Virus record (IMG/VR): IMGVR_UViG_3300044797_000098
Location: 248,001-312,000 of that record
Reading direction: 5' to 3' (one strand)
DNA length: 64,000 nt
Shown: positions 1 through 64,000 of the stretch, piece after piece
Layout of the letters: the number at the start of each line of letters is the position of its first letter
Position numbering within the stretch: position 1 is the first letter of the stretch
Made by a program: the position numbers and the translations under genes
The notes under the pieces: generated by a model
Databases searched by the model: none
The model's input: the letters and a program-made list of their open reading frames with translations, nothing else
Told to the model about the DNA's origin: nothing

Positions 1-68
1 TCTCTGTGTTGCTAATACGGCGAGTTTGGAACATGATGGACAAAACATATTATGACCTATATAAAAAA

Positions 69-102
69 AATAGGACGCAACATTTTACTATTGCGTCCTA
101 TT
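69..102 (-). terminator. Rho-independent terminator after the 27-aa microprotein
   Basis: 12-bp inverted repeat AATAGGACGCAA/TTGCGTCCTATT followed on the minus strand by a T run (A run at 63-70 on +). Confidence 0.85.
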
Positions 103-117
103 CACGTTATCGAGCAA

Positions 118-201
118 TTACTTGCTTGATTTTTTTCCCTTTTTAGGGCTGCTTTTTGACTTTGTCTTTGTAGACTTTGTCGATTTACTTTTCTTTGCCA
201 T
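118..201 (-). CDS. 27-aa Lys/Ser-rich microprotein MAKKSKSTKSTKTKSKSSPKKGKKSSK (not in ORF track)
   Basis: Manual translation; perfect SD AAGGAGGT 4 nt before the ATG; terminator directly downstream. Confidence 0.75.
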   Translation of the reverse strand: MAKKSKSTKSTKTKSKSSPKKGKKSSK

Positions 202-285
202 GATCACCTCCTTCATGAGGGCTGTTATTAGCCATCAATTATACATTGATGGCATATTATTGGTTTATTAAGTTAAGTTTTTTCT

Positions 286-795
286 TTATTTTGTAATATA
301 TTTACTCCAAGTTTCATGCCAGCCATCTTCTACGGACATGTAATGCATATGCTCATTTGGTATGAATGGCTGTTTAATTAATTTCATTCCTGACTCTTCT
401 AATGTTTTATTACTTTTCTTAGAATTACATTTTTTACAAGCAACAACACAATTTTCGAATGTTGATTGACCGCCTAATGCCTTTGGTAAAACATGATCTA
501 TTGTCGCCTGTGTTGATTTTAAGGCTTTTCCACAATATTGACAATTATATTTATCTCTTTTTAATACATTAAGTCTCGAAAAAACTATTTTTTTAGAAAA
601 CTTACGATACACATAATATTTTAATTTTATTACTGCCGGTAAGTGCATTACACCACTGCTAACAAAAAACTTGATATTATCCCATACTGATATAACATCC
701 GCCTTACCTTTATATACTAATCTTAATGCTTTCTTTTCCTTTATGAAAGCAATAATTTCATCTGTATAATTTAGTAAAAGAGTTTTATTATGCAT
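286..795 (-). CDS. HNH endonuclease (McrA/HNH_5-like)
   Basis: RDKYNCQYCG...TIDHVLPKALGG...NCVVACKKCNSKK. Confidence 0.9.
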   Translation of the reverse strand: MHNKTLLLNYTDEIIAFIKEKKALRLVYKGKADVISVWDNIKFFVSSGVMHLPAVIKLKYYVYRKFSKKIVFSRLNVLKRDKYNCQYCGKALKSTQATIDHVLPKALGGQSTFENCVVACKKCNSKKSNKTLEESGMKLIKQPFIPNEHMHYMSVEDGWHETWSKYITK

Positions 796-1438
796 TGATT
801 AATTTTTCTAATGATACTTTTACATCTTCATGCATTGTTGCAGGTGCTTCATTTCCAATACATACCCAATCTTTTCGTTGCCTACGGGCGAACATTTCCA
901 GTTTATTTCCTTTAAACATTAAATCGAGTGAATCTTGTAAATGTTCTGGCTTGGCTGAATGTTTTAGATTTTGTCCGAATGAAACCGAACGCTGGGAACG
1001 GTTTTCTAATTGTTTATATATTTCCGTATTATTTATTCCAATAAGACATATCTCGTGTGATTGTCTAAATAATCTACCCATACCGAATGACAATAGATTT
1101 TCCATTATATATTTTACTTTATCGCGGAACCCTGCAACATTTAATAATTCATATATTGAGGTCTCTTTTTTTGATTTACACCATACATATGTTTGCTTTT
1201 GCTTAAATCCCCATGCATTCATAACGTCCATACCATCTTGTAAAATTGATGACGGAACCCATAATGCGAGAATACATCCGTTTGGATCAGCAATTTGACT
1301 AACTGGAAGATTACATATACTATTAGTTTTCATGGTGCCATTGTAATTTGCCTCGGCGCCACGTTTAACGTCTGACATTTTTAATTTATCTTTGAACGCA
1401 CCCCACGGCGGGTCTGAAACTATAACTTGAAACTTCAT
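788..1438 (-). CDS. MT-A70 family N6-adenine methyltransferase
   Basis: VIVSDPPW catalytic motif, LALWV, HSAKP, KLEMFARR...GNE. Confidence 0.9.
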   Translation of the reverse strand: MKFQVIVSDPPWGAFKDKLKMSDVKRGAEANYNGTMKTNSICNLPVSQIADPNGCILALWVPSSILQDGMDVMNAWGFKQKQTYVWCKSKKETSIYELLNVAGFRDKVKYIMENLLSFGMGRLFRQSHEICLIGINNTEIYKQLENRSQRSVSFGQNLKHSAKPEHLQDSLDLMFKGNKLEMFARRQRKDWVCIGNEAPATMHEDVKVSLEKLINA

Positions 1439-1663
1439 ATTAATTATGGCTCACTTTTTCTTTATATACACATACTGCTGATGGGTTAAATATCCCAACA
1501 CCATACTGATTTTTATTATTTTTACATATAATTCCAAAAGACTGACCATTCGGCAAAATTATAGCGCAATCATCTAAATATTTAGAATTAAATATATTTT
1601 TATATTCATTGCCTAATAAAGCATAACCATTAATTCTATTGCTAATTTTCCCATTTTCTGGAA

Positions 1664-1972
1664 TTATAGCACTTTCAATTCTAATAAGGTTCTATCTTTC
1701 ATAAATTGACGCAAAACACTATAATCGTCAATTTCTGATGGCATAATTTTAGATGCAAAAATTAATATATCAATTATTGATTTTTCAATAACATCACTAC
1801 TTATACTGTTATCAATAACATATGGTATAATCATCTTACCTTGACTAATTTCTGGTTCTAATTTATTGTTCAAAACAATATAACGAACACTTTCATGTGT
1901 ATCATATACTGGCTGCATACCACCTAAATTTTCAAACAAAAAACATTTACTTAAATTACAATTTTCTATCAT
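1664..1972 (-). CDS. hypothetical protein
   Basis: ORF coupled to neighbours by overlaps. Confidence 0.6.
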   Translation of the reverse strand: MIENCNLSKCFLFENLGGMQPVYDTHESVRYIVLNNKLEPEISQGKMIIPYVIDNSISSDVIEKSIIDILIFASKIMPSEIDDYSVLRQFMKDRTLLELKVL

Positions 1973-2304
1973 TTTCCTAATATCTCATTTATTCTATCAA
2001 TTAAATTATCAATAACAAAAATCTTTATCTTTTGCGAGTTCTCTTCGCGTTTTTCAACTAATTTATTATATCTTTTACTAATCTTGAACAACTTATCATA
2101 ATCCGTTAACTTAAACTTACTTTTTTCATTTGGAATACTATCAATCCATTTTTCTAAATCTTTTGGCATTTCTGGTATAGTTTTTAATTCCTCTGATACC
2201 TCAACTAACTCTTGACTTAACTTTACTTGATGATCAAAAAGTTCTTGCATTTGTAGATATTTTTCGACTATTTCATCATTATTATCGAATGTATATCCGT
2301 CCAT
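1969..2304 (-). CDS. hypothetical coiled-coil protein
   Basis: ORF in operon; helical composition. Confidence 0.65.
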   Translation of the reverse strand: MDGYTFDNNDEIVEKYLQMQELFDHQVKLSQELVEVSEELKTIPEMPKDLEKWIDSIPNEKSKFKLTDYDKLFKISKRYNKLVEKREENSQKIKIFVIDNLIDRINEILGK

Positions 2305-2306
2305 AA

Positions 2307-3008
2307 TTACCTATTCATTATCACTACTGGCAATGTTATCGTTGAATTGGAATTACCTACATTTATCTTCTGTGTCGTTTCTAATATTTTCTTTGTTGCC
2401 GTATCTGTTTTTGTAAGTTTAATTATATATGAACCGGGTTTTAATTGTGCTTGCCATTTACCTACTGCATTAGTTTTAGTTTTATGAACTTCATTGCCGG
2501 CTTCATCATTTATTAAAACACTGGCCATAAACATATCCTTACCGGTATTATCTGACACTCTCTGAATTACTGAAACTTTTTTGTTTCCTGTGGATGCTGG
2601 TGGCTGTGGCACTTTCTCTGACGATTGATTAGGAACTGCTAAAACCGCTGGCTGTTGAACCTGTGCTGCTACACCAGCACGATCAATACGACGCTTACTA
2701 ATATCGATCTCTGTCGCTTCTGTTATTTGATGCTCATTAGATATTTTAATGACTTTTGGTTCTTCTTCATCATCAGCATCTTGCTGTGCTAACTGTGATT
2801 GTCGATATTCTTTTTGTAATTCATCTATATATGCGAAGATTTTATTTGTTTTATCTGCTATCAGTTTCAATAGCATATCTTGATTAAAAACAAGTTTCTG
2901 CAAAACATCTACTTTGCTTTCTAATGCAAGTATAATATCTGATGCTTTACGAGGTTCTGGTTCGTAAGCATAACCGTCAGTATTAAATTGTTCTGTATTA
3001 TTTGACAT
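2307..3008 (-). CDS. hypothetical protein, N-terminal coiled coil and C-terminal beta-sandwich-like domain
   Basis: 233 aa; C-terminal KTKTNAVGKWQAQLKPGSYIIKL resembles prealbumin-like folds (weak). Confidence 0.6.
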   Translation of the reverse strand: MSNNTEQFNTDGYAYEPEPRKASDIILALESKVDVLQKLVFNQDMLLKLIADKTNKIFAYIDELQKEYRQSQLAQQDADDEEEPKVIKISNEHQITEATEIDISKRRIDRAGVAAQVQQPAVLAVPNQSSEKVPQPPASTGNKKVSVIQRVSDNTGKDMFMASVLINDEAGNEVHKTKTNAVGKWQAQLKPGSYIIKLTKTDTATKKILETTQKINVGNSNSTITLPVVIMNR

Positions 3009-3556
3009 TATTGCCTATCTATAAAAATACCTACATTAATTCCAACGCGTTTCAATACTACTATATCATCAACTTTAACTTCTTCTTGGAAACTTTCATT
3101 TTCACCATACAAAATAGTCCTTGCTATACTTTCTACCTGTTGTATTGAGCCAGTATGAACAATTTTTCCTGATACAAGCAAAATATATTCTCCGACTTTT
3201 GGCTGACCTTGAACCGATTGTTCTTCCTGCGTAGTATTTTCTTCTTCTGCCGGTATTACTTTTGCTACTATATTTGGTGGCGGAAAAACATAATCATTAT
3301 TATCTATAATGTGTCCCTGTTCGACTGTTATTTCATTTCCATTATCATCAAAAATCCTGCCATCAACGGATGAAAAATCCGGATTATCTATTTTTTTCGA
3401 AGATTTCACCAATGGAACGGTTTTTCTTGGCATTTGTATTGGCTGTTTTCCTAATCGAACCCATTCAGGCTCATAAGCCTGATATTCAGGCTTATTATTC
3501 CTATTAGGATTTCTGATTATATCATCTTTATCCGACATCTTCTGTCCTCTTTGCAT
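3008..3556 (-). CDS. hypothetical protein
   Basis: 182-aa ORF in operon. Confidence 0.65.
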   Translation of the reverse strand: MQRGQKMSDKDDIIRNPNRNNKPEYQAYEPEWVRLGKQPIQMPRKTVPLVKSSKKIDNPDFSSVDGRIFDDNGNEITVEQGHIIDNNDYVFPPPNIVAKVIPAEEENTTQEEQSVQGQPKVGEYILLVSGKIVHTGSIQQVESIARTILYGENESFQEEVKVDDIVVLKRVGINVGIFIDRQ

Positions 3557-3911
3557 CTCGTTCTTGACGACGCTTTTGTTTTTTTGCTTCTTTCTTTATC
3601 TTTTCTTTTTCATATTCTCCGGAAGCAATTTTTTCTGCTTTGATTTTTTCTTCATATAAACGCTGCATTGTTTCTGCGTGCTTGCGACGTTTTTTGACGC
3701 TGGGTTTCTCATAACCCTGTTTCTCTTTATATTTAGCAAGAACACCGTCTGCTTGAACAAGCGAGCGGAATGTTTTGAATGCTCGATCGAAGTTATTTCC
3801 ATATACTTCGACTTGGAGCGGTTTAAGGTATTCCCAATCGAACTCAGGTGATGTTTCTTTTTTTAATGTTGTTGTTTCTTTTTTTGAGTATTTTTTATTT
3901 ATTTTCTTCAT
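3528..3911 (-). CDS. rpsU: ribosomal protein bS21 homologue with N- and C-terminal extensions
   Basis: VEVYGNNFDRAFKTFRSLVQADGVLAKYKEKQGYEKPSVKKRRK matches the bS21 core. Confidence 0.85.
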   Translation of the reverse strand: MKKINKKYSKKETTTLKKETSPEFDWEYLKPLQVEVYGNNFDRAFKTFRSLVQADGVLAKYKEKQGYEKPSVKKRRKHAETMQRLYEEKIKAEKIASGEYEKEKIKKEAKKQKRRQERDAKRTEDVG

Positions 3912-3957
3912 TCACATACGTGTGTGTGCACACGCTCCTTTGTTATTATATAACACG

Positions 3958-4260
3958 TTAGATTAAAATTGCAAGTTTTTCGTATTGTTCATCCGTTAGC
4001 AATAAATATCCTTGTTCAATAAGTTTCCTATCTACTTCTGCTCTGCATTCATCTAATTGATCTCTTCTATATTTAGTTTTGGACCAATTAAGTAAATTAT
4101 CACCTTTATATCTATAACACCAAGTATTTCTTTCATTTTCTGGATCAGCAATTATTATAGCGAATTGTTTATCTGTTCCAACTAAGACACGAATATCATG
4201 TGAATGAATATTATTGTAATATGATTTCCATGGTTCTAAAACTATTTTCTTTTCTCTCAT
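3958..4260 (-). CDS. YLxPW/GYILLT family protein, C-terminal tag (EKLAILI*)
   Basis: VLEPW...DRKLIEQGYLLLTDEQYEKLAILI. Confidence 0.75.
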   Translation of the reverse strand: MREKKIVLEPWKSYYNNIHSHDIRVLVGTDKQFAIIIADPENERNTWCYRYKGDNLLNWSKTKYRRDQLDECRAEVDRKLIEQGYLLLTDEQYEKLAILI

Positions 4261-4261
4261 A

Positions 4262-6034
4262 TTACGCCACCATCTTTACATTTTCAATAGCCCTACACGC
4301 CGGATTTATGCATACATTAAATTTTCCGAACTTACCTTCTCGTTCGATCATATTTTGATTGCATTTTTTACATAAAACTTTATCGCCCAACTTGTTCCTA
4401 TATGCTGTTGCTAATTCTTTGGAAAATATATCATAAAACTGTTTTAATAGTTCTGTGTGCGTTATTTTACCTTCTGCTATCTTATCTAACTCCTCTTCGA
4501 TCTTCGAAGTAAAACTATAATCCATAAATGTAAATAATTCTGATAGACAATTAGTTATTTGTTTTCCCAATTCTGTCGGTTTATATGTATTATTAGTTTT
4601 CTCAACATAATGTCTATTTGATATTTTCTTAATAATTTCTGAAAAGGTCGATGGTCTTCCGATTTGTTTTTGCTCTAATTCTTTTAGCAACGAAGCATCA
4701 TTATACCTTGGCGGAGGCTGGGTATATTTTTGATCGGCTTTTATAGATTTATCGTCCAATAATAATTCTTGTTTTTCTATTAAATTTGGTATTTCAATTT
4801 TACCGGCATCAACATCACCGAATATTTTTAGATATCCACGATCTGCTAATGCTTTACCCGATGCCTTGAAAACAATTTTGTTATCGTTTTTATTCACAAT
4901 TTTTACATTTAAGGTGTTCCATATTGCCGGTGTCATTTGACTTGCAATAGCATACTGCCATATAACTGAATATAATTCCTTCTCATCACCACTCATATAA
5001 CCGCTATCAGGTAATGCATTTATATTTGTTGGACGGATTGCCTCATGTGCTGCCTGAGCGGTCTCTTTCGTTGCGTGTATATTTTTGGTTTTAGGCAGAT
5101 CATAATTATTATCTTTGATCCATTTTCTAATATCAGTGATGGCTTCTTCTGCCATCGATGTTGCGTCTGTTCTGATGTATGTAATCACTCCATTTTCATA
5201 TAACCCTTGGGCAACACTCATACATTTCTCTGGTTCCCAACCACGCTTAGCCATAACTTGTTGTAATGATGCCGTTATCAATGGTGCTGGCGGTTTCTCT
5301 TTCACTTGTTTGGAAACAACCTTTGATACAACGAAGTGCTTATTTTCTTGTATAAAAGAAACTAATTTATCTGATTGTTCTTTATTTTTTATTTTTCCAT
5401 CATACTTGGCTGAGAATGTCTCTCGTAATTGAGTTTGCAGCTTAATACCACAAGTCCAGTATTCTTCTGGTTTAAATATCTCGATCTCGTTTTCACGGTC
5501 TGAGATTAAGCGAGTGGCTACTGATTGAACTCTACCTGCCGAAAGATTATTAGCATACGCCGTCATAAGATATGGTGAAACGGTAAATCCAACGATACGA
5601 TCGAGGACGCGTCTTGCTTCCTGAGCCCTTACCATATTAGCATCTATTGCGTGCTTTTCTTTTATTCCTTTTTCTATACCATACTTAGTTATCTCATTAA
5701 ATACTGCCCTAAAAATTGGCTTGCCTGTGGATTTTAAAATATCGGCGACATCGGCACTAATTTTTTCACCCTCTCTATCTGCGTCCGTGCATAATAGTAT
5801 TTCATTACACTCACACGAAGCATTGATTATATTATCAATTACCTCAATTTTATCTTTGAGCAAAACGTAATGAGGTCGAAAATTGTTTTCGATATCGATT
5901 CCTATGCCGTGTTTGCCACCTTTTGCGAGGTCTTTCACATGACCTACCGATGCGACAACAACATAATTGTCCCCAAGATATTCCTTGATCTTCTTTATCT
6001 TGTTAGGAGACTCGACTATTACTAATGTTTTCAT
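4262..6034 (-). CDS. topA: type IA DNA topoisomerase
   Basis: TOPRIM LVIVESP and DADREGE, SAGRVQS, active-site ITYIRTD, IGRPST, C-terminal zinc ribbon. Confidence 0.97.
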   Translation of the reverse strand: MKTLVIVESPNKIKKIKEYLGDNYVVVASVGHVKDLAKGGKHGIGIDIENNFRPHYVLLKDKIEVIDNIINASCECNEILLCTDADREGEKISADVADILKSTGKPIFRAVFNEITKYGIEKGIKEKHAIDANMVRAQEARRVLDRIVGFTVSPYLMTAYANNLSAGRVQSVATRLISDRENEIEIFKPEEYWTCGIKLQTQLRETFSAKYDGKIKNKEQSDKLVSFIQENKHFVVSKVVSKQVKEKPPAPLITASLQQVMAKRGWEPEKCMSVAQGLYENGVITYIRTDATSMAEEAITDIRKWIKDNNYDLPKTKNIHATKETAQAAHEAIRPTNINALPDSGYMSGDEKELYSVIWQYAIASQMTPAIWNTLNVKIVNKNDNKIVFKASGKALADRGYLKIFGDVDAGKIEIPNLIEKQELLLDDKSIKADQKYTQPPPRYNDASLLKELEQKQIGRPSTFSEIIKKISNRHYVEKTNNTYKPTELGKQITNCLSELFTFMDYSFTSKIEEELDKIAEGKITHTELLKQFYDIFSKELATAYRNKLGDKVLCKKCNQNMIEREGKFGKFNVCINPACRAIENVKMVA

Positions 6035-6345
6035 ATCAATAACTTAAATTTCTCACATTGTTCCTGCGTCAATAAAATATATCCACATTCAATCAACTTA
6101 CGATCCATCTTTTCTTTTAATTCTTCTATCCTATCGGGAAGATCGTAAATCCACATGGGTTCGCATTTACCGTCGATATCTTGATATTCCCATCCCCATA
6201 ATTTGGTTAAACGAGATCGTGCAATACGGGCAATCGGTATGGGAAACATACTTTTATCATTTAATAAATATCGACCAATAGAATAATTCTCTTCATTAGA
6301 CTTATGATGACTTTCTCTATATGGCTCTAAATACGATCTATTCAT
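6031..6345 (-). CDS. YLxPW/GYILLT family protein, C-terminal tag (EKFKLLI*)
   Basis: YLEPY...DRKLIECGYILLTQEQCEKFKLLI. Confidence 0.75.
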   Translation of the reverse strand: MNRSYLEPYRESHHKSNEENYSIGRYLLNDKSMFPIPIARIARSRLTKLWGWEYQDIDGKCEPMWIYDLPDRIEELKEKMDRKLIECGYILLTQEQCEKFKLLI

Positions 6346-6355
6346 AATTCCGCAT
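6342..6355 (+). promoter_or_regulatory. candidate late promoter motif (TCAT-aattcc-GCAT), 7 nt before ATG 6363
   Basis: Near-identical to the motif before 23967; see finding. Confidence 0.5.
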
Positions 6356-6362
6356 ATAATTA

Positions 6363-6761
6363 ATGATTAATCTATCTTCCTTCTTCGAAGAAAGACTTGA
6401 AAATCTTGACTGTGATCCAACGACACGAGCATACATCACCGGGATTTTCACAAAATATAAAACTGCCACTGATGACCTATCCAAGTTAGGCTCTATCACG
6501 CTAATATACGCGGAAGCAAAAAATCAGCAATCGTTTCAAAAACTAAATAATATCGCTGACTGGCTATTTTGGGCCGAGACGATGTGCCCCGAATTTTTGA
6601 ACGATGCATCAAAAGATTATTACTACACTATTGGTCAATTAAGTTATTATTCTTGCTATAAATTAACCAATAAAAAATGGATTGTATTTGAGTCTCTTGC
6701 CGATCAATTCATACCGCTTACACACGAAACCCGAAAACTGATAAAATTAAATCAACAATAA
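6363..6761 (+). CDS. hypothetical helical protein
   Basis: 132 aa; ADWLFW...DYYYTIGQLSY...VFESLADQF resembles an uncharacterised proteobacterial family (weak). Confidence 0.6.
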   Translation: MINLSSFFEERLENLDCDPTTRAYITGIFTKYKTATDDLSKLGSITLIYAEAKNQQSFQKLNNIADWLFWAETMCPEFLNDASKDYYYTIGQLSYYSCYKLTNKKWIVFESLADQFIPLTHETRKLIKLNQQ

Positions 6762-7028
6762 AAACTTATCTAACTCCTCATTCGTTATCAACGGATCTAA
6801 AACTCTATTGATCCATCTAACATCAGAATGACTGTCATTAAATACTGTTTCACCTAACCGTTCTGACGAATAAATAAAATATCCATTATAGGTATATGAA
6901 CATTCTATATACTCACCAACTGAATCTAAAAAATACCCACATTTACAACGTATTTCTACGCCACCAGAAAACGCCCTATGCAATGGTGTTGAACATCTTG
7001 GACAATTGAGAATGAATATAGTTTTCAT
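6747..7028 (-). CDS. CxxC zinc-ribbon protein, C-terminal tag (DKFLLLI*)
   Basis: CPRC...CKC; tag. Confidence 0.7.
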   Translation of the reverse strand: MKTIFILNCPRCSTPLHRAFSGGVEIRCKCGYFLDSVGEYIECSYTYNGYFIYSSERLGETVFNDSHSDVRWINRVLDPLITNEELDKFLLLI

Positions 7029-7807
7029 TCTACCACATCATAATTATATTTATATATTCTTGATTTACCATTAGATATGGCTGACATTTCCATACTATTT
7101 AATTCTAAAACAATTATCTTGTCAGTTCCGCCGAGCATCATATATTTTGGATGAATGAACGGCTCTTTTCCTTGATAGTTATTTGATCCAATGAAAATAT
7201 ACGGATCTATAAAACTTGGCTCAATTTTATTTCTAATACAATCTTTTATATATTTGCTGCTTGTTGTGTCAAAACAAAAATTATTTGGGTTATTTTCTTT
7301 TATAGATTGTTTTATATTAAACCCGCTATTGAAAAGACAATACTGGTCAATAATATAATAATAATCTGTATGTTGAAGAAACTCTATATGAGTATTTGGA
7401 ACTAAATCCTTCAATCTATTTCTATTAATATCATATGGTGATGCTTTTGATTTTGCATTTCTCAGATAGCCAGCAATTGTTGTTCTACCACCAGCATCCA
7501 TCCATAAGTTAAAATCTGTATCTCCACCACATAATGCTCGAAGCATTAGTTCGTCGTGTTTTCCTCGAAGAAAGATTACCTTGTCGTTATTGTATTCTTG
7601 TTTTACTCTAATTAATAATTCAATTACATCACAACCATAATCAAACTTATCAACATAATTGCCTAAAAATACACATCTATCAATTTGATTTTCAGAAAAT
7701 CTGAAAGGGAATATTCTATTTAATATTACTTCCAATGAATCAGCATTACCGCATATATCCGATATCACATACGTGCATGCGTATGCGGGTCTCCAAGCAC
7801 GAGCCAT
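7025..7807 (-). CDS. Ser/Thr phosphatase (ApaH/PrpA-like) homologue, catalytically degenerate
   Basis: ISDICG, FLGNYVDKF, LRGKHDELML align to DxH, GDxxDRG and GNHE with substitutions. Confidence 0.8.
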   Translation of the reverse strand: MARAWRPAYACTYVISDICGNADSLEVILNRIFPFRFSENQIDRCVFLGNYVDKFDYGCDVIELLIRVKQEYNNDKVIFLRGKHDELMLRALCGGDTDFNLWMDAGGRTTIAGYLRNAKSKASPYDINRNRLKDLVPNTHIEFLQHTDYYYIIDQYCLFNSGFNIKQSIKENNPNNFCFDTTSSKYIKDCIRNKIEPSFIDPYIFIGSNNYQGKEPFIHPKYMMLGGTDKIIVLELNSMEMSAISNGKSRIYKYNYDVVE

Positions 7808-8019
7808 TATTTTTTTACCACCACATAACCAGCATCAAAACACTTATCCATATCTAAATCGTGATGGATCAATCGTAAATCACATCCATAATGTAATTGT
7901 AGCCAAGTATTTATTAACTCGTCCCTATCCGTTAAATAATGACTTGTTGTAGCAACATTATTCACAAAAATATCGATCATTTCTTTATGATGATCACACA
8001 CTGCTTTATACCTTTTCAT
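7807..8019 (-). CDS. hypothetical protein
   Basis: Coupled ORF. Confidence 0.55.
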   Translation of the reverse strand: MKRYKAVCDHHKEMIDIFVNNVATTSHYLTDRDELINTWLQLHYGCDLRLIHHDLDMDKCFDAGYVVVKK

Positions 8020-8021
8020 TT

Positions 8022-8219
8022 TTAATATCCGCGATCTGTATTGACCTGTAAATTATCTATATCACTATTCGCGCTATCTATTTCTTTTTGATTTATTTTA
8101 TCTACTTCTTTTAGGTAGCGCAAAACTGTATCATATGGTGCATTTCCAATACAATAATCTTTATCTAAATCTTCGCAACATTTACGTGCTAATTTTTCTA
8201 ATTCTTCGTCCGTCATCAT
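8022..8219 (-). CDS. hypothetical protein
   Basis: Coupled ORF. Confidence 0.55.
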   Translation of the reverse strand: MMTDEELEKLARKCCEDLDKDYCIGNAPYDTVLRYLKEVDKINQKEIDSANSDIDNLQVNTDRGY

Positions 8220-9229
8220 TTTTGCCTCGTTAAATTAAATGTAAAATTACTATACCGATTACATATCTCGTCTGCTGTTGTGTATGCTACTTGCAATCTC
8301 AAAAAATCATTATTGTAATTTCTAATAATACAATCTCCTCGTCCGGCGAGATCTTCCGCTCCAACTGTGTCGAGTATGACTTTACTATCTATATGCGATG
8401 CAGTCTGAAACGCTATACGCGAAGATAGATTGGCTTTAATGGCACCGCTTACAATATCAACACTGGGTCTTTGAGTGGCTGCAACAATATATATACCAGC
8501 AGATCGGCACTTTTGAGCAAGAACACATAATGCCTTACTAAAAACTTTTTCTTCATCGCTCAAAACTATATCTGCCATCTCATCTATAATTAGAATTATA
8601 TTATTGAATTGCATATCTAACTGATGGCTTTTCATTTCGTATCTGCATACCATTTCTCTATTAAGATATTCAATCATATCCATTGCTTCGGCAAAATCAT
8701 TAGCAACCTTTACATTTCCAAAAGATTTATATGGCTCGAACTCTATGCGCTTCGTATCAATAACAAAAATATCTGTGTTCATTAATCTTAATGCATTAGC
8801 CATAATTACATTAAGAAAAACCGATTTACCACTTCCCGTTGCACCGCCAACTAATGTATGTGGATGGCAACTTAGGTCTGTAAAAACTTCTTTCCCGTAG
8901 ATACTTGATCCTAAATACATCGGAACATTCATATCTGATGGGACACCTAATGTATCAATTTTATCAAAAAACGATATTTTATGTGGTGCTTCTTCTACTA
9001 CCTCTAATCTGACAACGCCTTCTTCTGGTATCGCTTTAACTACTGGTGTAGTTTTTATTCTCAACGCTAACGCAATCTCTGATGCATACTTTTCAATATG
9101 TTGAACACGCGTTAATGGCGTTAACAATATATCATATAGCGCTATGTTTCTAATCTTCGTATATTTTACACACTCTGCTTTAATTTTGAACGATTTTAGT
9201 ATCGAATTTAATTTATTTATTTCTTCCAT
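8216..9229 (-). CDS. FtsK/SpoIIIE-family ATPase (no TM or gamma domain)
   Basis: PHTLVGGATGSGKS Walker A, IIDEMAD Walker B, ATQRPS, IKANLSSRIAF. Confidence 0.92.
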   Translation of the reverse strand: MEEINKLNSILKSFKIKAECVKYTKIRNIALYDILLTPLTRVQHIEKYASEIALALRIKTTPVVKAIPEEGVVRLEVVEEAPHKISFFDKIDTLGVPSDMNVPMYLGSSIYGKEVFTDLSCHPHTLVGGATGSGKSVFLNVIMANALRLMNTDIFVIDTKRIEFEPYKSFGNVKVANDFAEAMDMIEYLNREMVCRYEMKSHQLDMQFNNIILIIDEMADIVLSDEEKVFSKALCVLAQKCRSAGIYIVAATQRPSVDIVSGAIKANLSSRIAFQTASHIDSKVILDTVGAEDLAGRGDCIIRNYNNDFLRLQVAYTTADEICNRYSNFTFNLTRQK

Positions 9230-9268
9230 ACGACTAATTTAGATCGTGGAAGATTTTGTGCCAACGGG

Positions 9269-9661
9269 TTAGAAAATTAATCCTGTTTTTAGCATAAGAA
9301 ACTTCATTTCGGCCTCTTTCGACAATTCTAAATTAATTTCGGAGCCCACGGTTATTCCCGATGATTTGCAGGTGCCATACGGCATTTCTATTACTAAATC
9401 ACAAGGATCATCATTTCCAATCATAGCAGTGGAACCCGCTTCTCCTCGCCATATTGAGGATATTTTATTTTTAAGGCAAAATATTACATCCAGATCTGCT
9501 TTAACTGATTTCATCCAAAATCTTCTAATTTGTGGTATCCGCGAAGGAAAACACATATTTGGCAACGGTGGCTCACGATACATAAGTCCTCGTTGTTGTT
9601 CATCCGATGATATTGCAAGTAAAACTGGAAACTTTTTATCTGATATTTTTATATAATCCAT
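9269..9661 (-). CDS. DUF192 family protein
   Basis: EQQRGLMYR...FWMKSV...LDVIF...VIEMPYG. Confidence 0.8.
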   Translation of the reverse strand: MDYIKISDKKFPVLLAISSDEQQRGLMYREPPLPNMCFPSRIPQIRRFWMKSVKADLDVIFCLKNKISSIWRGEAGSTAMIGNDDPCDLVIEMPYGTCKSSGITVGSEINLELSKEAEMKFLMLKTGLIF

Positions 9662-11049
9662 TACATCATACCTTGTAATAAATCACGACGCACACGACGC
9701 CTCAATGCAACATTAAGATCTTTATCGCTCTCGTGATGTTCCCCTGAAAATCTTTCTTTGTATAGGACACTCAAAATTGAAACCAATTTCCCGATTTCAA
9801 TAATTTTGTTTTCAATTTCTCCCAATAATTTACTAACCTCTTCAACCGAAAGATCCTTTTCCAAAACATCCATCAATCTTTTGATCGTCTTTTTTGTCGC
9901 TGTTGTTAAATCTGCTGCCTGCAATCTTGGCGCAGCAGTTTTGTCATATGATTTTGCTTTTACTAATTGCTTGCGTAAAAACCTCGTCAATGCATTATGA
10001 GAAACTTTTATCATATTATCATTAAAAATATCTGCTTTTTTATTTTTTAATGAAAACATTAAGTTATTATATTCTTCCCTTATTTGTTTTAACCATAAAT
10101 CTTTTGCGTGTGGATCTTTTTCATTTTGATATTCATTTATCATATGAACAATTTCTTGTAGATTTTTTGGTTCAACTTGTTTTTTATTATTCAATATATT
10201 TATATTATGTTTTAATTGATTTATATAGATACCGTTAGGATCGCTTTCATCCTCATCTTCTTCATCGAGATTTATTACTTGGGGTTTTGTTGGTTTTTGT
10301 TCTGGTGCAGCAGGCTTTGCTTCTTCTACGGGAGGTTTTACGCCTTCTTTTTTGGCTTTATCTGCCAATGTTTTAGCAACATTCTCGAATAATTTTCTTA
10401 ATGCAATATAAGTGTTTTTCATATTCTGAAACTTATTCATCGTATCGGGAATAGTTTTTTCACCTGTTCTTAATACACTATTCTCAAAATCTAACATATC
10501 ATAAAACAATTTTGCCGAAAGACTAAGCATTCCTAATCTATGACGATTATATTCTTTTCGTGAAAAAACGGAAGTAAGGTATTGCCAAAATCTCGTTAGT
10601 TTATTTGATGCAAGTTTTTCAATTTCTGCATTAAATGAACCAATTCGTGCCAGCGGATTTTCTGCTGGCGCTTCTGGTGTCGCAGGTGCTTCTGCTGTTG
10701 GAGCAGGGGCTTGCACATTTGGCTGCTGCGGGGCTTTTGGCTTCTTTGGCTGTCGTTTCCTACGAGTGGCTGAATAATTCTGTTGTGCTGCGATTATTTG
10801 TTCTGCATCTGAAACTATTTTAGAAAAATCTGCTGTTAATTGAGATAGCGCAGAGGAAACTGACTCGGGCAACGGATTTTGAATTTTTGATGGCTCAATT
10901 CCAATTTTTGCCGAACCTCTACCGTTCAGCCCTTTTTTGTATTCTATTAATTTAGATATTAGCGCAGAAACGGAAGCGCTCCATTGCTTTTTTTGATTAC
11001 GGAGGGCAAGTTGGCGCGGATCTTTTTGTCTATTACCTTGCTGTGGCAT
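9661..11049 (-). CDS. hypothetical 462-aa helical protein with internal repeat (possible virion protein)
   Basis: KLASNKLTRF and KVSHNALTRF repeats; Pro/Ala linkers; preceded by AAT-N6-GCAT. Confidence 0.7.
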   Translation of the reverse strand: MPQQGNRQKDPRQLALRNQKKQWSASVSALISKLIEYKKGLNGRGSAKIGIEPSKIQNPLPESVSSALSQLTADFSKIVSDAEQIIAAQQNYSATRRKRQPKKPKAPQQPNVQAPAPTAEAPATPEAPAENPLARIGSFNAEIEKLASNKLTRFWQYLTSVFSRKEYNRHRLGMLSLSAKLFYDMLDFENSVLRTGEKTIPDTMNKFQNMKNTYIALRKLFENVAKTLADKAKKEGVKPPVEEAKPAAPEQKPTKPQVINLDEEDEDESDPNGIYINQLKHNINILNNKKQVEPKNLQEIVHMINEYQNEKDPHAKDLWLKQIREEYNNLMFSLKNKKADIFNDNMIKVSHNALTRFLRKQLVKAKSYDKTAAPRLQAADLTTATKKTIKRLMDVLEKDLSVEEVSKLLGEIENKIIEIGKLVSILSVLYKERFSGEHHESDKDLNVALRRRVRRDLLQGMM

Positions 11050-11058
11050 ATCCTAAAT

Positions 11059-11072
11059 ATGCAGGATTATTA
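11059..11072 (-). promoter_or_regulatory. candidate late promoter motif (TAAT-aatcct-GCAT)
   Basis: 9 nt before the ATG; the 13-mer TATGCAGGATTAT recurs exactly at 63915-63927. Confidence 0.55.
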
Positions 11073-11089
11073 GCCACCTATTTTATTAT

Positions 11090-11626
11090 CTACACTAACA
11101 TTAAATACCGAAAGATTTTCTCCTTATCGTAAATATATTTATTATCAAGGGCTTCAATATGAATATTATTTATCCAGTATTCTGTTCTACCATCTGGATA
11201 TTCGATCGCAGGACCGTTCATACGATGAACCTTACCATTAATCCACCACTCTTTCACACCAATGCCATGTATGATTGCGGGTCCATTTTCATTATGATTT
11301 CTACCATTCAATACCAGATGATTCGTCTCAGTAGTTAAATTTGTTCTAAAATATATTTCACGAATTACTTTATTATTAGCATAATAGAATATTCTGTCGT
11401 AATAAAAATAAATAAAATTACTAGAATTATATTTTGGGTGATCTACGTAAGATCCTATTTTTTTATTATTTGCACATATTTTATGTGTTTTGTTATACTT
11501 CTTAAGGCGCATAAAATAACGATTTTTATTGCTCCAATACTGGCTTTTATTTTGATCTGAAAGATTCCATATTTTATTTATAAAATATGTTTTTTTTGAT
11601 GATATTTTAATTTTTCTAATTATCAT
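11090..11626 (-). CDS. HxxxGPA(I/V)EY-repeat protein, C-terminal tag (RYLMLV*)
   Basis: HNENGPAII...WWINGKVHRMNGPAIEYPDG...EYWIN. Confidence 0.75.
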   Translation of the reverse strand: MIIRKIKISSKKTYFINKIWNLSDQNKSQYWSNKNRYFMRLKKYNKTHKICANNKKIGSYVDHPKYNSSNFIYFYYDRIFYYANNKVIREIYFRTNLTTETNHLVLNGRNHNENGPAIIHGIGVKEWWINGKVHRMNGPAIEYPDGRTEYWINNIHIEALDNKYIYDKEKIFRYLMLV

Positions 11627-11977
11627 CTAACCACCGTGCCTTCTTTTCAGCATTTCTAAATGCTCCGCACAAGATATACAAGTAATGAACGCTGGATTAA
11701 TCATCAACCGTTTTTCATCAATATCTTCATTGCATTCTTGGCATTCACCGAATGTATTTTCTTCGATGCGTTTCAATGTAGCATCTATTTTAGCAAGATT
11801 GTCTTTGTCTCTGCTTGCAAGACGAGCATCTGCTAATGCTATCATTTTGGCTTGTATATGATCTATCTCATCGCCAAAACTATCAATTTCTGAATTATGC
11901 CTTTTACACTTTTCCAGTATTTCGGTTTTTTGAGCAATCAATTTTTGCTTCATCTGTTTAATAAAACTCTTTTTCAT
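11627..11977 (-). CDS. dksA: DksA/TraR C4 zinc-finger transcription factor
   Basis: Coiled coil with DEID; FGECQECNEDIDEKRLMINPAFITCISC. Confidence 0.88.
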   Translation of the reverse strand: MKKSFIKQMKQKLIAQKTEILEKCKRHNSEIDSFGDEIDHIQAKMIALADARLASRDKDNLAKIDATLKRIEENTFGECQECNEDIDEKRLMINPAFITCISCAEHLEMLKRRHGG

Positions 11978-12399
11978 TTTCCTATAATATCCTTTATTTG
12001 TAATATATTTATTCTTGGTTTTGGTGTTTTTATATTATCAACTCTCTTGTTGAATAATACATATGCCCTATCCGGATCTTCTTGCAATGGAATGTATGTT
12101 ATATTCCATCCATCATATGTTCCGTGATTAGTATCGAATGTATTTAATTTTATATTATATTTATATCTTGATATCTTTGGCGGTGGTTTTAGTTTAGGCT
12201 CTTTTTTAATTTGCTTAATTTCTTTTGGTCGTTGTTTTTTATAGAATGATCCTAAAATAATTTCAGGAACAATTCCAATTTGTTGTTGGAAAATAGTGGA
12301 TGCTATTTGCTCTGTTTCCGCTTCTATTGGAAAAGACATTAATTTACCGTCTTTTATTACACTACATATAAAATATATTGGTCTTTGTTTTCTACGCAT
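11974..12399 (-). CDS. hypothetical protein
   Basis: Coupled ORF. Confidence 0.6.
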   Translation of the reverse strand: MRRKQRPIYFICSVIKDGKLMSFPIEAETEQIASTIFQQQIGIVPEIILGSFYKKQRPKEIKQIKKEPKLKPPPKISRYKYNIKLNTFDTNHGTYDGWNITYIPLQEDPDRAYVLFNKRVDNIKTPKPRINILQIKDIIGK

Positions 12400-12694
12400 C
12401 TAATATATGTTTTTTTAGTTTCTGACTTAATTTTATTCTTAACGCCCTAACTGCTTTTCCCATCATCATTTTTCTCGAAACAATGCTCCATACCATCTTT
12501 GGTTTTAATTGATTTAATTGGAATGTGGCAAAATTATCAATTTTTATTTTATTGCCAGTTTTTAGTTCATTTATTAATTCATCAACGAATATATTGATTA
12601 CCGATATAATATGATATTTATGAATGTGTTTTCCTTTTAGTTTATTGATCACTAACTGGAATAATTGACGCTTTGTATAATGATTTGGTTTCAT
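12392..12694 (-). CDS. HU/IHF-like DNA-binding protein (divergent)
   Basis: VINIFVDELINELKTGNKIKIDNFATFQL...IKLSQKLKKHI. Confidence 0.65.
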   Translation of the reverse strand: MKPNHYTKRQLFQLVINKLKGKHIHKYHIISVINIFVDELINELKTGNKIKIDNFATFQLNQLKPKMVWSIVSRKMMMGKAVRALRIKLSQKLKKHILDA

Positions 12695-12897
12695 CGTAAT
12701 AACATATATTTTTCTACATCTTCAACGGATATATTATACCGTTTCATTAAATAAATGGAAGTCTCAGCACAAAAAGATTTTAAACTTCTTTTACTACTAA
12801 TTTCTTTAAGATACCACCTGTAATCATCAATAATGTATTTGATAACACGACTTCGACTATTGCCTATATAGGCATCAATAATATCATTATTATTCAT
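12691..12897 (-). CDS. hypothetical protein, C-terminal tag (EKYMLLR*)
   Basis: Tag; coupled. Confidence 0.7.
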   Translation of the reverse strand: MNNNDIIDAYIGNSRSRVIKYIIDDYRWYLKEISSKRSLKSFCAETSIYLMKRYNISVEDVEKYMLLR

Positions 12898-13163
12898 AGT
12901 AATAACATCGTTTCTTCTGTCAATAAGACATATCCAATATCGCCAAGTCTTTTATCCATAGCAGTCATTGCTTCTTTGCCTGTTTTAAACTCTCTAAGCG
13001 AACTGTCTTCCCACCCCGTATATACCTCCCAATAATCATTTCTTTTGGCAATATAATACCATCCTACATTACTACCGGATGGATCATAATATCGTCTTCT
13101 AAGCATATAATAACCGTATTTTTCCCAAGGTAAAAGATATTTACAATATAATTTATCTTTCAT
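12894..13163 (-). CDS. YLxPW/GYILLT family protein
   Basis: YLLPWEK...DKRLGDIGYVLLTEETMLLL. Confidence 0.75.
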   Translation of the reverse strand: MKDKLYCKYLLPWEKYGYYMLRRRYYDPSGSNVGWYYIAKRNDYWEVYTGWEDSSLREFKTGKEAMTAMDKRLGDIGYVLLTEETMLLL

Positions 13164-13405
13164 AACAATAACATCGTTTCTTCCGTTAACAATATGTATC
13201 CTAATTTACGAAGACAATCATCATACGCATTCATTGCTTCTTCGGCAGTTTCATACGGAATACTTTCACAAGTATCAGCGTTCCAAGCCCACCATTGATT
13301 TGCGGAATGCACCACAAAATATACACCACCGTTATGAACGCGTCGTTTATATGAATGTCGATCATTTATTACTAATTTTTCCCAAGGATACAAGTATGCT
13401 CTCAT
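13160..13405 (-). CDS. YLxPW/GYILLT family protein
   Basis: YLYPWEK...LRKLGYILLTEETMLLL. Confidence 0.75.
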   Translation of the reverse strand: MRAYLYPWEKLVINDRHSYKRRVHNGGVYFVVHSANQWWAWNADTCESIPYETAEEAMNAYDDCLRKLGYILLTEETMLLL

Positions 13406-13641
13406 AGCAACACCAATAATTTTTCTAATTGTTCTTTTGTTAGATTTGGAAACAACTCTTCTGGCTGAATATCAGTGAAAAATACCGCCGAAAAATCACC
13501 ATATCCAATACCAGTGCCCGTATTACGATCAATATACATTTTAATATAATCCTTTTTAGATATTATTCCTTCATCAATAAATAAACGATAGTATTCAAGT
13601 ATATCTTTTCTATCTGTAAGATTACTACAATGATGACACAC
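13402..13641 (-). CDS. CxxC protein, C-terminal tag (EKLLVLL*)
   Basis: CHHC start; tag. Confidence 0.7.
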   Translation of the reverse strand: MCHHCSNLTDRKDILEYYRLFIDEGIISKKDYIKMYIDRNTGTGIGYGDFSAVFFTDIQPEELFPNLTKEQLEKLLVLL

Positions 13642-14147
13642 TATACGCCCTCAACATAATTAAGAAAACTTATCAAAACACTATACATATCTTTATAGTC
13701 GTTCATTCTTTCCCAAGCAGCAAAAATCTCACTTAAATTTTCAATTCCCATTAACACACGCGCTTGTGCGCTCGTGCCTATTTCTATCCATTTATTTTCG
13801 ATATGAAACGTCATAGTTCCATAATCGTCGTCTTCCAACGAAAGACGCATTGCGATCGATGGAAAGTTATCCATCTGCATTATTATTGCATACTCGGGGA
13901 TTTCATCAATAATATCTGCGATCATCACTTTAATCATATTCCCGTCAATTTTTGTCGTCGCAGCAAAAACCTGATTTTCTCGTTTCGTCCCATCTTCGAT
14001 CTCAAAAGAAAGTTTTTTATCCAAAAGAAACTTTTCTTCGATCAGCGGTTCGATCAGCGTCGATGCTGAAAAATTAGTTTTGTCCCTAAATACACCCATC
14101 ACATTGAATATGTTTAGAATGATTTCTTTTTTTAATTTGACATTCAT
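13641..14147 (-). CDS. hypothetical protein
   Basis: 168-aa coupled ORF. Confidence 0.65.
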   Translation of the reverse strand: MNVKLKKEIILNIFNVMGVFRDKTNFSASTLIEPLIEEKFLLDKKLSFEIEDGTKRENQVFAATTKIDGNMIKVMIADIIDEIPEYAIIMQMDNFPSIAMRLSLEDDDYGTMTFHIENKWIEIGTSAQARVLMGIENLSEIFAAWERMNDYKDMYSVLISFLNYVEGV

Positions 14148-14407
14148 ATTATTTTACCTAATTTACTACTATTTTTGATTAAAGTATTTAGGTCTAAATT
14201 AATTTTAGGCAACGAAGAAAATATCTCTTCAATTCTAACCTCGTAAGGAAAACCTGAGCCTTGCTCTCTTCGAGACGCAAGTTCAGTCATCGACAAAATC
14301 GCTTCTTCACGAAGGACACCGAGGTAGCGCGAAGATACAATGATCTCACATAGTTTTTCATTGGAAAATTGTTTTATGTTTTCTTGTATATTATTTTCTT
14401 CTTCCAT
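14144..14407 (-). CDS. hypothetical protein
   Basis: Coupled ORF with SD-like GGAAAG. Confidence 0.65.
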   Translation of the reverse strand: MEEENNIQENIKQFSNEKLCEIIVSSRYLGVLREEAILSMTELASRREQGSGFPYEVRIEEIFSSLPKINLDLNTLIKNSSKLGKII

Positions 14408-14415
14408 AACTTTCC

Positions 14416-14613
14416 TTACATTAGTAAAAGGTATTTTTTTGCTATTTCTATAAGTTTATCAATCGTCATACATTCATATTTTTTTGTAATTATTTTTCCG
14501 TCTTTAAAAGTAAACTCAATACAACTATAACCTTTATTTATCTCTGCCCAAAATCTACAATTATCGCCAATATATCCCTGATACCATTTATCGGTAGTCC
14601 ATTTCCTAATCAT
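14416..14613 (-). CDS. hypothetical protein, C-terminal tag (KKYLLLM*)
   Basis: Tag. Confidence 0.7.
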   Translation of the reverse strand: MIRKWTTDKWYQGYIGDNCRFWAEINKGYSCIEFTFKDGKIITKKYECMTIDKLIEIAKKYLLLM

Positions 14614-14882
14614 CTCATATCCCTCGGTGTCTGAACTCTAATTTTTACTGACGGAAAAACTTTTCCATTTCTTCTTTCAATAATATAAAATATAACATGT
14701 GCATGATCGAATAAATCATTGATCGAGACAATTTTTCCTAAAACTAACAATTCTCTAATAACTTCCAATAATGCTTTAATAATTAAAATTACTTCTGTTT
14801 TAGTTATTGTAGGGTATCTGTCATGAACACGATCAATGATCGGAAGTATGTGTTTAAGGGAAACTGGTAGATCTTCGAGCAT
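14610..14882 (-). CDS. HU/IHF-like protein (divergent)
   Basis: ITKTEVILIIKALLEVIRELLVLGKIVSINDLF. Confidence 0.55.
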   Translation of the reverse strand: MLEDLPVSLKHILPIIDRVHDRYPTITKTEVILIIKALLEVIRELLVLGKIVSINDLFDHAHVIFYIIERRNGKVFPSVKIRVQTPRDMR

Positions 14883-14915
14883 TTAGATCTAACCTATATC
14901 ACTAAAAAATCGTCT

Positions 14916-14998
14916 TTAACTTAACGTTAACTTAACGGTTAATTAAGATCTGTTAACCCTTTCCCCCTAACTCATTCTTCGTTTGTCCCCCTTTCCCC
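14916..14998. repeat. TTAAC/GTTAAC tandem palindromic array plus two CCCTTTCCCC copies
   Basis: ttaac ttaacg ttaac ttaacgg ttaattaa gatctg ttaac in a divergent intergenic region. Confidence 0.6.
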
Positions 14999-15012
14999 AA
15001 CCATTTAGATGA

Positions 15013-15041
15013 ATGGTAGTGTTTTCGTTATTATATGTCAA
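15013..15041 (-). promoter_or_regulatory. sigma70-type promoter TTGACA-N17-TACCAT
   Basis: Near-consensus, faces the long leftward operon. Confidence 0.65.
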
Positions 15042-15128
15042 GTCCCAGCATAATGTAAATAAGTTAAATAGTTTTTTGTAAAAACATTTTATTTTACCAT
15101 ACTGGCAATAAAATACATATGGGATATA

Positions 15129-15905
15129 ATGACATATATTCAAGGTATATTTATGCGAACAATCGAAGAATTAGCGAATATGTATGTTGCTTATTTACGG
15201 GCAATATACTTAACTCACCAAAACTCACATTGGATTACAAAAGGTCAAGCGTTTTATGGGGATCATTTGCTATTCGAGAGAATATACAAGAGTTCGTCTG
15301 ACAATGCTGATAGCGCAGCGGAACGAATGATAGGGCTGTTTGGTAGCGACGCCCTCGACCCCCAACTTCAATTACAATTTATCCACAAGATTTTAGAAAA
15401 ATCGAATGGGGACGACCCTATGGAAACCTCCATGAAAATTGAGAAACAATTTTTAAATTTTAGTCAGTCGTTTTATGACACGGTCAAAAAGGAAGGCAAG
15501 TTATCATTGGGGTTAGACGATCTCGTAATGAGCATCGCAAGCGATCGAGAAACTGCTGTATATCTTTTGGGACAAGCGACAAAACAATCTGGAAGCAAGT
15601 TTGCTGCCCGTAAAACCGTCCTGAATAGAATTGCTGCTCAATCTTTCGATCCTAACCTACTTCAATCAAAACTTATGAATAGATTGATGGCCGTCGTTCC
15701 AAGTTATGTTCAAGGAAAATCCGATATTAACGTATCTGTCGATATGCAAAACAAAAAAATATGGGCTACAATAAAACTTCCAACAATAACATCACAAGAA
15801 AATCAAGACAAAATTGAGAAAAACTTTCAACAATTTGCTTATAGCATTCTTCCCGACAATATGAAAAACTTCATTGTTGGTGTTGGTTTTGTAATGAATA
15901 AATAA
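15129..15905 (+). CDS. Dps/ferritin-like protein with C-terminal extension
   Basis: HQNSHWITKGQAFYGDHLLFERIY...DSAAER matches the Dps signature. Confidence 0.82.
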   Translation: MTYIQGIFMRTIEELANMYVAYLRAIYLTHQNSHWITKGQAFYGDHLLFERIYKSSSDNADSAAERMIGLFGSDALDPQLQLQFIHKILEKSNGDDPMETSMKIEKQFLNFSQSFYDTVKKEGKLSLGLDDLVMSIASDRETAVYLLGQATKQSGSKFAARKTVLNRIAAQSFDPNLLQSKLMNRLMAVVPSYVQGKSDINVSVDMQNKKIWATIKLPTITSQENQDKIEKNFQQFAYSILPDNMKNFIVGVGFVMNK

Positions 15906-16127
15906 TTATTTCTTTGCCGGTGTGTATTTCACCGCAATTGCTGCTCCATACATATCAGGAACGAGACATACCATAAGTTTTTTTTTGTATGGGTAGCAAC
16001 AAGTGTTAGCGCGACAAGAAAACTGCCCATTGTCGCTTCTATACGAGCCTACACGCGTGTCATCATAGATTTTGAATGTTCCACCGCAATTACATAGAAA
16101 ACATAACAATAGGAAGCAATACCTCAC
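15906..16127 (-). CDS. small Cys-rich putative lipoprotein
   Basis: Hydrophobic N-terminus LLLCFLCNC. Confidence 0.5.
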   Translation of the reverse strand: MRYCFLLLCFLCNCGGTFKIYDDTRVGSYRSDNGQFSCRANTCCYPYKKKLMVCLVPDMYGAAIAVKYTPAKK

Positions 16128-16139
16128 ATATCTATATCA

Positions 16140-16841
16140 TTATATTATTTTAGCAATTCTTTCCTGATATTTCATCGCAGCAGCATATGGATCATTAGCA
16201 TTCTTTATGGGACGACCAATAACAATATAATCTGCTCCATTTAAAAACGCTTCTTCTACATCTACCGTTCGTTTTTGATCATCAATTAGTTTATTTTCTA
16301 CTGGTCGAATACCCGGAACAACAACCAAAAACTTATTCCCAAGATTTTCTCGTAATTTATTTGCTTCTAATCCCGAAGATATAACGCCATCACAACCAAT
16401 TTCCAGCGCTCTTTTTGAGCGCGATAGAGCTAAATCTTCTATATTACATTGAAAACCAAGCGAATTAATATCGGATTGATCAAGGCTTGTCAATGCTGAC
16501 ACTGCCAAAATCTTTATATTACCTTTTTCTTTTACTGCATAGCGCAAGATTTCATCGTTTCCGTGTATTGTAGCAAAATCTACATTATGTTTTGCCAGCG
16601 CTCTTACTGCCAATCCGACTGTTTGAGGAACATCAAAAAACTTAAGATCCGCGAATACCTTTTTACCCATATATTGTAATTGTTCAATTACATCAAAATA
16701 ATTTGATGACATAAATAATTGGAGGCCTAATTTATAGAAAGAAACCGCATCACCTAATTTTGATACAAGCGATTTGGCTTCCTTTGCTCCATCAACATCT
16801 AACGCAACAATTAGACGATCTTTGATCGGAATAGATTTCAT
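16140..16841 (-). CDS. pyrF: orotidine-5'-phosphate decarboxylase
   Basis: LIVALD, FADLKFFDVPQTV, PGIRP, GADYIVIGRPI. Confidence 0.96.
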   Translation of the reverse strand: MKSIPIKDRLIVALDVDGAKEAKSLVSKLGDAVSFYKLGLQLFMSSNYFDVIEQLQYMGKKVFADLKFFDVPQTVGLAVRALAKHNVDFATIHGNDEILRYAVKEKGNIKILAVSALTSLDQSDINSLGFQCNIEDLALSRSKRALEIGCDGVISSGLEANKLRENLGNKFLVVVPGIRPVENKLIDDQKRTVDVEEAFLNGADYIVIGRPIKNANDPYAAAMKYQERIAKII

Positions 16842-17140
16842 AGATTATCGATATGTTTTTTCAATGCTTCATATATGTTTATATTCTCACGAGCAGTTAT
16901 TGTTGTAAGCATGAATAATAATTCACCAATTTGGTCTGTTAGTATTGGTTTTTTCAATCCTGATTTATTAAGGATTTCTAATGCCTCTGGATCTACGCTG
17001 TCTTTAATATCTGAACATAGATTTTGGATTTCATATACTATATATGCCGAATCATCATTCTTATTTACTTGTAGCGAGCGTCTCTCTGCTTCGTTCCATA
17101 AATCATCAAAACTTTTTATTTTGTCTGTCATATTTTTCAA
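16838..17140 (-). CDS. MazG-like helical protein (degenerate)
   Basis: DQIGELLF...ENINIYEAL resembles EELGDLLF...IDLEEAL. Confidence 0.5.
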   Translation of the reverse strand: MKNMTDKIKSFDDLWNEAERRSLQVNKNDDSAYIVYEIQNLCSDIKDSVDPEALEILNKSGLKKPILTDQIGELLFMLTTITARENINIYEALKKHIDNL

Positions 17141-17336
17141 GCCTTATCTTATTCTTCGGGGGTTGCGCGTTGCATACTTGCATTTCTTCGCACCCCTCTT
17201 CTGATACAAAGATTAGAAACGCTACACCGTTTTCACAATCTATTTTTATTGGTGCTTTCAGTTTTCCAACAAAATATTTTCTTCCTTGGTCATCTGTTCT
17301 TGGTTCCAATTCAATACTTAATCGATCATTAGCCAT
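17106..17336 (-). CDS. hypothetical protein
   Basis: Coupled ORF (RTDDQGRKYFVGKL). Confidence 0.65.
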   Translation of the reverse strand: MANDRLSIELEPRTDDQGRKYFVGKLKAPIKIDCENGVAFLIFVSEEGCEEMQVCNAQPPKNKIRLEKYDRQNKKF

Positions 17337-18204
17337 TTATTTCCTTAACATAATTTTTAATACATTCACGCACAAGCGTATCCGTATCACCGAATTTAAA
17401 TCCTTCATTCATTATCTTATTCATATCCAATATACAATTTGATCTTGGTGCAATAACCATCTTATCTAATGTTTCTTTGTTTATTCTTTGGTATGTGTGG
17501 TTAGGCACATATTTTCGATATTCTTCCAATAAATCCGAATGTTTAAGTGGTAATGGACTTGCTACATTATATATGCCATATAATTCCTTGTTTATCACAA
17601 AATCTATCGCATTCACTAAATCGGAAACGAATGTCATCGAATTAGGCTCATCCAAAACCTGTTTGTATTTGATCAATTTATTCAATAAGTTTCTTGGATG
17701 TTTTTTGGATGATATTGGCATACGAAGACGAAGAATTGTCGTATTCTTCATATCTTTTAGATTATTATCACACTCATACTTGGTTTGACTATAATACGAT
17801 TTAGGTGATGTTATATCTGTTTCTTTCCATCCTGTGTCAATACGAACCTTGTATGGTATGGCATCATCCCATAATAGACAATGCATCTCATCTCTGCCGT
17901 GAGGGGATTGTCCATACATGACGCATCCACTTCCGAGGTGAATGAAACGAATACCTAATTTTTCACATTCGTGCGCGAACATTGTGGGAATAACAACATT
18001 AGCAGTATGTGTTTCTTCTTTGTGGGTCTCACAAAAGTCAATGTTTGGGCTTCCTGTGCGACCAATACAATTTACTATAATATCTGGCTTATACCAAGTC
18101 AATAATTCTTTTATTTGCTTTTCATTTGGTGAGACCCGATCTAATATAGGATTATATGGTAAATGGCTTGCAATGAAACCATTTCCTAATGTATATATTT
18201 TCAT
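17329..18204 (-). CDS. NDP-4-keto-6-deoxyglucose 3,5-epimerase/4-reductase (NRS/ER-type rhamnose synthase)
   Basis: GxGxxA, GRTGSPNIDFCETHK, YSQTK, LRLRMPIS, PNSMT. Confidence 0.82.
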   Translation of the reverse strand: MKIYTLGNGFIASHLPYNPILDRVSPNEKQIKELLTWYKPDIIVNCIGRTGSPNIDFCETHKEETHTANVVIPTMFAHECEKLGIRFIHLGSGCVMYGQSPHGRDEMHCLLWDDAIPYKVRIDTGWKETDITSPKSYYSQTKYECDNNLKDMKNTTILRLRMPISSKKHPRNLLNKLIKYKQVLDEPNSMTFVSDLVNAIDFVINKELYGIYNVASPLPLKHSDLLEEYRKYVPNHTYQRINKETLDKMVIAPRSNCILDMNKIMNEGFKFGDTDTLVRECIKNYVKEING

Positions 18205-18443
18205 ATCAAAATACTCATCTTCTCTACTTGTTCTTGTGTCAATAATATATATTCGTTATCAATTAGATACTTATCAGCATATTTTTTTGCTCGCTCAATA
18301 GAATTAAATCTTTCTATTTCAGACGACAGATTACCTAACCATATAACATAGTGATATTCGTATGAGGCGATCATAACACACACATGTCCAGTTTTTACAT
18401 AATGCCGTCTGTTATCTTCATTCCAAGGCGTTAAGTAAATCAT
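18201..18443 (-). CDS. YLxPW/GYILLT family protein, C-terminal tag
   Basis: YLTPW...DKYLIDNEYILLTQEQVEKMSILI. Confidence 0.75.
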   Translation of the reverse strand: MIYLTPWNEDNRRHYVKTGHVCVMIASYEYHYVIWLGNLSSEIERFNSIERAKKYADKYLIDNEYILLTQEQVEKMSILI

Positions 18444-18709
18444 ATCAATAATTCCAATTTTTCATACTCTTTATCATCCAAAAAACAATACCCGGCGTCG
18501 GTAAGCGTGTTCTCTACGAATTGTCTTGCTTCCATACGCGTTCCATAACTAAATGGCCCATTACAAAATCTAATCATTCCAGCCGTTCCATAACGAACTC
18601 TTTCATCTTTTGGGTCATGAATTATATAAATTAATGCTTCCTTTGAACCAAGTAAAAATATACCCTCTTTTGTTTCACTGATTTTTTTCCAAGGTGAAAG
18701 ATATTTCAT
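18440..18709 (-). CDS. YLxPW/GYILLT family protein, C-terminal tag
   Basis: YLSPW...LTDAGYCFLDDKEYEKLELLI. Confidence 0.75.
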   Translation of the reverse strand: MKYLSPWKKISETKEGIFLLGSKEALIYIIHDPKDERVRYGTAGMIRFCNGPFSYGTRMEARQFVENTLTDAGYCFLDDKEYEKLELLI

Positions 18710-19257
18710 TTAAATAAAATTAGCCTCTCGAACTCATCTGTGTTATATGAGTTATTATTTATTTTCATATTCTCTTTAATTATTATATTCAATAAATAGT
18801 TTCTAATTCGTTTTAGAAAAACTTTTCGTTTCGGGCAAGCGTCTGGTATCATATTAGAATAATTTAATACTGTAATTTCTTTTACTCTTCGTGGATATGT
18901 ATTATTTGGATTTGGAAGAAAAAGAAACGCTATTGTTGCAACGGTGTTATTATACGGATACGAATGTATCCTGATACCATCTTCCATATCTTTTTTACCA
19001 ACGGAAAAACGAACATTGACTTTTGTCATCGATCCATATGTTCCGTAGCCATACCCCCACCCCCAAGCAACACGCATACAAGACATCTTATCCCATAAGT
19101 TGTCAATACATACCGTATTGTTTTTCTCTAAATGGGCATCTGGATATTTTGTTGCTAATTTTATTAGCGCGATTTTTCTTTCTTCAAGTAAGACTAATTC
19201 CGTTTTTGATGCCGTGATTTGTTTGTCGAGTTCGTTGATGATATAGTTTAGTTGCAT
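18706..19257 (-). CDS. hypothetical protein, tag variant (ERLILFK*)
   Basis: 183-aa coupled ORF. Confidence 0.65.
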   Translation of the reverse strand: MQLNYIINELDKQITASKTELVLLEERKIALIKLATKYPDAHLEKNNTVCIDNLWDKMSCMRVAWGWGYGYGTYGSMTKVNVRFSVGKKDMEDGIRIHSYPYNNTVATIAFLFLPNPNNTYPRRVKEITVLNYSNMIPDACPKRKVFLKRIRNYLLNIIIKENMKINNNSYNTDEFERLILFK

Positions 19258-19275
19258 ACATGAGACTATATCACC

Positions 19276-19563
19276 TTATTCTTCATTGGCAATTTTTAAT
19301 AGTATGTCTGCATGACAAGCAAGTGGAAAACACCAGCAAGAAAGATCACGATTTTTCAATTCTTTCTTCACAGCAGCCATTAATTCTGGCTGGCTTCTAA
19401 TCCATTCTTCATATTTTACAATAGCCTCTTCTCGCGTTTCTACTTTGTATTTAGCGAGCGTTCCATCCATATGGCTATATGGATTACCGTATTTTGTGGG
19501 GCGAGCCACATATACTGCATTAACATCATACGGAACTTTTTTACAATGATATACTCTCGGCAT
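19276..19563 (-). CDS. DUF4326 family protein
   Basis: VYVARPTKYGNPY...DLSCWCFPLACHADIL. Confidence 0.88.
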   Translation of the reverse strand: MPRVYHCKKVPYDVNAVYVARPTKYGNPYSHMDGTLAKYKVETREEAIVKYEEWIRSQPELMAAVKKELKNRDLSCWCFPLACHADILLKIANEE

Positions 19564-19811
19564 TATATTAACATCACGTATTTTTCTATTTTGTTTTTGC
19601 CATAAATGCGTTTGCCGTCAAGTTGAAAGATACGTTTTCCATTGATCCAGTATTCAGTATCGGTGCCATTTTTATATTCGACGGCCGGTCCGTCCGGATT
19701 ATGTAATTCACCATATTTATTATACCATACTTTAATAGGTTTATACCAATTATTTATATCTTTAATATAAAAAGGTTTTCCTAATAATCGATTTAACCAA
19801 TTAATCATCAT
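19563..19811 (-). CDS. HxxDGPAVEY-repeat protein, C-terminal tag (EKYVMLI*)
   Basis: LHNPDGPAVEYKNG...EYWING. Confidence 0.75.
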   Translation of the reverse strand: MMINWLNRLLGKPFYIKDINNWYKPIKVWYNKYGELHNPDGPAVEYKNGTDTEYWINGKRIFQLDGKRIYGKNKIEKYVMLI

Positions 19812-20572
19812 ATTAACATCGCATATTTTTCTGCTTCGGGATATTTTTCCACGAAGGTTTTAATTTCATTATTCAATACATATGGTGCTGATATTTTCTT
19901 TATCACGGATAGCGCTTTACCAAGATTTGGGTTTCCATACGTATCCAGTATTCTATATACCGACCAATTTCCGCTGGTAAAACTGGCATTTTGCGAATAT
20001 ATAGGATTTATATGTCTTTCAATGATTGTTTCATACATAATGTCTTCTAAAAACTCTGATAGTTTTGGTCGCTCTAATCGGAAAAATAATGGAAGCGGGT
20101 AAAATATATGGTGTGTTTTCACCTTAATAAATTCAATTAACATATCTTCTTCATTGTCATCCATATTATATTTTAGAAAATCTATAAAATCCAATGCGTT
20201 TTCATTTATTATGTAAGTAAAATACCCATCAATTAGGAACGGATATTTACCCGTTATTGCTTGTTGAAAAATAACATATTTGTTTTCGATGGAAAGATTT
20301 TTATGCTGTAATAATTTATGTATGTATGATATTTTATCAGCGTATTTTGGATATTTATCTATATCTAAAAATATGTTTGCAATTTCATTTTTTGTTATGG
20401 CTTTTATTTCTAAATCAGTGATGGACTGCTTTAACATATTTATTTCTGCTTGCAATAATTGATTGTTCGTCATTAATTCTTTTAAATAATTGCATTTTAT
20501 TTGTCCATTACCTCCCGTATAGACATAAGTTGTGCAATTCCATCCGCTGCATATCGAACATTGTTCTGACAT
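19808..20572 (-). CDS. hypothetical protein, C-terminal tag (EKYAMLI*)
   Basis: N-terminal CxxCxxxxC; tag. Confidence 0.7.
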   Translation of the reverse strand: MSEQCSICSGWNCTTYVYTGGNGQIKCNYLKELMTNNQLLQAEINMLKQSITDLEIKAITKNEIANIFLDIDKYPKYADKISYIHKLLQHKNLSIENKYVIFQQAITGKYPFLIDGYFTYIINENALDFIDFLKYNMDDNEEDMLIEFIKVKTHHIFYPLPLFFRLERPKLSEFLEDIMYETIIERHINPIYSQNASFTSGNWSVYRILDTYGNPNLGKALSVIKKISAPYVLNNEIKTFVEKYPEAEKYAMLI

Positions 20573-20578
20573 ATATTA

Positions 20579-21064
20579 TTACTTTCCAATTACATAATTA
20601 GGAACCATGCCACTTGTAATGTATTTTTGCTGCTGTTTTGTTGGAACGGAAGAAAATCCTGTTATGGTTTTTCTACAACGAAACTGTCCTGCACCACATT
20701 TGCATTGCATTGACCATGTGCTTGCGTCCTCGGTTGATGTTGTGCTATAATCGAATGTCAATTCATCTCCTATTTTTATAGGTTGAACGGAAACGAGGAA
20801 GGCTCGATTGACAATAATTTTGACGCATGAATTGGGAACGCAGCCATGATTTATATAAAATTGTGCCGTTCCGCCAAGATCGAGATACTGCGTTGGCCCG
20901 ATTTGTAAATAATTGCTTGCAATCGTTCCGCTAAAATCGGGAATGTTTTGTCTTAAAAGCACTTTTCCAACGAACTCAAAAATTGTATGGTTTGCTGGAA
21001 GATTTACTGTGCTAAAAACTCCGTTGCCTTTTAATGGAGTATTTTTTATTACATAGTTATCCAT
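20579..21064 (-). CDS. SET-domain protein-lysine methyltransferase with post-SET Cys
   Basis: GNGVF, YINHGCVPN, ELTFDY, CKCG...CR. Confidence 0.92.
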   Translation of the reverse strand: MDNYVIKNTPLKGNGVFSTVNLPANHTIFEFVGKVLLRQNIPDFSGTIASNYLQIGPTQYLDLGGTAQFYINHGCVPNSCVKIIVNRAFLVSVQPIKIGDELTFDYSTTSTEDASTWSMQCKCGAGQFRCRKTITGFSSVPTKQQQKYITSGMVPNYVIGK

Positions 21065-21077
21065 CTATATAATACTA

Positions 21078-21557
21078 CTATATTGACGCCACAAAATTTT
21101 TCATTCTCGACAATCGTTTATTTAAATCCTCGTCCAATATCCAAGTCTCTGGTAATGTTTTAGTGCCTTTTGCCACTTCTTCGTATTCCTTTTTCAAGAT
21201 TTCAACGACAATGAATGAAAACCCTTGTCGTTTTAGGTTGATCTCTAATCGACGAGATAGCCATTCCACATCACCAAAACTGCGACGATCTGCAATCGTT
21301 AGCAATATAATGTTTCGTCCTTGTTTGTAAAAAATCATGTCTTCGGTGCGAGGATTATAGTTTAAAATAGCAAGACTATGTTTGACAAGATTTTTATTAA
21401 AATTGTCTTTGTCATACGACAATCCCTCAATTTCTCCTAAAAATTGAGTAATGTCTTTTTCATTTCCCCAATGATCATTGCTTGCATCAATGTTTTGGAT
21501 TGTGATGTCGTATGATGATTTTTCAATTTTTGAGTTGAGGTGTTTAAAAATTGCCAT
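21078..21557 (-). CDS. hypothetical protein
   Basis: Start moved to MAIFKH, which has an AGGAGA SD. Confidence 0.65.
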   Translation of the reverse strand: MAIFKHLNSKIEKSSYDITIQNIDASNDHWGNEKDITQFLGEIEGLSYDKDNFNKNLVKHSLAILNYNPRTEDMIFYKQGRNIILLTIADRRSFGDVEWLSRRLEINLKRQGFSFIVVEILKKEYEEVAKGTKTLPETWILDEDLNKRLSRMKNFVASI

Positions 21558-21586
21558 TGTAGTTTCTCCTGTTAAAGATTGTCTTT

Positions 21587-21745
21587 TCAGCCATGATGAA
21601 CACAACATTTTGCACGATTGGTTTCACAACAACACGCGTTATCGCAAAAATCACATATAAATCCTTCGTTTTCTCCTGTTTGCCAGCCACTTCCATCACA
21701 ATGTTTGCAGGGCTGTTTTTTATCTGTTTTCGTTTTCTTACTCAT
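21587..21745 (-). CDS. 52-aa Cys-rich miniprotein (9 Cys; not in ORF track)
   Basis: MSKKTKTDKKQPCKHCDGSGWQTGENEGFICDFCDNACCCETNRAKCCVHHG; overlaps the stop of the upstream gene. Confidence 0.65.
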   Translation of the reverse strand: MSKKTKTDKKQPCKHCDGSGWQTGENEGFICDFCDNACCCETNRAKCCVHHG

Positions 21746-22040
21746 TTTCTTTTATATTATCATAAATCGGATTAATTGTTAGCCAGCCTTGTTGCATCCA
21801 AAATCGAAAGATTTGCTCTAATTTTCCAGCCATAAATGCTTGTGTGGTTTTGGTGTTCTTTTCATTGACGAACTCTTGCAATGAATTATATAGTTCTTGC
21901 TCTAACTCTTCTATTGTTCGTGTATGAAAAATCCATAATAACGGTGGCGGATCATACCAAAATTCAATGCTTGTTCCGTAATTTTTTTCTACTAAATGAA
22001 CTTTTATATAATCATTAGAATAATATGGTGAATTTGTCAA
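21738..22040 (-). CDS. hypothetical protein
   Basis: Coupled ORF. Confidence 0.55.
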   Translation of the reverse strand: MTNSPYYSNDYIKVHLVEKNYGTSIEFWYDPPPLLWIFHTRTIEELEQELYNSLQEFVNEKNTKTTQAFMAGKLEQIFRFWMQQGWLTINPIYDNIKENE

Positions 22041-22804
22041 GTTGTTCCTCCATTCAATATGTCTTTCAAAAACTCTGGTGCCTTGGCAAAAACGGGCAAC
22101 TCCGTGTCAATGTAAATCTTTTTCCGCGGTTTGTCAAGTCCGTCCGTGTCCTGCATTCTCCTATACACACCTACACCGCGACGGATTGTCAATGGTAATT
22201 CATTAAAATCTATACCAAAATCTTCCATCAAAATCTCGATCTTATCATCAATAGTTTTTTTGGCCAATGTTTCCTTTACTATCTCTACATCATATTGTTT
22301 CACTAAATTATAGAAACAACATTGATATAATCCTATATGAAAACATTGTTGTTGTTTTGCTATCAATGTATTTATTGCTTCTCCAATGTGAGGAACAACA
22401 AAACATTTACTTGTAAATATCGGATCTCCGAATAATTCTATATTCTTGGCTCCTGCCATTTTATTAAATTCAATGCTTGCTATTGATGCTGTTGCTGAAA
22501 CTATTTTCTGCACTCGGTTATCATAATATGGTTGTGTATCATTGGTTTGATCATTCCGACTAACAATTACAATTTCATCATTGAAGGAATATGAAAATAC
22601 GCTCCCATCAATCTCTTGCATTAGTTTTATTGCTGTTGCAGTAAATATCTCAAAAAAATTAATATCGAATGGTTTATTTAGTAATGAAGTAAGTTTCTTA
22701 AATTGCCTTCCATTCACAATCGTTATGACCGGAAGTTTTTTCAATAATTTTATGTCGGATTGATCCTCATAGGATTTGATCCTTTCACGCAATGTTGTAA
22801 GCAT
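22037..22804 (-). CDS. tRNA(His) guanylyltransferase Thg1/TLP homologue (degenerate)
   Basis: RIKSYE, IVNGRQF (canonical RLDGxxF), SFNDEI, NRVQKIVS..ASIAS. Confidence 0.82.
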   Translation of the reverse strand: MLTTLRERIKSYEDQSDIKLLKKLPVITIVNGRQFKKLTSLLNKPFDINFFEIFTATAIKLMQEIDGSVFSYSFNDEIVIVSRNDQTNDTQPYYDNRVQKIVSATASIASIEFNKMAGAKNIELFGDPIFTSKCFVVPHIGEAINTLIAKQQQCFHIGLYQCCFYNLVKQYDVEIVKETLAKKTIDDKIEILMEDFGIDFNELPLTIRRGVGVYRRMQDTDGLDKPRKKIYIDTELPVFAKAPEFLKDILNGGTT

Positions 22805-22824
22805 ATTAACAATATATCAATGAT

Positions 22825-23967
22825 TTATTTTGTTGTGCCAAGTTTTGCCAACATACTTTCACCCATTGCTATTAATTGACTTGCTGTGTTTGACATCATT
22901 GGTTCTGGGAAAGAATACTGTCTAACCATACTGATCATAGTTGTGGCAATTTGTTTTAATCCATCCAATGAATAAAACTTTGTTGTTTTTGTTGTCAAAA
23001 CCCCGAATAACCACTTGGCAAGATTGAATAAGTTTTTTACGCTATTGACATATTGACTTCCTGATATGCTTGGATCTAACCAAGTCATTGCAAAACTAAC
23101 CTGATTTTGAGTTAGCATCTGTAAATAACCATTCACCGCATTAATAATTCTGCTCATATCGAGAATTAAATCTGGTCTTTGAGAAAATAGATCGGGACGA
23201 AAACCCGGAATTGCCTGAATGTCTATTTTTACTGCTGCCGGTGTTGTTGTCGTTGTTGGCGTTGTGGTGGAAGTTGTTGTTGTGGTTGGTGCTGATGTTG
23301 CCGATGTTCCGGGGGCGCTCGCTGGTGCTCCTGCGGATGGATTTGCTTGTGCCAATCTACGAAGAATATGTTTTCGTTGTTGTTGGCTTGTTTTATTTGC
23401 TGTTCCAAGTTTTGTAATAATTGTTTGCACTTGTGAGACTAATTCTGTTTGAGCGTTTGTGGCATTATTTTCGGAAAACGCATATGATTTGACCATAGAT
23501 AGCAAGGTTTGTGTCATCTGTTGAAGGACGCCTACTGTATATTCTGGCCCGTGTGATGTTATTAGATTATATATCCATTTTCCAAGCGTTAATAGGTTCT
23601 TTACGCTTTGTGTGTATTGATCGCCTGTGATGGCAGGGTTTGTATATACCGTTGAGAAACTAACAACATTGCCTGACAACAATAAAAGATATCTATTGAT
23701 TGTATTTGCGAGTTTCCCGAAGTCATCAATTAGATCTGGTCGAAGTTGGAATAGTTGGGGTCTGAATGACGGAAGAGCACGGATATTGACGGATGCTTGC
23801 GAAGAATTGAGCGTTGGTGCCGGTGTGGTTGTTGGAGCGTCTGTATTGTTATCTGTTGTTGTCGTTGTTGATGCCACTGGAACGGTTCCGGGGGCACTGG
23901 CTGGCGCACCTGCTGACGGATTTGCTTGGGCAAGTTTTAATATGCGGATGCGCTGACGATGGTTCAT
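22825..23967 (-). CDS. hypothetical protein made of two tandem homologous domains
   Basis: Each half begins (K/R)LAQANPSAGAPASAPGT, then a Thr-rich linker and P(S/G)FRPxLFxxRPDLI. Confidence 0.8.
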   Translation of the reverse strand: MNHRQRIRILKLAQANPSAGAPASAPGTVPVASTTTTTDNNTDAPTTTPAPTLNSSQASVNIRALPSFRPQLFQLRPDLIDDFGKLANTINRYLLLLSGNVVSFSTVYTNPAITGDQYTQSVKNLLTLGKWIYNLITSHGPEYTVGVLQQMTQTLLSMVKSYAFSENNATNAQTELVSQVQTIITKLGTANKTSQQQRKHILRRLAQANPSAGAPASAPGTSATSAPTTTTTSTTTPTTTTTPAAVKIDIQAIPGFRPDLFSQRPDLILDMSRIINAVNGYLQMLTQNQVSFAMTWLDPSISGSQYVNSVKNLFNLAKWLFGVLTTKTTKFYSLDGLKQIATTMISMVRQYSFPEPMMSNTASQLIAMGESMLAKLGTTK

Positions 23968-23983
23968 ATAGTAATATGTGGAA

Positions 23984-25093
23984 TTATGGGATGAGGTAAT
24001 CGTCTAATGTTTTTAATATATGTTTTTGTTCATCCTTTGTTAGTTCGGGATACGATGGTAAAATAAAACATTCTTTATTTAGAATATCAGCATTCGTGCA
24101 ATCATTCCAATGCACTTTACTATTGTTATTTAGATATTTATGTTCATCAATAGCATAAAACATTGGTCGTATTTCTATATTATTTTTCTTGAAAAATGCT
24201 TCTGCTTCTTTATATCCCTTATGATTTGGAGCACGGATACCGAACATCCAATTGGAATGCGTTGTGTTTTCTTCAATTTTCTGCATAAATATATCTTCAC
24301 GATCTTTTAATGCTGTTCGATATGTTGTAAAAACTTCATTCTTCATATCTAAAATCGTTGGAAGGATTTCGATCTGACCGAGTAAAATCGCTGCTTGGAT
24401 ATTGGTAATTCTATAATTATATCCTAACTCGTTATGAATGAACCTTTGGTCTGACTGCCCTTGACCTTGAACGCATTTTATATAATTGAATATAGCCTCG
24501 TCATTGGTTAGAAAGGCGCCACCCTCGCCACTTGTAATCGATTTGTTGCCAAAGAAAGATATGGCTGAACAAAAACTTTCTGTTCCCGCTTGTTTCCCTT
24601 CATATGAACCGAATAACGCTTCGCAAGCATCCTCCACAAAAATTGTATTAGGATATTTTAGTTTTAATGCGGGAACATTAATTATATTTCCTATATTATG
24701 CACAATCAATACGGCAGCATATGGATTATCTTTTATTGCAATATCTAATTTATTTAAATCGAAGTTCCAAGTATCTAAATCTGCATCTATTGCTTTTATA
24801 GTCCAATTATTATCGAATAGAAAACCATTCCACGCTGCGACATACACATTATTTGGAACAATGATTTCATTTATTTTGTGCTTACGAATAACTGCTTTTG
24901 CCATTAAATGGCAAGCCGAAGTTCCATTATTGAGTAATTGGACATATTTAACTCCAAGTAATTCTTGTAGTTTTTCGGTCGTCTTATTAATATATTCTCC
25001 TTGCGATGATATCCAAGTGCTATCTAATGCCTTATGAGCATAATCCAATGATCCCTTTGGGAGATATGGCTTGTATATTGGAATATAATTCAT
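23984..25093 (-). CDS. DegT/DnrJ/EryC1/StrS PLP-dependent sugar aminotransferase (perosamine synthase-like)
   Basis: NNGTSACHL, VEDACEA, SFFGNKSITSGEGG, GYNYRITNIQAA. Confidence 0.95.
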   Translation of the reverse strand: MNYIPIYKPYLPKGSLDYAHKALDSTWISSQGEYINKTTEKLQELLGVKYVQLLNNGTSACHLMAKAVIRKHKINEIIVPNNVYVAAWNGFLFDNNWTIKAIDADLDTWNFDLNKLDIAIKDNPYAAVLIVHNIGNIINVPALKLKYPNTIFVEDACEALFGSYEGKQAGTESFCSAISFFGNKSITSGEGGAFLTNDEAIFNYIKCVQGQGQSDQRFIHNELGYNYRITNIQAAILLGQIEILPTILDMKNEVFTTYRTALKDREDIFMQKIEENTTHSNWMFGIRAPNHKGYKEAEAFFKKNNIEIRPMFYAIDEHKYLNNNSKVHWNDCTNADILNKECFILPSYPELTKDEQKHILKTLDDYLIP

Positions 25094-25107
25094 ACTTAAA
25101 TGCTATA

Positions 25108-26010
25108 TCATTCCTTGGCTCGTTCTAAAAATAATATAACCTCTTGTGCTAACTTTATAGGATTGTCCCATACCTGAAACATTAGTTCTCTAAATGGAAT
25201 ATGTTGGTTTCGATGTAGATCTGCCCCAAAATCTCTATGATAGTGATCTATACAAAATGTTGGTCTTTGACACAAAAATGATAGATATTGTAATCCACTT
25301 TCTTGTGTTATTACTAATTGCGTATTGGTCATTAACTCAACATCACTATCAACATCCACATAATCATACGATTTATATTTTACATTATCTAACTTAAATG
25401 TTGAATTGCTTGCTCCACATACACCTGTTGTTATACTATATTCTAATAACTTATCCACAACGAGTTGCCAGTTTTCTTGTTTCCAATTTCTATTTGGATC
25501 CATTTTTCTATTTCGCGGTGTGATTACAACATCGGTTTTTAGTCCAAAATTATGTTGTGCCTGTGGAATAAATATATTATTTGCTAATGTTTTCTTTTCA
25601 TCCCACGAAGTTTCTGATGGAGAGCAAAAATGAATATCGTCCGTATTTAATTGTTTTTTAATTTTTTCTTTAATAATTTCTTCATGATCAAACTTTTCGT
25701 ATATACCTGCTTTCATATGATCTGGAATATCTTGCCAATCGTAGAAAAATTGTGTCGCGGAAGGGTATAGGCATTCGTGTCCTCGTTTTGTGCAAACGAT
25801 TTTGTTGGCGTGGTTATAGCCTTGTATACGCTTCACGAATGTTGTGATCATCCATCCGAATTCTCCAATGAATGGAAGAAAACATACATATTTAGTTTTT
25901 GGCTGGTATTCATTTAATCCCAATACCTTGCTTAATCTTTCGAGTTCAGCGTCCATACTGTTATATATATTTATAGATATTTTCTTACTGAATTTAAAAA
26001 ATGTCCCCAA
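25108..26010 (-). CDS. putative GT-B (GT9-like) glycosyltransferase
   Basis: Cluster context; RNWKQENWQLVVDKL; ESGLQYLS. Confidence 0.5.
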   Translation of the reverse strand: MGTFFKFSKKISINIYNSMDAELERLSKVLGLNEYQPKTKYVCFLPFIGEFGWMITTFVKRIQGYNHANKIVCTKRGHECLYPSATQFFYDWQDIPDHMKAGIYEKFDHEEIIKEKIKKQLNTDDIHFCSPSETSWDEKKTLANNIFIPQAQHNFGLKTDVVITPRNRKMDPNRNWKQENWQLVVDKLLEYSITTGVCGASNSTFKLDNVKYKSYDYVDVDSDVELMTNTQLVITQESGLQYLSFLCQRPTFCIDHYHRDFGADLHRNQHIPFRELMFQVWDNPIKLAQEVILFLERAKE

Positions 26011-26777
26011 TTTTTAGTTATTATACAATCGGGATATTCTCTTTTAAATACCGTATTTGCAATAGGATCATTATCCACTCTATATCCAACAACATTACCC
26101 ACTGCCGTTGCCATACTCAAACCACCACCGACGCCCATAGTTATTATCAATTTAGCCCCGCTCATAATTAAACAATCTTGTTGTAATTGTATTAAATTGG
26201 GGCTTGTTATTCCTAATGCTGGAAGCGTTAAGTCTAAAACATTATTAGATATATTATTTATATAATCTTGATAGATATTATTTATATCTAAATCTTTATA
26301 TCCTATATTCATTTCTGTTATTTTTTCACCTAATATAACAATTTTATACTTATTTGATAGATCATTAATTAACTTTGTTAATTCTGGTATCCTTGCATTA
26401 ATTTCGCCTCGTGGCATATATCTTACTTTTGTTATTAATACAACATATTCCTGATCTAATATTAACGGATTACCTTTACATAATAAATGATTTAATTTTG
26501 GTTTTACTGGCTGTAAATTATTTTTTTGACATAAATCCACTATTCCCTCAAAATCAAAACTTTCTTGGTCTATCATATATGGAGGTTCGGAAAAAAATAA
26601 TTTACCTATATCATCTAAAAATAAATTATATTTTTCATCTAAATTATAAAATTGTATAATTTCTCTATGAAACTTTAATGATATTTTGCTATAATTATCT
26701 TTGACTGCGTCGAGCATTGCCTTTATATAAATAGCATCACCAACGCCTATTGGAATAGTGGCACCTATCGTTTTCAT
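25971..26777 (-). CDS. putative glycosyltransferase (GT9-like)
   Basis: GVGDAIY start; IVILGE; cluster context. Confidence 0.45.
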   Translation of the reverse strand: MKTIGATIPIGVGDAIYIKAMLDAVKDNYSKISLKFHREIIQFYNLDEKYNLFLDDIGKLFFSEPPYMIDQESFDFEGIVDLCQKNNLQPVKPKLNHLLCKGNPLILDQEYVVLITKVRYMPRGEINARIPELTKLINDLSNKYKIVILGEKITEMNIGYKDLDINNIYQDYINNISNNVLDLTLPALGITSPNLIQLQQDCLIMSGAKLIITMGVGGGLSMATAVGNVVGYRVDNDPIANTVFKREYPDCIITKNWGHFLNSVRKYL

Positions 26778-27083
26778 TTAATATGTTTTATGTTGATCTT
26801 GAATAAATGTTCCGTTATTAAGATCTTCGCCTTTAACGCTTGCAGCCACAATTTCTGCAATTTTTTTATCTACTTCCAAAATCATTGCTTGTCGCTGAAC
26901 ATTAAGATCCATAGATTTTTTAAAAGCATTATATAATTTTTCCATGCCTTCTTCGTTGCCATAGGCGGTTTTAAACTCTTCCAAACTCATTTTACGAACA
27001 ATATATAGATCTTCTTGTGCCATAAACATTTTTTGATTTACCGTTGCCAATTTATCTATGAGCGACCCAATTGTGTCTGCCAT
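26778..27083 (-). CDS. DUF4254-like helical protein
   Basis: TIGSLIDKLATVNQKMF...LNVQRQAMILEVD. Confidence 0.6.
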   Translation of the reverse strand: MADTIGSLIDKLATVNQKMFMAQEDLYIVRKMSLEEFKTAYGNEEGMEKLYNAFKKSMDLNVQRQAMILEVDKKIAEIVAASVKGEDLNNGTFIQDQHKTY

Positions 27084-27703
27084 TATTTCTTCTCCATTTT
27101 TTTAGCAGGAATACCAACATATACTCCGCTCTCTATTATGTCTTTTGATACGCAGGCGCTCGCTCCAATTACAACATCACTACATATAGATATTCCTTCT
27201 ACTGTTGTTGCATTGCTACCAAAATAAACACTATCACCTGCATTTATGTTGCCATTAATATGAACGCCGGGCGCCGTTGTAAAATACAAACCTGTTTTTA
27301 CATCGTGTCCAATTGTTGTTGCTAAATTTAATTGTGAATAATCTCCTAATTTAATATCGCAAGTTAAAATGCAATTTGCACATATTACCGATCCATATCC
27401 AACATCAATCGTTGTTTCGGACATTATATTTGCATATGGTGAAACTAATGTATCAAACACCTCTCCACCGTGTTTTGATGTAATTTGAGTTATTATTTTG
27501 GCTCTTAATTGTGGGTTACCAACGGCGACCACCGCTCTATGTTTTTCTTTATCAAAATAATTTTCATTTTCAATTTTTATACCACAACAATTTCCGCCAG
27601 CATTTAAATCAATAAATGCATCAATTTCTCTACCACATTGTTTTGCTAACCAAAATACTTCTTTGGCAAAACCACCCGAACCGAATATACATAATTTTTT
27701 CAT
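27083..27703 (-). CDS. NeuD/PglD-family sugar acetyltransferase (hexapeptide repeat)
   Basis: IFGSGGFAKEV, AVGNP, HD motif, hexapeptide repeats, YVGIPAK. Confidence 0.92.
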   Translation of the reverse strand: MKKLCIFGSGGFAKEVFWLAKQCGREIDAFIDLNAGGNCCGIKIENENYFDKEKHRAVVAVGNPQLRAKIITQITSKHGGEVFDTLVSPYANIMSETTIDVGYGSVICANCILTCDIKLGDYSQLNLATTIGHDVKTGLYFTTAPGVHINGNINAGDSVYFGSNATTVEGISICSDVVIGASACVSKDIIESGVYVGIPAKKMEKK

Positions 27704-27706
27704 TTT

Positions 27707-28357
27707 TTACCTTGAATATGATGGAACCTGTGCTCCATTATCAATTTCTTTTATTGATGGCAGTATTCTCACATTACCATCTATATCATCACAATCGAAT
27801 GCTACAATCATTAATCGCAAACCTTTGGAATGCATCACTCCATCTGCTCTGTGTAAATCTCGTGCAGTATATTCTGCCATTTGATTTCTTTGTGCTTTTA
27901 CGATATCATATGGCTCTAATAATCTTTTATTGAGCGCATTATCCCATAGATCCCATTTTTCTTTTGTATCCTTTGCCTCTAAATTGTTTGGCAATTCCAT
28001 AGGTGTATCAATAAACTCTGTTAAACATCCTGCTCCCCAAGATATAACCATTAGATGAAAATCATCGTGGCTATTAGCATAAACCTTTTTATCCAATAAT
28101 CTTACATTATAGTCTGTATGCCAATGCCTTCCATCAATGCCTGCGTTTCCTGATCTAAAATCCTGTGGTCTAATTTGTAAAACATTTTTGCGACCATCAA
28201 ACGGAAACTGATCTAAAAGATTTATTAGAAACCGTGGTGCTCCCGAAGATTTAACTTGATCATAACTCATTGCAAAATAATGAGGACAATTATAGATATC
28301 TTCTTGGGACGGCGGATCGATGAACTTTGTAAATCGGTGTGTGGTATTATATAACAT
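27707..28357 (-). CDS. putative 2OG-Fe(II)/cupin-fold protein
   Basis: WHTD plus a distal LHRA resemble the HxD...H triad. Confidence 0.4.
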   Translation of the reverse strand: MLYNTTHRFTKFIDPPSQEDIYNCPHYFAMSYDQVKSSGAPRFLINLLDQFPFDGRKNVLQIRPQDFRSGNAGIDGRHWHTDYNVRLLDKKVYANSHDDFHLMVISWGAGCLTEFIDTPMELPNNLEAKDTKEKWDLWDNALNKRLLEPYDIVKAQRNQMAEYTARDLHRADGVMHSKGLRLMIVAFDCDDIDGNVRILPSIKEIDNGAQVPSYSR

Positions 28358-28367
28358 AATATCTCCC

Positions 28368-29270
28368 TTATATATTATTATTTATTTGTTCCTCAATTTC
28401 ATTAAAATTACAATTTGATACAATAATTTCTGCTCTATAATTAACTTTATCGTGTAATAAATCATCGAGCCAAAACTTACCACCTGTTTTAGGAATTATA
28501 TTTGTGAATGCTAAAAATTTAACGTCTCTATCGAATAGATTTTTTTGTGTTTCGGCGAATGTAAAACTTCCCGACGCTCTTCCAATAATCACATCGCAAT
28601 GTTCGCTCAAAAACGCATTTTCATTTAAATCATTTCCATTTTTCTTTATTATATCACAAGAATAAACAACATTAGGTAAATTAATTTTCCCCTCATTATT
28701 AGAAACAATGAAAACCTTATCGCTATGTTTCTTTGCAACACTTTCAATAATACCATTCATATTGAACTCGTGTGCTTGTCCTGACAATACTTTTCCATTT
28801 GATATGAAAATCTTTTTTCCGTTGTGCTCATCCAGCCACTTTTTTGCTTCTCCAATATAAAACTTGCTATAATCAATTATTGGAAAAAACTCTTTTGGAT
28901 CGCAACCAATATCTCCAAGCGAAAACCCTAATGCCCCAATACAATTTTCATCTAATGCTGAATACAAACAATCCATAGATATACCATACCTATTCATATG
29001 CTTAAATTTTCCTTGTGCATACCAAGTATTTATATATACTGTGTCGCCATTTTTATGCCAAGTATTATGCTCGCTGCCACAATTACTTAATATACCTCTA
29101 TCATATATTAATCCATCAATATCTGCGAGCAATCCAGCGTAATTTTTGTGTGTATAACAAAATGTTATATCTTTATGTATTTCTTTTGCCTTTTCCATTA
29201 TCTTACGAATAAATCCTCGACTAACATGTATGTCGCCATTGTGGAAGTGATTAAAAAATACGATATTCAT
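28368..29270 (-). CDS. putative glycosyltransferase
   Basis: HNGDIH start; DVIIGRASG; cluster context. Confidence 0.45.
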   Translation of the reverse strand: MNIVFFNHFHNGDIHVSRGFIRKIMEKAKEIHKDITFCYTHKNYAGLLADIDGLIYDRGILSNCGSEHNTWHKNGDTVYINTWYAQGKFKHMNRYGISMDCLYSALDENCIGALGFSLGDIGCDPKEFFPIIDYSKFYIGEAKKWLDEHNGKKIFISNGKVLSGQAHEFNMNGIIESVAKKHSDKVFIVSNNEGKINLPNVVYSCDIIKKNGNDLNENAFLSEHCDVIIGRASGSFTFAETQKNLFDRDVKFLAFTNIIPKTGGKFWLDDLLHDKVNYRAEIIVSNCNFNEIEEQINNNI

Positions 29271-29830
29271 ATTAAATCCTCCGGCGGAAGCGTTTTATAT
29301 GGAGGTGGAACGACATCTTTCATTCCGTATGTTCTTATATTAGAATTATGAACATGATGGCTTTTCACCGTTTTACTTGGATTGGTAATGCTATATCCTG
29401 CTTTGTGAAACTCGTGTGCAATCCTGTTATCACATCCTCTTTTACCAAGTGGAAAATCTCCATATACATTTTCAACTTTTCCTCTAATTATCCAAGTATC
29501 TTGGCTATCTTGACGATTAAAATGAATGCTTGTGCCATTTCCTTTCCAATCCCAGCGCGACAACGCCCATACTTGTTTTCTCATTAATTTTTCTGTTAGA
29601 CTAATTGTTTCATCAAAAAATATATCTGAATTACATATTATATTGATATCATTATCACTTGTTATTTCATTTATTTTATCAAAAAAAAATCTATATGTCG
29701 GTCTATCTTTTGTATCTAAAATAACAACATTTAATAATGGATTCGCTAAATTATTTTTGTAGCATAAATCTATTTCTTGTTTTCTTGCAGGATTTTTATC
29801 TTCATAATAATTGTAGAATAGTCTAATCAT
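29267..29830 (-). CDS. GT-A-like protein
   Basis: IICNSDIFFD, SQDTWI, GCDNRIAHE. Confidence 0.5.
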   Translation of the reverse strand: MIRLFYNYYEDKNPARKQEIDLCYKNNLANPLLNVVILDTKDRPTYRFFFDKINEITSDNDINIICNSDIFFDETISLTEKLMRKQVWALSRWDWKGNGTSIHFNRQDSQDTWIIRGKVENVYGDFPLGKRGCDNRIAHEFHKAGYSITNPSKTVKSHHVHNSNIRTYGMKDVVPPPYKTLPPEDLI

Positions 29831-31731
29831 TATAGTTTTCCAATTAATCCTGTGATATTTAATAACTCTAATACTCTCGAAGTAAATGTATGATTTTTCA
29901 TAACAACATCATAACCATTTTTACCAATTCTATTGGCTTCATTTATATTATTTTTGCACCATTCAATTTTATCTACCAAGTTTTGGATTGAACGAGCAAT
30001 TAATATATTTTCTCCTTCAATAAAATAATCTTCAATCCCCGGAAAATACCAAGATATTGTTGGTCTTCCTGACCCTAAACAATGCAATAATCTATCTGAA
30101 AAATAATGTGCTATATTATTAAAATTACTTATGCTAACACAACATAGACTTTCGTTATATACATCATTTGCTTTTCTGTTTTCAACGCTTCCATTTGATT
30201 TACTACCATAACCGTTTCCGAATAATCCAAACCTACCACCAAAAACATCTTTGCATTTACTAACTGCATCGTGTCTCATTCTACCATCTGGGAATGTTCC
30301 TCCATAATGATTTCCTAAAAATACACCGTCATATTTAAATTCTGTTGCGTTTTTAGCATAATTGATTTTTGGGTCTAATCCAATTTGCCAGTATCTTATA
30401 TTATTTAATCCAGCACTTTTATACATATTTAATTGACCCGTGCTTGATATTAATGAATAATCAACTAATTTACCAATAGTAATAAAATCTGATACCGCAT
30501 TGGCTCTAACATCTCCCGACCAATTTGTTATGATTGTTCCTTGTGATGCAATTCTGGCTTCACTTAACGCGTCTTTTAATAATCCAGTAAATTGTAATTG
30601 CGTATGGATTAATTGTGGCTTGAACTCACTTACTCTTTTTAGAAACTCTGCTTTTAGCGCTGGATGACTTTTACAATTTTGCCAATGCGACCAGTAATCA
30701 TATACCTGTAAATCAACACCAACATTATTAAATGCGTCTCGCATGCCTTGTTGTTCGCCTAACTCTAAATATAATACGCGAAGTTTTTCACTATTTTTAC
30801 GAAGCGAAGAAAGATCATCTGGCAACGGGTATAACTTGACCGATTCGTTGCTTGTCTGTATTGGCTGCATAGAACACATAATTTGCTCCAATTTTGTTTC
30901 AAGTATAACATTCACATTAGGAGGCGGAAACTGTCTCGCAATATGAGGAACGGGCGTTTCTTTTGATCTTGCTTCCGCTTCTGCTCTGTCTTTTTCTTCT
31001 CTCTCTTTCCTTTGTTGTTCCTCGCTTGCTAATCTCTTTGCTCTTTCTTCTGCTTCCTGTCTCGCCAATACCATTCTTTGTTCATTTAATACCTTTTGAG
31101 CAATGTTCTTATCTCTTCTTATGAACCATATCCTTCTAAATCCGTCATTTTTCCCTGTATTCCGTTCTTGCCAGTCATATCGATTGCCCCTTATTCCTAA
31201 TTTTGTGTCATCAACTCGCTTGAATGTTGCACCAATGCTTGACAATGTATTCTGTATCAAAACACTGCTTGCAAGATTAATTTCGCCATTGTATGATAGA
31301 TCGTGAATAACACTATCTTCACGATGCATTTCGCTTTTTTCATGCACAAAATCCAACACTTCCGTTTCCAAAATAACAACTTCGGCAGCGGAACATATAT
31401 TATTTAAATGCTTTGCATAATCCTTTAAATGGCACATCACACCAAGCGAAAATACCACATCGAACTCAAAATCAGCGAATGGCCAATCTTTGTCCAGATC
31501 TAATTGGATTGTGCGAATATGCGGATATTTCTTGTTGATTGCAACAAGGTGTTCTTTTCTTGCATCTACTGCGGTTATTCTCGCACCCACTCGTGCGAAG
31601 GCATTGGCTAAATCGCCATTGAAACAACCGAGATCCAAAACATTTTTATTTAGAAAATAACGATGACCAAAATAATCAATGATTAGTTTTGCTAATTTGT
31701 GATTTCTTTGATCATATTCCAACGGGTGCAT
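29830..31731 (-). CDS. fusion: class I SAM methyltransferase + coiled linker + CgeB/GT1_2 glycosyltransferase
   Basis: VLDLGCFNG at the N-terminus; C-terminal YFSDRLLHCLGSG...IGKNG...HTFTSRV. Confidence 0.85.
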   Translation of the reverse strand: MHPLEYDQRNHKLAKLIIDYFGHRYFLNKNVLDLGCFNGDLANAFARVGARITAVDARKEHLVAINKKYPHIRTIQLDLDKDWPFADFEFDVVFSLGVMCHLKDYAKHLNNICSAAEVVILETEVLDFVHEKSEMHREDSVIHDLSYNGEINLASSVLIQNTLSSIGATFKRVDDTKLGIRGNRYDWQERNTGKNDGFRRIWFIRRDKNIAQKVLNEQRMVLARQEAEERAKRLASEEQQRKEREEKDRAEAEARSKETPVPHIARQFPPPNVNVILETKLEQIMCSMQPIQTSNESVKLYPLPDDLSSLRKNSEKLRVLYLELGEQQGMRDAFNNVGVDLQVYDYWSHWQNCKSHPALKAEFLKRVSEFKPQLIHTQLQFTGLLKDALSEARIASQGTIITNWSGDVRANAVSDFITIGKLVDYSLISSTGQLNMYKSAGLNNIRYWQIGLDPKINYAKNATEFKYDGVFLGNHYGGTFPDGRMRHDAVSKCKDVFGGRFGLFGNGYGSKSNGSVENRKANDVYNESLCCVSISNFNNIAHYFSDRLLHCLGSGRPTISWYFPGIEDYFIEGENILIARSIQNLVDKIEWCKNNINEANRIGKNGYDVVMKNHTFTSRVLELLNITGLIGKL

Positions 31732-31749
31732 ATATTCCTAATAATATGC

Positions 31750-32484
31750 TTAACCATTGAAAGGTATATATATTGATTTTTGTTTTGATGAATATAGACC
31801 ACAATTTTGACGAAACTTTGCTATATTTTTTGAACGACATTCATCTTTAAATTTACGGTAATCGCCCGTATCCAACTCCCCTACGCCGAAGTGATTTCCT
31901 TTTTCTTGAATATAACCAAGTTTCCATCCTGCTAATCTACTGCGAAAACCCCAATCACTATCTTCTTCGCCATATCTTTCATATTCTGTTGTAAAAAATC
32001 CAATCCGTTCGTGCAACATTCTGTGAAAAACCATACAAGCACTTCCTAAATTACCTTGTGCTTTTATTTGGAATGTCTTCTTATTTAGTGTGATTTCAGG
32101 ATATGAAACATCTTCCATATTTACGCCAATGGAAAATGTAGGATTAACACTAATGACATCAATACATTTGTCCAACCAATTATCAGGAAACTCACAATCA
32201 TTATCTATTGTAGCAAGATACTCTGCATTATACTTTTCAGCAATTTTTAATCCACGATTTCTTCCACGAGCAATACCAAGATTTTCAGCATTTAAATGAA
32301 TATCGTATGATAGACAAAACTCATTCACTTTTAATGATTTTAGATATTCTGGCGTTCCATCTGTGGAACCATTATCTGTAATGATTAAATGGTATGGTGA
32401 TTTTGTCGTGGCAAAAAAATTATCGAATGTTCGCTGTGTGAGCGAAAGACGATTATATGTAGTAAGCATGATGCTCGTTGTCAT
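31750..32484 (-). CDS. GT2 family glycosyltransferase
   Basis: LTTYNR, ITDNGSTDGT, NLGIARGRN, IDND, YGEEDSD. Confidence 0.92.
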   Translation of the reverse strand: MTTSIMLTTYNRLSLTQRTFDNFFATTKSPYHLIITDNGSTDGTPEYLKSLKVNEFCLSYDIHLNAENLGIARGRNRGLKIAEKYNAEYLATIDNDCEFPDNWLDKCIDVISVNPTFSIGVNMEDVSYPEITLNKKTFQIKAQGNLGSACMVFHRMLHERIGFFTTEYERYGEEDSDWGFRSRLAGWKLGYIQEKGNHFGVGELDTGDYRKFKDECRSKNIAKFRQNCGLYSSKQKSIYIPFNG

Positions 32485-32717
32485 ACTAAAATCCTATATT
32501 TATTTATTTTGTATTCTAAATGGGGAAACGCGATTGCAATTCTATCGAGAATATATTCTTTTCTGTTTTGAGCAAGTGAAAAACATAATTTTATTAATTC
32601 ACCAATATTTGATGAGTTAACTGTTTCTTCATTTCTTCGTATCGCATCAATAACATAAATCATAGGGTTTATACCAATAACTTCTTGAGTTGCCCATCCA
32701 ATTTTTAATTCTGACAT
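32481..32717 (-). CDS. hypothetical protein, C-terminal tag (NKYRILV*)
   Basis: Tag. Confidence 0.65.
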   Translation of the reverse strand: MSELKIGWATQEVIGINPMIYVIDAIRRNEETVNSSNIGELIKLCFSLAQNRKEYILDRIAIAFPHLEYKINKYRILV

Positions 32718-32718
32718 A

Positions 32719-33114
32719 TTAATTCAGCATCTTTTTGTCATCTTTTACGACTGCCAGCATATCGTCTTCTTTTACTTCATCACTATCTTCTGGTGTAATT
32801 TCGCCCTCATATACCACGCACTCACTATCGTTAGCATACCAGCAGGTCTTTGCCATATCTTCCGCAATGTTGTGCAAAATAGCATTGGCGTCCTCATCGT
32901 CCATAATAAAATCATATTTGTCCGAATATTCAGGAAACTGTTTTGATTGCTCTAATAATGACATGAGTTTTTCTTTCATTTCAATTTCTTCCTCATCATC
33001 CATCTCTGGATCGATGTCAATTCCATCTTCTAACATATTCTGCAATACTATGTCAATTTGGTAATGAATTGCAGCGTGTTGTTGTTCGTGATCTAATTGG
33101 TAAAATAATTTCAT
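32719..33114 (-). CDS. acidic hypothetical protein
   Basis: GAGGAG SD; very Asp/Glu-rich. Confidence 0.7.
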   Translation of the reverse strand: MKLFYQLDHEQQHAAIHYQIDIVLQNMLEDGIDIDPEMDDEEEIEMKEKLMSLLEQSKQFPEYSDKYDFIMDDEDANAILHNIAEDMAKTCWYANDSECVVYEGEITPEDSDEVKEDDMLAVVKDDKKMLN

Positions 33115-33149
33115 TGTATAGTCTCCTCAATATATAATATATCAGCGTT

Positions 33150-33431
33150 TTATTTTTGGCATAATTTTTTCAACGCTGCAATTTCTTTAACGTATATTTT
33201 CTCTTCTTTTTTGTCAGTCGTGATCAATTCTATTTCAATTTCGTAAGCGCAATACTTACAATAAGAATATACTACACCTTGACCGCCAAAATTGTAAAAC
33301 TCCTGAAACTTCCCTGACATATCATGCCCAATCTCACATGCCTCTTTTGTCATTTTTTCTAAAATGATCTGGATTAAATGTTTTGTGTTATTTGCAAGCG
33401 GGCGAAGTTTTTCTATGTCGTCATTGTTCAT
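33150..33431 (-). CDS. DIEKxxxLA/CxxC paralog 1
   Basis: Aligns with 33428 and 34164. Confidence 0.7.
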   Translation of the reverse strand: MNNDDIEKLRPLANNTKHLIQIILEKMTKEACEIGHDMSGKFQEFYNFGGQGVVYSYCKYCAYEIEIELITTDKKEEKIYVKEIAALKKLCQK

Positions 33432-33721
33432 ACATTAGCCTTACAAAAACCTATTGTTCCAACATTGATATGTTCTATTAATACGTTTTTGTAATTAGTA
33501 TTACGACTACACTCAACATCAATAATATAACTACATTTTCTACAAGCCGACCTAACACCATCTGTGCCTTCATAATTATTATTATGGAGCCAATACCCGT
33601 ATGGCTCGCCCATATTGTGATTTTTTACTTCTTCTTTTATTATCTTATTTAATAATATCGTTAGAAAATGATGATTATCATTTGCCAGTAATCGTAATTT
33701 TTCTATATCCTCTTTTTTCAC
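33428..33721 (-). CDS. DIEKxxxLA/CxxC paralog 2
   Basis: Aligns with 33150. Confidence 0.7.
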   Translation of the reverse strand: MKKEDIEKLRLLANDNHHFLTILLNKIIKEEVKNHNMGEPYGYWLHNNNYEGTDGVRSACRKCSYIIDVECSRNTNYKNVLIEHINVGTIGFCKANV

Positions 33722-34167
33722 GACAATACCAATATCGTATTAACTCTTCGATCCAATATATTTGGATCAGTTATATAATCTTCGGAACCAAAAATCTTAT
33801 TCAATTCTGCTTTTATTTTCTGTAATCCTTCATAATAACTATAATGATAGTCTTTACGCGAGATATCAACTTGGCTTAATCGATCACATAATGCCTTTGC
33901 ATTTGGGAATGTTATTGTCAATTTTTCGAATGCCTCTTTTCTTGCATTGTCTTTCATTTCCTCATATGCATCACAACCACTACAAGAACCATAATGATAT
34001 TCAATAAAACGATATTGACCGTCTCTTGTTGCTAAAAGACATACCGACCCTTGATAGTCATTTTCGCTTTTATCAATTATTATAGTCCAACCATCAAAAA
34101 GATATTCTATATCTTCTGACCATCTGCAACCTGTTGCTATTGTATCATTCCATTTTATAGGTTTCAT
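33718..34167 (-). CDS. hypothetical protein, tag variant (NTILVLS*)
   Basis: YGSCSGCDAYE. Confidence 0.65.
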   Translation of the reverse strand: MKPIKWNDTIATGCRWSEDIEYLFDGWTIIIDKSENDYQGSVCLLATRDGQYRFIEYHYGSCSGCDAYEEMKDNARKEAFEKLTITFPNAKALCDRLSQVDISRKDYHYSYYEGLQKIKAELNKIFGSEDYITDPNILDRRVNTILVLS

Positions 34168-34445
34168 TTATATTCTCTCGTGCATTTCATATCTTCACAT
34201 TTCATTGTAAGCCCCTCATGCCCATTATTACATACCCAAACTTCATAATCACATTTATTACATTGCGTTGAAAACAATATAAAACCCCTACTATGTTCAA
34301 AACTTTGCGAACATATAGACATATTATGTCCATTATCATTTGCCTGTTGAACGATTTTTAACATTAATAAATCAATTAATTGATATGTATTATCTGCAAG
34401 GGTTTTATATTTTTCAATATCAATCATTCTGTTGCGTTTTCCCAT
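34164..34445 (-). CDS. DIEKxxxLA/CxxC paralog 3
   Basis: DIEKYKTLA...GHNMS...CNKC. Confidence 0.65.
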   Translation of the reverse strand: MGKRNRMIDIEKYKTLADNTYQLIDLLMLKIVQQANDNGHNMSICSQSFEHSRGFILFSTQCNKCDYEVWVCNNGHEGLTMKCEDMKCTREYK

Positions 34446-34804
34446 CCAGCAGTATAACCTTCACAAAAAGATCTTAATGCACTAATACAATCATCCATAC
34501 CATATACATATATAGATGATGTATAACTGTTATATACATAAAACTTGTAATCAGGATATTGACTTTCTAATAAATAGAATAATTTCTTAATACATTTATC
34601 ATCATTTGATGATGCCAATACGATTTTATTTTCCTCGGTATGATTTGGACAATATGTCTGATGATTAGGATATATTTCATCGCATAATTCACATCTTGAA
34701 TAGATCATGTTTTGATCCTTTAATGTAGGGCAATTATTTATATGTCCTTCGGATTGAATAACTCCACCGCATAAATTACATTTTCTTCCGTCGAATGTTG
34801 TCAT
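34424..34804 (-). CDS. Cys/His-rich hypothetical protein
   Basis: Two CxxC...HxxxC units. Confidence 0.6.
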   Translation of the reverse strand: MTTFDGRKCNLCGGVIQSEGHINNCPTLKDQNMIYSRCELCDEIYPNHQTYCPNHTEENKIVLASSNDDKCIKKLFYLLESQYPDYKFYVYNSYTSSIYVYGMDDCISALRSFCEGYTAGWENATE

Positions 34805-35448
34805 TTTCTTAATCCGTTTCTAATAATTTCTTTATGAGACCAATGTTCGTCTGTATTAACGTGATTTGCTCTAACCTGTTTCATCACCGATTTAAAAAAA
34901 TCCTTATCATCAAACTCGTCTGCAATTCTCACAACAATTCCTTCTTTTTCTCCGCCACATAACGATTTACCTAACATTAATTTTTTTGTTAGTTTTTCCA
35001 ATTCTTTTTCTGAACTAACTATTCCTGTCCATAAAACTGGAACCGTTGGAACTCCAAGCATTTCTGCCCACTCACATACACCGTCCCAAGATAGCCATAT
35101 ATCATTTGTCCTAATTGCGAACAATAAAAAATATGCTGGTAATTCACTGTATGCTATGGAATGCAATGCAAAAACGTTTTCTCCAAAAAATTGAAAACCT
35201 TCGGGAAGAAAAGATTTTATCGATGAATGGAATGCTTTAATATGATCGAACGATGGATGTGTTGGCGAATGTGAATGTGTTCGGGCAAAAACATTATCTT
35301 TCTCAATGGAACAATTTGATCCATCGATTTTTTCTGATACAATAATGGGCTTTGACAATAATGTTGATACATCAAACGCAACTTTATCGTCGGAACCTTT
35401 TCCTACTGACCAAGGAAGGTGTGGCGTGCGATTATATTTCTTGCTCAT
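34801..35448 (-). CDS. RNA ligase (Rnl2-family nucleotidyltransferase domain)
   Basis: KYNRTPHLPWS, SEKIDGSN, FFGEN, EKEGIVVR. Confidence 0.88.
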   Translation of the reverse strand: MSKKYNRTPHLPWSVGKGSDDKVAFDVSTLLSKPIIVSEKIDGSNCSIEKDNVFARTHSHSPTHPSFDHIKAFHSSIKSFLPEGFQFFGENVFALHSIAYSELPAYFLLFAIRTNDIWLSWDGVCEWAEMLGVPTVPVLWTGIVSSEKELEKLTKKLMLGKSLCGGEKEGIVVRIADEFDDKDFFKSVMKQVRANHVNTDEHWSHKEIIRNGLRK

Positions 35449-35849
35449 TTTAATAAAATATATTTCTCAAACTTTGATTTTAATTTATTAAACTCTGCTG
35501 AAAAATCATCATTAACTGGAAGCGCCATATATGGCATTGAAAATAAATATTTTTGTTCGGAGGTCATATTTTTTCTATTGGGCTGTGTAATCCAAGTATA
35601 TACATATGAAGTTATTTTATGAAAATCGGTTCTCCCATATGTTATACCACTCGCAGCAATCCAATCATCATTAAATTTAAATGGTAAATGATATTGAGTG
35701 GCAAACCACCAATTTTCTCTAACTCCAACATGCGGAAGATAGCCAATTTCTGACCAACAAGGGCAATTCTTTGGGTCTGAACAACCAAAATCTTCTTTAT
35801 TTTCGCCACCTTTATATTTCATAGGGGCGCCACAAACCGTGCATTTCAT
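35445..35849 (-). CDS. CxxC protein, C-terminal tag (EKYILLK*)
   Basis: CTVC; tag. Confidence 0.7.
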   Translation of the reverse strand: MKCTVCGAPMKYKGGENKEDFGCSDPKNCPCWSEIGYLPHVGVRENWWFATQYHLPFKFNDDWIAASGITYGRTDFHKITSYVYTWITQPNRKNMTSEQKYLFSMPYMALPVNDDFSAEFNKLKSKFEKYILLK

Positions 35850-35896
35850 AGCATCACCAATTTAATTGCTAATGTTTTTAGGGCAAGGTGCGTAAA

Positions 35897-36463
35897 TTAT
35901 TTTAATTTTGATTTGGCTTCTGCCTCTTCAATGAATGACTTATATTTAGATGCATCAACATTATGTTTTTTAGCACATTGTCTTGCATGAACCTTTGCAT
36001 GAGCGGGGGATGATGCTAAACGATTATCTTTGCATACGGGACATTTTACGAATGCGTCTTCGTTGTCTGCATATTTTTCGAGCAGTATTTCTAATGATGA
36101 TTTCTTTTTCTTCTTTTCTAAATCTTTTATTTTGATGCCCGGATATTCACTATGAACTTTTCTAACCACTGTATTTTGCAACTCTTTAAGGCTTCCTGAC
36201 CACCATTCAGGTGCTGAACTATATTGATGCACGCGCGCTATCGCATTTGCTCCCTGCGCTTCTGAATTGACCGGAAAATGCTGAACATTTGATTTATTTT
36301 TGGGATGATTGACATCTACTGCAACTGTCCCTCTATGACGGGATTTTGCGGAGGGTTTTAGGTTTTTACTTTTCTTTTTTTCCTTTACCGCTTTCGCAAT
36401 AACTTCCAATGGCTGATCACACCAATATTCAAACTTTTCTGCTAATTTATTAAAATTATCCAT
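35897..36463 (-). CDS. basic hypothetical protein with C-terminal zinc finger
   Basis: CPVC...HxxxCxxxH; preceded by GAAT-N6-GTAT. Confidence 0.7.
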   Translation of the reverse strand: MDNFNKLAEKFEYWCDQPLEVIAKAVKEKKKSKNLKPSAKSRHRGTVAVDVNHPKNKSNVQHFPVNSEAQGANAIARVHQYSSAPEWWSGSLKELQNTVVRKVHSEYPGIKIKDLEKKKKKSSLEILLEKYADNEDAFVKCPVCKDNRLASSPAHAKVHARQCAKKHNVDASKYKSFIEEAEAKSKLK

Positions 36464-36610
36464 AGTATGAATATACTAATTTATTCATATATACCAGTGA
36501 GGAAGTTTTTCGTATTTATTGTTGCTTTATCATTATGTTATGGCTGTTCCTCAACTTAACCTCTGTTAATTCCAGTTTTATCCTCGAATGGTAAATCCGT
36601 TCAAACCAAT

Positions 36611-37114
36611 GTGTATATAGATCATAGTTTTTCTATATCCGAAGAAACTGATATAACTAATGCGTTAAAATCTTGGGAATGTTCTTTAAATTACAAAATA
36701 AGATTTAAAATATATTACAACGCACACAACGAAGATATTGACACCAGTAATAATAAGGATTTATTTATACGAAAAACTGATCAAAAAGATCCAAGAATAA
36801 TTACTGCCAATGAAAAATTACAACAAGGCGATGATAGAAAGGATAGGTTTGTTGTTGGATTATTTTTAATTGGAACCGATCATCCAAGTGTTATATTATT
36901 AAGTATGGATAGAATTAATTCTGATTTGTGGCAGATCACTGCGCATGAGGCAGGACATTTTTTAACTGGAAGCAGTCATTCTGATGACAAAAATAGTATT
37001 ATGTATAGATTTGCCGATCTTGCATCGAAAGATATAACCGAACTCGATGTAAAAAAGGCCTGTTCTATTTATGAATTTAATTGTAATGATATGAAAGTAT
37101 GTAATATTAAATGA
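36611..37114 (+). CDS. matrixin/M10-like zinc metalloprotease
   Basis: AHEAGHFLTGSSHSDDKNSIMY (HExxH...H plus Met-turn). Confidence 0.8.
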   Translation: MYIDHSFSISEETDITNALKSWECSLNYKIRFKIYYNAHNEDIDTSNNKDLFIRKTDQKDPRIITANEKLQQGDDRKDRFVVGLFLIGTDHPSVILLSMDRINSDLWQITAHEAGHFLTGSSHSDDKNSIMYRFADLASKDITELDVKKACSIYEFNCNDMKVCNIK

Positions 37115-37836
37115 AAATAAAACTATATTACTTTTTCCGTTTCATAACATTATTATTTCTCATATTCATAACGATTTGCGCAATTCAATCATTCATTCCG
37201 AAAAGCCTATCAAACGATACACCACAACCAATTATTGAACATACGCAAACATTATTAACATCACAACCAAAAGAACCCATTTATATTACATCTATTATTT
37301 TAATAGACCCAGTATTCTCAAAAATTGAGATCGATACAATAAAAGATGCTTTGGATCGATGGGTGTATGCTACAAATGGAATAATAAATATCACCTACGA
37401 AGTCGGTTATTATCCCAATATGAAAATAAAATTGCGTAAAAACTCATTATTAAATATAATCAGAATTAAACCAACAAACGAAAATAATCCATTAATTAAT
37501 CGAATTGAGGCATTATTGCAAGTGCCTATTGTTGGATACGCAGACATTGACAACGAAACCAATCAGGATATCACAACAATTTATATAGTTAATGGAAACA
37601 TTGACAACATTGAGGAATATAAAACAACCGTGCAACACGAGTTCGCACATGCTGGTTTAAAAATGCTTCATCTTCGCGATTATTCTCTTATGGTGCCGGG
37701 CGCAGATTTTGCCTCATCATATATAACGCAAACGGATTTAAAATACTTTTGTTATTTATATAACTGCGATGCTGAACAATTAAATCCGTATGATCCCGCC
37801 CCGATCTGTTCCGACACAACATTTCATTTGTTTTAA
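37111..37836 (+). CDS. membrane-anchored matrixin-like metalloprotease
   Basis: N-terminal TM helix; QHEFAHAGLKMLHLRDYSLMVP. Confidence 0.75.
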   Translation: MKIKLYYFFRFITLLFLIFITICAIQSFIPKSLSNDTPQPIIEHTQTLLTSQPKEPIYITSIILIDPVFSKIEIDTIKDALDRWVYATNGIINITYEVGYYPNMKIKLRKNSLLNIIRIKPTNENNPLINRIEALLQVPIVGYADIDNETNQDITTIYIVNGNIDNIEEYKTTVQHEFAHAGLKMLHLRDYSLMVPGADFASSYITQTDLKYFCYLYNCDAEQLNPYDPAPICSDTTFHLF

Positions 37837-38531
37837 AATAACACAACCATCATTTGTGCTCGATCAGCAGACGGAACCTCATTAGCAAACAATTTTATTT
37901 CTCTTTTGTTTTTGCTCTTTAACACTTTATCTTCAAAACGCCTTATATCCATTTTTGGAAACATTTTACAAAATAACCTACAATACATAAGGCTTTTACT
38001 ATTCAATATCAATTCTTGGATGATTTCTAAATCTTTTTCATCTTTTGATAGTTTTGCATATTGAAAAAGATATCGCGGTCGTTTTGATTTCAATACGCTT
38101 TCTCTAAAATTATTGTATGGATATGTTTTAATGAAACACATATATAGATATTTTGCTTTTATATTATTTGATTGAGCAACAATATCTCCAATTTTATTCT
38201 TATCCGCTCCATTAACGAAACAAGCAAAACGGGCCATTTCTTCATAATCATTTGATTTAATAATTGCATCTTGCAATTTTTTTATATTTGCTTTTCCTAT
38301 GTTGGAGGCAAAACGGTAAATCAAACGACCGTTGCCGGTTTTACATATATAATTTTCTATTCGCGTAGTCCTGACTCCAATGAACTCTAATTCATATGCA
38401 AGTCGCAACGCCAGATATGTATTTTTAGTCTCGAATATATAATCTTCTAATTCTTTTATTTGCTCTAATCGTTCTTTTTTATCTTCAATTTTTATTACAT
38501 TAGTGATGGCAGAAAGAAAAATATTTTCCAC
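37833..38531 (-). CDS. helical-repeat protein, tag variant (MMVVLF*)
   Basis: Repeated LQDAII/IQELIL...Y.F units. Confidence 0.65.
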   Translation of the reverse strand: MENIFLSAITNVIKIEDKKERLEQIKELEDYIFETKNTYLALRLAYELEFIGVRTTRIENYICKTGNGRLIYRFASNIGKANIKKLQDAIIKSNDYEEMARFACFVNGADKNKIGDIVAQSNNIKAKYLYMCFIKTYPYNNFRESVLKSKRPRYLFQYAKLSKDEKDLEIIQELILNSKSLMYCRLFCKMFPKMDIRRFEDKVLKSKNKREIKLFANEVPSADRAQMMVVLF

Positions 38532-38677
38532 ATAATAAATGTATAAAAATTAGTATGACTTATTTTATGAAAACTTCAACAACAAAAAATACGATAGATA
38601 TGATTATTATCATTTCAATTAATTGGTCTTTTGTTATATCGCCGTTATGTTTCATATATTTACCTTAAAATAAGAAA

Positions 38678-38703
38678 GGCTCGCCCATTGGAGTAAGCGA
38701 GCC
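38678..38703 (-). terminator. terminator downstream of Hsp20
   Basis: GGCTCGC/GCGAGCC stem followed by TTTCTTATTTT on the minus strand. Confidence 0.7.
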
Positions 38704-38732
38704 CTTCCCTTCCTATTTTCGATTATTTATCA

Positions 38733-39167
38733 TCATTTAATTTCTATCTTTTTTATTTCTGATTTTATCTTATCTTCAATCTTATTGAAAGACAATATCA
38801 AAACTCCATCTGCTAAATCAGCAGAAAGAGAATTAAGATCGCAATCGGTCGATACGCTGAACGAGGCTTCTACAATACCTTGTATCTTGCCTTTTCTTTC
38901 AGCCCTCACACGGATCGTATTGCCTTCCTGACTAATATCAATATCTTCTTTTTTTATACCCGGAACATCAACCGTATAACTAATTTTGCCATCTACAATT
39001 GATGGACTAATTAGGTTATTGGTAATATTCAACATGTCATCAAACTTATCCCATATTGAGTTATGGAATGTTGCCATACTGTCAAACCATTTACCGATAT
39101 TATTATTTGTTTTCTTCACGATTTCATTAGTGTAATTAGAATTAAAGGGGTTATATCTTGCTAACAT
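38733..39167 (-). CDS. Hsp20/alpha-crystallin small heat-shock protein
   Basis: VDVPGIKKEDIDIS...ADLADGVLILSF. Confidence 0.9.
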   Translation of the reverse strand: MLARYNPFNSNYTNEIVKKTNNNIGKWFDSMATFHNSIWDKFDDMLNITNNLISPSIVDGKISYTVDVPGIKKEDIDISQEGNTIRVRAERKGKIQGIVEASFSVSTDCDLNSLSADLADGVLILSFNKIEDKIKSEIKKIEIK

Positions 39168-39224
39168 GATTTTTCTCCTTTCTTTCGAATTAATTCGGAA
39201 GGTTTCCGGCCTTCCTTACTGACT

Positions 39225-39252
39225 AATATAACCAAGCGTCTGAACCTGTCAA
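39225..39252 (-). promoter_or_regulatory. sigma70-type promoter TTGACA-N16-TATATT
   Basis: Upstream of Hsp20. Confidence 0.6.
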
Positions 39253-39311
39253 GCCCCTTGGCCACATCACATATCTAATTATGCCCATATTAAAATGAAA
39301 ATAATTTACCA

Positions 39312-39515
39312 CTATTTTAATAGGATTAGAGGTTCGAGGATTTCGTAATAGATTGGGAAACTGTTTTTCAAAACATCTATAAATATAGGATCATTATGAT
39401 TTTGAATAAACAATCGTTTTAGGTCTTTAATTGAATTAAGTATTCTTATTTTATTTGTATAATTATGTTGTATTGAGTTTAAGCGTAAATAATCTAATAT
39501 CTCACTCATTTTCAA
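39312..39515 (-). CDS. hypothetical protein, tag variant (EPLILLK*)
   Basis: Tag. Confidence 0.6.
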   Translation of the reverse strand: MKMSEILDYLRLNSIQHNYTNKIRILNSIKDLKRLFIQNHNDPIFIDVLKNSFPIYYEILEPLILLK

Positions 39516-39754
39516 TCTTTCGCAAAATATGCTAATCCAAGTATTGTTGCTATTGTTGCAAAAAACGCAGCATAACTAACATCATAGGATAGGAATGTCA
39601 TTATTGTTTTTTGGCTTTCTGGGACTAATGTTAGTAATCCTAATCGTATCCCGTATATTCCTCCTATCAAAACGGCAATTCCCCAAAATACTCCTTTGAC
39701 GAAAAGAACATATAGGATATATCCAATGATTGCAAGTGATACTAACACTATCAT
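39512..39754 (-). CDS. small membrane protein
   Basis: Three hydrophobic segments. Confidence 0.65.
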   Translation of the reverse strand: MIVLVSLAIIGYILYVLFVKGVFWGIAVLIGGIYGIRLGLLTLVPESQKTIMTFLSYDVSYAAFFATIATILGLAYFAKD

Positions 39755-40135
39755 TTATACCAATACCAATAGGTGCTCAATTTTATTCCATAAATCTTGG
39801 TGAGATATATCCAATGGAAGAGGTGGATCAAAACACTTTAATATTTTATCAGGATATGAACCATAACATTTTTGATATGAACAAGTGTAAATTACATTTT
39901 TGCCAAAACACGCCGGTTCCATACAATTGCAATTGTATCGAAGTAAAAACTCATATCCATGTAGATCATCAATGTTTCTATCAAAACTACATTTACCATC
40001 TTTACTTTGGTAATACCATATTGTGTCGTGGTTATTGGAACAAAATAGTTCTAAACCTCCATTTATTCCATATTCACGCGGATCATCGTCCCATTTATCG
40101 TCGCATATAATGCATTTAGGATAGATTATGTTCAT
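39755..40135 (-). CDS. CxxC protein, C-terminal tag (EHLLVLV*)
   Basis: CIIC...CSNNH. Confidence 0.7.
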   Translation of the reverse strand: MNIIYPKCIICDDKWDDDPREYGINGGLELFCSNNHDTIWYYQSKDGKCSFDRNIDDLHGYEFLLRYNCNCMEPACFGKNVIYTCSYQKCYGSYPDKILKCFDPPLPLDISHQDLWNKIEHLLVLV

Positions 40136-40138
40136 GAA

Positions 40139-40969
40139 TTATTTCAGTGCGTCTTGGCAAAAACGAGTTCCTGTTTCATACCATGCAAAATTAGGCCCGT
40201 GAGCAAGTGTGCTCGGTCTCGATGCCTGTCTGACATGCCATATATGACCGCCCTTCAATGCTGAAACATAGGGGTGCCCACTTTCATTAATTACAAACTC
40301 ATCTATGTTCCCAGCCATGTCATGAACACCTGTGCTGCTAACACATAATGGCATTGATCCACTCGGAACAAGGAGGCTTCGCAATATTTCGGATGCAGGT
40401 GAATGTGGTGTTTTCGCTTTGAACACATCTACTTTTTCATGCCTATCTATATTGCATAGACTACTATCCCTATGATATCCATCTCCATACGGAAGCGGAC
40501 GCATTTCTTTACCCTCTGCTGCAAACGTCCATTCACTATCTGTGCATAATCGTTTTCCAATTTTTGCAGCCTCATCTCGTGCTTCATACCAAGTCATCCA
40601 ATCACGAGGAACAACACCTTCCTTATTCGGAAATTCAAAACGGTCAATGCAAAATCTTTTATGAATCTTTGTTGTGGATAGGCATCGTGTTGGGTATTTG
40701 TATTCTCCACAAGAACCTGATTTATACGGGCCAGGGATGCGTTTCCCGTATGCATCTACTCCGTATAAACATATTTCTTCAACATTGGGGCAAAAATCCC
40801 CCTCAATAAATTGCATGTCATCAGGACATTTCTTCTCATCAACATTCTGTGTTTTCACATCACAACTGTTGCTGTTATGACATTCTTCCGCAATCGCGGT
40901 TTCTTTTCCGCCAACAAACGCAATCAACAACGCTGAACTTAAAATTGTTCCAACAATAATCTTCCTCAT
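40139..40969 (-). CDS. secreted FGE-sulfatase (SUMF1/EgtB/PvdO) domain protein
   Basis: Signal peptide; FCIDRFEFPN, KRLCTDSEW, GVHDMAGNIDEFV. Confidence 0.88.
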   Translation of the reverse strand: MRKIIVGTILSSALLIAFVGGKETAIAEECHNSNSCDVKTQNVDEKKCPDDMQFIEGDFCPNVEEICLYGVDAYGKRIPGPYKSGSCGEYKYPTRCLSTTKIHKRFCIDRFEFPNKEGVVPRDWMTWYEARDEAAKIGKRLCTDSEWTFAAEGKEMRPLPYGDGYHRDSSLCNIDRHEKVDVFKAKTPHSPASEILRSLLVPSGSMPLCVSSTGVHDMAGNIDEFVINESGHPYVSALKGGHIWHVRQASRPSTLAHGPNFAWYETGTRFCQDALK

Positions 40970-41385
40970 TTCAACAATACCGCCTTATCAATTAATTTGA
41001 TTACTTCTTCTTTTGATAGATTGCTAAAATCTTTACCCGGACTATAAACCCAATCAACTTTATGCTCCGTTTCAGAAAAATAAAAATAAAAATATGAACG
41101 TATTAATCCGTTTTTGTAGGAATTGGTTATCTCATAAACGTATCCATTATGTTTATATCGTAAGTTCCAATAGGTATGATTTTCATTATCTATATTTTGA
41201 AAATAATGGCTGTAATTAGTAATATCTTTATCAATATAGCATGCTATACTAAGTTCGAATGGATGTCCTTTTGGATATGCATCATTAGGATTATCACCCT
41301 TTTTTTCGTATTCCATATTTTTATTGTTGCACACCGGGCAAGTATGATACTTAATTATATTTTTATATTGTTCTAATTTATTCAT
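40966..41385 (-). CDS. CxxC protein, C-terminal tag (DKAVLLK*)
   Basis: CPVC. Confidence 0.7.
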   Translation of the reverse strand: MNKLEQYKNIIKYHTCPVCNNKNMEYEKKGDNPNDAYPKGHPFELSIACYIDKDITNYSHYFQNIDNENHTYWNLRYKHNGYVYEITNSYKNGLIRSYFYFYFSETEHKVDWVYSPGKDFSNLSKEEVIKLIDKAVLLK

Positions 41386-41705
41386 ATCAATAAAAGATAT
41401 TTTTCAATTTCATCAACATACTTATGAAAACTCGGATTATATTCTATCATATCTTTATGATTTATAGCATTTATTATTAAATAAATATCTGTATAAAAAC
41501 TGTTATTATTTCCATAAAAATTAGCCACCATGGCGCGCATTAGATTTTTGGCAACATTTAGATTTCTTTGCTCATATACTCTGATGATTGCTTCCCATCC
41601 AGAATGTTTTAAATTTTCCATTTCTATTGTTTCTGTAAAATCCGTATCTTCTATTGTGAAGAATAACTTATTGCCTTTATAGACACCGCTACCGCGAATA
41701 AACAT
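41382..41705 (-). CDS. DTDF/LNVA family paralog, tag EKYLLLI*
   Basis: IEDTDF...SGWE...VYEQRNLNVAKNL. Confidence 0.8.
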   Translation of the reverse strand: MFIRGSGVYKGNKLFFTIEDTDFTETIEMENLKHSGWEAIIRVYEQRNLNVAKNLMRAMVANFYGNNNSFYTDIYLIINAINHKDMIEYNPSFHKYVDEIEKYLLLI

Positions 41706-41714
41706 TATTGATCC

Positions 41715-42005
41715 TCAAACTAACATCAAGTATTTTGCAATTTCATCTTTATATTTAAGATATTTAGAATAATATTCTTTGTTTTCATCGTTATAATTAA
41801 AAATATCCATTAGGGTAAAACAAGTTAATATGTCATATCGGTTCATTGCAAGCAATAGGTTTTTGACGACATCAAGATTTTTCTTCTCATACACCCAAAC
41901 AATCAGTTCCCATCCAGACACTGGTGGAGGATTCACTATTTTTTCTATAAAATCCGTATCTTCTATAATCCAATCATCATCAGATTTATATGACTTAACG
42001 AACAT
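41715..42005 (-). CDS. DTDF/LNVA family paralog, tag AKYLMLV*
   Basis: IEDTDF...SGWE...VYEKKNLDVVKNL. Confidence 0.8.
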   Translation of the reverse strand: MFVKSYKSDDDWIIEDTDFIEKIVNPPPVSGWELIVWVYEKKNLDVVKNLLLAMNRYDILTCFTLMDIFNYNDENKEYYSKYLKYKDEIAKYLMLV

Positions 42006-42571
42006 TATTGAAAATCCTCAATCGAAAACAACGATACCACTGGAATGCGAAACTTCTTTTCTATATTTTCTTTACCCCCAGCGAGACGATCCACTACACA
42101 TATCACTGCTACCGAATTATAGCCATTTTGGTATAGCGTGTCAAGGGCCGTTATGGATGAACTCCCGCTTGTGATTACATCTTCGAGTAATACTATACCT
42201 GATTTACGATCTGCATAACCTTCGATTAATTGTTGTGTCCCATGATCTTTTGCTTGCTTACGAATATATAATGCATTGACCGGTGAATGTATTATATTTG
42301 TTCGTGGCATTGAACTGTATGTGGAAACCGCTGACGCAAGACTGCATCCGCCAAGTGGAACTCCTGCAACCGTTCCTATGTTTTGATATTGTCGAAGTTT
42401 TATGATTTCGTCGAAAATTAGTTCTGCGGATAGTATGTGTCCTTGGCTCGTGAGCAATGTTTTTTTGCAATCGAGAAAGAAACTGCTTTGTTGTCCCGAT
42501 GCAAGCGTGAATGAGCCTTGTTGATATGAATACTGTTTTAGGAGATTTAATAGTAATGATTTTGTTGTCAT
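42005..42571 (-). CDS. pyrE: orotate phosphoribosyltransferase
   Basis: FTLASG..S.FFLDCK, IRKQAKDHG, LLEDVITSGSS; start moved to MTTKS. Confidence 0.93.
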   Translation of the reverse strand: MTTKSLLLNLLKQYSYQQGSFTLASGQQSSFFLDCKKTLLTSQGHILSAELIFDEIIKLRQYQNIGTVAGVPLGGCSLASAVSTYSSMPRTNIIHSPVNALYIRKQAKDHGTQQLIEGYADRKSGIVLLEDVITSGSSSITALDTLYQNGYNSVAVICVVDRLAGGKENIEKKFRIPVVSLFSIEDFQ

Positions 42572-42572
42572 A

Positions 42573-43520
42573 TTAAAATGATGCCTCTGGATCCCCAACA
42601 CGAAAAACTGGAAAACCATTTTCATATAACCACTTAACGATCTGATGACGATCGTCATACCAACCAGCAACATAATATCTTCCTTTGATATTTTCGTTGT
42701 ATATTCGTTCCTTCACAATCACATCTTTTTCATTCGATCCTGTCGGACGCATATATAATTCATATTCAACTTCTGGGAAGTGTTTTTCATAAAATCGTTC
42801 TGTCGGTGCTCTATCCTTTTCTTCTCTACCTGAAACGAATAATATCTTGTATCCCGCACGAAAATACATACGCATACATTCAATGACATAATCATTAGGA
42901 TGATCTTGGTCGCAAGTTTCGGCATTGTAAGGACTGCGATCTTTATGAATAATAGATATCGTTCCATCATTGTCGAACACAACTGCACGAGGTAATTCTT
43001 TATTTTGTTCGATTGGCTCGACCAAACGATCTAATGCGTTTTTTCGTTTTGAAAACACTTCATGCCGGGGCTTGTAAAACTTAAATTGATCTTTTCCTAA
43101 ATTATTAAAAAACTTTCTAACAACTTCTTCCCCAACTTTTGTATTGCCGACACGCTTGCTATCCCGCTCAATCAATTCAGGCAACGGACAATAAAATGCT
43201 TTTTCAAAAATCTGAACATCCAAGTTCAATTTACTTACAATTTTAACAACATCATCGAAGTTTCGTTTTGATGCATTGACATTGTCAATTATACAATTAT
43301 ATCCTTTTCGAAGGAAGTCTTTGAGCATATGTTCTCGCATCGAACGAATAATTTTTTCGTTTTCTGGTGAATAGATTGAAAAATCTATGGCGTCTCTTAA
43401 CCCGTCATTTGATATGCGTTTCCACTGTCCAATTTCTTTCGCCATTAACTCTCTGGCGAATGAACTTTTACCACTTGCAGGAGCACCCTTCAATACCATA
43501 ATTTTCAACTGGGTATTCAT
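42573..43520 (-). CDS. polynucleotide 5'-kinase/3'-phosphatase (T4 PseT-like)
   Basis: P-loop GAPASGKS plus HAD FDNDGT, VSGR, DDR; start moved to MNTQL. Confidence 0.92.
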   Translation of the reverse strand: MNTQLKIMVLKGAPASGKSSFARELMAKEIGQWKRISNDGLRDAIDFSIYSPENEKIIRSMREHMLKDFLRKGYNCIIDNVNASKRNFDDVVKIVSKLNLDVQIFEKAFYCPLPELIERDSKRVGNTKVGEEVVRKFFNNLGKDQFKFYKPRHEVFSKRKNALDRLVEPIEQNKELPRAVVFDNDGTISIIHKDRSPYNAETCDQDHPNDYVIECMRMYFRAGYKILFVSGREEKDRAPTERFYEKHFPEVEYELYMRPTGSNEKDVIVKERIYNENIKGRYYVAGWYDDRHQIVKWLYENGFPVFRVGDPEASF

Positions 43521-43521
43521 C

Positions 43522-43848
43522 TCATTTTCCAAACAATTTCTTATACGCATCAACGCCAATAAACTCAACTGGCGATTTACCATCTATGTTATCATAATCA
43601 CTTTGATATGTTTCTGTATATGGTAATTCTAACTGTTCCATCTCTTTATCATCTGTTCTTTTTATGATTATTTTGTATCCTTCGCCATCACAAGCAAAAG
43701 CATTGACGGCAATAGTATCATCATTCCAATGTGCTGATACCATATCGAGTGCATCTGCCAATGCGATTAATCCTTCCTCATTGCCAATAATAAATGCATC
43801 GCTGTGATTATATGCCTGACCGTATATGTGTATGTATGGTGTTTTCAT
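43522..43848 (-). CDS. hypothetical protein
   Basis: HIYGQ...H.DAFIIGN...DGEGY. Confidence 0.7.
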   Translation of the reverse strand: MKTPYIHIYGQAYNHSDAFIIGNEEGLIALADALDMVSAHWNDDTIAVNAFACDGEGYKIIIKRTDDKEMEQLELPYTETYQSDYDNIDGKSPVEFIGVDAYKKLFGK

Positions 43849-43850
43849 TC

Positions 43851-44105
43851 CTATACCTTACCACACATTGGACATTTAACTATCGATTCCATGATTTCCA
43901 TTCGATTTTTGTTATTTCTTGCTTCTTCCATAAAATCAACACCAAAATCTCCAAACAATTCTCTAAAATGTTTTTCACATACATACGCTGTTAGGTTATG
44001 ACGATTTGGAAACGGATCATCGTGCAAAATCTCTTCGCCAACTTTTGCTATTGCATCATCACCGCAACGACATTTTTCACCATTCGTATATTTTGATTTC
44101 CACAT
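43851..44105 (-). CDS. Cys-containing hypothetical protein
   Basis: CRCG...VCEKHF. Confidence 0.65.
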   Translation of the reverse strand: MWKSKYTNGEKCRCGDDAIAKVGEEILHDDPFPNRHNLTAYVCEKHFRELFGDFGVDFMEEARNNKNRMEIMESIVKCPMCGKV

Positions 44106-44116
44106 TTTTATTTCCC

Positions 44117-44392
44117 TTATATTAACATTAAATATTTATCTACATCGTCCGCATATTTCGCGTATTTTGGAACATTTTTTCTTGCTACTTCGATTACGCC
44201 TTCAATGCTCCAATATATATTGGCATTGACGATCCATCTAATTGCCAATGCTAAGTTAGCAGCAACGTTTAGTTTTTTTTGTTCATAAATTTCAATAACA
44301 CTATATGCATAATACATATGTGATGGTTTCGTGATTTCAAAATCTGAATCAACTAATGTGTCATTCAATCTGCCCGTAAAACACTTAAACAT
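44117..44392 (-). CDS. DTDF/LNVA family paralog, tag DKYLMLI*
   Basis: VDSDF...IYEQKKLNVAANL. Confidence 0.8.
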   Translation of the reverse strand: MFKCFTGRLNDTLVDSDFEITKPSHMYYAYSVIEIYEQKKLNVAANLALAIRWIVNANIYWSIEGVIEVARKNVPKYAKYADDVDKYLMLI

Positions 44393-44401
44393 TTTAACCC
44401 T

Positions 44402-44716
44402 CTACATCAATAATAGATATTTTTCAACATCGTCAGCATATTTAATGTAATCAGGCACATGTATTTTGCATTGTTCTATGTGTTGATACGCGCGATAGGT
44501 ATTATTACCTAACCAATGTGCAATAGTAGCCGAAACATTTAATTGTCTTTCTTTACAAACATTTATGATTATCTTTACGCATTCATACACATAAGGATTA
44601 CCACTATTATTTATCATTCCAACTACTACTTCTTCTGGCTCAAAATCTGAATCATATATAGTATAGGTTGCGTGCGCATCCTTTCGACAATGTCCGAAAC
44701 GGATTTCAGTAATCAT
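44402..44716 (-). CDS. DTDF/LNVA family paralog, tag EKYLLLM*
   Basis: IYDSDF...KERQLNVSATI. Confidence 0.8.
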   Translation of the reverse strand: MITEIRFGHCRKDAHATYTIYDSDFEPEEVVVGMINNSGNPYVYECVKIIINVCKERQLNVSATIAHWLGNNTYRAYQHIEQCKIHVPDYIKYADDVEKYLLLM

Positions 44717-45729
44717 TAAGATTTTCGTGCCTTGAATAACTGATATCCTTCTGATTTTAATTTTACAATTTTTCTACCATTTATATATGGATCAAAATCA
44801 TTAGGAATTGAACGCATTACGAACCCTTCCTTCAAGCAATCACCAATCGTAGATTTTCCTTCTGCAAGTGCGTATAAACTCTTATCTTCTTTCCATTCGC
44901 CATAATACAATTCTGGTGCAGTTTCCAATCCAATATCTGCACATATATCTTTTACTTCTTCCCATTCAAGGAATTTAAATGTTTTTGTATTCCATATATC
45001 GAACACACGGATTTTGTTTTCGCGAACAAGATTGTTTTGAGAATTGCGAACCATTTGTGTATCGTATGGGAAGTGTTTTACTCTGCCATAATTTTCTGCA
45101 AAAAACGCAAACATAGGATATTTTGCTAATTTTTCTTTCAATCCCATTCGTAATACTGGCGCCCACCAATGCGAGTGTTCGCTTTCTTTTTTGAATAGAT
45201 TTCTTGAACGAACCCATAGTCGTTCCCCATCGTGAAGAACTGAAAAATTTTCGCCCTCCAGTTTTTCCATAATAATTACTTTTTCGCCTTCTTTAAAACA
45301 ATCCACATATTTACGAAGATTTTCTAAATCATAATGTGGGATCTGGAAGTGATGCGGATTCTTTTCGCAATCTTCTTCTGATCGTCCCGCCACTTCTTCT
45401 TCATACTCAAACTTTTTCAATCCGTAGTATTCAACAACGCTATCGTGCTCTTTGAACCCCTCTGGTGCTGGAACAAGGATCCCCTCCGAAAATATACCGC
45501 GCAAGCGTGCAGGCTTGATGCGTTTTTTATCACCAAGGAACGAAAACACCTCTATATCCGGGCAGATCGTGTCATAAGGTATGTATGAAACGAGATCGCC
45601 TTCTTTGTATTGGTTCTCTTTGAATATAACTGTATTGTCGCCTAACACCTGCGAGATCTCTAACGAATCTGCATTTGGATGGCGCCCAATTTTATTTAAT
45701 TTGCAAACACACGGATGCCAGTTCGACAT
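44716..45729 (-). CDS. RNA ligase, DRB0094/Rnl2 family (N-terminal OB domain)
   Basis: HPNADSLEI, LRGIFSEG, EKLEGEN, KEGFV, KLKSEGY. Confidence 0.9.
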   Translation of the reverse strand: MSNWHPCVCKLNKIGRHPNADSLEISQVLGDNTVIFKENQYKEGDLVSYIPYDTICPDIEVFSFLGDKKRIKPARLRGIFSEGILVPAPEGFKEHDSVVEYYGLKKFEYEEEVAGRSEEDCEKNPHHFQIPHYDLENLRKYVDCFKEGEKVIIMEKLEGENFSVLHDGERLWVRSRNLFKKESEHSHWWAPVLRMGLKEKLAKYPMFAFFAENYGRVKHFPYDTQMVRNSQNNLVRENKIRVFDIWNTKTFKFLEWEEVKDICADIGLETAPELYYGEWKEDKSLYALAEGKSTIGDCLKEGFVMRSIPNDFDPYINGRKIVKLKSEGYQLFKARKS

Positions 45730-45739
45730 ATGAAACTCC

Positions 45740-46054
45740 TTACTGTAATAATAACAATTTAAAAAATCTATCCAGTGTTTCTTTTGGGTTATCTTTATTC
45801 ATTTGAATTCTTACTGGCAATTCCCACCAAACCATAGGTAATTGTTTTTTATCAATTGGATGCGGTATTCCGTCTATCCATTTGTGCGGAACGCGTTGTG
45901 CATCGCTTAAATTATAAATAAATGTAATTTTTTTTATGTGATACTGATATATTTTACCATCAATTGCTAATGAATATTCACTGTTATAGTAATAATGTGG
46001 CGTACCATAAAAATAATCCCCGCCACTCAGTAATTTTACTTCTTTATATTTCAT
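45740..46054 (-). CDS. paralog pair member, tag FKLLLLQ*
   Basis: LAIDG...NPKETLDRFFK. Confidence 0.75.
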   Translation of the reverse strand: MKYKEVKLLSGGDYFYGTPHYYYNSEYSLAIDGKIYQYHIKKITFIYNLSDAQRVPHKWIDGIPHPIDKKQLPMVWWELPVRIQMNKDNPKETLDRFFKLLLLQ

Positions 46055-46315
46055 TTATGCTAACATTAACAATTTAAAAAATCTGTCCAATGTTTCTTTC
46101 GGATTATATTCATCCATCAAAAGAGCTGTTCGTAAATAATATGCATCTTGAAAAGACATAGGTATCCATTTTTTATATAATCGAGTTATTTTAGGAAAAC
46201 ACTCATATAGATATTCAGTCCCATCAATACTTAATTCGTAATCAGGAGATCTAATATCTCCTGTAGAATATTTTCGTATTATTTTAACGGTGTTATATTC
46301 CAACTTGCTCTTCAA
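46055..46315 (-). CDS. paralog pair member, tag FKLLMLA*
   Basis: LSIDG...NPKETLDRFFK. Confidence 0.75.
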   Translation of the reverse strand: MKSKLEYNTVKIIRKYSTGDIRSPDYELSIDGTEYLYECFPKITRLYKKWIPMSFQDAYYLRTALLMDEYNPKETLDRFFKLLMLA

Positions 46316-47102
46316 CCCGTTTCATTTTTTCACCAAAAAACTTATTCACCACTTCCGTCGCTTGATCGCTGATGTCCAATCCAGGCGCATAATTGTATTC
46401 CAAAAACCACCAGCCATCTTTTCCAACAATATAATCAATTCCACAAACATCCAATCCAAACACTTCTTTTACTTTTCTTGAATGATCTACAACCGCTTGT
46501 GGCATTTCGGGATACAATGACATCTCTGCTCCGCTACTATTTTTAATCCACGAAGTTTCGTTGTCAAAACGCAAGGTAAAATAGTCATCACCAATCCACA
46601 ACACCCTACAAGATATACCATCAAAAAACGGTTCTATCGTTGCAATACCTTCCCACCTTGGCAACTCTAATTCATTTCTAACTAAATACTTTCCCTGTCC
46701 CTGATGCTCATTGCCAGTCTTTACAACGAATGGATATTGTATTGGAATATCTTTCGTGTATTCTGATTGAATAACTGTATTAGTATTGAGCCCAGCACGA
46801 ATCACTTTTTCCATGCACGCATGCCTGTTGTCAATACTTAATAATTTTCTTGGATCGGGATAGCAAGGAATGTTATTGTCAATTAGAAAATTAAAGTTTT
46901 GTCGTCTGATTGTGTCGTCGGAAACACTTGCGTGGTATATACAACCCAATAAATGTTCGTTCATATTATGGCGATGAAAAGATTTGTCTCCGTTAAGATA
47001 TAACGTTTTTGCTGTCTGACTGTGAATCCAATTATCGTGCTGGAAAACAAGCGGTAATGTTATACGGAACTCACCTGATAGGAAAATAAATGATCGGTTC
47101 AT
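46293..47102 (-). CDS. ATP-grasp (RimK-like) ligase
   Basis: YPFVVKTG..HQGQGKYLV, EPFF, CGIDY, FLEYNYAPG. Confidence 0.8.
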   Translation of the reverse strand: MNRSFIFLSGEFRITLPLVFQHDNWIHSQTAKTLYLNGDKSFHRHNMNEHLLGCIYHASVSDDTIRRQNFNFLIDNNIPCYPDPRKLLSIDNRHACMEKVIRAGLNTNTVIQSEYTKDIPIQYPFVVKTGNEHQGQGKYLVRNELELPRWEGIATIEPFFDGISCRVLWIGDDYFTLRFDNETSWIKNSSGAEMSLYPEMPQAVVDHSRKVKEVFGLDVCGIDYIVGKDGWWFLEYNYAPGLDISDQATEVVNKFFGEKMKRVEEQVGI

Positions 47103-47395
47103 AGTAATAATAAATACTTTTCTAATTGTTCGCCATATTGATGATATTCTTCATCATATTCTTTAATGAACCGTATAGCGTCTAACATCGACATTCCTCT
47201 ACACTTGCTGTATAGCACAATGAATTTTAAAATGTTTTTTGCTATATCATCACCTTTACTCGTATAAAACTCTATTACCGATCTAATGCAACATATAAAC
47301 ATATATCCCATTTTTATACCTAATTCAACCTCTCCATAGGTATCATCAATGATGAGAATACTGTTTCTGCCTTTGTCAATAAACTTTGTTATCAT
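47099..47395 (-). CDS. divergent DTDF family member, tag EKYLLLL*
   Basis: IDDTY...DIAKNIL...YGEQLEKYLLLL. Confidence 0.7.
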   Translation of the reverse strand: MITKFIDKGRNSILIIDDTYGEVELGIKMGYMFICCIRSVIEFYTSKGDDIAKNILKFIVLYSKCRGMSMLDAIRFIKEYDEEYHQYGEQLEKYLLLL

Positions 47396-47691
47396 TTTAT
47401 ATCAGTTGGGCAAACTGCAACATCATGACCATAAGGATTTCCGGTGCTACCTACACCATCAATTTTTTTCATGACGATACAATCCTGACCATTTACTTCA
47501 ATGTGTTGTTCTCTTGGCGAATGATGACCAATTTGATACATTAAAAATGGAAATGCAATTAATACTGCAAGTCCAATAAAACATAATAACCATACTTCCC
47601 AAGTTTCTCCTTGTGGCTTATGACACAAGCAAACATTATTACAAGGGCAAGGCTCACTCGGTTCTCTATTTTTTCTTGACCATCCCACCAT
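47392..47691 (-). CDS. single-TM hypothetical protein
   Basis: Cys cluster plus hydrophobic helix. Confidence 0.6.
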   Translation of the reverse strand: MVGWSRKNREPSEPCPCNNVCLCHKPQGETWEVWLLCFIGLAVLIAFPFLMYQIGHHSPREQHIEVNGQDCIVMKKIDGVGSTGNPYGHDVAVCPTDIK

Positions 47692-47700
47692 TTTTCTTAC

Positions 47701-48021
47701 CTACCTTAATAATGTTAATTTTTCATATAAACTGAATATCTCTTCATTAGATCTATCGATTAGATTTTTATCTAATTTTATTGTATTATTCTGATCAAAA
47801 AATCCTAACCATGATGAGGCTTGTCCATTAGATATATTTATAGATATAAACATTTTTCTACCATCATAATCATAATATTTATGAACTACAATATGATTAC
47901 CGATATGACTTGTCCATCTGTGTTCTACATAATGGTCATGACAACGATATGTCGTATTGCCTGTATGATTATAATCCATAATTATATCATTACCACATAT
48001 ATGACATATTTTTTGTAGCAT
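47701..48021 (-). CDS. CxxC protein, tag EKLTLLR*
   Basis: CHIC...C..H. Confidence 0.7.
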   Translation of the reverse strand: MLQKICHICGNDIIMDYNHTGNTTYRCHDHYVEHRWTSHIGNHIVVHKYYDYDGRKMFISINISNGQASSWLGFFDQNNTIKLDKNLIDRSNEEIFSLYEKLTLLR

Positions 48022-48023
48022 TA

Positions 48024-48248
48024 TTAATTATATAATTCCGCTTCTTTTTTGACTTTGTCTAATGTTCCGGGGATGTCATAAACATTGTCAAACTTTTGGA
48101 CTATCGCGTCTACATCAACATAACCAATTTCTTTAAACTCTTTTATCAATTTCTTGCTTGTTTTCTTTGCCACTTCTAAATCTTTTGATACCGTGAATAA
48201 ACTCCATTTATCTTTCTTGCGATTTTTGATATATATTCCAAGTATCAT
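48024..48248 (-). CDS. hypothetical protein
   Basis: Coupled ORF. Confidence 0.65.
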   Translation of the reverse strand: MILGIYIKNRKKDKWSLFTVSKDLEVAKKTSKKLIKEFKEIGYVDVDAIVQKFDNVYDIPGTLDKVKKEAELYN

Positions 48249-48252
48249 TTGA

Positions 48253-48582
48253 TTATTCCTTTGTGATTACGAATGATTTTCCACAACTGCAAACCGATTG
48301 TATTTTTTCACTTTTTAATATAAATCCTTCTTGCATCAAACTCTTTTCATAGTCGATTGTTGCTCCTATTAATAATGCAAGACTTTTACCATCAACAACG
48401 ATCTTTATATCGTCGAAAAGAAACTCTGTGTCATTGGCACGAAGGTCGCCATCGGAATAACTTAAGGCGAGCGTGAAACCTTCGCAACCTGAGCCACCGC
48501 TAATCCCGATGCGTAGGCGGGCGTGCTGGCTATTTTGTAATTTTGTTTTGGCTGCTGCTACGGCTGCTGGCGTGAGGGTCAT
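48253..48582 (-). CDS. A-type Fe-S carrier (IscA/ErpA/HesB)
   Basis: RLRIGISGGSGCEGF, VVDGKSL..LIGATIDY, CSCGKSF. Confidence 0.9.
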   Translation of the reverse strand: MTLTPAAVAAAKTKLQNSQHARLRIGISGGSGCEGFTLALSYSDGDLRANDTEFLFDDIKIVVDGKSLALLIGATIDYEKSLMQEGFILKSEKIQSVCSCGKSFVITKE

Positions 48583-48671
48583 GCCGATATCTCCTATGTC
48601 AATAGGGTAAGGTTTTCATTTTCTAATATACGAAGATACTTAATTAATTCGTGCAAACAATCTTTACTGTG

Positions 48672-48736
48672 CTTGAAAAGAGTAATCTTTTCAAGAAAAC
48701 TTGAAACATAAGAACCCCCGAACATTTATGTCGGGG
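48672..48736. other. two intergenic hairpins upstream of the IscA-like gene
   Basis: CTTGAAAAGA-gtaa-TCTTTTCAAG (10 bp perfect) and CCCCGA...TCGGGG. Confidence 0.55.
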
Positions 48737-48838
48737 AGTATGTCAGATTACGGTCATCCCATAAACTTAATTTATCACAATACGAGCGATGCCCAATAGA
48801 CAAGCCTGATTTGGGGGTATGTCGTTTCTTTATATGTT

Positions 48839-49102
48839 TCATGTTAGTATATCAAAATGCTCTTTATCGCTAATACTCAATAGTTTTCTAATTAATGCCA
48901 TTAAACAATCTTTGCAAACATCACCTTTGTGGTGATGACATAAATCCATTACATCAATAATACAATTTTGGAATGATACATATTCATCGCACCAAGATAT
49001 CCATCGTTCGTTTTTGACGCCCTTTATTATACATTGCATAATCGTCTCTCCACTAAAAAATACATTCCCAATGCTTACCGCATTTTGAACACTTCCACTC
49101 AA
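48839..49102 (-). CDS. hypothetical protein
   Basis: ORF with CxxC. Confidence 0.5.
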   Translation of the reverse strand: MSGSVQNAVSIGNVFFSGETIMQCIIKGVKNERWISWCDEYVSFQNCIIDVMDLCHHHKGDVCKDCLMALIRKLLSISDKEHFDILT

Positions 49103-49180
49103 CTTCTTCGTCCTCTTTTATATAGTAGAGAATAAAACAATGCAATCCAAGCAAACATAATAAGCGTGTCATGGATGATC

Positions 49181-49669
49181 CTATTTGTTATTGTAAGTCT
49201 GAAAAACTTTGTCCCACATGAATGAGAAAATGCCGAAGTTCGTGTTTTGTCTAACGTGATGATTATAGTGGAGTCTTTTCAAACGCGGAAAAAACCAAAA
49301 CTTATGCCAAAAACTATTTGTTAGATGAAACGCATCGTGTAAAAAATTATTAACTGTGCCAACGATCGCCATCTCACCGAGAATAATTAATCCAATACCA
49401 AGTGGAATTATTCGGAAAACTGTTAGAAAGAATGCTGTCAATATAAATGGAGCAAACACAAGTCCGAATAAATAAACCGTGTTATCTTTTTTTGGATCTC
49501 GATATACATCGGATACAAAATCTTTTGGCGGGTATAAAATATTATGATGAGTTTTGTGAGCGACATTTAAGCGACCGCTCCATTTTTGGTGGAAAATCCA
49601 GTGAAAAAAATAACCCAAAAAAGTCATTGACATTAAACCAAATATTATCACCGCCAAGTACAATAACAT
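49181..49669 (-). CDS. sterol desaturase/fatty acid hydroxylase family membrane protein
   Basis: His boxes HWIFH, HKTHH, HDAFH, HYNHH; NFG...WDKVFQT. Confidence 0.88.
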   Translation of the reverse strand: MLLYLAVIIFGLMSMTFLGYFFHWIFHQKWSGRLNVAHKTHHNILYPPKDFVSDVYRDPKKDNTVYLFGLVFAPFILTAFFLTVFRIIPLGIGLIILGEMAIVGTVNNFLHDAFHLTNSFWHKFWFFPRLKRLHYNHHVRQNTNFGIFSFMWDKVFQTYNNK

Positions 49670-49846
49670 TTTTACCTACTTAAATGCACTTTTATTACGT
49701 TTTCTACTACTATTGATATATATTTATGGGATCAAAAACATCAAGGATATCAAATGAAAAAGTTCAATCACCAAATTAATGTAAGACTTACTGATGAAGA
49801 AATTATGCTATGCTATGTCGTTTCTTAATCAAAGAAGGTATTAAAA

Positions 49847-50730
49847 ATGTTAGTAGCAAAAAATAAAAAAGAAAAACGATTTTACGTATATAAAATAATT
49901 AATATTATTAATTGGAAATTATATATAGGATTTACCACCAATTCCGCCACGAGAATGCGTGGTCATATTTATTCTGCAAATAATTCGAAAGCAAGAAGGT
50001 ATCACTGTTATCTTTCCCGAGCAATTAGAAAATATGGTGCTGAAAATTTTAAATTTGAAGTGATCAGGGAATATAATTCCAGCCAAGAAATGAAAGCGGG
50101 AGAAATAAAATATATTGCGTTTTTCGAAACTAAAAATCCATTTTATGGATACAATTTAACCGATGGGGGTGATGGATCTATTGGAGTAATCGTTTCAGAT
50201 GCAACAAAGGAAAAATTAAGCATAGCGGTTCAAAAAAGAATATCTGATGGAACATATCAATCACCAAATATTGGTAATTTTATTTTAACTCCTGAAAAAA
50301 CACAAGATTTATGTATCGATTACAAATCTGGAAAATATACAAGAAAGCAGTTAGCAAGAAAATATGAAATAGGTATAAGTACCGTTGGTAGCGTAATGCT
50401 AAAATAAAATCGCCTAATGATCGAACCTTTCTTACTAACGAAGGTCGCGAAGGTAAAAATAATTATGACAAACAAAAAGCAATCGAAAAAAGATTAAATG
50501 GGCAGTGGGCAAAAAGCCAAAAAGCAAGAAGAAAAATCAATGATCAAGAAAAGCAAACTATAAAAAAATTATATGCAACTGGTGATTATTCACTTGCTGA
50601 TTTACAATCAACTTACAAGGTAAGCAGACAAACAATTTGTGGTATAGTCAAAGGAATTAAACGTCCTCTAACCGAAAAACGTCGCTCGGAACTCGCTAAA
50701 AAAATAAAAATAACAAAACCAATAAAATGA
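49847..50730 (+). pseudogene. GIY-YIG/NUMOD3 homing endonuclease split by a 1-nt frameshift
   Basis: FYVYKI..LYIG, YNLTDGGDG; frame 1 stops at 50407, and the -1 frame stays open to 50730 with a second HTH-like segment. Confidence 0.7.
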
Positions 50731-50893
50731 TTATAGATAGTGAAACTTATAATAAGATTATTGATTTAACATTTAATGAAAAACTTTCCGCACTAAAAAT
50801 TAGTAAAATAATTAATATTCCACCAAAAACAATAGAAAAATTAATTACAAAATATAAAAAACAAAACAATATACCGCTTGGGCGTATAAAAAA

Positions 50894-51565
50894 TTAACTC
50901 GAAGTTTTAGGAGGACTAGATTTTGATGGAGTTTTATCTTCGTAATAATCCTTATTAACTGCCTTATTAAATCCCCAGTCCCGTAAATAAACTTTCCCAT
51001 CTCGTATTCCAAAACTGCTTGTTTTATCAAAATCTCCCAACAAACAATTTCCATCAACAACCATCTCACCCAAACACTTAAACAACGGATGTTCTTTTAT
51101 CTTGTCATATTCTTTTGGTTCAACCCATTCATCGCTTTCATTATTATATGCATAAAATAATGCGTTCATAAATGTCTCAAAACCAAAACCAACAATTTTT
51201 TTAAAATCTTGTTTTGTCATCGTTTCGGTAAATTTCATTATTAGCCATTTACCTTCCGGATCCGCTACAACAACATTCGCAACGCAAGGCTTCTGTAAAT
51301 CAAACTCTGCCTCAACCTTATCCTGTGCGATCCCTTTGTTATTATATGCTATTTTGATTATGAGATCATCGCTAATTTGAAAAACAATTCTACTGCTACC
51401 TTCGCCAAGCAGTTTCCAATGTTTTTTCGCCAACTCCACCCTATCATCAAAATCTTTCAACTCGCTCAACTGTTTCAAAATTGGATCATTATTCTCCACA
51501 AGCGAAACTTTCAATTCCGTTGCTCGTTTCAAAAACTCCCTACATTTCTCGAACAATTTATTCAT
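50894..51565 (-). CDS. protein-kinase-like fold protein
   Basis: LGEGSSRIVF, IIKIA, E helix, DFDKTSSFG, LRDWG. Confidence 0.6.
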   Translation of the reverse strand: MNKLFEKCREFLKRATELKVSLVENNDPILKQLSELKDFDDRVELAKKHWKLLGEGSSRIVFQISDDLIIKIAYNNKGIAQDKVEAEFDLQKPCVANVVVADPEGKWLIMKFTETMTKQDFKKIVGFGFETFMNALFYAYNNESDEWVEPKEYDKIKEHPLFKCLGEMVVDGNCLLGDFDKTSSFGIRDGKVYLRDWGFNKAVNKDYYEDKTPSKSSPPKTSS

Positions 51566-51591
51566 AACAATATAAATGCCAATATATTAGA

Positions 51592-52062
51592 TTACTTCCT
51601 ATAATCCAACGGATTAATCCTAATAATCTCTTTATTCTTTTTCACCGCATAATCATAGCAGTTTTTGGTTCCACTTGCAACACCTGAATAGCAAACCAGC
51701 ATCTTATCACTATTATCAACAATCCAAACATTTCTGGCTTGATATTTCCACGAAGCAAACGATCCACGGTTAATTACTTCAATCTTATCTGCTTTCGCTA
51801 AAAGATCGTTGTAATGCTTACGGTCATAAACCGACCAATATGCTTCTTGACCATTAAATGGAAGACAAGCAATGAATGGTATTTGCATTTCAACGCATAA
51901 ATCAGCAACCATTAGGTCATAACCAATAGCGAAACCTGTTAGAATGCGACTTGGTTTTAACTCTTGAATAATGCTTTTCGTCTTGTCATAAATAGCATTA
52001 AACGATGATTTAGGAAACGAAGCCTCGCCCAATGATCTATGTCCGCTTGTGCCCAAAATCAT
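51592..52062 (-). CDS. SLOG family (YspA/DUF1273-like) protein
   Basis: GTSGHR, TGFAIGYD, ARNVWIVDNSD, GTKNC. Confidence 0.85.
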   Translation of the reverse strand: MILGTSGHRSLGEASFPKSSFNAIYDKTKSIIQELKPSRILTGFAIGYDLMVADLCVEMQIPFIACLPFNGQEAYWSVYDRKHYNDLLAKADKIEVINRGSFASWKYQARNVWIVDNSDKMLVCYSGVASGTKNCYDYAVKKNKEIIRINPLDYRK

Positions 52063-52241
52063 TGTATTACCTGCATTGGAATATAACTATATGCAATTCT
52101 GTTTTTTAGATCTTTTGGTGTCTGCAATCCATATAATTTAGTAAAACTAATTGCGCTCGCTTCATTTTGATCTGCTTCAACAAGTTCCACTTTTTCTATG
52201 ATACCATCTGTGTATATTGTTTTAAATATAAGATATAGCAT
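52059..52241 (-). CDS. hypothetical protein
   Basis: Coupled ORF. Confidence 0.5.
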   Translation of the reverse strand: MLYLIFKTIYTDGIIEKVELVEADQNEASAISFTKLYGLQTPKDLKNRIAYSYIPMQVIQ

Positions 52242-52250
52242 TATTTCCTT

Positions 52251-52601
52251 TCATATTAGTAATTTGTATGTATCGATATTGTTGTATAGTTTTTTCATAT
52301 CTATTGTTTCTGGCGCTGGCAGATTTTTTATTTCTTCGCCATGGCAAAATACTTTAATGTAAGATTTTGTTATACTTAAAAAGAATGGCTGTTCAAACCA
52401 ACTAAAACCAGTAGCACTATTTATATAGCAATCCCAGCCAACCCATATTTGCTTGATTCTATGCATCTCATCTATTTCAGTTAATAATTTGCAATCATAA
52501 CACGTATATTGATTTAATTCGAATACATCGTTTTCTTTTCCGCAGATACAACAATGGGTAAAATTATCTAAATCATATGTCGATGTAAAATCAATTATCA
52601 T
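52251..52601 (-). CDS. CxxC-CxxC protein, tag DTYKLLI*
   Basis: CCIC...CYDC. Confidence 0.7.
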   Translation of the reverse strand: MIIDFTSTYDLDNFTHCCICGKENDVFELNQYTCYDCKLLTEIDEMHRIKQIWVGWDCYINSATGFSWFEQPFFLSITKSYIKVFCHGEEIKNLPAPETIDMKKLYNNIDTYKLLI

Positions 52602-53164
52602 TGTGTTTTATTCACATAATCGTAAAATGCAATACTGCTTGCAACGCCGGCATTAAAACTACGGACGGAACCTTGTATTGGTATCTCAACTAAATCATCA
52701 CATAAGTCTAACAACTCGTTCGTGATACCATCTTTTTCTTCACCAATCACAATCAAACTATTTGATCTCCATTGGTATTTACGAATATCAACCGAACCAC
52801 GACTTGTATTATTTTCCATACCAACGAATACATATCGTTCTTTTAATTGCTTTACTTCATCAAGGGTTCGGAAGTGATTTACATTTACATAGTGATATGA
52901 GCCCTGACATCCTCTCCTATCCCAATGCCTTGCGCCATAATAATAAAAATCAAAAATACCAAACGCATTTGCTGAACGGAGTATGGTTCCAATATTAAAA
53001 TCTTTTTCAAGATTTTGCACCAATACGCCTGCTGGCAACGCTTTTTCTTTTAGATCATTTTTTATATCTTCCGTAGATACGCTTTTATATTGATCTCTTA
53101 CATTGCGTTGCCACAAGAAACGGTTCTCTGGTGTGTCCATGTGTGCGGGCGGTGTAGTGCTCAT
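52598..53164 (-). CDS. TrmH/SpoU family RNA 2'-O-methyltransferase
   Basis: NIGTILRSANAFG, IGEEKDGI, IPIQGSVRSFNAGVA. Confidence 0.92.
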   Translation of the reverse strand: MSTTPPAHMDTPENRFLWQRNVRDQYKSVSTEDIKNDLKEKALPAGVLVQNLEKDFNIGTILRSANAFGIFDFYYYGARHWDRRGCQGSYHYVNVNHFRTLDEVKQLKERYVFVGMENNTSRGSVDIRKYQWRSNSLIVIGEEKDGITNELLDLCDDLVEIPIQGSVRSFNAGVASSIAFYDYVNKTQ

Positions 53165-53170
53165 CCTGAA

Positions 53171-53199
53171 ACCTTAAGGCTTCGATAGGCGGAAGTCAA
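53171..53199 (-). promoter_or_regulatory. sigma70-type promoter TTGACT-N17-TAAGGT
   Basis: Directly upstream of the TrmH-like gene. Confidence 0.5.
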
Positions 53200-53246
53200 G
53201 CCAGATCATTCGGCAATGTAATGATTTGGTTTTATTGTTTTTACTC

Positions 53247-53576
53247 CTATTTTGAATCTTCCGATGAGTTAATCTTCCGCAATACCTGATGACATTCGGA
53301 ACATCGTGGTCGCGGATCTACTCGTTCCTTTTTAGTTCCACGATATACGCCACCGGTTCTACCTCGTTCAATTCGTCCATTCCCAGCCTGAGCCCAATTA
53401 TGTATTAACATTGGCACAATGCCATTCGCCTGGCTTATCTTTACCCCTGTGGCATAAACTATTTTATCAACCAGATCCTTAACCGTAGTTTTTTCATCCT
53501 CTTCGAGAGAGTTCAATAATTCATATAATTTAGTTTTTATTGCTTCCATAATATCTATTTTAGTATTATCACTCAT
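53247..53576 (-). CDS. hypothetical protein (winged-helix-like, C-terminal CxxC)
   Basis: RGRTGGVYRG; CSEC. Confidence 0.6.
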   Translation of the reverse strand: MSDNTKIDIMEAIKTKLYELLNSLEEDEKTTVKDLVDKIVYATGVKISQANGIVPMLIHNWAQAGNGRIERGRTGGVYRGTKKERVDPRPRCSECHQVLRKINSSEDSK

Positions 53577-53639
53577 ATTATATATTCACTTTCTTTTGAT
53601 GCATGGCATTTTGCCGTGCTATCGCATATAGTATCGTCT

Positions 53640-53668
53640 AATGTATGCACTCCCCGCATGTGCGTCAA
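53640..53668 (-). promoter_or_regulatory. sigma70-type promoter TTGACG-N17-TACATT
   Basis: In an intergenic gap. Confidence 0.55.
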
Positions 53669-53699
53669 GGTGGGGCGCCGAAAAAAAACACCCGCAGTA

Positions 53700-54020
53700 T
53701 TAAAGTAGTATTAGGTATTTATCTATATCCTCCTTATATTTATTAAATATAGCGCATGCTAAATGTGTATTATACGCACTTTTATATTTAAAATACTCAA
53801 TAGTATCCGGTATTGTATAACCTGTCTCTTTGTCTATTCTTAAAAATCTAATTATATTTAACGCAACATTAAGTTTTCGTTTTTCATATATTCTGACGAC
53901 TCCATCTAATATGGAGTTTGATCCACCACCATCCCCTCTGTTTTTAACGATATCAATAAAATCTGTATCTATTACTTTTATTGATTTTGTTTTGGAATTA
54001 TATTCTGCATTAATTAACAT
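53700..54020 (-). CDS. DTDF/LNVA family paralog, tag DKYLILL*
   Basis: VIDTDF...IYEKRKLNVALNI. Confidence 0.8.
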   Translation of the reverse strand: MLINAEYNSKTKSIKVIDTDFIDIVKNRGDGGGSNSILDGVVRIYEKRKLNVALNIIRFLRIDKETGYTIPDTIEYFKYKSAYNTHLACAIFNKYKEDIDKYLILL

Positions 54021-54043
54021 CTATTATTATCACATTTAGTTAA

Positions 54044-54433
54044 ATGATTAAAACTATAAAACACGGCATCAATCTTATTCGACATCATTTGCGAGATGTC
54101 GGATTATCTGCGAAACGATCGGGTCAATGGCCAACCGTCGAGAAACATTTTTTGGAAGAGCATCCAGCTTGTGCTGCTTGTGGAGGAACGGAAAGATTGA
54201 ATGTGCACCATATAAAACCATTCCACGTTTTCCCAGAATTAGAATTGGATCCAAACAATTTGATTACACTGTGTATGATGATTGGAAGAGAGGATCATTT
54301 GATGATAGGACACGGCGGATCATTTAAACAATGGGTTCCTGACGTCCGAAAATATGCAGCCGAAGTATTAGCCGACCCATCAAAATATAATGCTGTTGTA
54401 AAACTTGCATTCGCGAATAGAAAAATAAATTAG
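54044..54433 (+). CDS. HNH endonuclease
   Basis: CAACG...VHHIKP...NNLITLC...H. Confidence 0.85.
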   Translation: MIKTIKHGINLIRHHLRDVGLSAKRSGQWPTVEKHFLEEHPACAACGGTERLNVHHIKPFHVFPELELDPNNLITLCMMIGREDHLMIGHGGSFKQWVPDVRKYAAEVLADPSKYNAVVKLAFANRKIN

Positions 54434-54435
54434 AT

Positions 54436-54609
54436 TTATTTCAATATCAGCAATTTATCCATTTTATTTACGGCTTCGACAAAATCTTTCCAACCCGATG
54501 GATCAATTATCATATCATTACAGCCATCCCAAATACCAATACTACCGTCTTCACGTAAATAAATACTACCCTCAAATCCATCAGTAAATGGTATATCTAA
54601 ATTATTCAT
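54436..54609 (-). CDS. 57-aa protein, tag DKLLILK* (not in ORF track)
   Basis: Manual translation MNNLDIPF...VNKMDKLLILK; coupled to 54606. Confidence 0.75.
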   Translation of the reverse strand: MNNLDIPFTDGFEGSIYLREDGSIGIWDGCNDMIIDPSGWKDFVEAVNKMDKLLILK

Positions 54610-54833
54610 TTCAATATCAATAACTTATTCATTCGTTGCAATGCTTCCGCCAAGTCTAACATCAGTTCGACGGGAAAATCGACTGTATTATATCCATCTC
54701 TGTCGTCATACCAAGTATCTCTTATTTTGTATTCTTCGCTAATAACGCATAAATTATTATCTATTGTAATTTTTAGCCTTCGTTCTTTTATGTTTCTTCC
54801 ATCGTTTCTGGCGAATGGGATGAATAATTCCAT
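54606..54833 (-). CDS. hypothetical protein, tag NKLLILK*
   Basis: Tag. Confidence 0.7.
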   Translation of the reverse strand: MELFIPFARNDGRNIKERRLKITIDNNLCVISEEYKIRDTWYDDRDGYNTVDFPVELMLDLAEALQRMNKLLILK

Positions 54834-54839
54834 CGAAAC

Positions 54840-55238
54840 TTATCCTTCGAGGATAGACATTTTTACATATCGATTGTAAAACTCAATCAATTCTTTACCG
54901 GTTAAATGAAACATAACACGACTTCCGAATGAGAATGGTCGATTGTTTTTTCTTATATTATATTTATGCTCTTTTGTTGTTGCAACCCAAAATCCAAACT
55001 TCTCTTCCAATACGAATTTTACTTCGTAGATATATTTTGGATTTGATTTATATACTTGTTCTGCTCTGTCGTGTCGTTGCTGCTTATCGATGGCAGATGC
55101 CTTTTCATAAAAATAATGATAGGCTCGATAGTAATTATCGAATGTTTTGGTTTCGCCGTCGCAAGTTATGGTTATGGAAGGTTTTGATTTTAAAGACATA
55201 TATGTTCCTCTCACTGTTATATATCGTGAGAGGAACAT
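54840..55238 (-). CDS. hypothetical protein
   Basis: Ends KMSILEG, a possible tag variant. Confidence 0.6.
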   Translation of the reverse strand: MFLSRYITVRGTYMSLKSKPSITITCDGETKTFDNYYRAYHYFYEKASAIDKQQRHDRAEQVYKSNPKYIYEVKFVLEEKFGFWVATTKEHKYNIRKNNRPFSFGSRVMFHLTGKELIEFYNRYVKMSILEG

Positions 55239-55253
55239 ATTTGATGTAATTTT

Positions 55254-57368
55254 TTATTCGTTGCGAATGTTTTTAACACGTCCGAAGGGAGGCTTAAACG
55301 TTTTATGATCGCTGGTAATTAGCCAAAGGACGTCGGTGCCTTTTGGTGGTGGTCGTGCATTAGATACTTCTGGATCGCTCAAAAAACCATCTGTCATAAT
55401 TATGATGAGATCAACCTTACCACATTGTTCTTCATATTCATTGAATACACGTGATACTTCTGTTCCACCACGACCATGCACCTTGGCCTTGACCAGATTT
55501 TCCTTATCTGCTTTGCTGATCTTTACCATTTCCGACCAGTATGGAACGCAATCCCAAGGACACAAAAACACCTCACCTTTTGTATCAATTACTTGTAATT
55601 GACTGATACCAAGTGCGATGTCATCACCTGACATTGAACCTGAGCAATCGTATGCAGCCAAGATATTAAGGAATACCTCTTGTTTTTTAGGCACATACAA
55701 TCCAGCAAACAATGGCCGGCTCTTGCATTTGTTCCAATTATTACGTCCTTTTCCTTCTCGTTTCTTTGACATCATTTGACGAACAAGATCTTCCCATTTT
55801 ATCTTTGGCTCCAATAGGTCATTTAATTCGTCGGAAAGGCCAAGTGGAACCTTGCCACCCATCTTTTTCGCCATTTCCGCAGCATCATACAACCTCTTGG
55901 CCAATTCATCTTCTGACACATCGCAATCCATGTGTTCATCCAAAAGATCACCGGTTCCGAATGGATCTATATATTCACTATCTCCGCCACCACATTCGGG
56001 ACAACCATTACCGCATGTTCCACATGATCCTTCTTGATCGCCACTGCAATTACCTTCTTGTCCTTGCCCTTGTCCTTGTCCTTGTCCTTGTCCTTGGCCT
56101 TGGCCTTGTTCCTCACCATCGCAACAAGCCCCACCTTCCCCTTCGCCCGGTTCTTGCCCATTGCTGGCATCAGATTGCCCGCCAGAGCCATTTTCGCTCT
56201 GTTCTTGACCTTCCCCTTTGCCCTGACCTTTGGTATTTTGAGGATTATCACATTGACCCTCATGCTCACAACTATCTCCATGATCAGAATGATCATGTTG
56301 ATCGTCTTTCTGACCCTTCATGTTTTTGCCAGCATGAGATCCTTTACCACCGGTTTTTGATGGCTTACTACCTTTGCTACCAGCACCGGGGTTAGTCTGA
56401 TTATCTTGTTCTTTTCCATCACCAGCAGATTGCTTATTACCTTCTGCCTTTGCTTTCTCTTCTGCGTCTTTCTTTTGTTGCTCTTGGATTTGTTTTTGAA
56501 GTTTCTTGTATTCGTCGGGCTTCTTATACATTCCAAGTTTTCCACATTTTGGACATTTTGGAATACACGAATATAGATATGCATAGATATTTTCTGGTTT
56601 CAGCATATCTCCTTCGAGTTTTTCTTCTGCGTAATACATTGGTGGCTTATCATCACCGGGATGCTTATATGCAGGATCGGCTTTTTCACGAAGAGCATGA
56701 ATTGGATTGAAGTGAGCAAGATGCTCTGGCGGATTAAAAGGATCCCTATACATTTGGGCAAGTTCTTCGAGAGTAATGAAGTCTCCAAGACCTTCTTTAA
56801 AATCCTTTATGTAATCTTTACGACCACGAGTTTTTAGATCCATCAATGCAACGTGATTAACTTTGAAGTCAATTGCAATGTTATATAGGCGTGGAAGACG
56901 CGAACCACGTCGGGAAGGATGCATTGCAAAAGCATGGAGGGCCTCATGTATCAAAACCAATCTCAATCCAAGTTTTGACATCTTATTCACGAAGTCTGGT
57001 GCCCAGAAAAACTGGCGACCATTGGTCGCAGCGGTCCTCAATACTTTGCCTTTCATATGGCTTTTATACTTTTTTACTTCATCAGATATTTGATCTTTTT
57101 CTTCTTTTGTTAATTCTTGGCCATCAGCAAGTTTTTTCTCGATTTCTTTTTGGCTTTTCTCAAAATCATCAAGTTGAACCCCCATCGCATCGCATATATG
57201 CGGAAGAGGGAACACTAAATTGAAAATGAAAGGGTCACCACCTAAATTAGTTCCTAACGCCCTATTGTCATAACCTAATGACAATTCGGTAAAAACCGAG
57301 GATAATTTTTCCTCCGCTTGTTTAACCAATTTAGGATCACATTTGCCAATGACTTTGCTAAACTTCAT
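55254..57368 (-). CDS. DUF2201-type metallopeptidase + VWA domain protein (MoxR partner)
   Basis: TAATNG, HEALH, YDCSGS (MIDAS), GRGGT, TDG; central low-complexity insert. Confidence 0.9.
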   Translation of the reverse strand: MKFSKVIGKCDPKLVKQAEEKLSSVFTELSLGYDNRALGTNLGGDPFIFNLVFPLPHICDAMGVQLDDFEKSQKEIEKKLADGQELTKEEKDQISDEVKKYKSHMKGKVLRTAATNGRQFFWAPDFVNKMSKLGLRLVLIHEALHAFAMHPSRRGSRLPRLYNIAIDFKVNHVALMDLKTRGRKDYIKDFKEGLGDFITLEELAQMYRDPFNPPEHLAHFNPIHALREKADPAYKHPGDDKPPMYYAEEKLEGDMLKPENIYAYLYSCIPKCPKCGKLGMYKKPDEYKKLQKQIQEQQKKDAEEKAKAEGNKQSAGDGKEQDNQTNPGAGSKGSKPSKTGGKGSHAGKNMKGQKDDQHDHSDHGDSCEHEGQCDNPQNTKGQGKGEGQEQSENGSGGQSDASNGQEPGEGEGGACCDGEEQGQGQGQGQGQGQGQGQEGNCSGDQEGSCGTCGNGCPECGGGDSEYIDPFGTGDLLDEHMDCDVSEDELAKRLYDAAEMAKKMGGKVPLGLSDELNDLLEPKIKWEDLVRQMMSKKREGKGRNNWNKCKSRPLFAGLYVPKKQEVFLNILAAYDCSGSMSGDDIALGISQLQVIDTKGEVFLCPWDCVPYWSEMVKISKADKENLVKAKVHGRGGTEVSRVFNEYEEQCGKVDLIIIMTDGFLSDPEVSNARPPPKGTDVLWLITSDHKTFKPPFGRVKNIRNE
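56058..56108. repeat. 6-bp tandem repeat encoding (QG)n
   Basis: ttgtcc/ttggcc/ttgccc, about 8.5 units. Confidence 0.9.
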
Positions 57369-57509
57369 TTGTCTTCCTCTTTTTCCAATTGTTTTCCCAC
57401 ATTGAAACTACATTATATCCGAATGATTTTAAGTGTTCTTCTCGTTCAACAGTCTGGTTATATAACACACGATATTGCGTTTTATTTGCCTTATTCATCA
57501 TCTTATCAC
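57358..57509 (-). pseudogene. 3' part of the gene interrupted by the IS (Vsr-like tail)
   Basis: ...DKMMNKANKTQYRVLYNQTVEREEHLKSFGYNVVSMWENNWKKRKTNEV*; in frame with 59085-58797 after IS removal. Confidence 0.7.
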
Positions 57510-57584
57510 AAGGATACCGTCGCCTTTAGGCGACGGAGGAATTGTGCTCCGTTAAAATTGTTTTCGTTTTCTTTCACTTTTTTC

Positions 57585-57612
57585 TTGACATCTGGTAATA
57601 ATGTGTTATATT
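57585..57612 (+). promoter_or_regulatory. sigma70-type promoter of tnpB, TTGACA-N16-TATATT
   Basis: Inside the left end, 11 nt before the ATG. Confidence 0.6.
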
Positions 57613-57623
57613 AGTATTCAGTT

Positions 57624-58781
57624 ATGATCCTCTTACGAACCGTCAAAATCTTTCTCACAAACGCAAAAGAGCAACTTTTGCCTACGGCTATTGCTTATAC
57701 TAACGCTTATAACTACGCTTGTCAAGACGGTTATGACGGGAAAATAACATCAGGATACGATCTCCATAAACGAACTTATAGCACAATGCGTCAAACGCTT
57801 CCTGCTCAATTAGCCGTTTCTGCAAGAACCAAGGCAACAGAATCATTAGTTTCAATAGCAGGGCTAAAACGAAAAGGTAAAAAGACTTCGTGCCCGAAGA
57901 GCAAACTTTGCAGCATCCGTTATGATGCCCGTTCTTATTCGTTATGGTTAGAACGAAACGAAGTTTCCCTTCTCACATTGGAAGGAAGAAAACGCTTTGC
58001 GTTTTCTTTACCAGAATGTTATAGTCAATACAGAACATGGAAAAATAAATCAGCAGAATTGAAAATCTACGGTAAACAAGTAATACTAAACGTTGTATTC
58101 GAAAAAGAGATTACAGACACAGAACCAAACGGTAGAATCATAGGTTGCGATAGAGGTGAAAACAATTTAGCCGTTTTGTCAAACGGTAAGTTTTTCGGTG
58201 GCAGAAAAATCAAACAGAAAGCGAGACAGTATAGGAAGTTGAGAACAGAGTTGCAAAAGAAAGGCACGCGTTCAGCAAAAAGACACCTTCGGAAAATACG
58301 ATCGAAGGAGAGACGGTTCAGGGCTGACGTTAACCATTGCATATCGAAACAGATAGTAGCACTTTTGCAAACTGGTGATACGGTTGTATTAGAGAAACTA
58401 ACGGATATTAGAAAGAATATGAAACGGAAAAAGAAACATATGGCAGACGCTCATTCGTGGTCTTTCTATCAGTTAGAACAGTTTCTCATATACAAGGCGA
58501 TGGCAAAAGGTATAAACGTTGTTTTTATAGACGGAAGATATACCAGCCAATCGTGCAGTAAATGTGGCAATATAAGAAAAGCAAACAGAAAAGGAAGCAG
58601 ATTTAATTGCAGAGAATGCGGTTATACTTGCGATGCCGATCTGAATGCGTCTTTCAACATTGCTCAAAAATATCAAGCGGGGCTTCGCCCCGCTGGATCG
58701 GGCTCAGTCAATAGTCCTAACGGAAGCAATTCCAATGTATCGTCAACGGCAACGTTGGCAGATACAAGCCCTTGCCTTTAG
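57624..58781 (+). CDS. tnpB: RNA-guided endonuclease TnpB
   Basis: RuvC GCDRGE, VVLEKL, DADLNAS; zinc finger CSKC...CREC. Confidence 0.95.
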   Translation: MILLRTVKIFLTNAKEQLLPTAIAYTNAYNYACQDGYDGKITSGYDLHKRTYSTMRQTLPAQLAVSARTKATESLVSIAGLKRKGKKTSCPKSKLCSIRYDARSYSLWLERNEVSLLTLEGRKRFAFSLPECYSQYRTWKNKSAELKIYGKQVILNVVFEKEITDTEPNGRIIGCDRGENNLAVLSNGKFFGGRKIKQKARQYRKLRTELQKKGTRSAKRHLRKIRSKERRFRADVNHCISKQIVALLQTGDTVVLEKLTDIRKNMKRKKKHMADAHSWSFYQLEQFLIYKAMAKGINVVFIDGRYTSQSCSKCGNIRKANRKGSRFNCRECGYTCDADLNASFNIAQKYQAGLRPAGSGSVNSPNGSNSNVSSTATLADTSPCL

Positions 58782-58816
58782 GCAAGGGTAGTTGACCTTC
58801 TACATATTTCCATTCT
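58620..58816 (+). ncRNA. predicted TnpB reRNA (omega RNA) with flank-derived guide; 5' limit approximate
   Basis: Established TnpB architecture: the RNA overlaps the tnpB 3' end and right end, and the guide starts at 58797. Confidence 0.55.
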
Positions 58817-59085
58817 TCTTCATCTGAAACTTGTGCCCAAGTTTTTGCAAACTTCAATCCACCGGGGCAATAACCATTATCAGCAACAACGCGTTGTGCG
58901 AAGTCAATATAATCATTCAAGTCAAGATCATCAAAATAATCCCTACCCCAAAAATCAAGTATATCGTCTCGTGTCATTCCTTCGATGACCATAGCGATTA
59001 TTTGATTGATTGTAATGCGATGACCGGGGAGGCAGGGCTTGCCTCCACAACGGTCATCATCAATTTCGAATGAGATTGCTCTCAT
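58797..59085 (-). pseudogene. DUF433-domain gene, 5' part, interrupted by the IS
   Basis: DDRCGGKPCLPGHRITI...GMTRDDIL; the ORF-track tail QLPLPKGKG is IS right-end sequence. Confidence 0.75.
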
Positions 59086-60215
59086 CCACCGCTCTTCATT
59101 CGCCCTGAAAGATCTTTGAGAATGGCATCAAACTCTGGCGATTGATCAAGATCCATATCAACCGTTCGTTCAAGACCAATTTGGCTTCGGATGCTAACCA
59201 ATGCCAACTCTGGATCAACTTTTCGAAGGAAACTTGCAACCGTTTCTGTTTCCTTTGGAAGTTCCCTGTCCTTCTTCTTGGTTTTATTCTTTTCCGCATT
59301 TTCGTCAAGCAAACGAGCCAATCGATTGCAAACAATCATGCATGCAACGCAACGCTTGCTTGGTTCAAGATCATCAAAACCTTTGATGTTTTCGCCTCGC
59401 ATGATCTTCTCAACGATTGGCAAAAGCACCTGATAGTGATCAAAATACGCAGCATATTTGATACCAACTTTTCGACCAACGCAACCAGATGCTTTGTTGG
59501 TTAAGATACCATGAGACCAATTGTGTTTCTCACCGAATGTAAGAATGTTGGAATAATTATGCCATCCGCGTGGTGAAGGGTCTGCATAAACATCGCCGGG
59601 ATCTGTATCTCCAAAAAGATCTTCTCCGTGATCAGCAAGATATGCTGTGATTGAAGCGTGGATTTGTCCTTCTTTTGCTGCCCAATCAAGCCATTGCGTT
59701 GTTGTTGCTTCAACAAGATACTTCTCTGCACGGTCAAGCAATGGAAGTGGCGGACGCGAACCACCTTCATTCGGAAGGTTTCCTGCCATTAGGACTGCTT
59801 GTAGATTAGGAAGGGTGCGACCATTGATCGTGTGGAATTGTGTGAATTCAAGTAATGGTGCAATGACGCTATGATCCATTTTATCGATTTCATCGAAGAA
59901 AACGACGACTTTTTCGTTGCCCTTCATTAGGGTTTCGTAGTAATATGGAAGCAGAAACTTAATAAACTCTGCTTCTTTCACATCCATAATTTTTGGGAAA
60001 CCGCCTGCATCAGTTCGTTCGAATGTGCTGGCATTTAGATACAACATCGAAAAACCAGAGTTTTTGATCGAACTCTTTCCGATTGCTGATTTACCACTAC
60101 CCCTTCGGGCACAAGAGAAAATATTACCACCGTATTGGATAGTGGCTGCGGTTATTTCAGACAATTCCTTGGTGTTAATCCGTTGCATATTAAAATCTGA
60201 TGATACTGCTGTCAT
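59082..60215 (-). CDS. MoxR-type AAA+ ATPase
   Basis: RRGSGKS Walker A, FFDEID Walker B, MAGN, PLLDR, PSPRGW. Confidence 0.88.
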   Translation of the reverse strand: MTAVSSDFNMQRINTKELSEITAATIQYGGNIFSCARRGSGKSAIGKSSIKNSGFSMLYLNASTFERTDAGGFPKIMDVKEAEFIKFLLPYYYETLMKGNEKVVVFFDEIDKMDHSVIAPLLEFTQFHTINGRTLPNLQAVLMAGNLPNEGGSRPPLPLLDRAEKYLVEATTTQWLDWAAKEGQIHASITAYLADHGEDLFGDTDPGDVYADPSPRGWHNYSNILTFGEKHNWSHGILTNKASGCVGRKVGIKYAAYFDHYQVLLPIVEKIMRGENIKGFDDLEPSKRCVACMIVCNRLARLLDENAEKNKTKKKDRELPKETETVASFLRKVDPELALVSIRSQIGLERTVDMDLDQSPEFDAILKDLSGRMKSGG

Positions 60216-60471
60216 TGTTTTTCTTCCTTGTTGTGTGTTGTTGGTTCAAAATCGTCGTTATCAAAATCCCAATGTCTGCAATCTTCATTTCCAAAAAGAA
60301 TAATTTCAACATTGAAAAACTAAAAAATATACCCGCATGATCCTTCTTTACCCTGCGTTTTAGATATAGTTCCCACATCGAAGCAAGATTACCACGCCAT
60401 TGAAACTGAAACTCAAACCATTTATTTGGTATTGGGAGCGGGCAGGAAAAGATATATGATTTATTTTTCAC
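60190..60471 (-). CDS. hypothetical protein
   Basis: Coupled ORF (KxDHAG). Confidence 0.55.
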   Translation of the reverse strand: MKNKSYIFSCPLPIPNKWFEFQFQWRGNLASMWELYLKRRVKKDHAGIFFSFSMLKLFFLEMKIADIGILITTILNQQHTTRKKNNDSSIIRF

Positions 60472-60704
60472 GCCAACACCAATAACTTGGATGCTTTTAT
60501 GATAGCATCACCAAGCGATTTCATATCCTCTATTGATATCGCTTCGACATGATCGGATGCCCAATTTCTTTCAATATGTCTTCCATCCGCTGATACCCAA
60601 TTAGCCTTACGATCAAAACTTAAGTCAATACTACCATCATCGAAAACTTTAATAACTAACTGTCTTTCTATTTCGCTTTCGATTTTGAGTTTTATTTCTT
60701 TCAC
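60468..60704 (-). CDS. hypothetical protein, tag SKLLVLA*
   Basis: Tag. Confidence 0.7.
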   Translation of the reverse strand: MKEIKLKIESEIERQLVIKVFDDGSIDLSFDRKANWVSADGRHIERNWASDHVEAISIEDMKSLGDAIIKASKLLVLA

Positions 60705-60934
60705 GCTAACACCATCAATTTTTGATATCGTTGCATATGTTCAATTAGTTCATTGAAGTTTTGACCGGTAATACTAATGCTCTCAACCTCTTGCCAATAA
60801 TTATGACCAGTTTCCATCAACTCAATACTAACCTTAATATCAATATCGTTTTCATATGGATTGAAACAAACTCTATACTTGTAATCTGAATGATCTTGTG
60901 TTAGATCAAAAATCATCTTTTTCATTGACCCCAC
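60701..60934 (-). CDS. hypothetical protein, tag QKLMVLA*
   Basis: Tag. Confidence 0.7.
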   Translation of the reverse strand: MGSMKKMIFDLTQDHSDYKYRVCFNPYENDIDIKVSIELMETGHNYWQEVESISITGQNFNELIEHMQRYQKLMVLA

Positions 60935-61377
60935 ACCAATCCTTCATTGCCCCAAAACACATAATTGCCATCATCCAACTCAATTAGATGCAACTGTTGT
61001 TTTAGATTTTCCCATTCCACTGTCAATACATATTGACCATTTTGCCAATGCGAACCGTCTTTATTATTGACAATGCAGGTTCCTAATCCAGCAAGATATT
61101 CGAGCACAATAACGGAAACTTTGTCATCGCTGAATACCGAATAACTGCAACCCTCATCACTCAACTTAACCGCTTCCTTGCTATTTGTCAAGGCAGCGAC
61201 CGAGACTTCCGAATGTATCCTACCTTCACCCACAAGTATCTGAAACTTCAATGTTTCATTTGGTCGAGATGATATTGCGAATGCTGTTGCGTCCTGAAAA
61301 TACTGTTGTCCCGTCATATCATTGAATATGAACTCGGAACGAACATAAGATAGGAACGGAGGAATGTTAATTAGCAT
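60922..61377 (-). CDS. hypothetical protein
   Basis: 151-aa ORF. Confidence 0.65.
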   Translation of the reverse strand: MLINIPPFLSYVRSEFIFNDMTGQQYFQDATAFAISSRPNETLKFQILVGEGRIHSEVSVAALTNSKEAVKLSDEGCSYSVFSDDKVSVIVLEYLAGLGTCIVNNKDGSHWQNGQYVLTVEWENLKQQLHLIELDDGNYVFWGNEGLVWGQ

Positions 61378-61378
61378 A

Positions 61379-61564
61379 TTAAAATAACAACTGATATTTA
61401 TCCCATTGTTCTTGTGTTAAGAGAATGTATTCAGAAAAAATAAGCGTGTTATCCATATGATTTTTAATCTCTACTAAATAGGAAGAATTTAAGTAATATT
61501 CCGTAGTAAAATACGCTCTTTTTATACGGCAAGGTTCTAAAAATACATACGGTAAGTTTTTCAA
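61379..61564 (-). CDS. short YLxPW/GYILLT family member, tag DKYQLLF*
   Basis: FLEPC...EYILLTQEQWDK. Confidence 0.7.
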   Translation of the reverse strand: MKNLPYVFLEPCRIKRAYFTTEYYLNSSYLVEIKNHMDNTLIFSEYILLTQEQWDKYQLLF

Positions 61565-61630
61565 TCCAGTTTTAAAAGATATGACCGGATATATATGGAG
61601 AGAGATATTTTTTATCCATAACTAAATAAT

Positions 61631-61900
61631 TTAGTTAACGTTTTTCTTGCTCTTACTGGTTTCTGACGGAACAACAAACTTATCTTCCGCGGATTTTGTT
61701 TTCTTTGGCGCTACTGGCATGTCATAAACATATACCGGCATTGAGCCAGCATTTGCATAATACTTCTCTTGTTGCTCAACCAGTTTTTGGATTGTTTTTT
61801 CTTCGCGATTATATTCTTTTAGATATATCGCCAAAAGAAACCCGAATGCACAAACGATGAATACTGCTAACGCGAGGAATAATGCTGTTCCGATTGTCAT
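61631..61900 (-). CDS. single-TM hypothetical protein
   Basis: N-terminal hydrophobic helix. Confidence 0.65.
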   Translation of the reverse strand: MTIGTALFLALAVFIVCAFGFLLAIYLKEYNREEKTIQKLVEQQEKYYANAGSMPVYVYDMPVAPKKTKSAEDKFVVPSETSKSKKNVN

Positions 61901-62061
61901 TTGTCTTCTCTACTTTCTATGTATTTGTCAAACAATTTTCTTGCTTTTTCCGAAACCTGTGCTGCTTTTTCTTGTGCTTTTGATGCTTTAACCAATAACT
62001 TTATATCACCAAGTTTTTCGATTGATGCTACGAATTGTGAGGTTTTAGTTAGTAAATCCAT
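61897..62061 (-). CDS. 54-aa protein MDLLTKTSQF...ESREDK (not in ORF track)
   Basis: Manual translation; TAAT-aattca-GTAT 7 nt upstream; overlaps the next ATG. Confidence 0.65.
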   Translation of the reverse strand: MDLLTKTSQFVASIEKLGDIKLLVKASKAQEKAAQVSEKARKLFDKYIESREDK

Positions 62062-62079
62062 TAGTAAAATACTGAATTA

Positions 62080-62742
62080 TTAGATATCGATTACTCTCAC
62101 TGGATTGACAACTTCGTATTTGGCATTCAAAATTGCACAATTAGCGAATACGATATCGTTAATTACTTTAACCCCGCTGCTTGGATGACAATGCCCGAAA
62201 AGATGAGCCTTCAATGATTTTAATTGTTGGATGCGTTTTGCAAGCATTTCGCATCCGATATTACGAATAATCTCTTCTCCAAACCAAACCTCTCCTGTTG
62301 GAACCCGATCGAGAATGTCATATGGCGGTGAATGTGTTATGAGTATATCAACATCATTAGGGATAGCATTCCATCTTTTTGCAATATCTTCACCTCTCGA
62401 AGCCATGAACCAATACTCACCATATGCAGGTGTCCAAGGCGAACCATAAAACTTTACTCCATCAATTACATCTTCGTTATCTTCCAGATATGTGATGCCA
62501 GCATCTTGTAAGTATGCCAGAGCCGTATCACGATAGTATGATTGTGCTTGGAACCGATCATGATTACCGAATATGACATACTTCTTTTTATGAGGAAGTT
62601 CTCCCATCCATTCTGCAAAATCATTCATAATTTTTAATTGACCGCTAATGGTAATATCACCACAACACACCGCAACATCTCCATCGGGAACATCAATACC
62701 CCTATGATGTCCATGCATATCTGAAAAACTACATATTCTCAT
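62080..62742 (-). CDS. calcineurin-like metallophosphoesterase (MPPED-like)
   Basis: SDMHG, GD, GNHD, THSPP, FGHCH intact. Confidence 0.92.
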   Translation of the reverse strand: MRICSFSDMHGHHRGIDVPDGDVAVCCGDITISGQLKIMNDFAEWMGELPHKKKYVIFGNHDRFQAQSYYRDTALAYLQDAGITYLEDNEDVIDGVKFYGSPWTPAYGEYWFMASRGEDIAKRWNAIPNDVDILITHSPPYDILDRVPTGEVWFGEEIIRNIGCEMLAKRIQQLKSLKAHLFGHCHPSSGVKVINDIVFANCAILNAKYEVVNPVRVIDI

Positions 62743-63416
62743 TATACACCAAAAAACATTTTTATTTTTTCAATAATTTCATTACGAAACTCTAACGTTA
62801 TTTTTTTCCATTTTATGCGTAAAATAATCCAACCATTATCTATTAAAAATCTATCTTTCTTTTCATCTGAAAGCTTTCGTTCTAATATTTCGTGTTGTTT
62901 TCCGTCAATTTCCATCGCTAATTTTTTATCTATATTGGCAAAATCAATAAACCATTTCCCTACTTTGTATTCACGTTGATATGAAACATTAAGTTCGTCC
63001 AACATAGATATAATATATTTTTCTGGGTAGGATGGTTCTATTTTAGATCTTGATGTCCATCCAGTATGGGTTCCATTAGCCACACGTTCTTTGGCTTTAA
63101 TTGAAAGACGTTTTCTAGTTTCTGGGTTTGTAGGAGCTTGTGATTTACACTTGGTAGAGCAGTATTGTTGTGTTTTTCTATGTTTAATAACGAAGACTTT
63201 ATTACAAAATAAACAGTTTCTTTCTTGTTTTGGTTTCTGCAACGCTAATGATGTTTTTAATTTGGATGAATCTGTATGTCGTAAGTTAGAAAAATATGTA
63301 TTAGAACATCCTAATGAACATGTTGTTTTCTCTTTCGGACTACCTTGTGTAGTAGTAAATACTTTATCGCAGACTGGACAGTTTTTATTTATTAATTTAT
63401 ATTTTCTTACACCCAT
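62742..63416 (-). CDS. DUF559/Vsr-like endonuclease with N-terminal zinc ribbons (homing-type)
   Basis: SYPEK, IDFA, EIDGKQH, GW.ILRI.W; start moved to MGVRK. Confidence 0.82.
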   Translation of the reverse strand: MGVRKYKLINKNCPVCDKVFTTTQGSPKEKTTCSLGCSNTYFSNLRHTDSSKLKTSLALQKPKQERNCLFCNKVFVIKHRKTQQYCSTKCKSQAPTNPETRKRLSIKAKERVANGTHTGWTSRSKIEPSYPEKYIISMLDELNVSYQREYKVGKWFIDFANIDKKLAMEIDGKQHEILERKLSDEKKDRFLIDNGWIILRIKWKKITLEFRNEIIEKIKMFFGV

Positions 63417-63438
63417 TAATTCCAATATAGTATAAAAA

Positions 63439-63468
63439 CTCACCCAGCATTTTGACATACTGGGTGAG
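63439..63468. other. GC-rich hairpin upstream of the DUF559 gene
   Basis: CTCACCCAG...CTGGGTGAG. Confidence 0.55.
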
Positions 63469-63525
63469 CAGACCAACGAACAACACAACTAACAACGAAA
63501 GGAAACAAACAATGAAACGAACGAA

Positions 63526-63867
63526 TTAAACTTTTGGAAGATTAATCTTCGATGCTACCCATTGATAGATAGTTTCGAATGATTGAACTGGGCAGAAAAA
63601 CAAGTTTTGAAGAAAGGCTTCGAGATATTGTAATTTATTTGGCATGAATGGTGTTTTATCGATGAACAATGATTTTAGTGTAAGTGCAACACCGAGACAA
63701 CCACCAACGAGAAAATATAAACCTGTGTGGAACAATACACCAAACGCTCCACCAAGAACAACTACTGCATGGGCAAGCAACCAAGGAATTGGTTTTGAGC
63801 GATCTACCATGAAAAATACATAAACTGCGTATAATGCAAGGAAAACGAAGTGAAGGATGTTAGGCAT
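63526..63867 (-). CDS. small membrane protein
   Basis: Three hydrophobic segments. Confidence 0.65.
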   Translation of the reverse strand: MPNILHFVFLALYAVYVFFMVDRSKPIPWLLAHAVVVLGGAFGVLFHTGLYFLVGGCLGVALTLKSLFIDKTPFMPNKLQYLEAFLQNLFFCPVQSFETIYQWVASKINLPKV

Positions 63868-64000
63868 TGATTTGACTCCCTGTATATTTTGGGATTAGTC
63901 CCAGATTACTAATGTATGCAGGATTATGCCTATTTACTATTGCCCTTTTTTAAAGAATGACTTTATACAAGGCAATATATCATCATCAGATCCGATTGTT

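What the first reader, a model, noticed from the sequence alone, without database searches (positions are those of the whole stretch)
231..63927. Recurrent (Y)AAT-N6-GCAT motif 6-14 nt before start codons: candidate phage late promoter giving leaderless mRNAs
SEEN, as motif then distance to ATG: TCAT aattcc GCAT, 7 nt (6363+); TAAT aatcct GCAT, 9 (11049); CAAT atagta GTAT, 7 (21064); CCAT aattcc ACAT, 8 (23967); GAAT gatata GCAT, 6 (25093); CAAT ggttaa GCAT, 14 (31731); GAAT aaatta GTAT, 9 (36463); TAAT aaaagt GCAT, 14 (49669); TAAT atattg GCAT, 10 (51565); TATT attatc ACAT, 8 (54044+); TAAT aattca GTAT, 7 (62061). Further copies lie farther upstream of 201 and 63867. It follows gene orientation on both strands and differs from the TTGACA-type promoters also present. 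Most of these genes lack an SD. INFERENCE: a second transcription class using a phage sigma factor or RNA polymerase, with transcription starts at or near the ATG. The phage bS21 could tune initiation between leadered and leaderless mRNAs.
Basis: partly seen in the sequence, partly recalled or inferred. Interest (0 to 1): 0.62.

Follow-up and report, generated by a model that had tools for sequence, protein, structure and literature searches.

The report
Promoter-like motif in a huge phage
It is most likely a phage-specific promoter without a -35 box; where transcripts start is not known.

Summary
All 11 listed sites are in the sequence as described. A matrix built from them and scanned only outside the window places 7 of its 20 best hits 3-20 nt before a same-strand start (column-shuffled controls: mean 0.1, max 2). 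De novo search finds the same motif: about 18 bp, sCyAATAAT-tyn-RYATATw, with two conserved blocks (AAT and YAT) 10 bp apart and no -35 element. It is co-oriented with genes. It is enriched in two related phage genomes and kept upstream of orthologues while the flanks diverge.

This one looks like an extended -10 box. In a 48%-GC relative it lies exactly 7-9 nt before 20 start codons.

The genome has no detectable phage RNA polymerase. It has one sigma-70-family gene, itself behind a host-type TTGACA-N17-TATATT promoter, and a bS21 gene.

Best reading: a -35-independent non-early promoter class read by host core RNA polymerase with the phage sigma or a modified holoenzyme. "Late" is only partly supported: tail sheath and portal carry the motifs, but so do many enzyme genes. 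"Leaderless" fits the second motif well. No RNA data exist. This is a new member of a known kind.

The parts
6341..6358 (+). Class A motif copy (TTCATAATTCCGCATATA), 4 nt before ATG 6363 of a lone + strand 132-aa ORF
   Evidence: score 15.0; sequence. The gene is opposite to all its neighbours, so it needs its own promoter.
11056..11073 (-). Class A motif copy (CTAATAATCCTGCATATT), 6 nt before ATG 11049 (462 aa)
   Evidence: score 17.0. Identical in a 93%-identical relative, L092.
21072..21085 (-).
   Evidence: Sequence. Below score 9 with the de novo 18-mer matrix. SET domain.
23973..23990 (-). Class A motif copy (CCCATAATTCCACATATT), 5 nt before ATG 23967 (380 aa)
   Evidence: score 16.6
25103..25110 (-). 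Class B motif TGATATAG, 9 nt before ATG 25093 (DegT aminotransferase).
31746..31759 (-).
36470..36487 (-). Class A motif copy (TGAATAAATTAGTATATT), 6 nt before ATG 36463 (188 aa)
   Evidence: score 13.7
49681..49698 (-). Class A motif copy, 11 nt before ATG 49669 (fatty-acid hydroxylase), with AGGT 3 nt after the motif
51573..51590 (-). Class A motif copy (CTAATATATTGGCATTTA), 7 nt before ATG 51565 (223 aa)
   Evidence: score 14.7
54021..54038 (+). Class A motif copy, 5 nt before ATG 54044 of a lone + strand HNH endonuclease gene
62066..62083 (-). Class A motif copy (CTAATAATTCAGTATTTT), 4 nt before ATG 62061 of a small ORF of about 53 codons
63913..63930 (-). Class A motif copy, 45 nt before ATG 63867, with an SD-like GGGAG nearer the ATG
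8236..8253 (-). Weaker class A copy, 16 nt before ATG 8219, with an SD between
   Evidence: score 10.0
22812..22819 (-). Class B motif TGATATAT, 7 nt before ATG 22804 (255 aa). The G2 orthologue has TGATATAG, also 7 nt before its ATG.
19266..19273 (-). Class B motif TGATATAG, 8 nt before ATG 19257 (183 aa)
14894..14901 (-). Class B motif TGATATAG, 11 nt before ATG 14882 (90 aa)
57585..57612 (+). Host-type promoter TTGACA-N16-TATATT, 11 nt before ATG 57624. Its -10 hexamer coincides with columns 13-18 of a class-A-like 18-mer.
53171..53199 (-). Host-type promoter-like site TTGACT-N17-TAAGGT, 6 nt before ATG 53164
3528..3911 (-). Phage bS21 ORF of 127 aa; the S21 domain covers residues 33-85

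Best explanation
They belong to a non-early transcription class of a 406-kb contractile-tailed huge phage.

Class B is YGnTATA(G/T), which resembles an extended -10 promoter.

Inferred cascade: host RNA polymerase with the host primary sigma reads the TTGACA-N17-TATATT promoters. These are concentrated at the two genome ends and include the one in front of the phage's own sigma-70-family gene. Host core polymerase, carrying the phage sigma or a phage-modified host holoenzyme, then reads class A and B sites across the central ~40-320 kb.

The elements abut the translation start region. For class B the geometry (hexamer TATAKN, 6-8 nt, ATG) predicts transcripts that begin at or 1-3 nt before the AUG.

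For class A two registers remain:
(i) YATATW is the -10 hexamer and AATAAT is an upstream auxiliary block. The RNA then starts at the AUG, or at the SD that follows 3-5 nt later.
(ii) AATAAT is the -10 hexamer and the invariant YAT is the start site. This gives SD-less leaders of 6-12 nt, or SD-containing leaders of about 16-24 nt.

Shown: the motif, its position, its orientation, its conservation, the presence of a sigma gene, and the absence of a detectable phage polymerase. Inferred: that it is a promoter, which sigma reads it, and where RNA starts.
For:
- The same motif is the top de novo hit in intergenic upstream regions (73 sites) and ranks above the SD motif.
- Sense against antisense in the same windows: 45 against 11.
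- Enrichment near starts in relatives. G1: 8 of 27 against 0.43. G2: 12 of 50 against 1.25.
- Orthologue footprint, G0 against G2, at a median 42% protein identity: odds ratio 3.9, p = 0.002. Distances match at several pairs.
- G0 against G1: motif columns 72% identical against 60% for the flanks, and the spacer columns vary.
- Upstream of the 548-aa gene in four more relatives, CCATTATT and CAT are kept while the 3-nt spacer changes.
- Portal upstream regions from 27 to 48% GC keep G(A/G)TATA(G/T).
- Variable distance: 25 copies lie 1-7 nt from the start, 16 lie 11-19 nt (12 of them with AGG 3-7 nt after the motif), and 14 lie 25 nt or more. This fits a promoter better than a ribosome-binding signal.
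- Lone opposite-strand genes (6363+, 54044+, genome 397399+) carry the motif directly upstream.
- In G2, 20 of 107 GATATA(G/T) copies lie exactly 7-9 nt before a start, against 0.08 expected per bin.
- There is no -35 element upstream of either class.
- The sigma gene has regions 2 and 4 and sits behind TTGACA-N17-TATATT, 11 of 12 matches.
- Near-start motif copies are concentrated at 40-320 kb, while TTGACA-type sites are concentrated at the genome ends.
- Tail sheath (class A) and portal (class B) carry the motifs.
Against: - No transcript 5' ends are available. All public runs holding this phage are DNA.
- First genes after a strand switch are not significantly richer in the motif than genes that follow a same-strand gene (p = 0.14-0.79). 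My ORF calls are crude, so this test is weak.
- Most copies lie in 12-40-nt spacers between co-directional genes and hug the start codon or SD. An RNA-level signal would also do this.
- The sigma has a region 4, yet the motif has no -35 partner.
- Neither candidate -10 register has the classical A-11/T-7 conservation pattern. In register (i) T-7 is only 49% T. In register (ii) A-11 is 81% and T-7 is 71%.
- In register (i), 16 of the 25 short-distance copies leave only 1-4 nt between the hexamer and the ATG. That is tighter than usual for bacterial polymerases (the usual spacing is from my own knowledge).
- The matrix is AT-rich and of low information. Most of the 150 intragenic hits are probably chance.
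Confidence: 0.6

Rival explanations
1. The motif acts in RNA, not DNA. It could be a translation signal for SD-less genes (for example an AU-rich ribosome or S1 landing site), an operator for a phage translational regulator like T4 RegA, or an endonuclease processing site that trims polycistronic RNA just upstream of each cistron.
For: - Copies hug the start codon (1-7 nt) or the SD (AGG 3-7 nt after the motif).
- They sit mostly in 12-40-nt spacers between co-directional genes: 25 of 73 such genes, against 9 of 333 genes with gaps of 11 nt or less.
- 39 of 41 short-distance genes lack an SD.
- First genes after a strand switch are not enriched.
Against: - 14 of 55 copies lie 25-47 nt upstream with ordinary SDs far downstream.
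- Lone opposite-strand genes, which have no upstream co-directional transcript to process, carry the motif.
- The YATATW half matches the -10 hexamer of the TTGACA-type promoters of the same genome, and coincides with it at 57595, genome 172651 and genome 375716.
- Class B has extended -10 anatomy.
Confidence: 0.2
2. The conserved blocks are the binding site of a phage DNA-binding regulator, an activator or repressor. The 157-aa protein with a sigma region-4-like helix-turn-helix is one candidate. The site would overlap weak -10-only promoters, so the motif marks a regulon rather than the sigma-contacted element itself.
For: - Two conserved trinucleotide blocks lie 10 bp apart, on one face of the helix, with a variable spacer.
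- A small region-4-like HTH protein is encoded at genome 220752-221225.
- There is no -35 element.
Against: - The blocks are not a direct or inverted repeat of each other.
- Nothing links that protein to the motif.
- This rival is compatible with, not exclusive of, the promoter reading.
Confidence: 0.12
3. The motif is a promoter for a phage-encoded RNA polymerase. Its form would resemble the AACA-N6-TA/G late promoters of phage AR9 or the 17-bp T7-type promoters.
For: - Formal resemblance: a tetranucleotide, N6, then a conserved YAT. AR9 late promoters are AACA-(6N)-TA/G with the last base as the start site (PMC5312081).
- The element is about 17 bp long and begins with TAATA.
Against: - No match to beta-prime (PF00623) or beta (PF00562) models, with all 14 control genomes ringing.
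- No T7-type match, but that control did not ring anywhere, so this search is uninformative on its own.
- None of the 31 largest ORFs (all >= 615 aa) scanned against PHROGs and/or Pfam is polymerase-like. They are tail, baseplate, portal, terminase, DNA polymerase, helicases and others.
- The middle of the motif, where single-subunit polymerases read specificity, is the variable part.
Confidence: 0.05
4. The pattern is chance, produced by AT-rich intergenic DNA and a loosely defined pattern.
For:
- The genome is 36% GC.
- Neighbouring spacers also give some hits: N3 gives 8 and N8 gives 10 in the window.
Against: - Column-shuffled matrices of the same composition never reach the observed near-start counts, 0 of 200.
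- The motif is recovered de novo.
- It is conserved in a 48%-GC relative and upstream of orthologues.
Confidence: 0.03

Closest known systems
Middle and late promoters of Thermus phage P23-45 (extended -10 class, host polymerase re-targeted by phage proteins gp39 and gp76)
   Same: - Non-early phage promoters without a -35 element, read by host core polymerase. [quoted passage not shown]
- From my own knowledge (Berdygulova et al. 2011, a paper not held in the library), most of those transcripts are leaderless.
- Class B here has the TG/YG-n-TATA anatomy and sits 7-9 nt before the ATG.
   Different: - P23-45 encodes no sigma; it uses sigma-4-displacing proteins. This phage encodes a sigma with regions 2 and 4.
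- Class A has no TG at -15/-14. It has an AATAAT block instead.
- No start sites have been mapped here.
T4-type late promoters (TATAAATA, read by gp55 with gp33 and the sliding clamp)
   Same: - A short AT-rich element of about 8 bp resembling a -10 box, with no -35, placed just upstream of many genes in tightly packed same-strand clusters. This includes virion genes.
- A phage-encoded sigma-like factor is involved.
   Different: - TATAAATA is not enriched near starts here: 92 copies, 3 within 30 nt of a start.
- The sigma here has a region 4. T4 gp55 has only a region-2-like part (my own knowledge).
- T4 late mRNAs carry SD leaders.
Promoters of phage-encoded sigma factors with both -35 and -10 boxes (Bacillus phage SPO1 gp28 and gp33/34; the late -10 box is GATATT)
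   Same: - A phage sigma-70-family protein redirects host core polymerase.
- The SPO1 late -10 hexamer GATATT (my own knowledge) resembles class B GATATA/T.
   Different: SPO1 promoters have a conserved -35 box 17-18 bp upstream. None is found here.
Late promoters of the non-virion polymerase of jumbo phages AR9 and phiKZ (AACA-N6-TA/G; TATG)
   Same: Very short conserved words ending at the start site, in jumbo phages, found by motif over-representation (PMC5312081).
   Different: - Those need phage multisubunit polymerases, which this genome lacks.
- AR9 leaders are 26-491 nt long.
Leaderless genes of bacteria such as mycobacteria (-10 box a fixed 6-7 nt before the ATG)
   Same: - Class B and 4 of 14 TTGACA-type promoters place the hexamer 6-8 nt before an ATG.
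- No SD in 39 of 41 short-distance genes.
- ATG is the start codon in 89% of them, against 69-77% of all crude calls.
   Different: - Start sites are unmapped.
- Class A distances are 1-2 nt too short in one register and 6-12 nt too long in the other.

Membership tests
Canonical sigma-70 promoter (-35 plus -10) | A conserved -35 element (TTGACA-like) 16-18 bp upstream of the -10 hexamer | tested here: not met
   Information content is about 0 in the 45 columns upstream of 46 aligned class A sites and of 55 class B sites in G2. Separate TTGACA-N17-TAnnnT promoters do exist elsewhere in the genome.
Canonical sigma-70 promoter (-35 plus -10) | A -10 hexamer with highly conserved A-11 and T-7 | tested here: inconclusive
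   With YATATW as the hexamer, A-11 is 99% but T-7 is only 49%. With AATAAT as the hexamer, A-11 is 81% and T-7 is 71%.
Extended -10 promoter | TG (at least the G) at -15/-14, one base before the hexamer | tested here: met
   Met for class B only. In G0 the word is TGATATAG: 48 copies, 12 of them intergenic, on 5% of the genome. In G2, G is 85% and the preceding base is C or T. Class A does not have it.
T4-type late promoter | A TATAAATA box just upstream of late genes | tested here: not met
   92 copies in the genome, only 3 within -3 to 30 nt of a start, and no peak.
T4-type late promoter | A gp55-like sigma with a region 2 only | tested here: not met
   The only sigma-like ORF with a region 2 also matches region 4 of RpoD/RpoS models at residues 152-230.
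Phage RNA polymerase promoter (T7-like, or phiKZ/AR9-like) | A phage-encoded RNA polymerase gene | tested here: not met
   PF00623 and PF00562: no match, and the controls ring in all 14 genomes. PF00940: no match, but its control is silent, so that search is uninformative. 31 largest ORFs scanned against PHROGs and/or Pfam with no polymerase. A very divergent enzyme cannot be excluded.
Leaderless mRNA gene | The transcription start coincides with the A of the start codon | not testable with these tools
   No RNA run holds the phage. The reads tool returned DNA contigs only.
Leaderless mRNA gene | A -10 hexamer at a fixed 6-8 nt from an ATG start, with no SD | tested here: inconclusive
   Class B meets it: in G2, 31 of 55 G(A/T/G)TATA(G/T) sites lie 7-9 nt from the start. 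For class A the distance from column 18 is 1-7 nt (mode 3-6) at 25 sites, and 11 nt or more at 30 sites. 39 of 41 short-distance genes lack an SD, and 89% start with ATG.
Sigma-70 family protein (the phage factor proposed to read the motif) | Region 2 and region 4 domains | tested here: met
   - PF04542: 22.2 bits, just under its cut-off of 24.
- phrog_351 'RNA polymerase sigma factor': 2.7e-11.
- TIGR02937: 42.5 bits against a cut-off of 42.9, covering residues 68-228.
- RpoS chains in the PDB: 6e-7.
The individual scores are borderline but agree with each other.

The most novel reading that the evidence does not exclude
A clade of uncultivated huge phages (36-48% GC, 400-470 kb) runs most non-early gene expression from compact promoters without a -35 box, read by its own region-2-plus-region-4 sigma. 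These promoters start RNA at, or within a few bases of, the AUG or the SD. The same phages carry bS21 to adapt host ribosomes to such leaderless or minimal-leader messages. Class A would then be a previously undescribed two-block promoter architecture (AAT and YAT one helical turn apart) for a sigma-70-family factor.
Probability: 0.15. Interest if true: 0.65.

Novelty: new member of a known kind. Interest (0 to 1): 0.4.

Why it matters
Huge phages known only from metagenomes have essentially no mapped regulatory signals. A validated promoter consensus would allow their genomes to be split into temporal classes. It would improve start-codon and small-ORF calling; for example, a 53-codon ORF at 62061 is flagged only by the motif. 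It would also give a direct in vitro test for the function of a phage-encoded sigma factor. If many of these transcripts are leaderless or have minimal leaders, the co-occurrence with a phage bS21 gene would make the long-standing question of why phages carry bS21 experimentally approachable. As it stands, this is an ordinary but well-supported phage promoter prediction.

Tried and rejected
- DNA and protein searches of the cultured-phage collection with 12 kb of the window and with the sigma gave no match, so no annotated relative could be used.
- The first EM run on all upstream regions recovered only 3-periodic coding signal. I restricted it to intergenic DNA.
- Test of first genes after a strand switch against same-strand followers: not significant. 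It is weakened by spurious minority-strand ORFs in my crude gene calls.
- Sequencing runs: only DNA contigs from peat and rhizosphere metagenomes. Laying four runs on window 19200-25150 (5951 letters, within the operators' limit) showed a strain about 92% identical. The variant table was truncated before the motif positions, so it gave neither a population footprint nor 5' ends.
- The PF00940 search is uninformative because its control rang nowhere.
- I tried to align class A and class B as one element. No register gives both the same distance to the ATG; the offset is 1.5-4 nt. I therefore keep them as two classes that share a YATAKW-like half.
- Sigma-54-type -24/-12 reading: rejected, because there are no GG/GC blocks.
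- The Berdygulova 2011 paper on P23-45 is not held in the library.
- Not used: the big protein searches, structure prediction and complex prediction. The claim does not rest on them.

Full report
**Context.** The window is bases 248,001-312,000 of a single 406,470-bp IMG/VR virus record. The record is 35.6% GC, estimated 95% complete, and assembled from a peat metagenome. About 84% of crude ORF calls lie on the minus strand. The phage has a contractile tail: tail sheath, baseplate J, tape measure, portal and large terminase were all identified. It encodes DNA polymerase, helicases, ribonucleotide reductase, an NAD-dependent ligase and many sugar- or lipid-modifying enzymes. No cultured phage matches it at the DNA level, and the sigma protein has no match either.

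The pattern is loose, so I tested it four ways.
- The strict core AAT-N6-GCAT has 116 genome copies. Nine lie 0-20 nt before a same-strand start, against 0 and 1 for spacers N5 and N7.
Genome-wide it is 38 against 9.6.
It places 7 of 20 hits (score >=14) and 8 of 47 hits (score >=12) 3-20 nt before a same-strand start. 200 column-shuffled matrices of identical composition gave means of 0.1 and 0.34 and never reached the observed counts.
- In the same upstream windows, sense hits outnumber antisense hits 45 to 11. Inside genes there is no strand bias, 45 to 49.

**What the motif is.** The 18-column consensus is sCyAATAAT-tyn-RYATATw. Information peaks at AAT (columns 3-5) and YAT (columns 13-15; A 99%, T 96%), which lie 10 bp apart. 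Nothing is conserved in the 45 bp upstream, so there is no -35 box.

TGATATAG has 48 copies, 12 of them in the 5% of the genome that is intergenic, and 11 copies lie 4-22 nt before starts. The site at 25093 is of this kind.

**Relatives.** The phage sigma protein retrieved two related IMG/VR records: G1 (102 kb, 36% GC, sigma 78% identical) and G2 (435 kb, 48% GC, sigma 54% identical).
- In G2 the dominant de novo motif is class B (tcGATATAt).
- Twenty of the 107 GATATA(G/T) copies in G2 lie exactly 7-9 nt before a start codon, where 0.08 per bin is expected. They also lack a -35 box.
- Among 161 reciprocal-best orthologue pairs between G0 and G2 (median identity 42%), having a motif upstream is correlated: odds ratio 3.9, p = 0.002.
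- Distances are preserved while the flanks are unalignable. Examples are 7 against 8 nt, 8 against 7, 7 against 7, portal 16 against 14, and class A before the 548-aa and 130-aa genes in both genomes.
- Between G0 and G1 the conserved columns are 75-94% identical. The spacer columns are 56-62% and the flanks 60%.
- Four further relatives keep CCATTATT and CAT before the 548-aa gene while the three spacer bases change.
- Portal genes from 27 to 48% GC genomes keep G(A/G)TATA(G/T) upstream.

**Position and downstream genes.** Of 55 class A copies (score >=10) near starts:
- 25 lie 1-7 nt from the start (22 ATG, 3 GTG, no SD);
- 16 lie 11-19 nt away, 12 of them with AGG 3-7 nt after the motif, which is a normally spaced SD;
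- 14 lie 25-47 nt away.

The element is therefore not at a fixed distance from the ATG, but it abuts the translation start region. Copies fill 12-40-nt spacers between co-directional genes: 25 of 73 such genes, against 9 of 333 genes with shorter gaps. They also precede lone opposite-strand genes at 6363+, 54044+ and genome 397399+.

In the window the driven genes are a SET-domain protein, a DegT aminotransferase, a methyltransferase-glycosyltransferase, a fatty-acid hydroxylase, an HNH endonuclease and unknowns. Elsewhere class A precedes the tail sheath and two endonucleases. Class B precedes the portal, a glycosyltransferase, a RuvC-like resolvase, an exonuclease and a transposase. 'Late' is therefore only partly apt; 'non-early' is safer. 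Near-start copies concentrate at 40-320 kb, while TTGACA-type sites concentrate at both genome ends, which are GC-richer and hold small genes.

**Transcription machinery.**
- No beta or beta-prime domains were found, with all controls positive.
- There was no T7-type hit, but that control was silent.
- No polymerase was found among the 31 largest ORFs, all >= 615 aa.
- One sigma-70-family ORF lies at genome ~88,641-89,270 (minus strand). It has region 2 and region 4 matches.
- The 'TTG start' that the ORF listing gave for it is in fact the -35 hexamer of a TTGACA-N17-TATATT promoter with 11 of 12 matches. The true ATG lies about 40 nt downstream. This agrees with the G2 orthologue aligning from residue 24.
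- The sigma therefore looks like a gene transcribed by unmodified host polymerase, as expected for the first step of a cascade.
- A 157-aa protein with only a region-4-like helix-turn-helix is encoded at genome 220752-221225.
- bS21 is confirmed at window 3528-3911.

**Where would RNA start?** This cannot be settled here.

Register (i) takes columns 13-18 (YATATW) as the -10 hexamer.
- For: it equals the TATATT hexamer of the genome's own TTGACA promoters. It coincides with that hexamer at window 57595-57612 and at genome 172651 and 375716. The EM also aligns the TATAGT of class B to these columns.
- Consequence: RNA would start about 5-8 nt downstream, at the AUG (leaderless) or at the first bases of the SD.
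- Against: T-7 is only 49% T, and 16 of the 25 short-distance copies leave only 1-4 nt before the ATG.

Register (ii) takes AATAAT (columns 3-8) as the hexamer and the invariant YA(T) as the start site.
- For: the geometry is constant. One TTGACA promoter (genome 313031) pairs with this block. The SDs lying 3-5 nt after the motif would be safely inside the RNA.
- Consequence: the 'leaderless' genes would instead have SD-less AU-rich leaders of 6-12 nt.

I weight the two registers about equally. For class B the geometry (TATAKN, 6-8 nt, ATG) is the classical leaderless one. Four of 14 host-type promoters share it, so this phage-host system probably tolerates leaderless messages. Short-distance genes start with ATG in 89% of cases, against 69-77% of all crude calls, and 39 of 41 lack an SD.

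**Comparison with known systems.**
- The closest functional analogue is the extended -10, -35-independent middle and late promoter class of Thermus phage P23-45 (PMC7403470). The leaderless nature of those transcripts is from my own knowledge, because the paper is not held.
- T4 late promoters share the logic of a -10 box alone plus a phage sigma. They do not share the sequence (TATAAATA is not enriched) or the sigma type.
- The late promoters of AR9 and phiKZ are formally similar short words (PMC5312081), but they require phage polymerases that are absent here.
- Huge phages are known to encode sigma-70 and bS21 (PMC7162821). Phage bS21 expression has been linked to late replication in Bacteroidetes phages (PMC9723584).
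- In E. coli, ribosomes lacking uS2 and bS21 favour the leaderless lambda cI message (PMC10491246). A bS21-leaderless connection is therefore conceivable, but its direction is unclear and it is untested here.

**Verdict.** The interpretation as a separate promoter class is the best explanation (about 0.6). The phage-sigma part is plausible, the phage-polymerase part is not supported, and 'late' and 'leaderless' are only partly supported. This is a new member of a known kind. It is of moderate interest, mainly as an entry point to regulation in uncultivated huge phages.

Noticed in passing
genome 88,641-89,339 (-), outside the window; L001:1174-1872: The only sigma-70-family gene of the phage. 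The TTG start given by ORF listing is really the -35 hexamer of a TTGACA-N17-TATATT promoter. The true ATG is about 40 nt downstream, after a small hairpin.
   Followed up: yes
genome 220,752-221,225 (-); L074:1336-1809: A 157-aa protein with only a sigma-70 region-4-like helix-turn-helix (PF04545, 27.2 bits). Its G2 orthologue has a class B motif 9 nt before the ATG. It may be a transcription regulator.
   Followed up: partly
window 61902-62061 (-): An ORF of about 53 codons that a >=60-aa ORF list misses. It sits 4 nt behind one of the best-scoring motif copies. A crude longest-ORF call picks the opposite strand here.
   Followed up: partly
window 20390-23377: A contig of run X5 joins 20390 to 23377 with 8632 other letters in between. 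A strain variant therefore has a different cassette in place of the genes between the SET-domain gene and the 380-aa gene. Runs X3 and X4 hold a strain about 92% identical, with an 18-nt insertion at 21732.
   Followed up: no
window about 49-121: A GC-containing hairpin (AGGACGCAA...TTGCGTCCT) followed by a T-run on one strand and an A-run on the other. It lies between two divergently oriented small ORFs and looks like a bidirectional intrinsic terminator.
   Followed up: no
window about 3912-3935; also genome about 8.8, 30.5, 31.7, 33.6 and 34.2 kb: Alternating purine-pyrimidine tracts (of the CACACACG and GCGCGTGC types) recur in intergenic regions, including directly upstream of the bS21 ORF. 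Unexplained.
   Followed up: no
window 4262-6034, 20579-21064, 23984-25093, 29830-31731, 49181-49669, 55254-57368: Gene content of the window: a type IA topoisomerase, a SET-domain protein, a DegT-family aminotransferase, a methyltransferase-glycosyltransferase fusion, a fatty-acid hydroxylase, and a DUF2201 metallopeptidase with a VWA-like domain. This points to surface-glycan or lipid modification functions.
   Followed up: partly
G2 (IMGVR_UViG_3300038463_000730), class B sites: In the 48%-GC relative, the bases just before the ATG of class B genes are often GGT or GGC (for example ...cGGTATG). This may mark the start site or a minimal leader.
   Followed up: no
genome 1190, 172651, 301164, 369895 (window 53164 for the third): Four of 14 TTGAC-N17-19-TAnnnT host-type promoters end 6-8 nt before an ATG. 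Leaderless geometry is therefore not confined to the phage-specific motifs.
   Followed up: partly

Follow-up and report, generated by a model that had tools for sequence, protein, structure and literature searches.

C-terminal tagged genes in the analysed region

The window analysed here is a stretch of 64,000 nucleotides (positions 248,001 to 312,000) of the IMG/VR contig 3300044797_000098, which represents a 406-kb uncultured phage. The region mixes genes for sugar modification, RNA repair, chaperones and replication with numerous small ORFs, and the genome also encodes S21, peptide deformylase and trigger factor. Of the 118 minus-strand genes of the window, 36 were found to end in the pattern hydrophobic-x-hydrophobic-[L/F]-x-stop, and 28 of these also have K/R at position -6. 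The typical form is [E/D]-K-[Y/L]-x-hydrophobic-L-x-stop. The genes carrying this tag (carriers), together with two genes that carry a variant four residues shorter, are as follows:

3958..4260 (-), carrier, family A (YLxPW), ends EKLAILI
6031..6345 (-), carrier, family A, ends EKFKLLI
6747..7028 (-), carrier, CxxC protein, ends DKFLLLI
11090..11626 (-), carrier, MORN-like GPAIEY repeats, ends FRYLMLV
12691..12897 (-), carrier, singleton, ends EKYMLLR
12894..13163 (-), family A, short tag variant TEETMLLL (four residues missing)
13160..13405 (-), family A, short tag variant TEETMLLL
13402..13641 (-), carrier, singleton, ends EKLLVLL
14416..14613 (-), carrier, singleton, ends KKYLLLM
18201..18443 (-), carrier, family A, ends EKMSILI; tag corresponds to helix 70-79 in the AlphaFold model
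18440..18709 (-), carrier, family A, ends EKLELLI
18706..19257 (-), carrier, 183 aa, ends ERLILFK (the one Phe at -2)
19563..19811 (-), carrier, MORN-like, ends EKYVMLI
19808..20572 (-), carrier, 254 aa, ends EKYAMLI; homologues down to 49% identity keep the tag
32481..32717 (-), carrier, ends NKYRILV
33718..34167 (-), weak carrier, ends NTILVLS
35445..35849 (-), carrier, CxxC protein, ends EKYILLK
37833..38531 (-), weak carrier, 232 aa, ends QMMVVLF
39312..39515 (-), carrier, ends EPLILLK
39755..40135 (-), carrier, ends EHLLVLV (missed by the greedy gene caller)
40966..41385 (-), carrier, CxxC protein, ends DKAVLLK
41382..41705 (-), carrier, family B (DTDF/LNVA), ends EKYLLLI; tag corresponds to the end of helix 91-106 in the AlphaFold model
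41715..42005 (-), carrier, family B, ends AKYLMLV
44117..44392 (-), carrier, family B, ends DKYLMLI
44402..44716 (-), carrier, family B, ends EKYLLLM; body 46-55% identical to orthologues, last 7 residues 100%
45740..46054 (-), carrier, NPKETLDRFF pair, ends FKLLLLQ
46055..46315 (-), carrier, NPKETLDRFF pair, ends FKLLMLA
47099..47395 (-), carrier, family B, ends EKYLLLL
47701..48021 (-), carrier, CxxC protein, ends EKLTLLR
48594..48725 (-), weak carrier, 43 aa, ends ENLTLLT
48839..49102 (-), weak carrier, ends EHFDILT
52251..52601 (-), carrier, CxxC protein, ends DTYKLLI
53700..54020 (-), carrier, family B, ends DKYLILL
54436..54609 (-), carrier, 57 aa, ends DKLLILK
54606..54833 (-), carrier, ends NKLLILK
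60468..60704 (-), carrier, ends SKLLVLA
60701..60934 (-), carrier, ends QKLMVLA
61379..61564 (-), carrier, family A, ends DKYQLLF

The shared C-terminus had been described in a first-pass annotation based on the sequence alone, and this observation was confirmed. All 20 examples given there were recovered at their positions with their C-termini, and our counts of Leu at -2 in 35 of 36 carriers (one Phe) and of K/R at -6 in 29 of 36 (27 K, 2 R) are identical to those of the annotation. However, the carriers comprise 43-254 aa rather than 57-254 aa, and they fall into considerably more than the "at least six" families claimed.

Enrichment, anchoring and selective constraint

Within the window the strict pattern [EDNQSK]K[YLFMA]x[LIVM]Lx occurs 24 times at the C-terminus against 3 times in 17,265 internal positions (binomial P ~6e-67). 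The loose pattern occurs 34 times against 1.55 expected in the initial set of 110 minus-strand genes (36 of 118 in the corrected gene set used elsewhere). As an external null we examined 91 unrelated viral loci, in which 2 of 1,059 genes (0.19%) show the pattern with K/R, and 1 of 678 genes (0.15%) in those loci with a GC content of 29-39%, compared to 28 of 118 (24%) in the window. Since the control loci were selected because each of them holds the DNA pattern once, this null is, if anything, inflated. Furthermore, the core [EDNQ]K[YLFM]x[LIVM]L is followed by exactly one residue in 21 of its 23 occurrences, never by 0, 2 or 3 residues, and is internal in the remaining two.

The synonymous divergence in the last 10 codons equals that of the gene bodies (dS 0.60 vs 0.63), while omega is lower (0.20 vs 0.27; 0.28 at the ends of untagged genes), so selection acts on the protein. 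Orthologues with 26-55% identity in the body keep 86-100% of the last seven residues. The K and E codons in the tag match the background usage, whereas Leu is encoded by TTA, TTG and CTA with a mild excess of TTG (chi-square P 0.001). All three stop codons are used.

The tag was not detected in any gene with a Pfam hit (0 of 33 against 36 of 85 of the other genes, Fisher P 8e-7), and it is also absent from the replication/repair block next to the window. The carriers are slightly acidic (median pI 6.1 vs 7.7, P 0.012). The first-pass annotation had further pointed out that no gene preceded by an AAT-N6-GCAT motif carries the tag. This argument fails, since the motif itself is at chance level in the window (29 matches against 26.9 +/- 5.6 expected).

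Relationship and predicted structure of the carriers

A phmmer comparison of sequences lacking the last 12 residues placed the carriers of the window into about 30 clusters. They include CxxC proteins, MORN-like repeat proteins and peptides of 43-51 aa, and some occur in tandem paralogue arrays. No cluster contains members without the tag, and a modular gain or loss of the tag was thus not seen. The family-weighted information is confined to positions -10 to -1, and a profile comparison (hhalign) of the two largest families, A and B, aligned only the last 11 columns.

The secondary structure layouts predicted by AlphaFold differ between the two families, with three strands followed by five helices in family B and four to five strands and two helices in family A. 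Both models place the tag in a confident C-terminal helix (pLDDT 82-89) that is continuous with the fold, and no flexible linker precedes it. On an ideal helix the hydrophobic moment points to positions -1, -4, -5, -8 and -12 (272 degrees), whereas the cross-family conservation moment points about 130 degrees away, to -2, -6, -9 and -3 (142 degrees). The most conserved residues, including a charged Lys and Glu, are therefore not located on the face expected to pack on the protein's own domain.

Distribution in the phage genome and its relatives

In about 104 kb of the phage genome 62 of 214 ORFs are tagged, representing 41 phmmer clusters, which corresponds to about 30% of its small, unannotated proteins from some 40 families without detectable relationship beyond the tag. 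Syntenic relatives share the system. The tag is the native, universally conserved C-terminus of family B, which is widespread in metagenomes (752 clusters at 50% identity) and always ends this way. In more distant phages (loci L113, L115 and L119), however, family B is the only tagged family, and only the phage clade studied here has the tag on dozens of other families. Compared to one relative (L004), one of four mosaic breakpoints falls at a tag while three do not.

A syntenic, tag-rich relative (L118) encodes a ClpP pair in this gene block. No ClpP was found in the genome of the window itself by two scans, which only detect close relatives.

Possible role of the C-terminal tag

The first-pass annotation had proposed that one receptor handles a whole class of early phage proteins, with a MoxR AAA+/VWA pair and an FtsK-like ATPase as candidate readers. 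This interpretation is only partly supported. The analysis supports the existence of the tag, protein-level selection, its presence on many families with no detectable relationship beyond it, its absence from recognisable enzymes and its anchoring to the free C-terminus, as would be expected of a recognition signal. In contrast, a single receptor and an early expression of the carriers remain assumptions, and no evidence points to the MoxR-like AAA+/DUF2201 pair or the FtsK-like ATPase as readers. The AAA+ protein reaches the Pfam family AAA only at an E-value of 6e-4, below the curated cut-off, and has no relative in the PDB.

We tentatively interpret the tag as a portable C-terminal amphipathic helix of about ten residues, [E/D](-10) x hydrophobic(-8) [E/D](-7) K(-6) [Y/L/F](-5) x hydrophobic(-3) L(-2) x(-1) followed by the free carboxylate, that serves as a common docking handle (rough probability 0.45). 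One partner, as yet unidentified, would bind the face formed by L(-2), the hydrophobic residue at -3, K(-6) and E(-7), and would sense the chain end one residue after the Leu. Our preferred candidate is an AAA+ unfoldase/protease of the Clp type, either host-encoded or phage-encoded, for which the tag would act as a degron for timed turnover or as a tether, as the C-terminal ClpX-binding region of SspB does (PMC7226468). The ClpP pair in L118 and the trigger factor gene of the phage are in line with this assumption, since tig is commonly adjacent to clpP-clpX in bacteria and trigger factor cooperates with ClpXP (PMC7804408). However, the last residue is charged or polar in 12 of 36 carriers and none of them ends in AA, which does not fit ssrA-type or simple nonpolar degrons.

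Taking into account that the predicted helix is continuous with the fold in both modelled families, its hydrophobic residues may be buried in cis, and an integral structural or oligomerisation helix without a separate reader remains a serious rival, although we consider it less likely. In this scenario all carriers would descend from a family B-like ancestor by duplication and extreme divergence, or would have acquired its 3' end, and the helix would pack on the protein's own domain or zip carriers into homo- or hetero-oligomers. The presence of the tag in every member of every carrier cluster, the tandem paralogue arrays, the i, i+4 spacing of E(-10) and K(-6) as in a self-stabilising helix and the restriction to family B in more distant phages, where the tag could simply be that family's own structural end, are consistent with this view. 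Moreover, RssB is a published case in which a supposed C-terminal docking motif proved to be integral to the fold (PMC7226468). On the other hand, there is no profile similarity beyond the last 11 columns, the predicted layouts and types of carriers differ, the strict one-residue anchoring is maintained while all other similarity has been lost, the conservation moment lies off the hydrophobic face, and ten residues are short for a stable coiled coil.

An involvement in virion packaging or ejection, by binding to the inside of the procapsid, a scaffold or the portal so that a cocktail of small proteins is injected with the DNA, seems unlikely. Phages do load internal proteins by terminal signals, as discussed for capsid targeting in P1 (PMC9024508), and injected anti-defence proteins might resemble the small, numerous and slightly acidic ORFans observed here, but the carriers lie in long unidirectional blocks with metabolic, RNA-repair and replication genes rather than with structural genes, and the tag is predicted to be part of a folded helix. 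It is even less likely that the C-terminus acts as a nascent peptide in the ribosome exit tunnel, modulating termination or promoting re-initiation on the next gene. Although the motif is fixed relative to the stop codon, the phage encodes ribosome-associated factors, and many carriers overlap the next start codon as ATGA, tagged and untagged genes do not differ in their coupling to the downstream gene (17 of 36 against 43 of 81 overlap it). In addition, some tagged genes are the last in their operon, such as the gene ending at 53700 which is followed by a hairpin and a T run, and the use of all three stop codons also speaks against this possibility. A signal at the DNA or RNA level (promoter, RNA element or recombination site) or a by-product of the AT-rich composition is disfavoured. 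The mild excess of TTG codons and the one breakpoint at a tag are opposed by the unaltered dS, the background usage of K and E codons, the position of the motif always in frame and directly before a stop, its rarity in AT-matched viral controls and the three breakpoints elsewhere.

Comparison with known C-terminal signals

Nonpolar C-terminal tails act as degrons for Tsp, FtsH and ClpXP, and the ssrA tag is recognised by ClpXP, ClpAP and FtsH. The phage tag shares with these degrons the position at the extreme C-terminus, the hydrophobic penultimate region, the importance of the position relative to the free carboxylate and the potential service of many unrelated substrates by one reader. However, it is genetically encoded rather than added by tmRNA, lacks an LAA or AA ending (0 of 36), has a variable last residue and a conserved upstream E-K pair, and is predicted to be helical and folded instead of forming an unstructured tail. 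The ClpX-binding region of SspB, which docks to the ClpX zinc-binding domain, is likewise a conserved C-terminal peptide with Leu, Lys and small hydrophobic residues that tethers a variable protein to one AAA+ machine, with LKxh as the reported consensus for binding (PMC7226468). In contrast to the dozens of tagged families, only one or two adaptor proteins per cell carry this region, which in SspB follows a flexible linker, and no sequence register matches exactly. An interaction of the tag with ClpX would be inferred by analogy only.

Hub-docking motifs such as the beta-clamp-binding motif (QL[SD]LF / QLxLxL) and the SSB C-terminal tail are also short, often C-terminal and Leu-rich, and shared by unrelated proteins that bind one hub. 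None of the carriers has Gln at -6 or -5, and clamp motifs bind in extended form while the tag is predicted to be helical. No clamp gene was identified, as the 401-aa ORF next to the phage DnaE has no significant Pfam hit to any family, so no clamp domain was detected. Among the cargo signals by which one terminal peptide directs many different proteins into one shell, the T4 capsid-targeting sequence is N-terminal and cleaved, whereas the cargo-loading peptides of encapsulins, whose shells share the HK97 capsid fold, are C-terminal, Gly/Ser-rich, extended and linker-borne. A third example is the loading of Dar proteins in P1, and no genomic link to structural genes was seen for the phage tag. 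The poxvirus ankyrin/PRANC (F-box-like) multigene families also combine a constant C-terminal module with many variable proteins of a large virus, but PRANC is a domain on one repeat family that binds host SCF, while the element described here is a ten-residue motif on unrelated folds in a bacterial virus. The eukaryotic signals PTS1 and KDEL represent proteome-wide C-terminal sorting codes. The resemblance to the eukaryotic acidic di-leucine pattern [DE]xxxL[LI], which 24 of 36 carriers fit, is taken as coincidental.

In summary, our analysis establishes the motif, its C-terminal anchoring, the protein-level selection, the restriction to ORFan families, the helical prediction and the distribution in the clade, whereas the function of the tag, its action in trans, the existence of one partner and the identity of this partner are inferred. 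If the proposed reading is correct, the tag would tie some 40 unrelated small accessory proteins of this huge-phage clade to the same machine.

Genomic context of the tagged genes

The window has a GC content of 34% and is almost entirely coded on the minus strand. It belongs to contig IMGVR_UViG_3300044797_000098 (JGI Ga0480565_0000007; 406,470 bp), where it occupies about positions 248,001-312,000, and to which megablast and tblastn searches of the GenBank phage collection revealed no match. No tRNA genes and no Rfam hits were detected in the window, and scans of genome contigs with the S21 protein and the DegT aminotransferase, which were aimed at the host, found no relative.

The Pfam hits on record for the called genes indicate a huge-phage accessory region. 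They comprise HNH, MT-A70, ribosomal protein S21, topoisomerase IA, an FtsK-like ATPase, DUF192, a DksA-type zinc finger and HU, OMP decarboxylase, RmlD, a SET domain and Thg1, a DegT/PglD/glycosyltransferase cluster, two RNA ligases and PNKP, HSP20, FGE-sulfatase, an IscA-like protein and YpsA, as well as a DUF2201 metallopeptidase/VWA protein, a weak AAA+ protein and a TnpB on the plus strand. Genes for a peptide deformylase with a SEC-C motif, a primase, an SbcCD-like pair, trigger factor and a DnaE-type polymerase lie just outside the window. The features referred to below are the following (window coordinates unless stated otherwise; L120 is a locus including genes just outside the window).

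3528-3911 and 38733-39167, with L120 1055-1570 and 10480-11721: ribosomal protein S21, an HSP20 small heat-shock protein ending in IEIK (an IxI-like motif), a peptide deformylase fused to a SEC-C motif, and a trigger factor, together a set of translation and nascent-chain factors
8216-9229: FtsK-like protein with the alpha and motor domains of a DNA translocase
9661-11049: 462-aa protein
11090-11626: MORN-like tagged gene
12894-13405: family-A genes with a shortened tag
19808-20572: 254-aa carrier
20579-21064: SET-domain (protein lysine methyltransferase-like) gene, conserved in relative L118 (JGI 3300037316)
22825-23967: 380-aa Thr/Pro/Ala-rich protein
34801-35448, 42573-43583, 44716-45729 and 22037-22804: an RNA-repair set scattered among the tagged ORFs, consisting of two RNA ligases, a polynucleotide kinase-phosphatase and a Thg1-like enzyme
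55254-57368: DUF2201 protein
57624-58781 (plus strand): TnpB (OrfB_IS605 plus Cas12f1-like TNB)
59082-60215: AAA+ protein

The TnpB gene is located on the opposite strand inside the unidirectional block, between the DUF2201 gene and the DUF433/AAA+ genes, and is likely an IS insertion. Copies of TnpB were also found in the relatives L117 (ENA ERZ27254251, 136 kb) and L118.

Occurrence and anchoring of the C-terminal motif

The observation of the first-pass annotation, a shared C-terminal peptide on otherwise unrelated small proteins, was confirmed, and every example listed there was found at its coordinate. In our curated gene set 36 of 118 minus-strand genes end in hydrophobic-x-[LIVMF]-[LF]-x-stop, with Leu at -2 in 35 of them (one Phe) and K/R at -6 in 29, in agreement with the earlier counts. 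Carriers are shorter than the other genes (median 94.5 versus 142.5 aa) and slightly more acidic.

Chance or AT bias as the origin of the motif was rejected on the basis of two comparisons. The strict pattern occurs 24 times at the C-terminus and 3 times in 17,265 internal positions (P ~6e-67). Furthermore, a scan of IMG/VR with a degenerate DNA pattern for the tag returned 98 loci, of which the 91 from other contigs served as a composition-matched and, if anything, upward-biased null. In these loci 2 of 1,059 genes show the K/R pattern, compared to 28 of 118 in the window. The core [EDNQ]K[YLFM]x[LIVM]L is followed by exactly one residue 21 times and never by 0, 2 or 3 residues. Tag-like stretches were detected internally in the 380-aa protein encoded at 22825-23967, which consists of two long internal repeats containing INRYLLLLSG and VNGYLQMLTQ, respectively, and has no significant family match.

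Two family-A genes in the window carry a variant that is one helical turn shorter (TEETMLLL). In total, five family-A members (window 12894-13405 and locus L011 7100-7900) carry a tag exactly four residues shorter, LLTEE(T/Q)xLL(L/I) instead of LLTxEQxEKxxLLI, in which the LL-x end is kept while the E-K-Y/L segment is lost.

Level of selection

The K and E codons of the tag follow background usage, and Leu uses three codons with a mild excess of TTG. We compared orthologues in two relatives, L003 (IMG/VR 3300035696_000016) and L004 (ENA ERZ27245405). The last ten codons of carriers have a dS of 0.60 and an omega of 0.20, compared to 0.63 and 0.27 for the rest of the carrier genes and 0.63 and 0.28 for the last ten codons of non-carriers. 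Orthologue pairs whose bodies are only 26-55% identical keep 86-100% of the last seven residues. The constraint is therefore on the peptide and not on the DNA or RNA; an element acting at the nucleic acid level is further contradicted by the invariable in-frame position directly before a stop.

The tag is not linked to translational coupling, since 17 of 36 tagged genes overlap the next gene compared to 43 of 81 untagged genes, and the distance to the downstream gene does not differ. It is not a recombination hotspot either. In the window segment 43930-46560 two blocks of about 100% nucleotide identity to L004, a contig from a different sample, are flanked by sequence of 60-80% identity, and the junctions fall inside genes, which indicates recent recombination between co-circulating relatives. 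However, only one of four mosaic junctions with L004 falls at a tag.

The AAT-N6-GCAT motif, which the first-pass annotation had invoked as a marker separating untagged genes from the carriers, occurs at chance level. TGATATA is not enriched overall (31 matches versus 27 expected), but 22 of the 31 copies are on the coding strand. Several of them are located in short intergenic gaps 10-25 nt upstream of start codons (e.g. 3518, 14895, 16133, 19267, 22813, 25104 and 33138, minus strand), so that it may be an extended -10-like promoter element.

Extent of the shared element

Family-weighted information is confined to positions -10 to -1. It amounts to 3.3 bits for L(-2), 2.1 bits for Y/L(-5), 2.0 bits for K(-6), 2.0 bits for the hydrophobic residue at -3, 1.7 bits for E/D(-7) and about 1.2 bits each for E/D(-10) and the polar residue at -9. 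The last residue is the least conserved position of the tag (0.70 bits), and beyond about -10 to -13 the information drops to the baseline.

A homologous C-terminal domain common to all carriers, which had been named beforehand as an observation that would speak against the earlier interpretation, was not detected. With the last 12 residues removed, phmmer places the carriers in about 30 clusters in the window plus relatives, none of which mixes carriers with non-carriers, and in 41 clusters in the 104 kb of this genome examined. Hhalign of the two largest families (A, YLxPW; B, DTDF/LNVA) aligns the last 11 columns only, although these were the only two families compared at profile and structure level.

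The tag is not tied to any enzyme, since 0 of 33 Pfam-annotated genes carry it (Fisher P 8e-7). Scans of all 36 carriers against Pfam and PHROGs gave no convincing match: no family is matched by more than one member and the best E-value is about 1e-3.

Predicted structure

AlphaFold2 was run on paralogue and orthologue alignments of both families. The model of family B (mean pLDDT 86, pTM 0.79) consists of three strands followed by five helices, and the tag forms the last part of helix 91-106. The model of family A (mean pLDDT 84, pTM 0.71) consists of four to five strands, a helix at 49-62 and a short strand, and the tag forms helix 70-79. The pLDDT of the tag is 82-89 in both models. Foldseek revealed no relative at E <= 0.001 in PDB for either model, nor in BFVD for the family-B model; an insignificant match to SOCS2 (E 0.7) was disregarded.

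On an ideal helix the hydrophobic moment points to -1, -4, -5, -8 and -12, while the cross-family conservation moment points about 130 degrees away, to L(-2), K(-6), -9 and -3. This comparison is an inference from ideal geometry and does not reveal whether these residues are buried.

Distribution within the genome and among relatives

The tags continue elsewhere in the same genome. The contig region 312-322 kb contains more family-A and family-B genes, including short variants, the region 327-337 kb contains nine tagged genes, and the region 363-374 kb contains eleven, including seven tandem paralogues ending in ERHYKLLILQ. The replication/repair block at 238-248 kb contains none, whereas one of the small ORFs just beyond it, downstream of trigger factor at about 235.6-235.9 kb (L120 12924-13268), ends in KDKYIILV. 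In the about 104 kb examined, 62 of 214 ORFs are tagged.

Syntenic relatives share the system, namely L003, the loci L004-L009, IMG/VR 3300031595_000166, L117 and L118, where the variants include DIEKLMALQ and FDKLKVLA. Very small tagged ORFs of 44-53 aa at loci L037 (2185-2319) and L091 (5161-5474) consist of little more than a short N-terminal segment followed by FT(S/V)EQLEKYLLLI.

A search of 1.84 billion representatives with a profile of family B found 752 proteins at E <= 1e-3 and 227 at E <= 1e-10, nearly all of which end in [EQDN]KYLxL[ILMV] exactly at the C-terminus. In three more distant phage contigs (L113, L115 and L119; GC 39-47%) only the family-B genes are tagged and their neighbours are not. 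The tag is therefore the ancestral end of one widespread family, and its spread over dozens of families is specific to this clade. Homologues of family A and of the 254-aa carrier were found by a word-indexed search in only a few metagenome and related contigs, and all the sequences examined are tagged.

Comparison with known C-terminal signals

In contrast to ssrA-type degrons (ClpXP/SspB), which end in LAA or AA and are added co-translationally by tmRNA, 0 of 36 carriers end in AA (the last residue is I, K, V, L, A, R, M, F, T, S or Q), the tag is encoded in each gene, and ARAGORN found no tmRNA in the window. Degrons of the nonpolar C-terminal tail type (Tsp, FtsH) have nonpolar residues in the last three to five positions, with a small and uncharged last residue, and an accessible tail. 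In the carriers, positions -5 to -2 are nonpolar in nearly all cases, while the last residue is charged or polar in 12 of 36 and the tail is predicted as a confident helix. To the C-terminal Leu/Lys/small-hydrophobic motif by which an SspB-like tether (XBR) binds the zinc-binding N-domain of ClpX (consensus LKxh, PMC7226468), the tag shows a resemblance only.

The tag does not correspond to the beta-clamp-binding motif (QL[SD]LF / QLxLxL), as no Gln was found at -6 or -5 in any of the 36 carriers and position -6 is K in 27 and R in 2. Moreover, the 401-aa ORF next to the phage DnaE has no significant Pfam hit to any family, so no clamp domain was detected. PDZ class II ligands require a hydrophobic residue at the very last position and at -2 from it, whereas in the carriers the last residue is polar or charged in a third of cases and the conserved Leu is the penultimate residue. 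Encapsulin or capsid cargo-loading peptides are Gly/Ser-rich, extended, preceded by a flexible linker and encoded next to a shell gene. The tag is predicted to be helical, is charged and Leu-rich and lacks a linker, and no shell gene was found in the 104 kb examined.

Full-text literature searches found no description of a shared C-terminal motif across unrelated phage protein families. While C-terminal short linear signals serving as a common handle are known in general, the motif itself, its scale (about 30% of the ORFs in the regions examined) and its setting in a huge-phage clade have not been described.

Putative function of the tag

We tentatively propose, with somewhat less than an even chance of being correct (about 0.45), that the tag is a trans-acting docking helix read by one common partner. 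This is suggested by the exact anchoring to the free C-terminus, the conservation of charged residues and of an off-face Leu across unrelated architectures, the survival of the tag after all other similarity has been lost, and the restriction to accessory ORFans. A Clp-type AAA+ protease is our preferred partner, for which the tag would act as degron or tether, since C-terminal hydrophobic signals and the C-terminal ClpX-binding region of SspB are established handles for that machinery (PMC7226468). Furthermore, the tag-rich relative L118 encodes two tandem ClpP proteins in this very gene block (L118 11374-12545), between the DksA-like gene and the FtsK block, where the window has the MORN-like tagged gene 11090-11626. 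The first copy has Gly and Asn in place of the catalytic Ser and His (ClpR-like), while the second copy keeps both. The phage also encodes trigger factor, which cooperates with ClpXP and is commonly encoded next to it in bacteria (PMC7804408). Scans for ClpP in IMG/VR and in the window's genome found nothing, but as they detect only close relatives this is uninformative. Thus, while the motif, its anchoring, the selection on the peptide and its distribution result directly from the sequence analysis, its action in trans, the single partner, the identity of this partner and any binding to ClpX are inferred from these patterns and by analogy.

The main rival explanation, which we consider less likely but serious, is that the helix is an integral structural or oligomerisation element inherited from, or copied from, family B. 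It is favoured by the confident AlphaFold helices, the absence of tag-less family members and the precedent of RssB. A role in packaging seems unlikely, an effect of the nascent chain still more so, and explanations at the nucleic acid level are the least probable.

The interpretation given in the first-pass annotation, a single receptor with the MoxR AAA+/VWA pair and the FtsK-like ATPase as candidate readers, is only partly supported. The DUF2201 protein and the adjacent AAA+ protein (Walker A GSGKS, Pfam AAA E 6e-4, no PDB relative) show no feature linking them to the recognition of C-terminal peptides, and the FtsK-like protein has the domains of a DNA translocase. The three are neither supported nor excluded. 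The 462-aa protein at 9661-11049 was rejected as an unfoldase due to the lack of a Walker A motif and of any Pfam or PDB hit.

A more far-reaching possibility, which appears doubtful but is not excluded by the evidence, is that a clade of huge phages runs its own proteome-scale C-terminal address code, in which the ten-residue helix is read by a single phage- or host-encoded machine that sorts, tethers or destroys dozens of unrelated accessory proteins. This would be a bacterial-virus counterpart of PTS1/KDEL-type signals, or of viral adaptor families that hijack a degradation machine. In one variant of this view the variable N-terminal domains would bind host targets and the tag would deliver these targets to a protease.

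Huge phages carry hundreds of ORFans with no route to a function. A shared handle on about 30% of them would provide, through its reader, one experimental entry point for a whole class of proteins, as well as a simple sequence rule for classifying such ORFans in metagenomes. If the handle is a degron or a tether, it would show that phages organise their accessory proteome through one host or phage machine, and it could supply a compact portable tag for biotechnology. If it is instead a structural helix, it would be a striking case of a ten-residue element outliving all other sequence similarity across dozens of families.

What the first reader, a model, noticed from the sequence alone, without database searches (positions are those of the whole stretch)
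57358..59085. TnpB element whose exact removal restores a gene, predicting TAM (TCAC) and guide
SEEN: twin 8-bp hairpins with TTTA loops flank tnpB. Joining TCAC (57506-57509) directly to 58797 removes 1287 bp and gives an uninterrupted 441-nt minus-strand ORF (...WKYVEG|DKMMNK...) that is translationally coupled to the VWA gene. All three RuvC acidic residues are intact and there is no tnpA in the element. KNOWN: IS200/IS605 elements insert 3' of a short target motif that serves as the TnpB TAM, and the guide comes from the DNA flanking the right end. INFERENCE: TAM 5'-TCAC, guide about CTTCTACATATTTCCATTCT. The nuclease should cut IS-free alleles in co-infecting relatives, a homing-like drive inside a phage operon.
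Basis: partly seen in the sequence, partly recalled or inferred. Interest (0 to 1): 0.7.

Follow-up and report, generated by a model that had tools for sequence, protein, structure and literature searches.

The report
Phage TnpB insertion element, TAM corrected

Summary
The sequence facts hold. Two 8-bp hairpins with TTTA loops flank an intact 385-aa tnpB. No tnpA is present. Joining 57509 to 58797 does give a 146-aa ORF.

Two orthologous IS-free sites in the window's own genome decide the matter. A sister phage carries the element there, and the IS-free sites contain TTCAT and nothing more. So TTCAT (57494-57498) is the native target/TAM and the element is 57499-58796 (1298 bp). Relatives with 35-51% identical TnpB have TTCAT or a one-base variant 22-27 nt before their left hairpin.

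The right border (…TTGAC|) and the guide (CTTCTACATATTTCC…) stand, give or take 2 nt.

The "restored" ORF fuses a DUF433 gene, whose homologues are 100-130 aa and never carry this tail, to the last 45 residues of a restriction-endonuclease-like domain. Correct removal ends DUF433 at …VEDE*.

No IS-free allele of this exact site was found. Homing is plausible, already proposed in the literature, and untested here.

The parts
57494..57498 (+). TTCAT: native target motif, the predicted TAM, immediately 5' of the element
   Evidence: Outermost bases shared by seven insertion contexts. Present in two IS-free orthologous sites. Conserved 22-27 nt 5' of the left hairpin in relatives.
57499..58796 (+). 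The insertion element proper: 1298 bp, tnpB only, non-autonomous
   Evidence: Borders from multi-copy comparison and empty sites.
57517..57536 (+). Left-end hairpin CCGTCGCC-TTTA-GGCGACGG, followed by the conserved AGGAATTG
   Evidence: Equivalent hairpins with different stem sequences occur in relatives.
57585..57612 (+). Sigma-70-like promoter TTGACA-16-TATATT (11 of 12, with TG) upstream of tnpB
   Evidence: Similar TTGACA...TATATA boxes sit upstream of the other tnpB copies of this genome. Consensus match only.
57624..58781 (+). tnpB, 385 aa, RuvC D176/E257/D339, zinc-finger Cys 311/314/329/332
58669..58796 (+). Predicted omega/reRNA scaffold, spanning the 3' end of tnpB and the right end
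   Evidence: The fold of 58640-58816 has z = -7.1. In a 9-member family alignment, 12 of 22 pairs show compensatory changes, and a GUCAAY...RUUGAC stem is almost invariant. The same 128 nt occur as a solo copy elsewhere in the genome.
58769..58788 (+). Right-end hairpin CCCTTGCC-TTTA-GGCAAGGG
58792..58796 (+). TTGAC: last bases of the right end
   Evidence: Six right-end contexts diverge after TTGAC. Relatives end in GTTGAC or GTTGGC.
58797..58816 (+). Flank that would supply the guide (CTTCTACATATTTCCATTCT)
   Evidence: Follows from the right border plus the established TnpB mechanism. Four of six right-end flanks begin with CT, so the guide start is uncertain by up to 2 nt.
58797..59085 (-). 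DUF433 gene, native part (96 codons). As it stands the ORF runs on to 58717 through 26 element-encoded codons.
   Evidence: Pfam PF04255. Homologues of 100-130 aa.
57358..57501 (-). 47-codon ORF: remnant of the C-terminus of a restriction-endonuclease-like (MTES_1575/RAP-type) domain. Its first ATG is element DNA; the second comes from the TAM.
   Evidence: 131 library hits other than itself, in all but a few cases at or near the C-terminus of proteins of up to 649 aa. The conserved upstream block YEFYGDxWHGNP is missing. Weak Pfam hit.
55254..57368 (-). Downstream DUF2201_N metallopeptidase / VWA-like gene, with its own GAGGA upstream of the ATG
   Evidence: Orthologues in L004 and L015 start with the same ATGAAGTTTAG after non-coding DNA.
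59082..60215 (-). Upstream AAA-type ATPase gene of the same operon
   Evidence: Conserved order ATPase-DUF433-VWA in L004, L005 and L015.
58676..58694 (-). Terminator-like GC hairpin plus T-run on the operon strand, inside the element
   Evidence: Consensus match only.

Best explanation
A non-autonomous IS200/IS605-family element (tnpB only, IS1341-like), 1298 bp, 57499-58796, sits 3' of the pentamer TTCAT in a jumbo-phage operon at the very end of a DUF433 gene.

Like its characterised relatives, it should be moved by a Y1 TnpA supplied in trans. That enzyme would recognise the two subterminal hairpins, cut after TTCAT on the left and after TTGAC on the right, and leave no target duplication.

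Its TnpB has an intact RuvC triad. It should load an RNA made from the last ~130 nt of the element plus about 16-20 nt of right flank. It should then cut DNA carrying 5'-TTCAT followed by CTTCTACATATTTCC..., which is the unoccupied site.

Correct removal gives DUF433 ending ...VEDE* (98 aa), with its TAA overlapping the ATG of a 46-codon nuclease-domain remnant (ATGAATAA).

Shown here: the borders, the target motif, the intact catalytic residues, conservation of the RNA/DNA structure, and recent mobility into several sites of sister phages. Inferred: RNA expression, cleavage, and who supplies the transposase.
For: 1. Left border. TTCATCATCTTATCACAAGG... is preceded by unrelated DNA in the window, L005, L006, L007 and L024 and in two metagenome contigs. 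The flanks are GCCTTA, GATGAG, AAAACA, TGGTTG, GATAGT, CTTACC and AAGATA.

2. Empty sites. Sister-phage contigs L007 and L006 are 78-84% identical to the window's own genome at about 224-187 kb, where that genome has no element.
- Site 1: only the join flank+TTCAT|flank gives one 129-aa ORF colinear with the uninterrupted orthologue at G000 202113-201739. Keeping 0, 4, 6 or 16 nt, or trimming 2 nt at the right end, splits it. The orthologue reads TTATTCAT|GTAATAG at the aligned position.
- Site 2: the orthologue reads ...CACGCAAAACATTCAT followed by non-element DNA.

3. Family. Sixteen loci, one of them this same element (L092), have TTCAT 22-27 nt 5' of the left hairpin. Nine more have one-base variants. 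The sequence between TTCAT and the hairpin differs between lineages.

4. Right border. Six contexts diverge after TTGAC. Relatives end in GTTGAC.

5. TnpB is intact. The right-end RNA fold has z = -7.1. Twelve of 22 consensus pairs have compensatory changes.

6. The chimera. DUF433 homologues are 100-130 aa, with tails VEDEKIV* or unrelated extensions. The 47-aa ORF matches only the last ~45 residues of a nuclease domain.

7. Precedent. TTCAT and TTTAT are experimentally verified pentamer TAMs of IS200/IS605 elements (bioRxiv 10.1101/2023.03.14.532601).
Against: - No IS-free allele of this particular site was found. There were no hits in IMG/VR with a gapped flank pattern that would have matched either junction. 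There were no joints in four metagenome runs, though Logan contigs drop rare variants. IS-free relatives L004 and L015/L016 have different DNA between DUF433 and the VWA gene.
- Frame alone at sister site 1 would also allow 2, 8, 11 or 14 retained bases. Five is chosen because TTCAT is what the orthologues contain.
- The homology of the nuclease remnant starts exactly at the element border. This hints that the two present flanks may never have been contiguous.
- Expression of the RNA and nuclease activity are untested.
- No transposase source was identified.
Confidence: 0.85

Rival explanations
1. The element runs from 57510 to 58796 (1287 bp), it interrupted a single 146-aa gene, and the TAM is TCAC.
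For: The join is in frame and open for 146 codons. The junction residues VEGDKMM loosely resemble VEDEKIV* of the L004 homologue.
Against: The 16 nt ending in TCAC travel with the element into seven unrelated contexts. A reader-type border breaks the gene at the sister-phage site where both flanks are known. IS-free orthologues contain only TTCAT. No DUF433 homologue carries the nuclease-like tail. That tail is only the last ~45 residues of its domain. An in-frame join has a 1 in 3 chance, because only one frame of the left flank is open.
Confidence: 0.03
2. Same element and same TAM, but the present flanks were never neighbours. One possibility is recombination between two directly oriented copies, one in the DUF433 tail and one at an internal TTCAT of a full-length nuclease gene. 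Another is a deletion adjacent to the element. Either would have removed the DNA in between, so no simple empty site for this locus ever existed.
For: Homology of the 47-aa ORF to nuclease domains begins at the M-N encoded by the TAM, exactly at the element border. Related phages carry several copies of this element and other tnpB elements in this same intergenic hot spot. The DNA between DUF433 and the VWA gene differs in every relative. A relative has the element 18 nt deeper in the same tail, showing repeated insertion here. A solo right end elsewhere in the genome shows that deletions which truncate these elements do happen.
Against: The simple-insertion join gives a tidy DUF433 end (VEDE*, TAA overlapping ATG) that matches VEDE in L004. 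No relative with a full-length nuclease gene at this position was found.
Confidence: 0.3
3. The tnpB is domesticated by the phage rather than acting only as a selfish element. It could serve as an RNA-guided weapon or exclusion system against competing phages or host DNA, possibly using extra guides.
For: The phage keeps at least four full-length tnpB genes with intact motifs. It also holds a 100% identical solo copy of the 128-nt RNA scaffold with a different flank, and a promoter-like TTTGCA-16-TATAAT ending 14 nt upstream of it.
Against: The element has complete transposon ends and has recently inserted at several different sites in sister phages, which is typical selfish behaviour. The solo scaffold lies in a truncated gene and looks like a deletion remnant. 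The promoter match is no better than expected by chance in this AT-rich DNA (2 found against 1.5 expected). No target with a TAM was found for the solo guide in the genome.
Confidence: 0.1

Closest known systems
ISDra2 (Deinococcus radiodurans) TnpB and its reRNA, IS200/IS605 family
   Same: RuvC D-E-D plus zinc-finger TnpB. Subterminal hairpins. Insertion 3' of a pentamer (TTGAT there) that doubles as the TAM. Guide RNA from the right end and flank. Direct sequence match to PDB 8bf8/8exa/8h1j at E about 4e-5.
   Different: ISDra2 carries its own Y1 tnpA; this element has none. The TAM here is TTCAT. The proteins are only distantly related, and the best PDB matches are Cas12f-type proteins at E about 6e-23.
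ISGst2 and ISGst5 of Geobacillus stearothermophilus (Meers et al., bioRxiv 10.1101/2023.03.14.532601)
   Same: Pentamer TAMs that equal the transposon target site (TTTAT for TnpB2, TTCAT for the IscB of ISGst5). The nuclease cuts the donor joint so that the element is copied back.
   Different: The TTCAT element there encodes IscB, not TnpB. Those are chromosomal elements with TnpA; this one is in a phage genome without TnpA.
IS1341-type (tnpB-only) members of IS200/IS605 and their protein-less derivatives (PATEs)
   Same: Only tnpB between the two hairpin ends, so mobility depends on a transposase in trans. The relative L005 shows a copy with a ~470-bp internal deletion that keeps both ends.
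   Different: Nothing essential. This is why I file it as a new member of a known kind.
Free-standing homing endonucleases of T4-like phages, and 'transposon non-restorative homing' (review PMC13565253)
   Same: The proposed behaviour: cut the unoccupied allele of a co-infecting relative and be copied in by recombination.
   Different: Recognition here would be by RNA guide plus TAM. Nothing in this data set shows homing. The two related phages carry the element at positions 18 nt apart with different left flanks, and the nearest IS-free relative has CTCAT plus a mismatched target.

Membership tests
IS200/IS605 family | TnpB with a split RuvC domain (D, E, D) and a zinc-ribbon (TNB) domain | tested here: met
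   Pfam PF01385 and PF07282. D176, E257, D339 and two CxxC pairs conserved in a 12-sequence alignment and against chain 7wju_A.
IS200/IS605 family | Subterminal hairpins at both ends instead of terminal inverted repeats | tested here: met
   8-bp hairpins at 57517-57536 and 58769-58788. Relatives keep the hairpins with different stem sequences.
IS200/IS605 family | Insertion 3' of a conserved 4-5 nt target, without target-site duplication | tested here: met
   TTCAT is present in two IS-free orthologous sites. At the site with both flanks, flank+TTCAT|flank restores the gene with no duplicated bases. Tested on sister-phage copies of the same element, not on the window copy itself.
IS200/IS605 family | Y1 (HUH) transposase TnpA | tested here: not met
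   No room for it in 1298 bp. No PF01797 match in the 406-kb record at E <= 1, while the search's named control genomes did give matches. This makes the element non-autonomous (IS1341-like), which is a recognised subgroup.
TnpB/OMEGA RNA-guided nuclease | Structured RNA from the 3' end of tnpB and the right end, continuing into the flank as a guide | tested here: inconclusive
   Stable fold (z = -7.1) and covariation (12 of 22 pairs) fit. However, the terminal hairpin is also a DNA signal for the transposase, and no RNA data exist, because all runs holding the sequence are DNA. No Rfam family reached its threshold.
TnpB/OMEGA RNA-guided nuclease | TAM-dependent, guide-dependent DNA cleavage | not testable with these tools
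   Needs a plasmid-interference or TAM-depletion assay.
Homing element (copying into the unoccupied allele of a co-infecting genome) | The same junction in different genomes together with cleavable IS-free alleles | tested here: not met
   The only other occupied DUF433 tail (L005) has the element 18 nt away with a different left flank. IS-free relatives lack a matching target. No IS-free allele was seen in reads or IMG/VR. Absence in this small sample does not exclude homing.

The most novel reading that the evidence does not exclude
The jumbo phage may use its tnpB elements as RNA-guided nucleases in phage-phage competition or homing. The 100% identical solo RNA scaffold at G000 372198-372325 would then supply a second, transposon-independent guide to the window's TnpB. 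That would be a natural intermediate between a transposon nuclease and a multi-guide, CRISPR-like system.
Probability: 0.1. Interest if true: 0.7.

Novelty: new member of a known kind. Interest (0 to 1): 0.3.

Why it matters
The practical output is a corrected, testable prediction for a compact (385-aa) phage-borne TnpB. The TAM is 5'-TTCAT, the scaffold is about 58669-58796, and the guide starts at 58797.

It also shows a reliable way to call the borders of such elements. Independent copies and orthologous empty sites work; a single in-frame join can mislead.

Biologically, it documents a tnpB-only element that has recently inserted at several sites in sister jumbo phages from peat, although the phage itself has no transposase. 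That raises the question of who mobilises it.

Tried and rejected
- IS-free allele of the window site. A gapped flank pattern in IMG/VR that would catch either junction gave 0 hits. Laying four metagenome runs gave no joints. A metagenome scan with the DUF433 alignment found only relatives with different DNA downstream.
- Homologues of the small membrane-protein gene next to the second element, to test whether its ATG (the TAM) is native: none beyond the genome itself.
- Rfam: only a sub-threshold HEARO match on the wrong strand (25.5 bits against a gathering score of 83). Treated as noise.
- Self-targets: no site in the genome matches any of four guides within 2 mismatches next to TTCAT.
- A near-identical copy in a cellular genome, which could have named a host or a TnpA donor: the closest matches in species-representative genomes are only about 40% identical TnpBs, mostly in methanogen MAGs.
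- Using the DUF433 tail of L004 to choose between the joins: both joins look passable, so I do not lean on it.
Full report
**What is in the sequence**

The window is bases 248001-312000 of a 406,470-bp IMG/VR virus record, estimated 95% complete.

At 57624-58781 (+) lies a 385-aa ORF with Pfam OrfB_IS605 and Cas12f1-like_TNB domains. It is flanked by two perfect 8-bp hairpins with TTTA loops, at 57517-57536 and 58769-58788. A scan of the whole genome for hairpins of this type finds seven, six of them at tnpB-element ends.

The RuvC residues D176, E257 and D339 and two CxxC pairs are present. They are conserved in an alignment with three paralogues and eight relatives. E257 and D339 align to E324 and D401 of chain 7wju_A.

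There is no second gene in the element. No Y1 transposase match exists anywhere in the record, although the same search gave matches in its named control genomes.

Joining 57509 to 58797 removes 1287 bp and gives a 146-aa minus-strand ORF. Its stop overlaps the ATG of the downstream DUF2201/VWA gene by 11 nt.

**Where the left end really is**

The genome and related contigs hold further copies of this same element, 96-100% identical. In every case the left hairpin is preceded by the same TTCATCATCTTATCACAAGGATA. To the left of TTCAT the DNA is unrelated:
- the window: GCCTTA
- L005: GATGAG
- L006: AAAACA
- L007: TGGTTG
- L024: GATAGT
- two contigs from metagenome runs: CTTACC and AAGATA

A divergent second element in the same genome (TnpB 38% identical) has GGATTA|TTCATCATCTT....

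**Empty sites**

Two contigs of a sister phage, L007 and L006 (IMG/VR sample 3300049215), are 78-84% identical to the window's own genome at about 224-187 kb. That genome has no element there. The end of L007 (left end) and the start of L006 (right end) are the two sides of one insertion.

I joined the flanks in six ways. Only flank+TTCAT joined to the base after TTGAC gives a single 129-aa cysteine-rich ORF. That ORF is colinear on both sides of the junction with the uninterrupted orthologue at G000 202113-201739.

At the aligned position the orthologue reads TTATTCAT|GTAATAG. At a second insertion, the left flank ...CACGAAAAACATTCAT| matches G000 ...CACGCAAAACATTCAT, which is followed by ordinary genome sequence.

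TTCAT is therefore native DNA, and the element starts with CATCTTATCAC.... Frame alone would also allow 2, 8, 11 or 14 retained bases. Five is what the orthologues actually contain.

**Family level**

Relatives with 35-51% identical TnpB from viral contigs and from archaeal and bacterial MAGs share the architecture TTCAT, then about 18 variable bases, then a hairpin, then AGGA.
- Sixteen loci, one of them this same element (L092), have TTCAT 22-27 nt before the hairpin foot.
- Nine more have a one-base variant there (CTCAT, ATCAT, GTCAT, TTCAC and similar).
- TTCAT is the commonest pentamer in that stretch.
- Their right ends read ACAAG, hairpin, TA(G/A)TTGAC.

TTCAT and TTTAT are experimentally verified pentamer TAMs of other IS200/IS605 elements (bioRxiv 10.1101/2023.03.14.532601).

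**The right end and the guide**

Six right-end contexts share everything up to TTGAC and then diverge.

Four of the six flanks begin with CT, which I cannot explain. It leaves up to 2 nt of doubt about the first guide base.

The region 58640-58816 folds much better than shuffles (z = -7.1). In a nine-member family alignment, 12 of 22 consensus pairs show compensatory changes. A nearly invariant GUCAAY...RUUGAC stem ties the element's last bases to an upstream block. A strong promoter-like site (TTGACA-16-TATATT) lies upstream of tnpB.

**Why the 'restored gene' is not a gene**

The N-terminal 96 codons are a DUF433 protein. Its homologues are 100-130 aa. They end ...VEDEKIV*, or carry an unrelated extension, or (P0004) run into the same element.

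The 47-codon ORF on the other side matches 131 other proteins in a 1.8-billion-protein library. In all but a few cases the match lies at or near the C-terminus of proteins of up to 649 aa. In the alignment the upstream conserved block (VDG...YEFYGDxWHGNP) is missing from the window. It is a gene remnant.

With the correct join (removing 57499-58796, 1298 bp), DUF433 is 98 aa and ends ...WKYVEDE*. Its TAA overlaps the ATG of the remnant (ATGAATAA). As the genome stands, DUF433 keeps its 96 native codons and gains 26 element-encoded ones.

**History of this locus**

I could not find an IS-free allele of this exact site. The stretch between DUF433 and the VWA gene differs in every relative:
- a 69-codon ORF in L004
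- a terminator-like stem-loop and a promoter-like TTGACA (read by eye, no scan) in L015
- this element plus a second, oppositely oriented tnpB element in L005

In L005 the element sits 18 nt deeper in the DUF433 tail, so that insertion is independent. The remnant's homology starts exactly at the element border. I therefore give about 0.3 to the possibility that the two present flanks were joined by recombination between two copies, or by an adjacent deletion, and were never contiguous.

**Mechanism and comparison with known systems**

The element meets the tested defining features of IS200/IS605, except that it lacks TnpA. This places it with the tnpB-only, non-autonomous members.

Its recent appearance at several new sites in sister phages argues that a transposase acts on it in trans. 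Homing can only copy into homologous sites.

Nothing here demonstrates it. The nearest IS-free relative has CTCAT and a target with many mismatches to the guide.

**Verdict**

This is a real and well-formed TnpB element: a new member of a known kind. The right end and guide are correct. The TAM and the 'restored gene' are wrong.

Corrected prediction: TAM 5'-TTCAT, element 57499-58796, guide from 58797.

Noticed in passing
outside the window: G000 372198-372325 (L002 1501-1628): A solo copy of the last 128 nt of the element (the whole predicted RNA scaffold), 100% identical, with no tnpB and no left end. It is followed by a different flank (CTCAATTGGAGATG...). It sits inside the truncated fifth member of a tandem array of ~95-aa paralogous genes. 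A promoter-like TTTGCA-16-TATAAT ends 14 nt upstream. It could give the window's TnpB a second guide, or it could be a plain deletion remnant.
   Followed up: partly
outside the window: G000 1-1350, 2587-3844, 36100-37370, 406340-406470: The phage holds at least four full-length tnpB genes (32-42% identical to the window's), each with its own hairpin ends. The record starts exactly at the last base of one element's right end and stops just after another element's left end and promoter. The assembly therefore broke in these repeats, and the missing ~5% probably lies there.
   Followed up: partly
57491-57501 and G000 2584-2594: Both the window's element and the divergent second element are inserted at TTATTCAT, the reverse complement of ATGAATAA. 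The CAT of the TAM is the start codon of the next minus-strand ORF. The first three bases of the element add a second in-frame ATG. Two of eight sites could be chance.
   Followed up: partly
58797-58798 and the right flanks in L002, L005, L006: Four of six right-end flanks begin with CT. Most relatives' left ends also begin with CT straight after TTCAT. This may be a weak preference for the bases 3' of the cut, or a 2-nt uncertainty in the right border.
   Followed up: no
L005 5262-6080 (relative, JGI 3300049215): A copy of the same element with a ~470-bp internal deletion that removes the promoter -10 box and about 149 N-terminal codons of tnpB but keeps both ends. A second tnpB element, like the one at G000 36 kb, faces it a few hundred bases away.
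   Followed up: partly
58676-58694 (-) and 57697-57725 (-): On the operon strand the element carries a terminator-like GC hairpin with a T-run and, further on, a promoter-like TTGACA-17-TAGTAT pointing out through the left end toward the VWA gene. The insertion may therefore be polar but self-compensating.
   Followed up: no
55254-57368 (-): PHROGs labels the matching family 'HNH endonuclease' (phrog_1314). Pfam finds a DUF2201_N metallopeptidase domain plus a VWA-like DUF2201 domain and no HNH. The PHROG name looks misleading.
   Followed up: no
62742-63488 (-) and 57358-57501 (-): The neighbourhood holds other selfish-nuclease material: an HNH/homing-endonuclease-like gene (PHROG hits) and the nuclease-domain remnant. 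The relative L005 has a weak GIY-YIG/NUMOD3 gene nearby.
   Followed up: no
loci L026-L045 and L079-L083: The closest cellular relatives of this TnpB (about 40% identity) are mostly in methanogen MAGs (Methanothrix, Methanoculleus, Methanolinea). Two 'genome' contigs (L028, L029) have the same length and range as IMG/VR viral contigs (L083, L082), so some of these MAG contigs are probably viral.
   Followed up: no
metagenome runs X2-X22: About twenty rhizosphere metagenomes from 2019 hold only the element (about 98-99% identical), with other flanks (...AAGATA|TTCAT and TTGAC|ATACGCC). The element therefore circulates beyond the peat phages.
   Followed up: no
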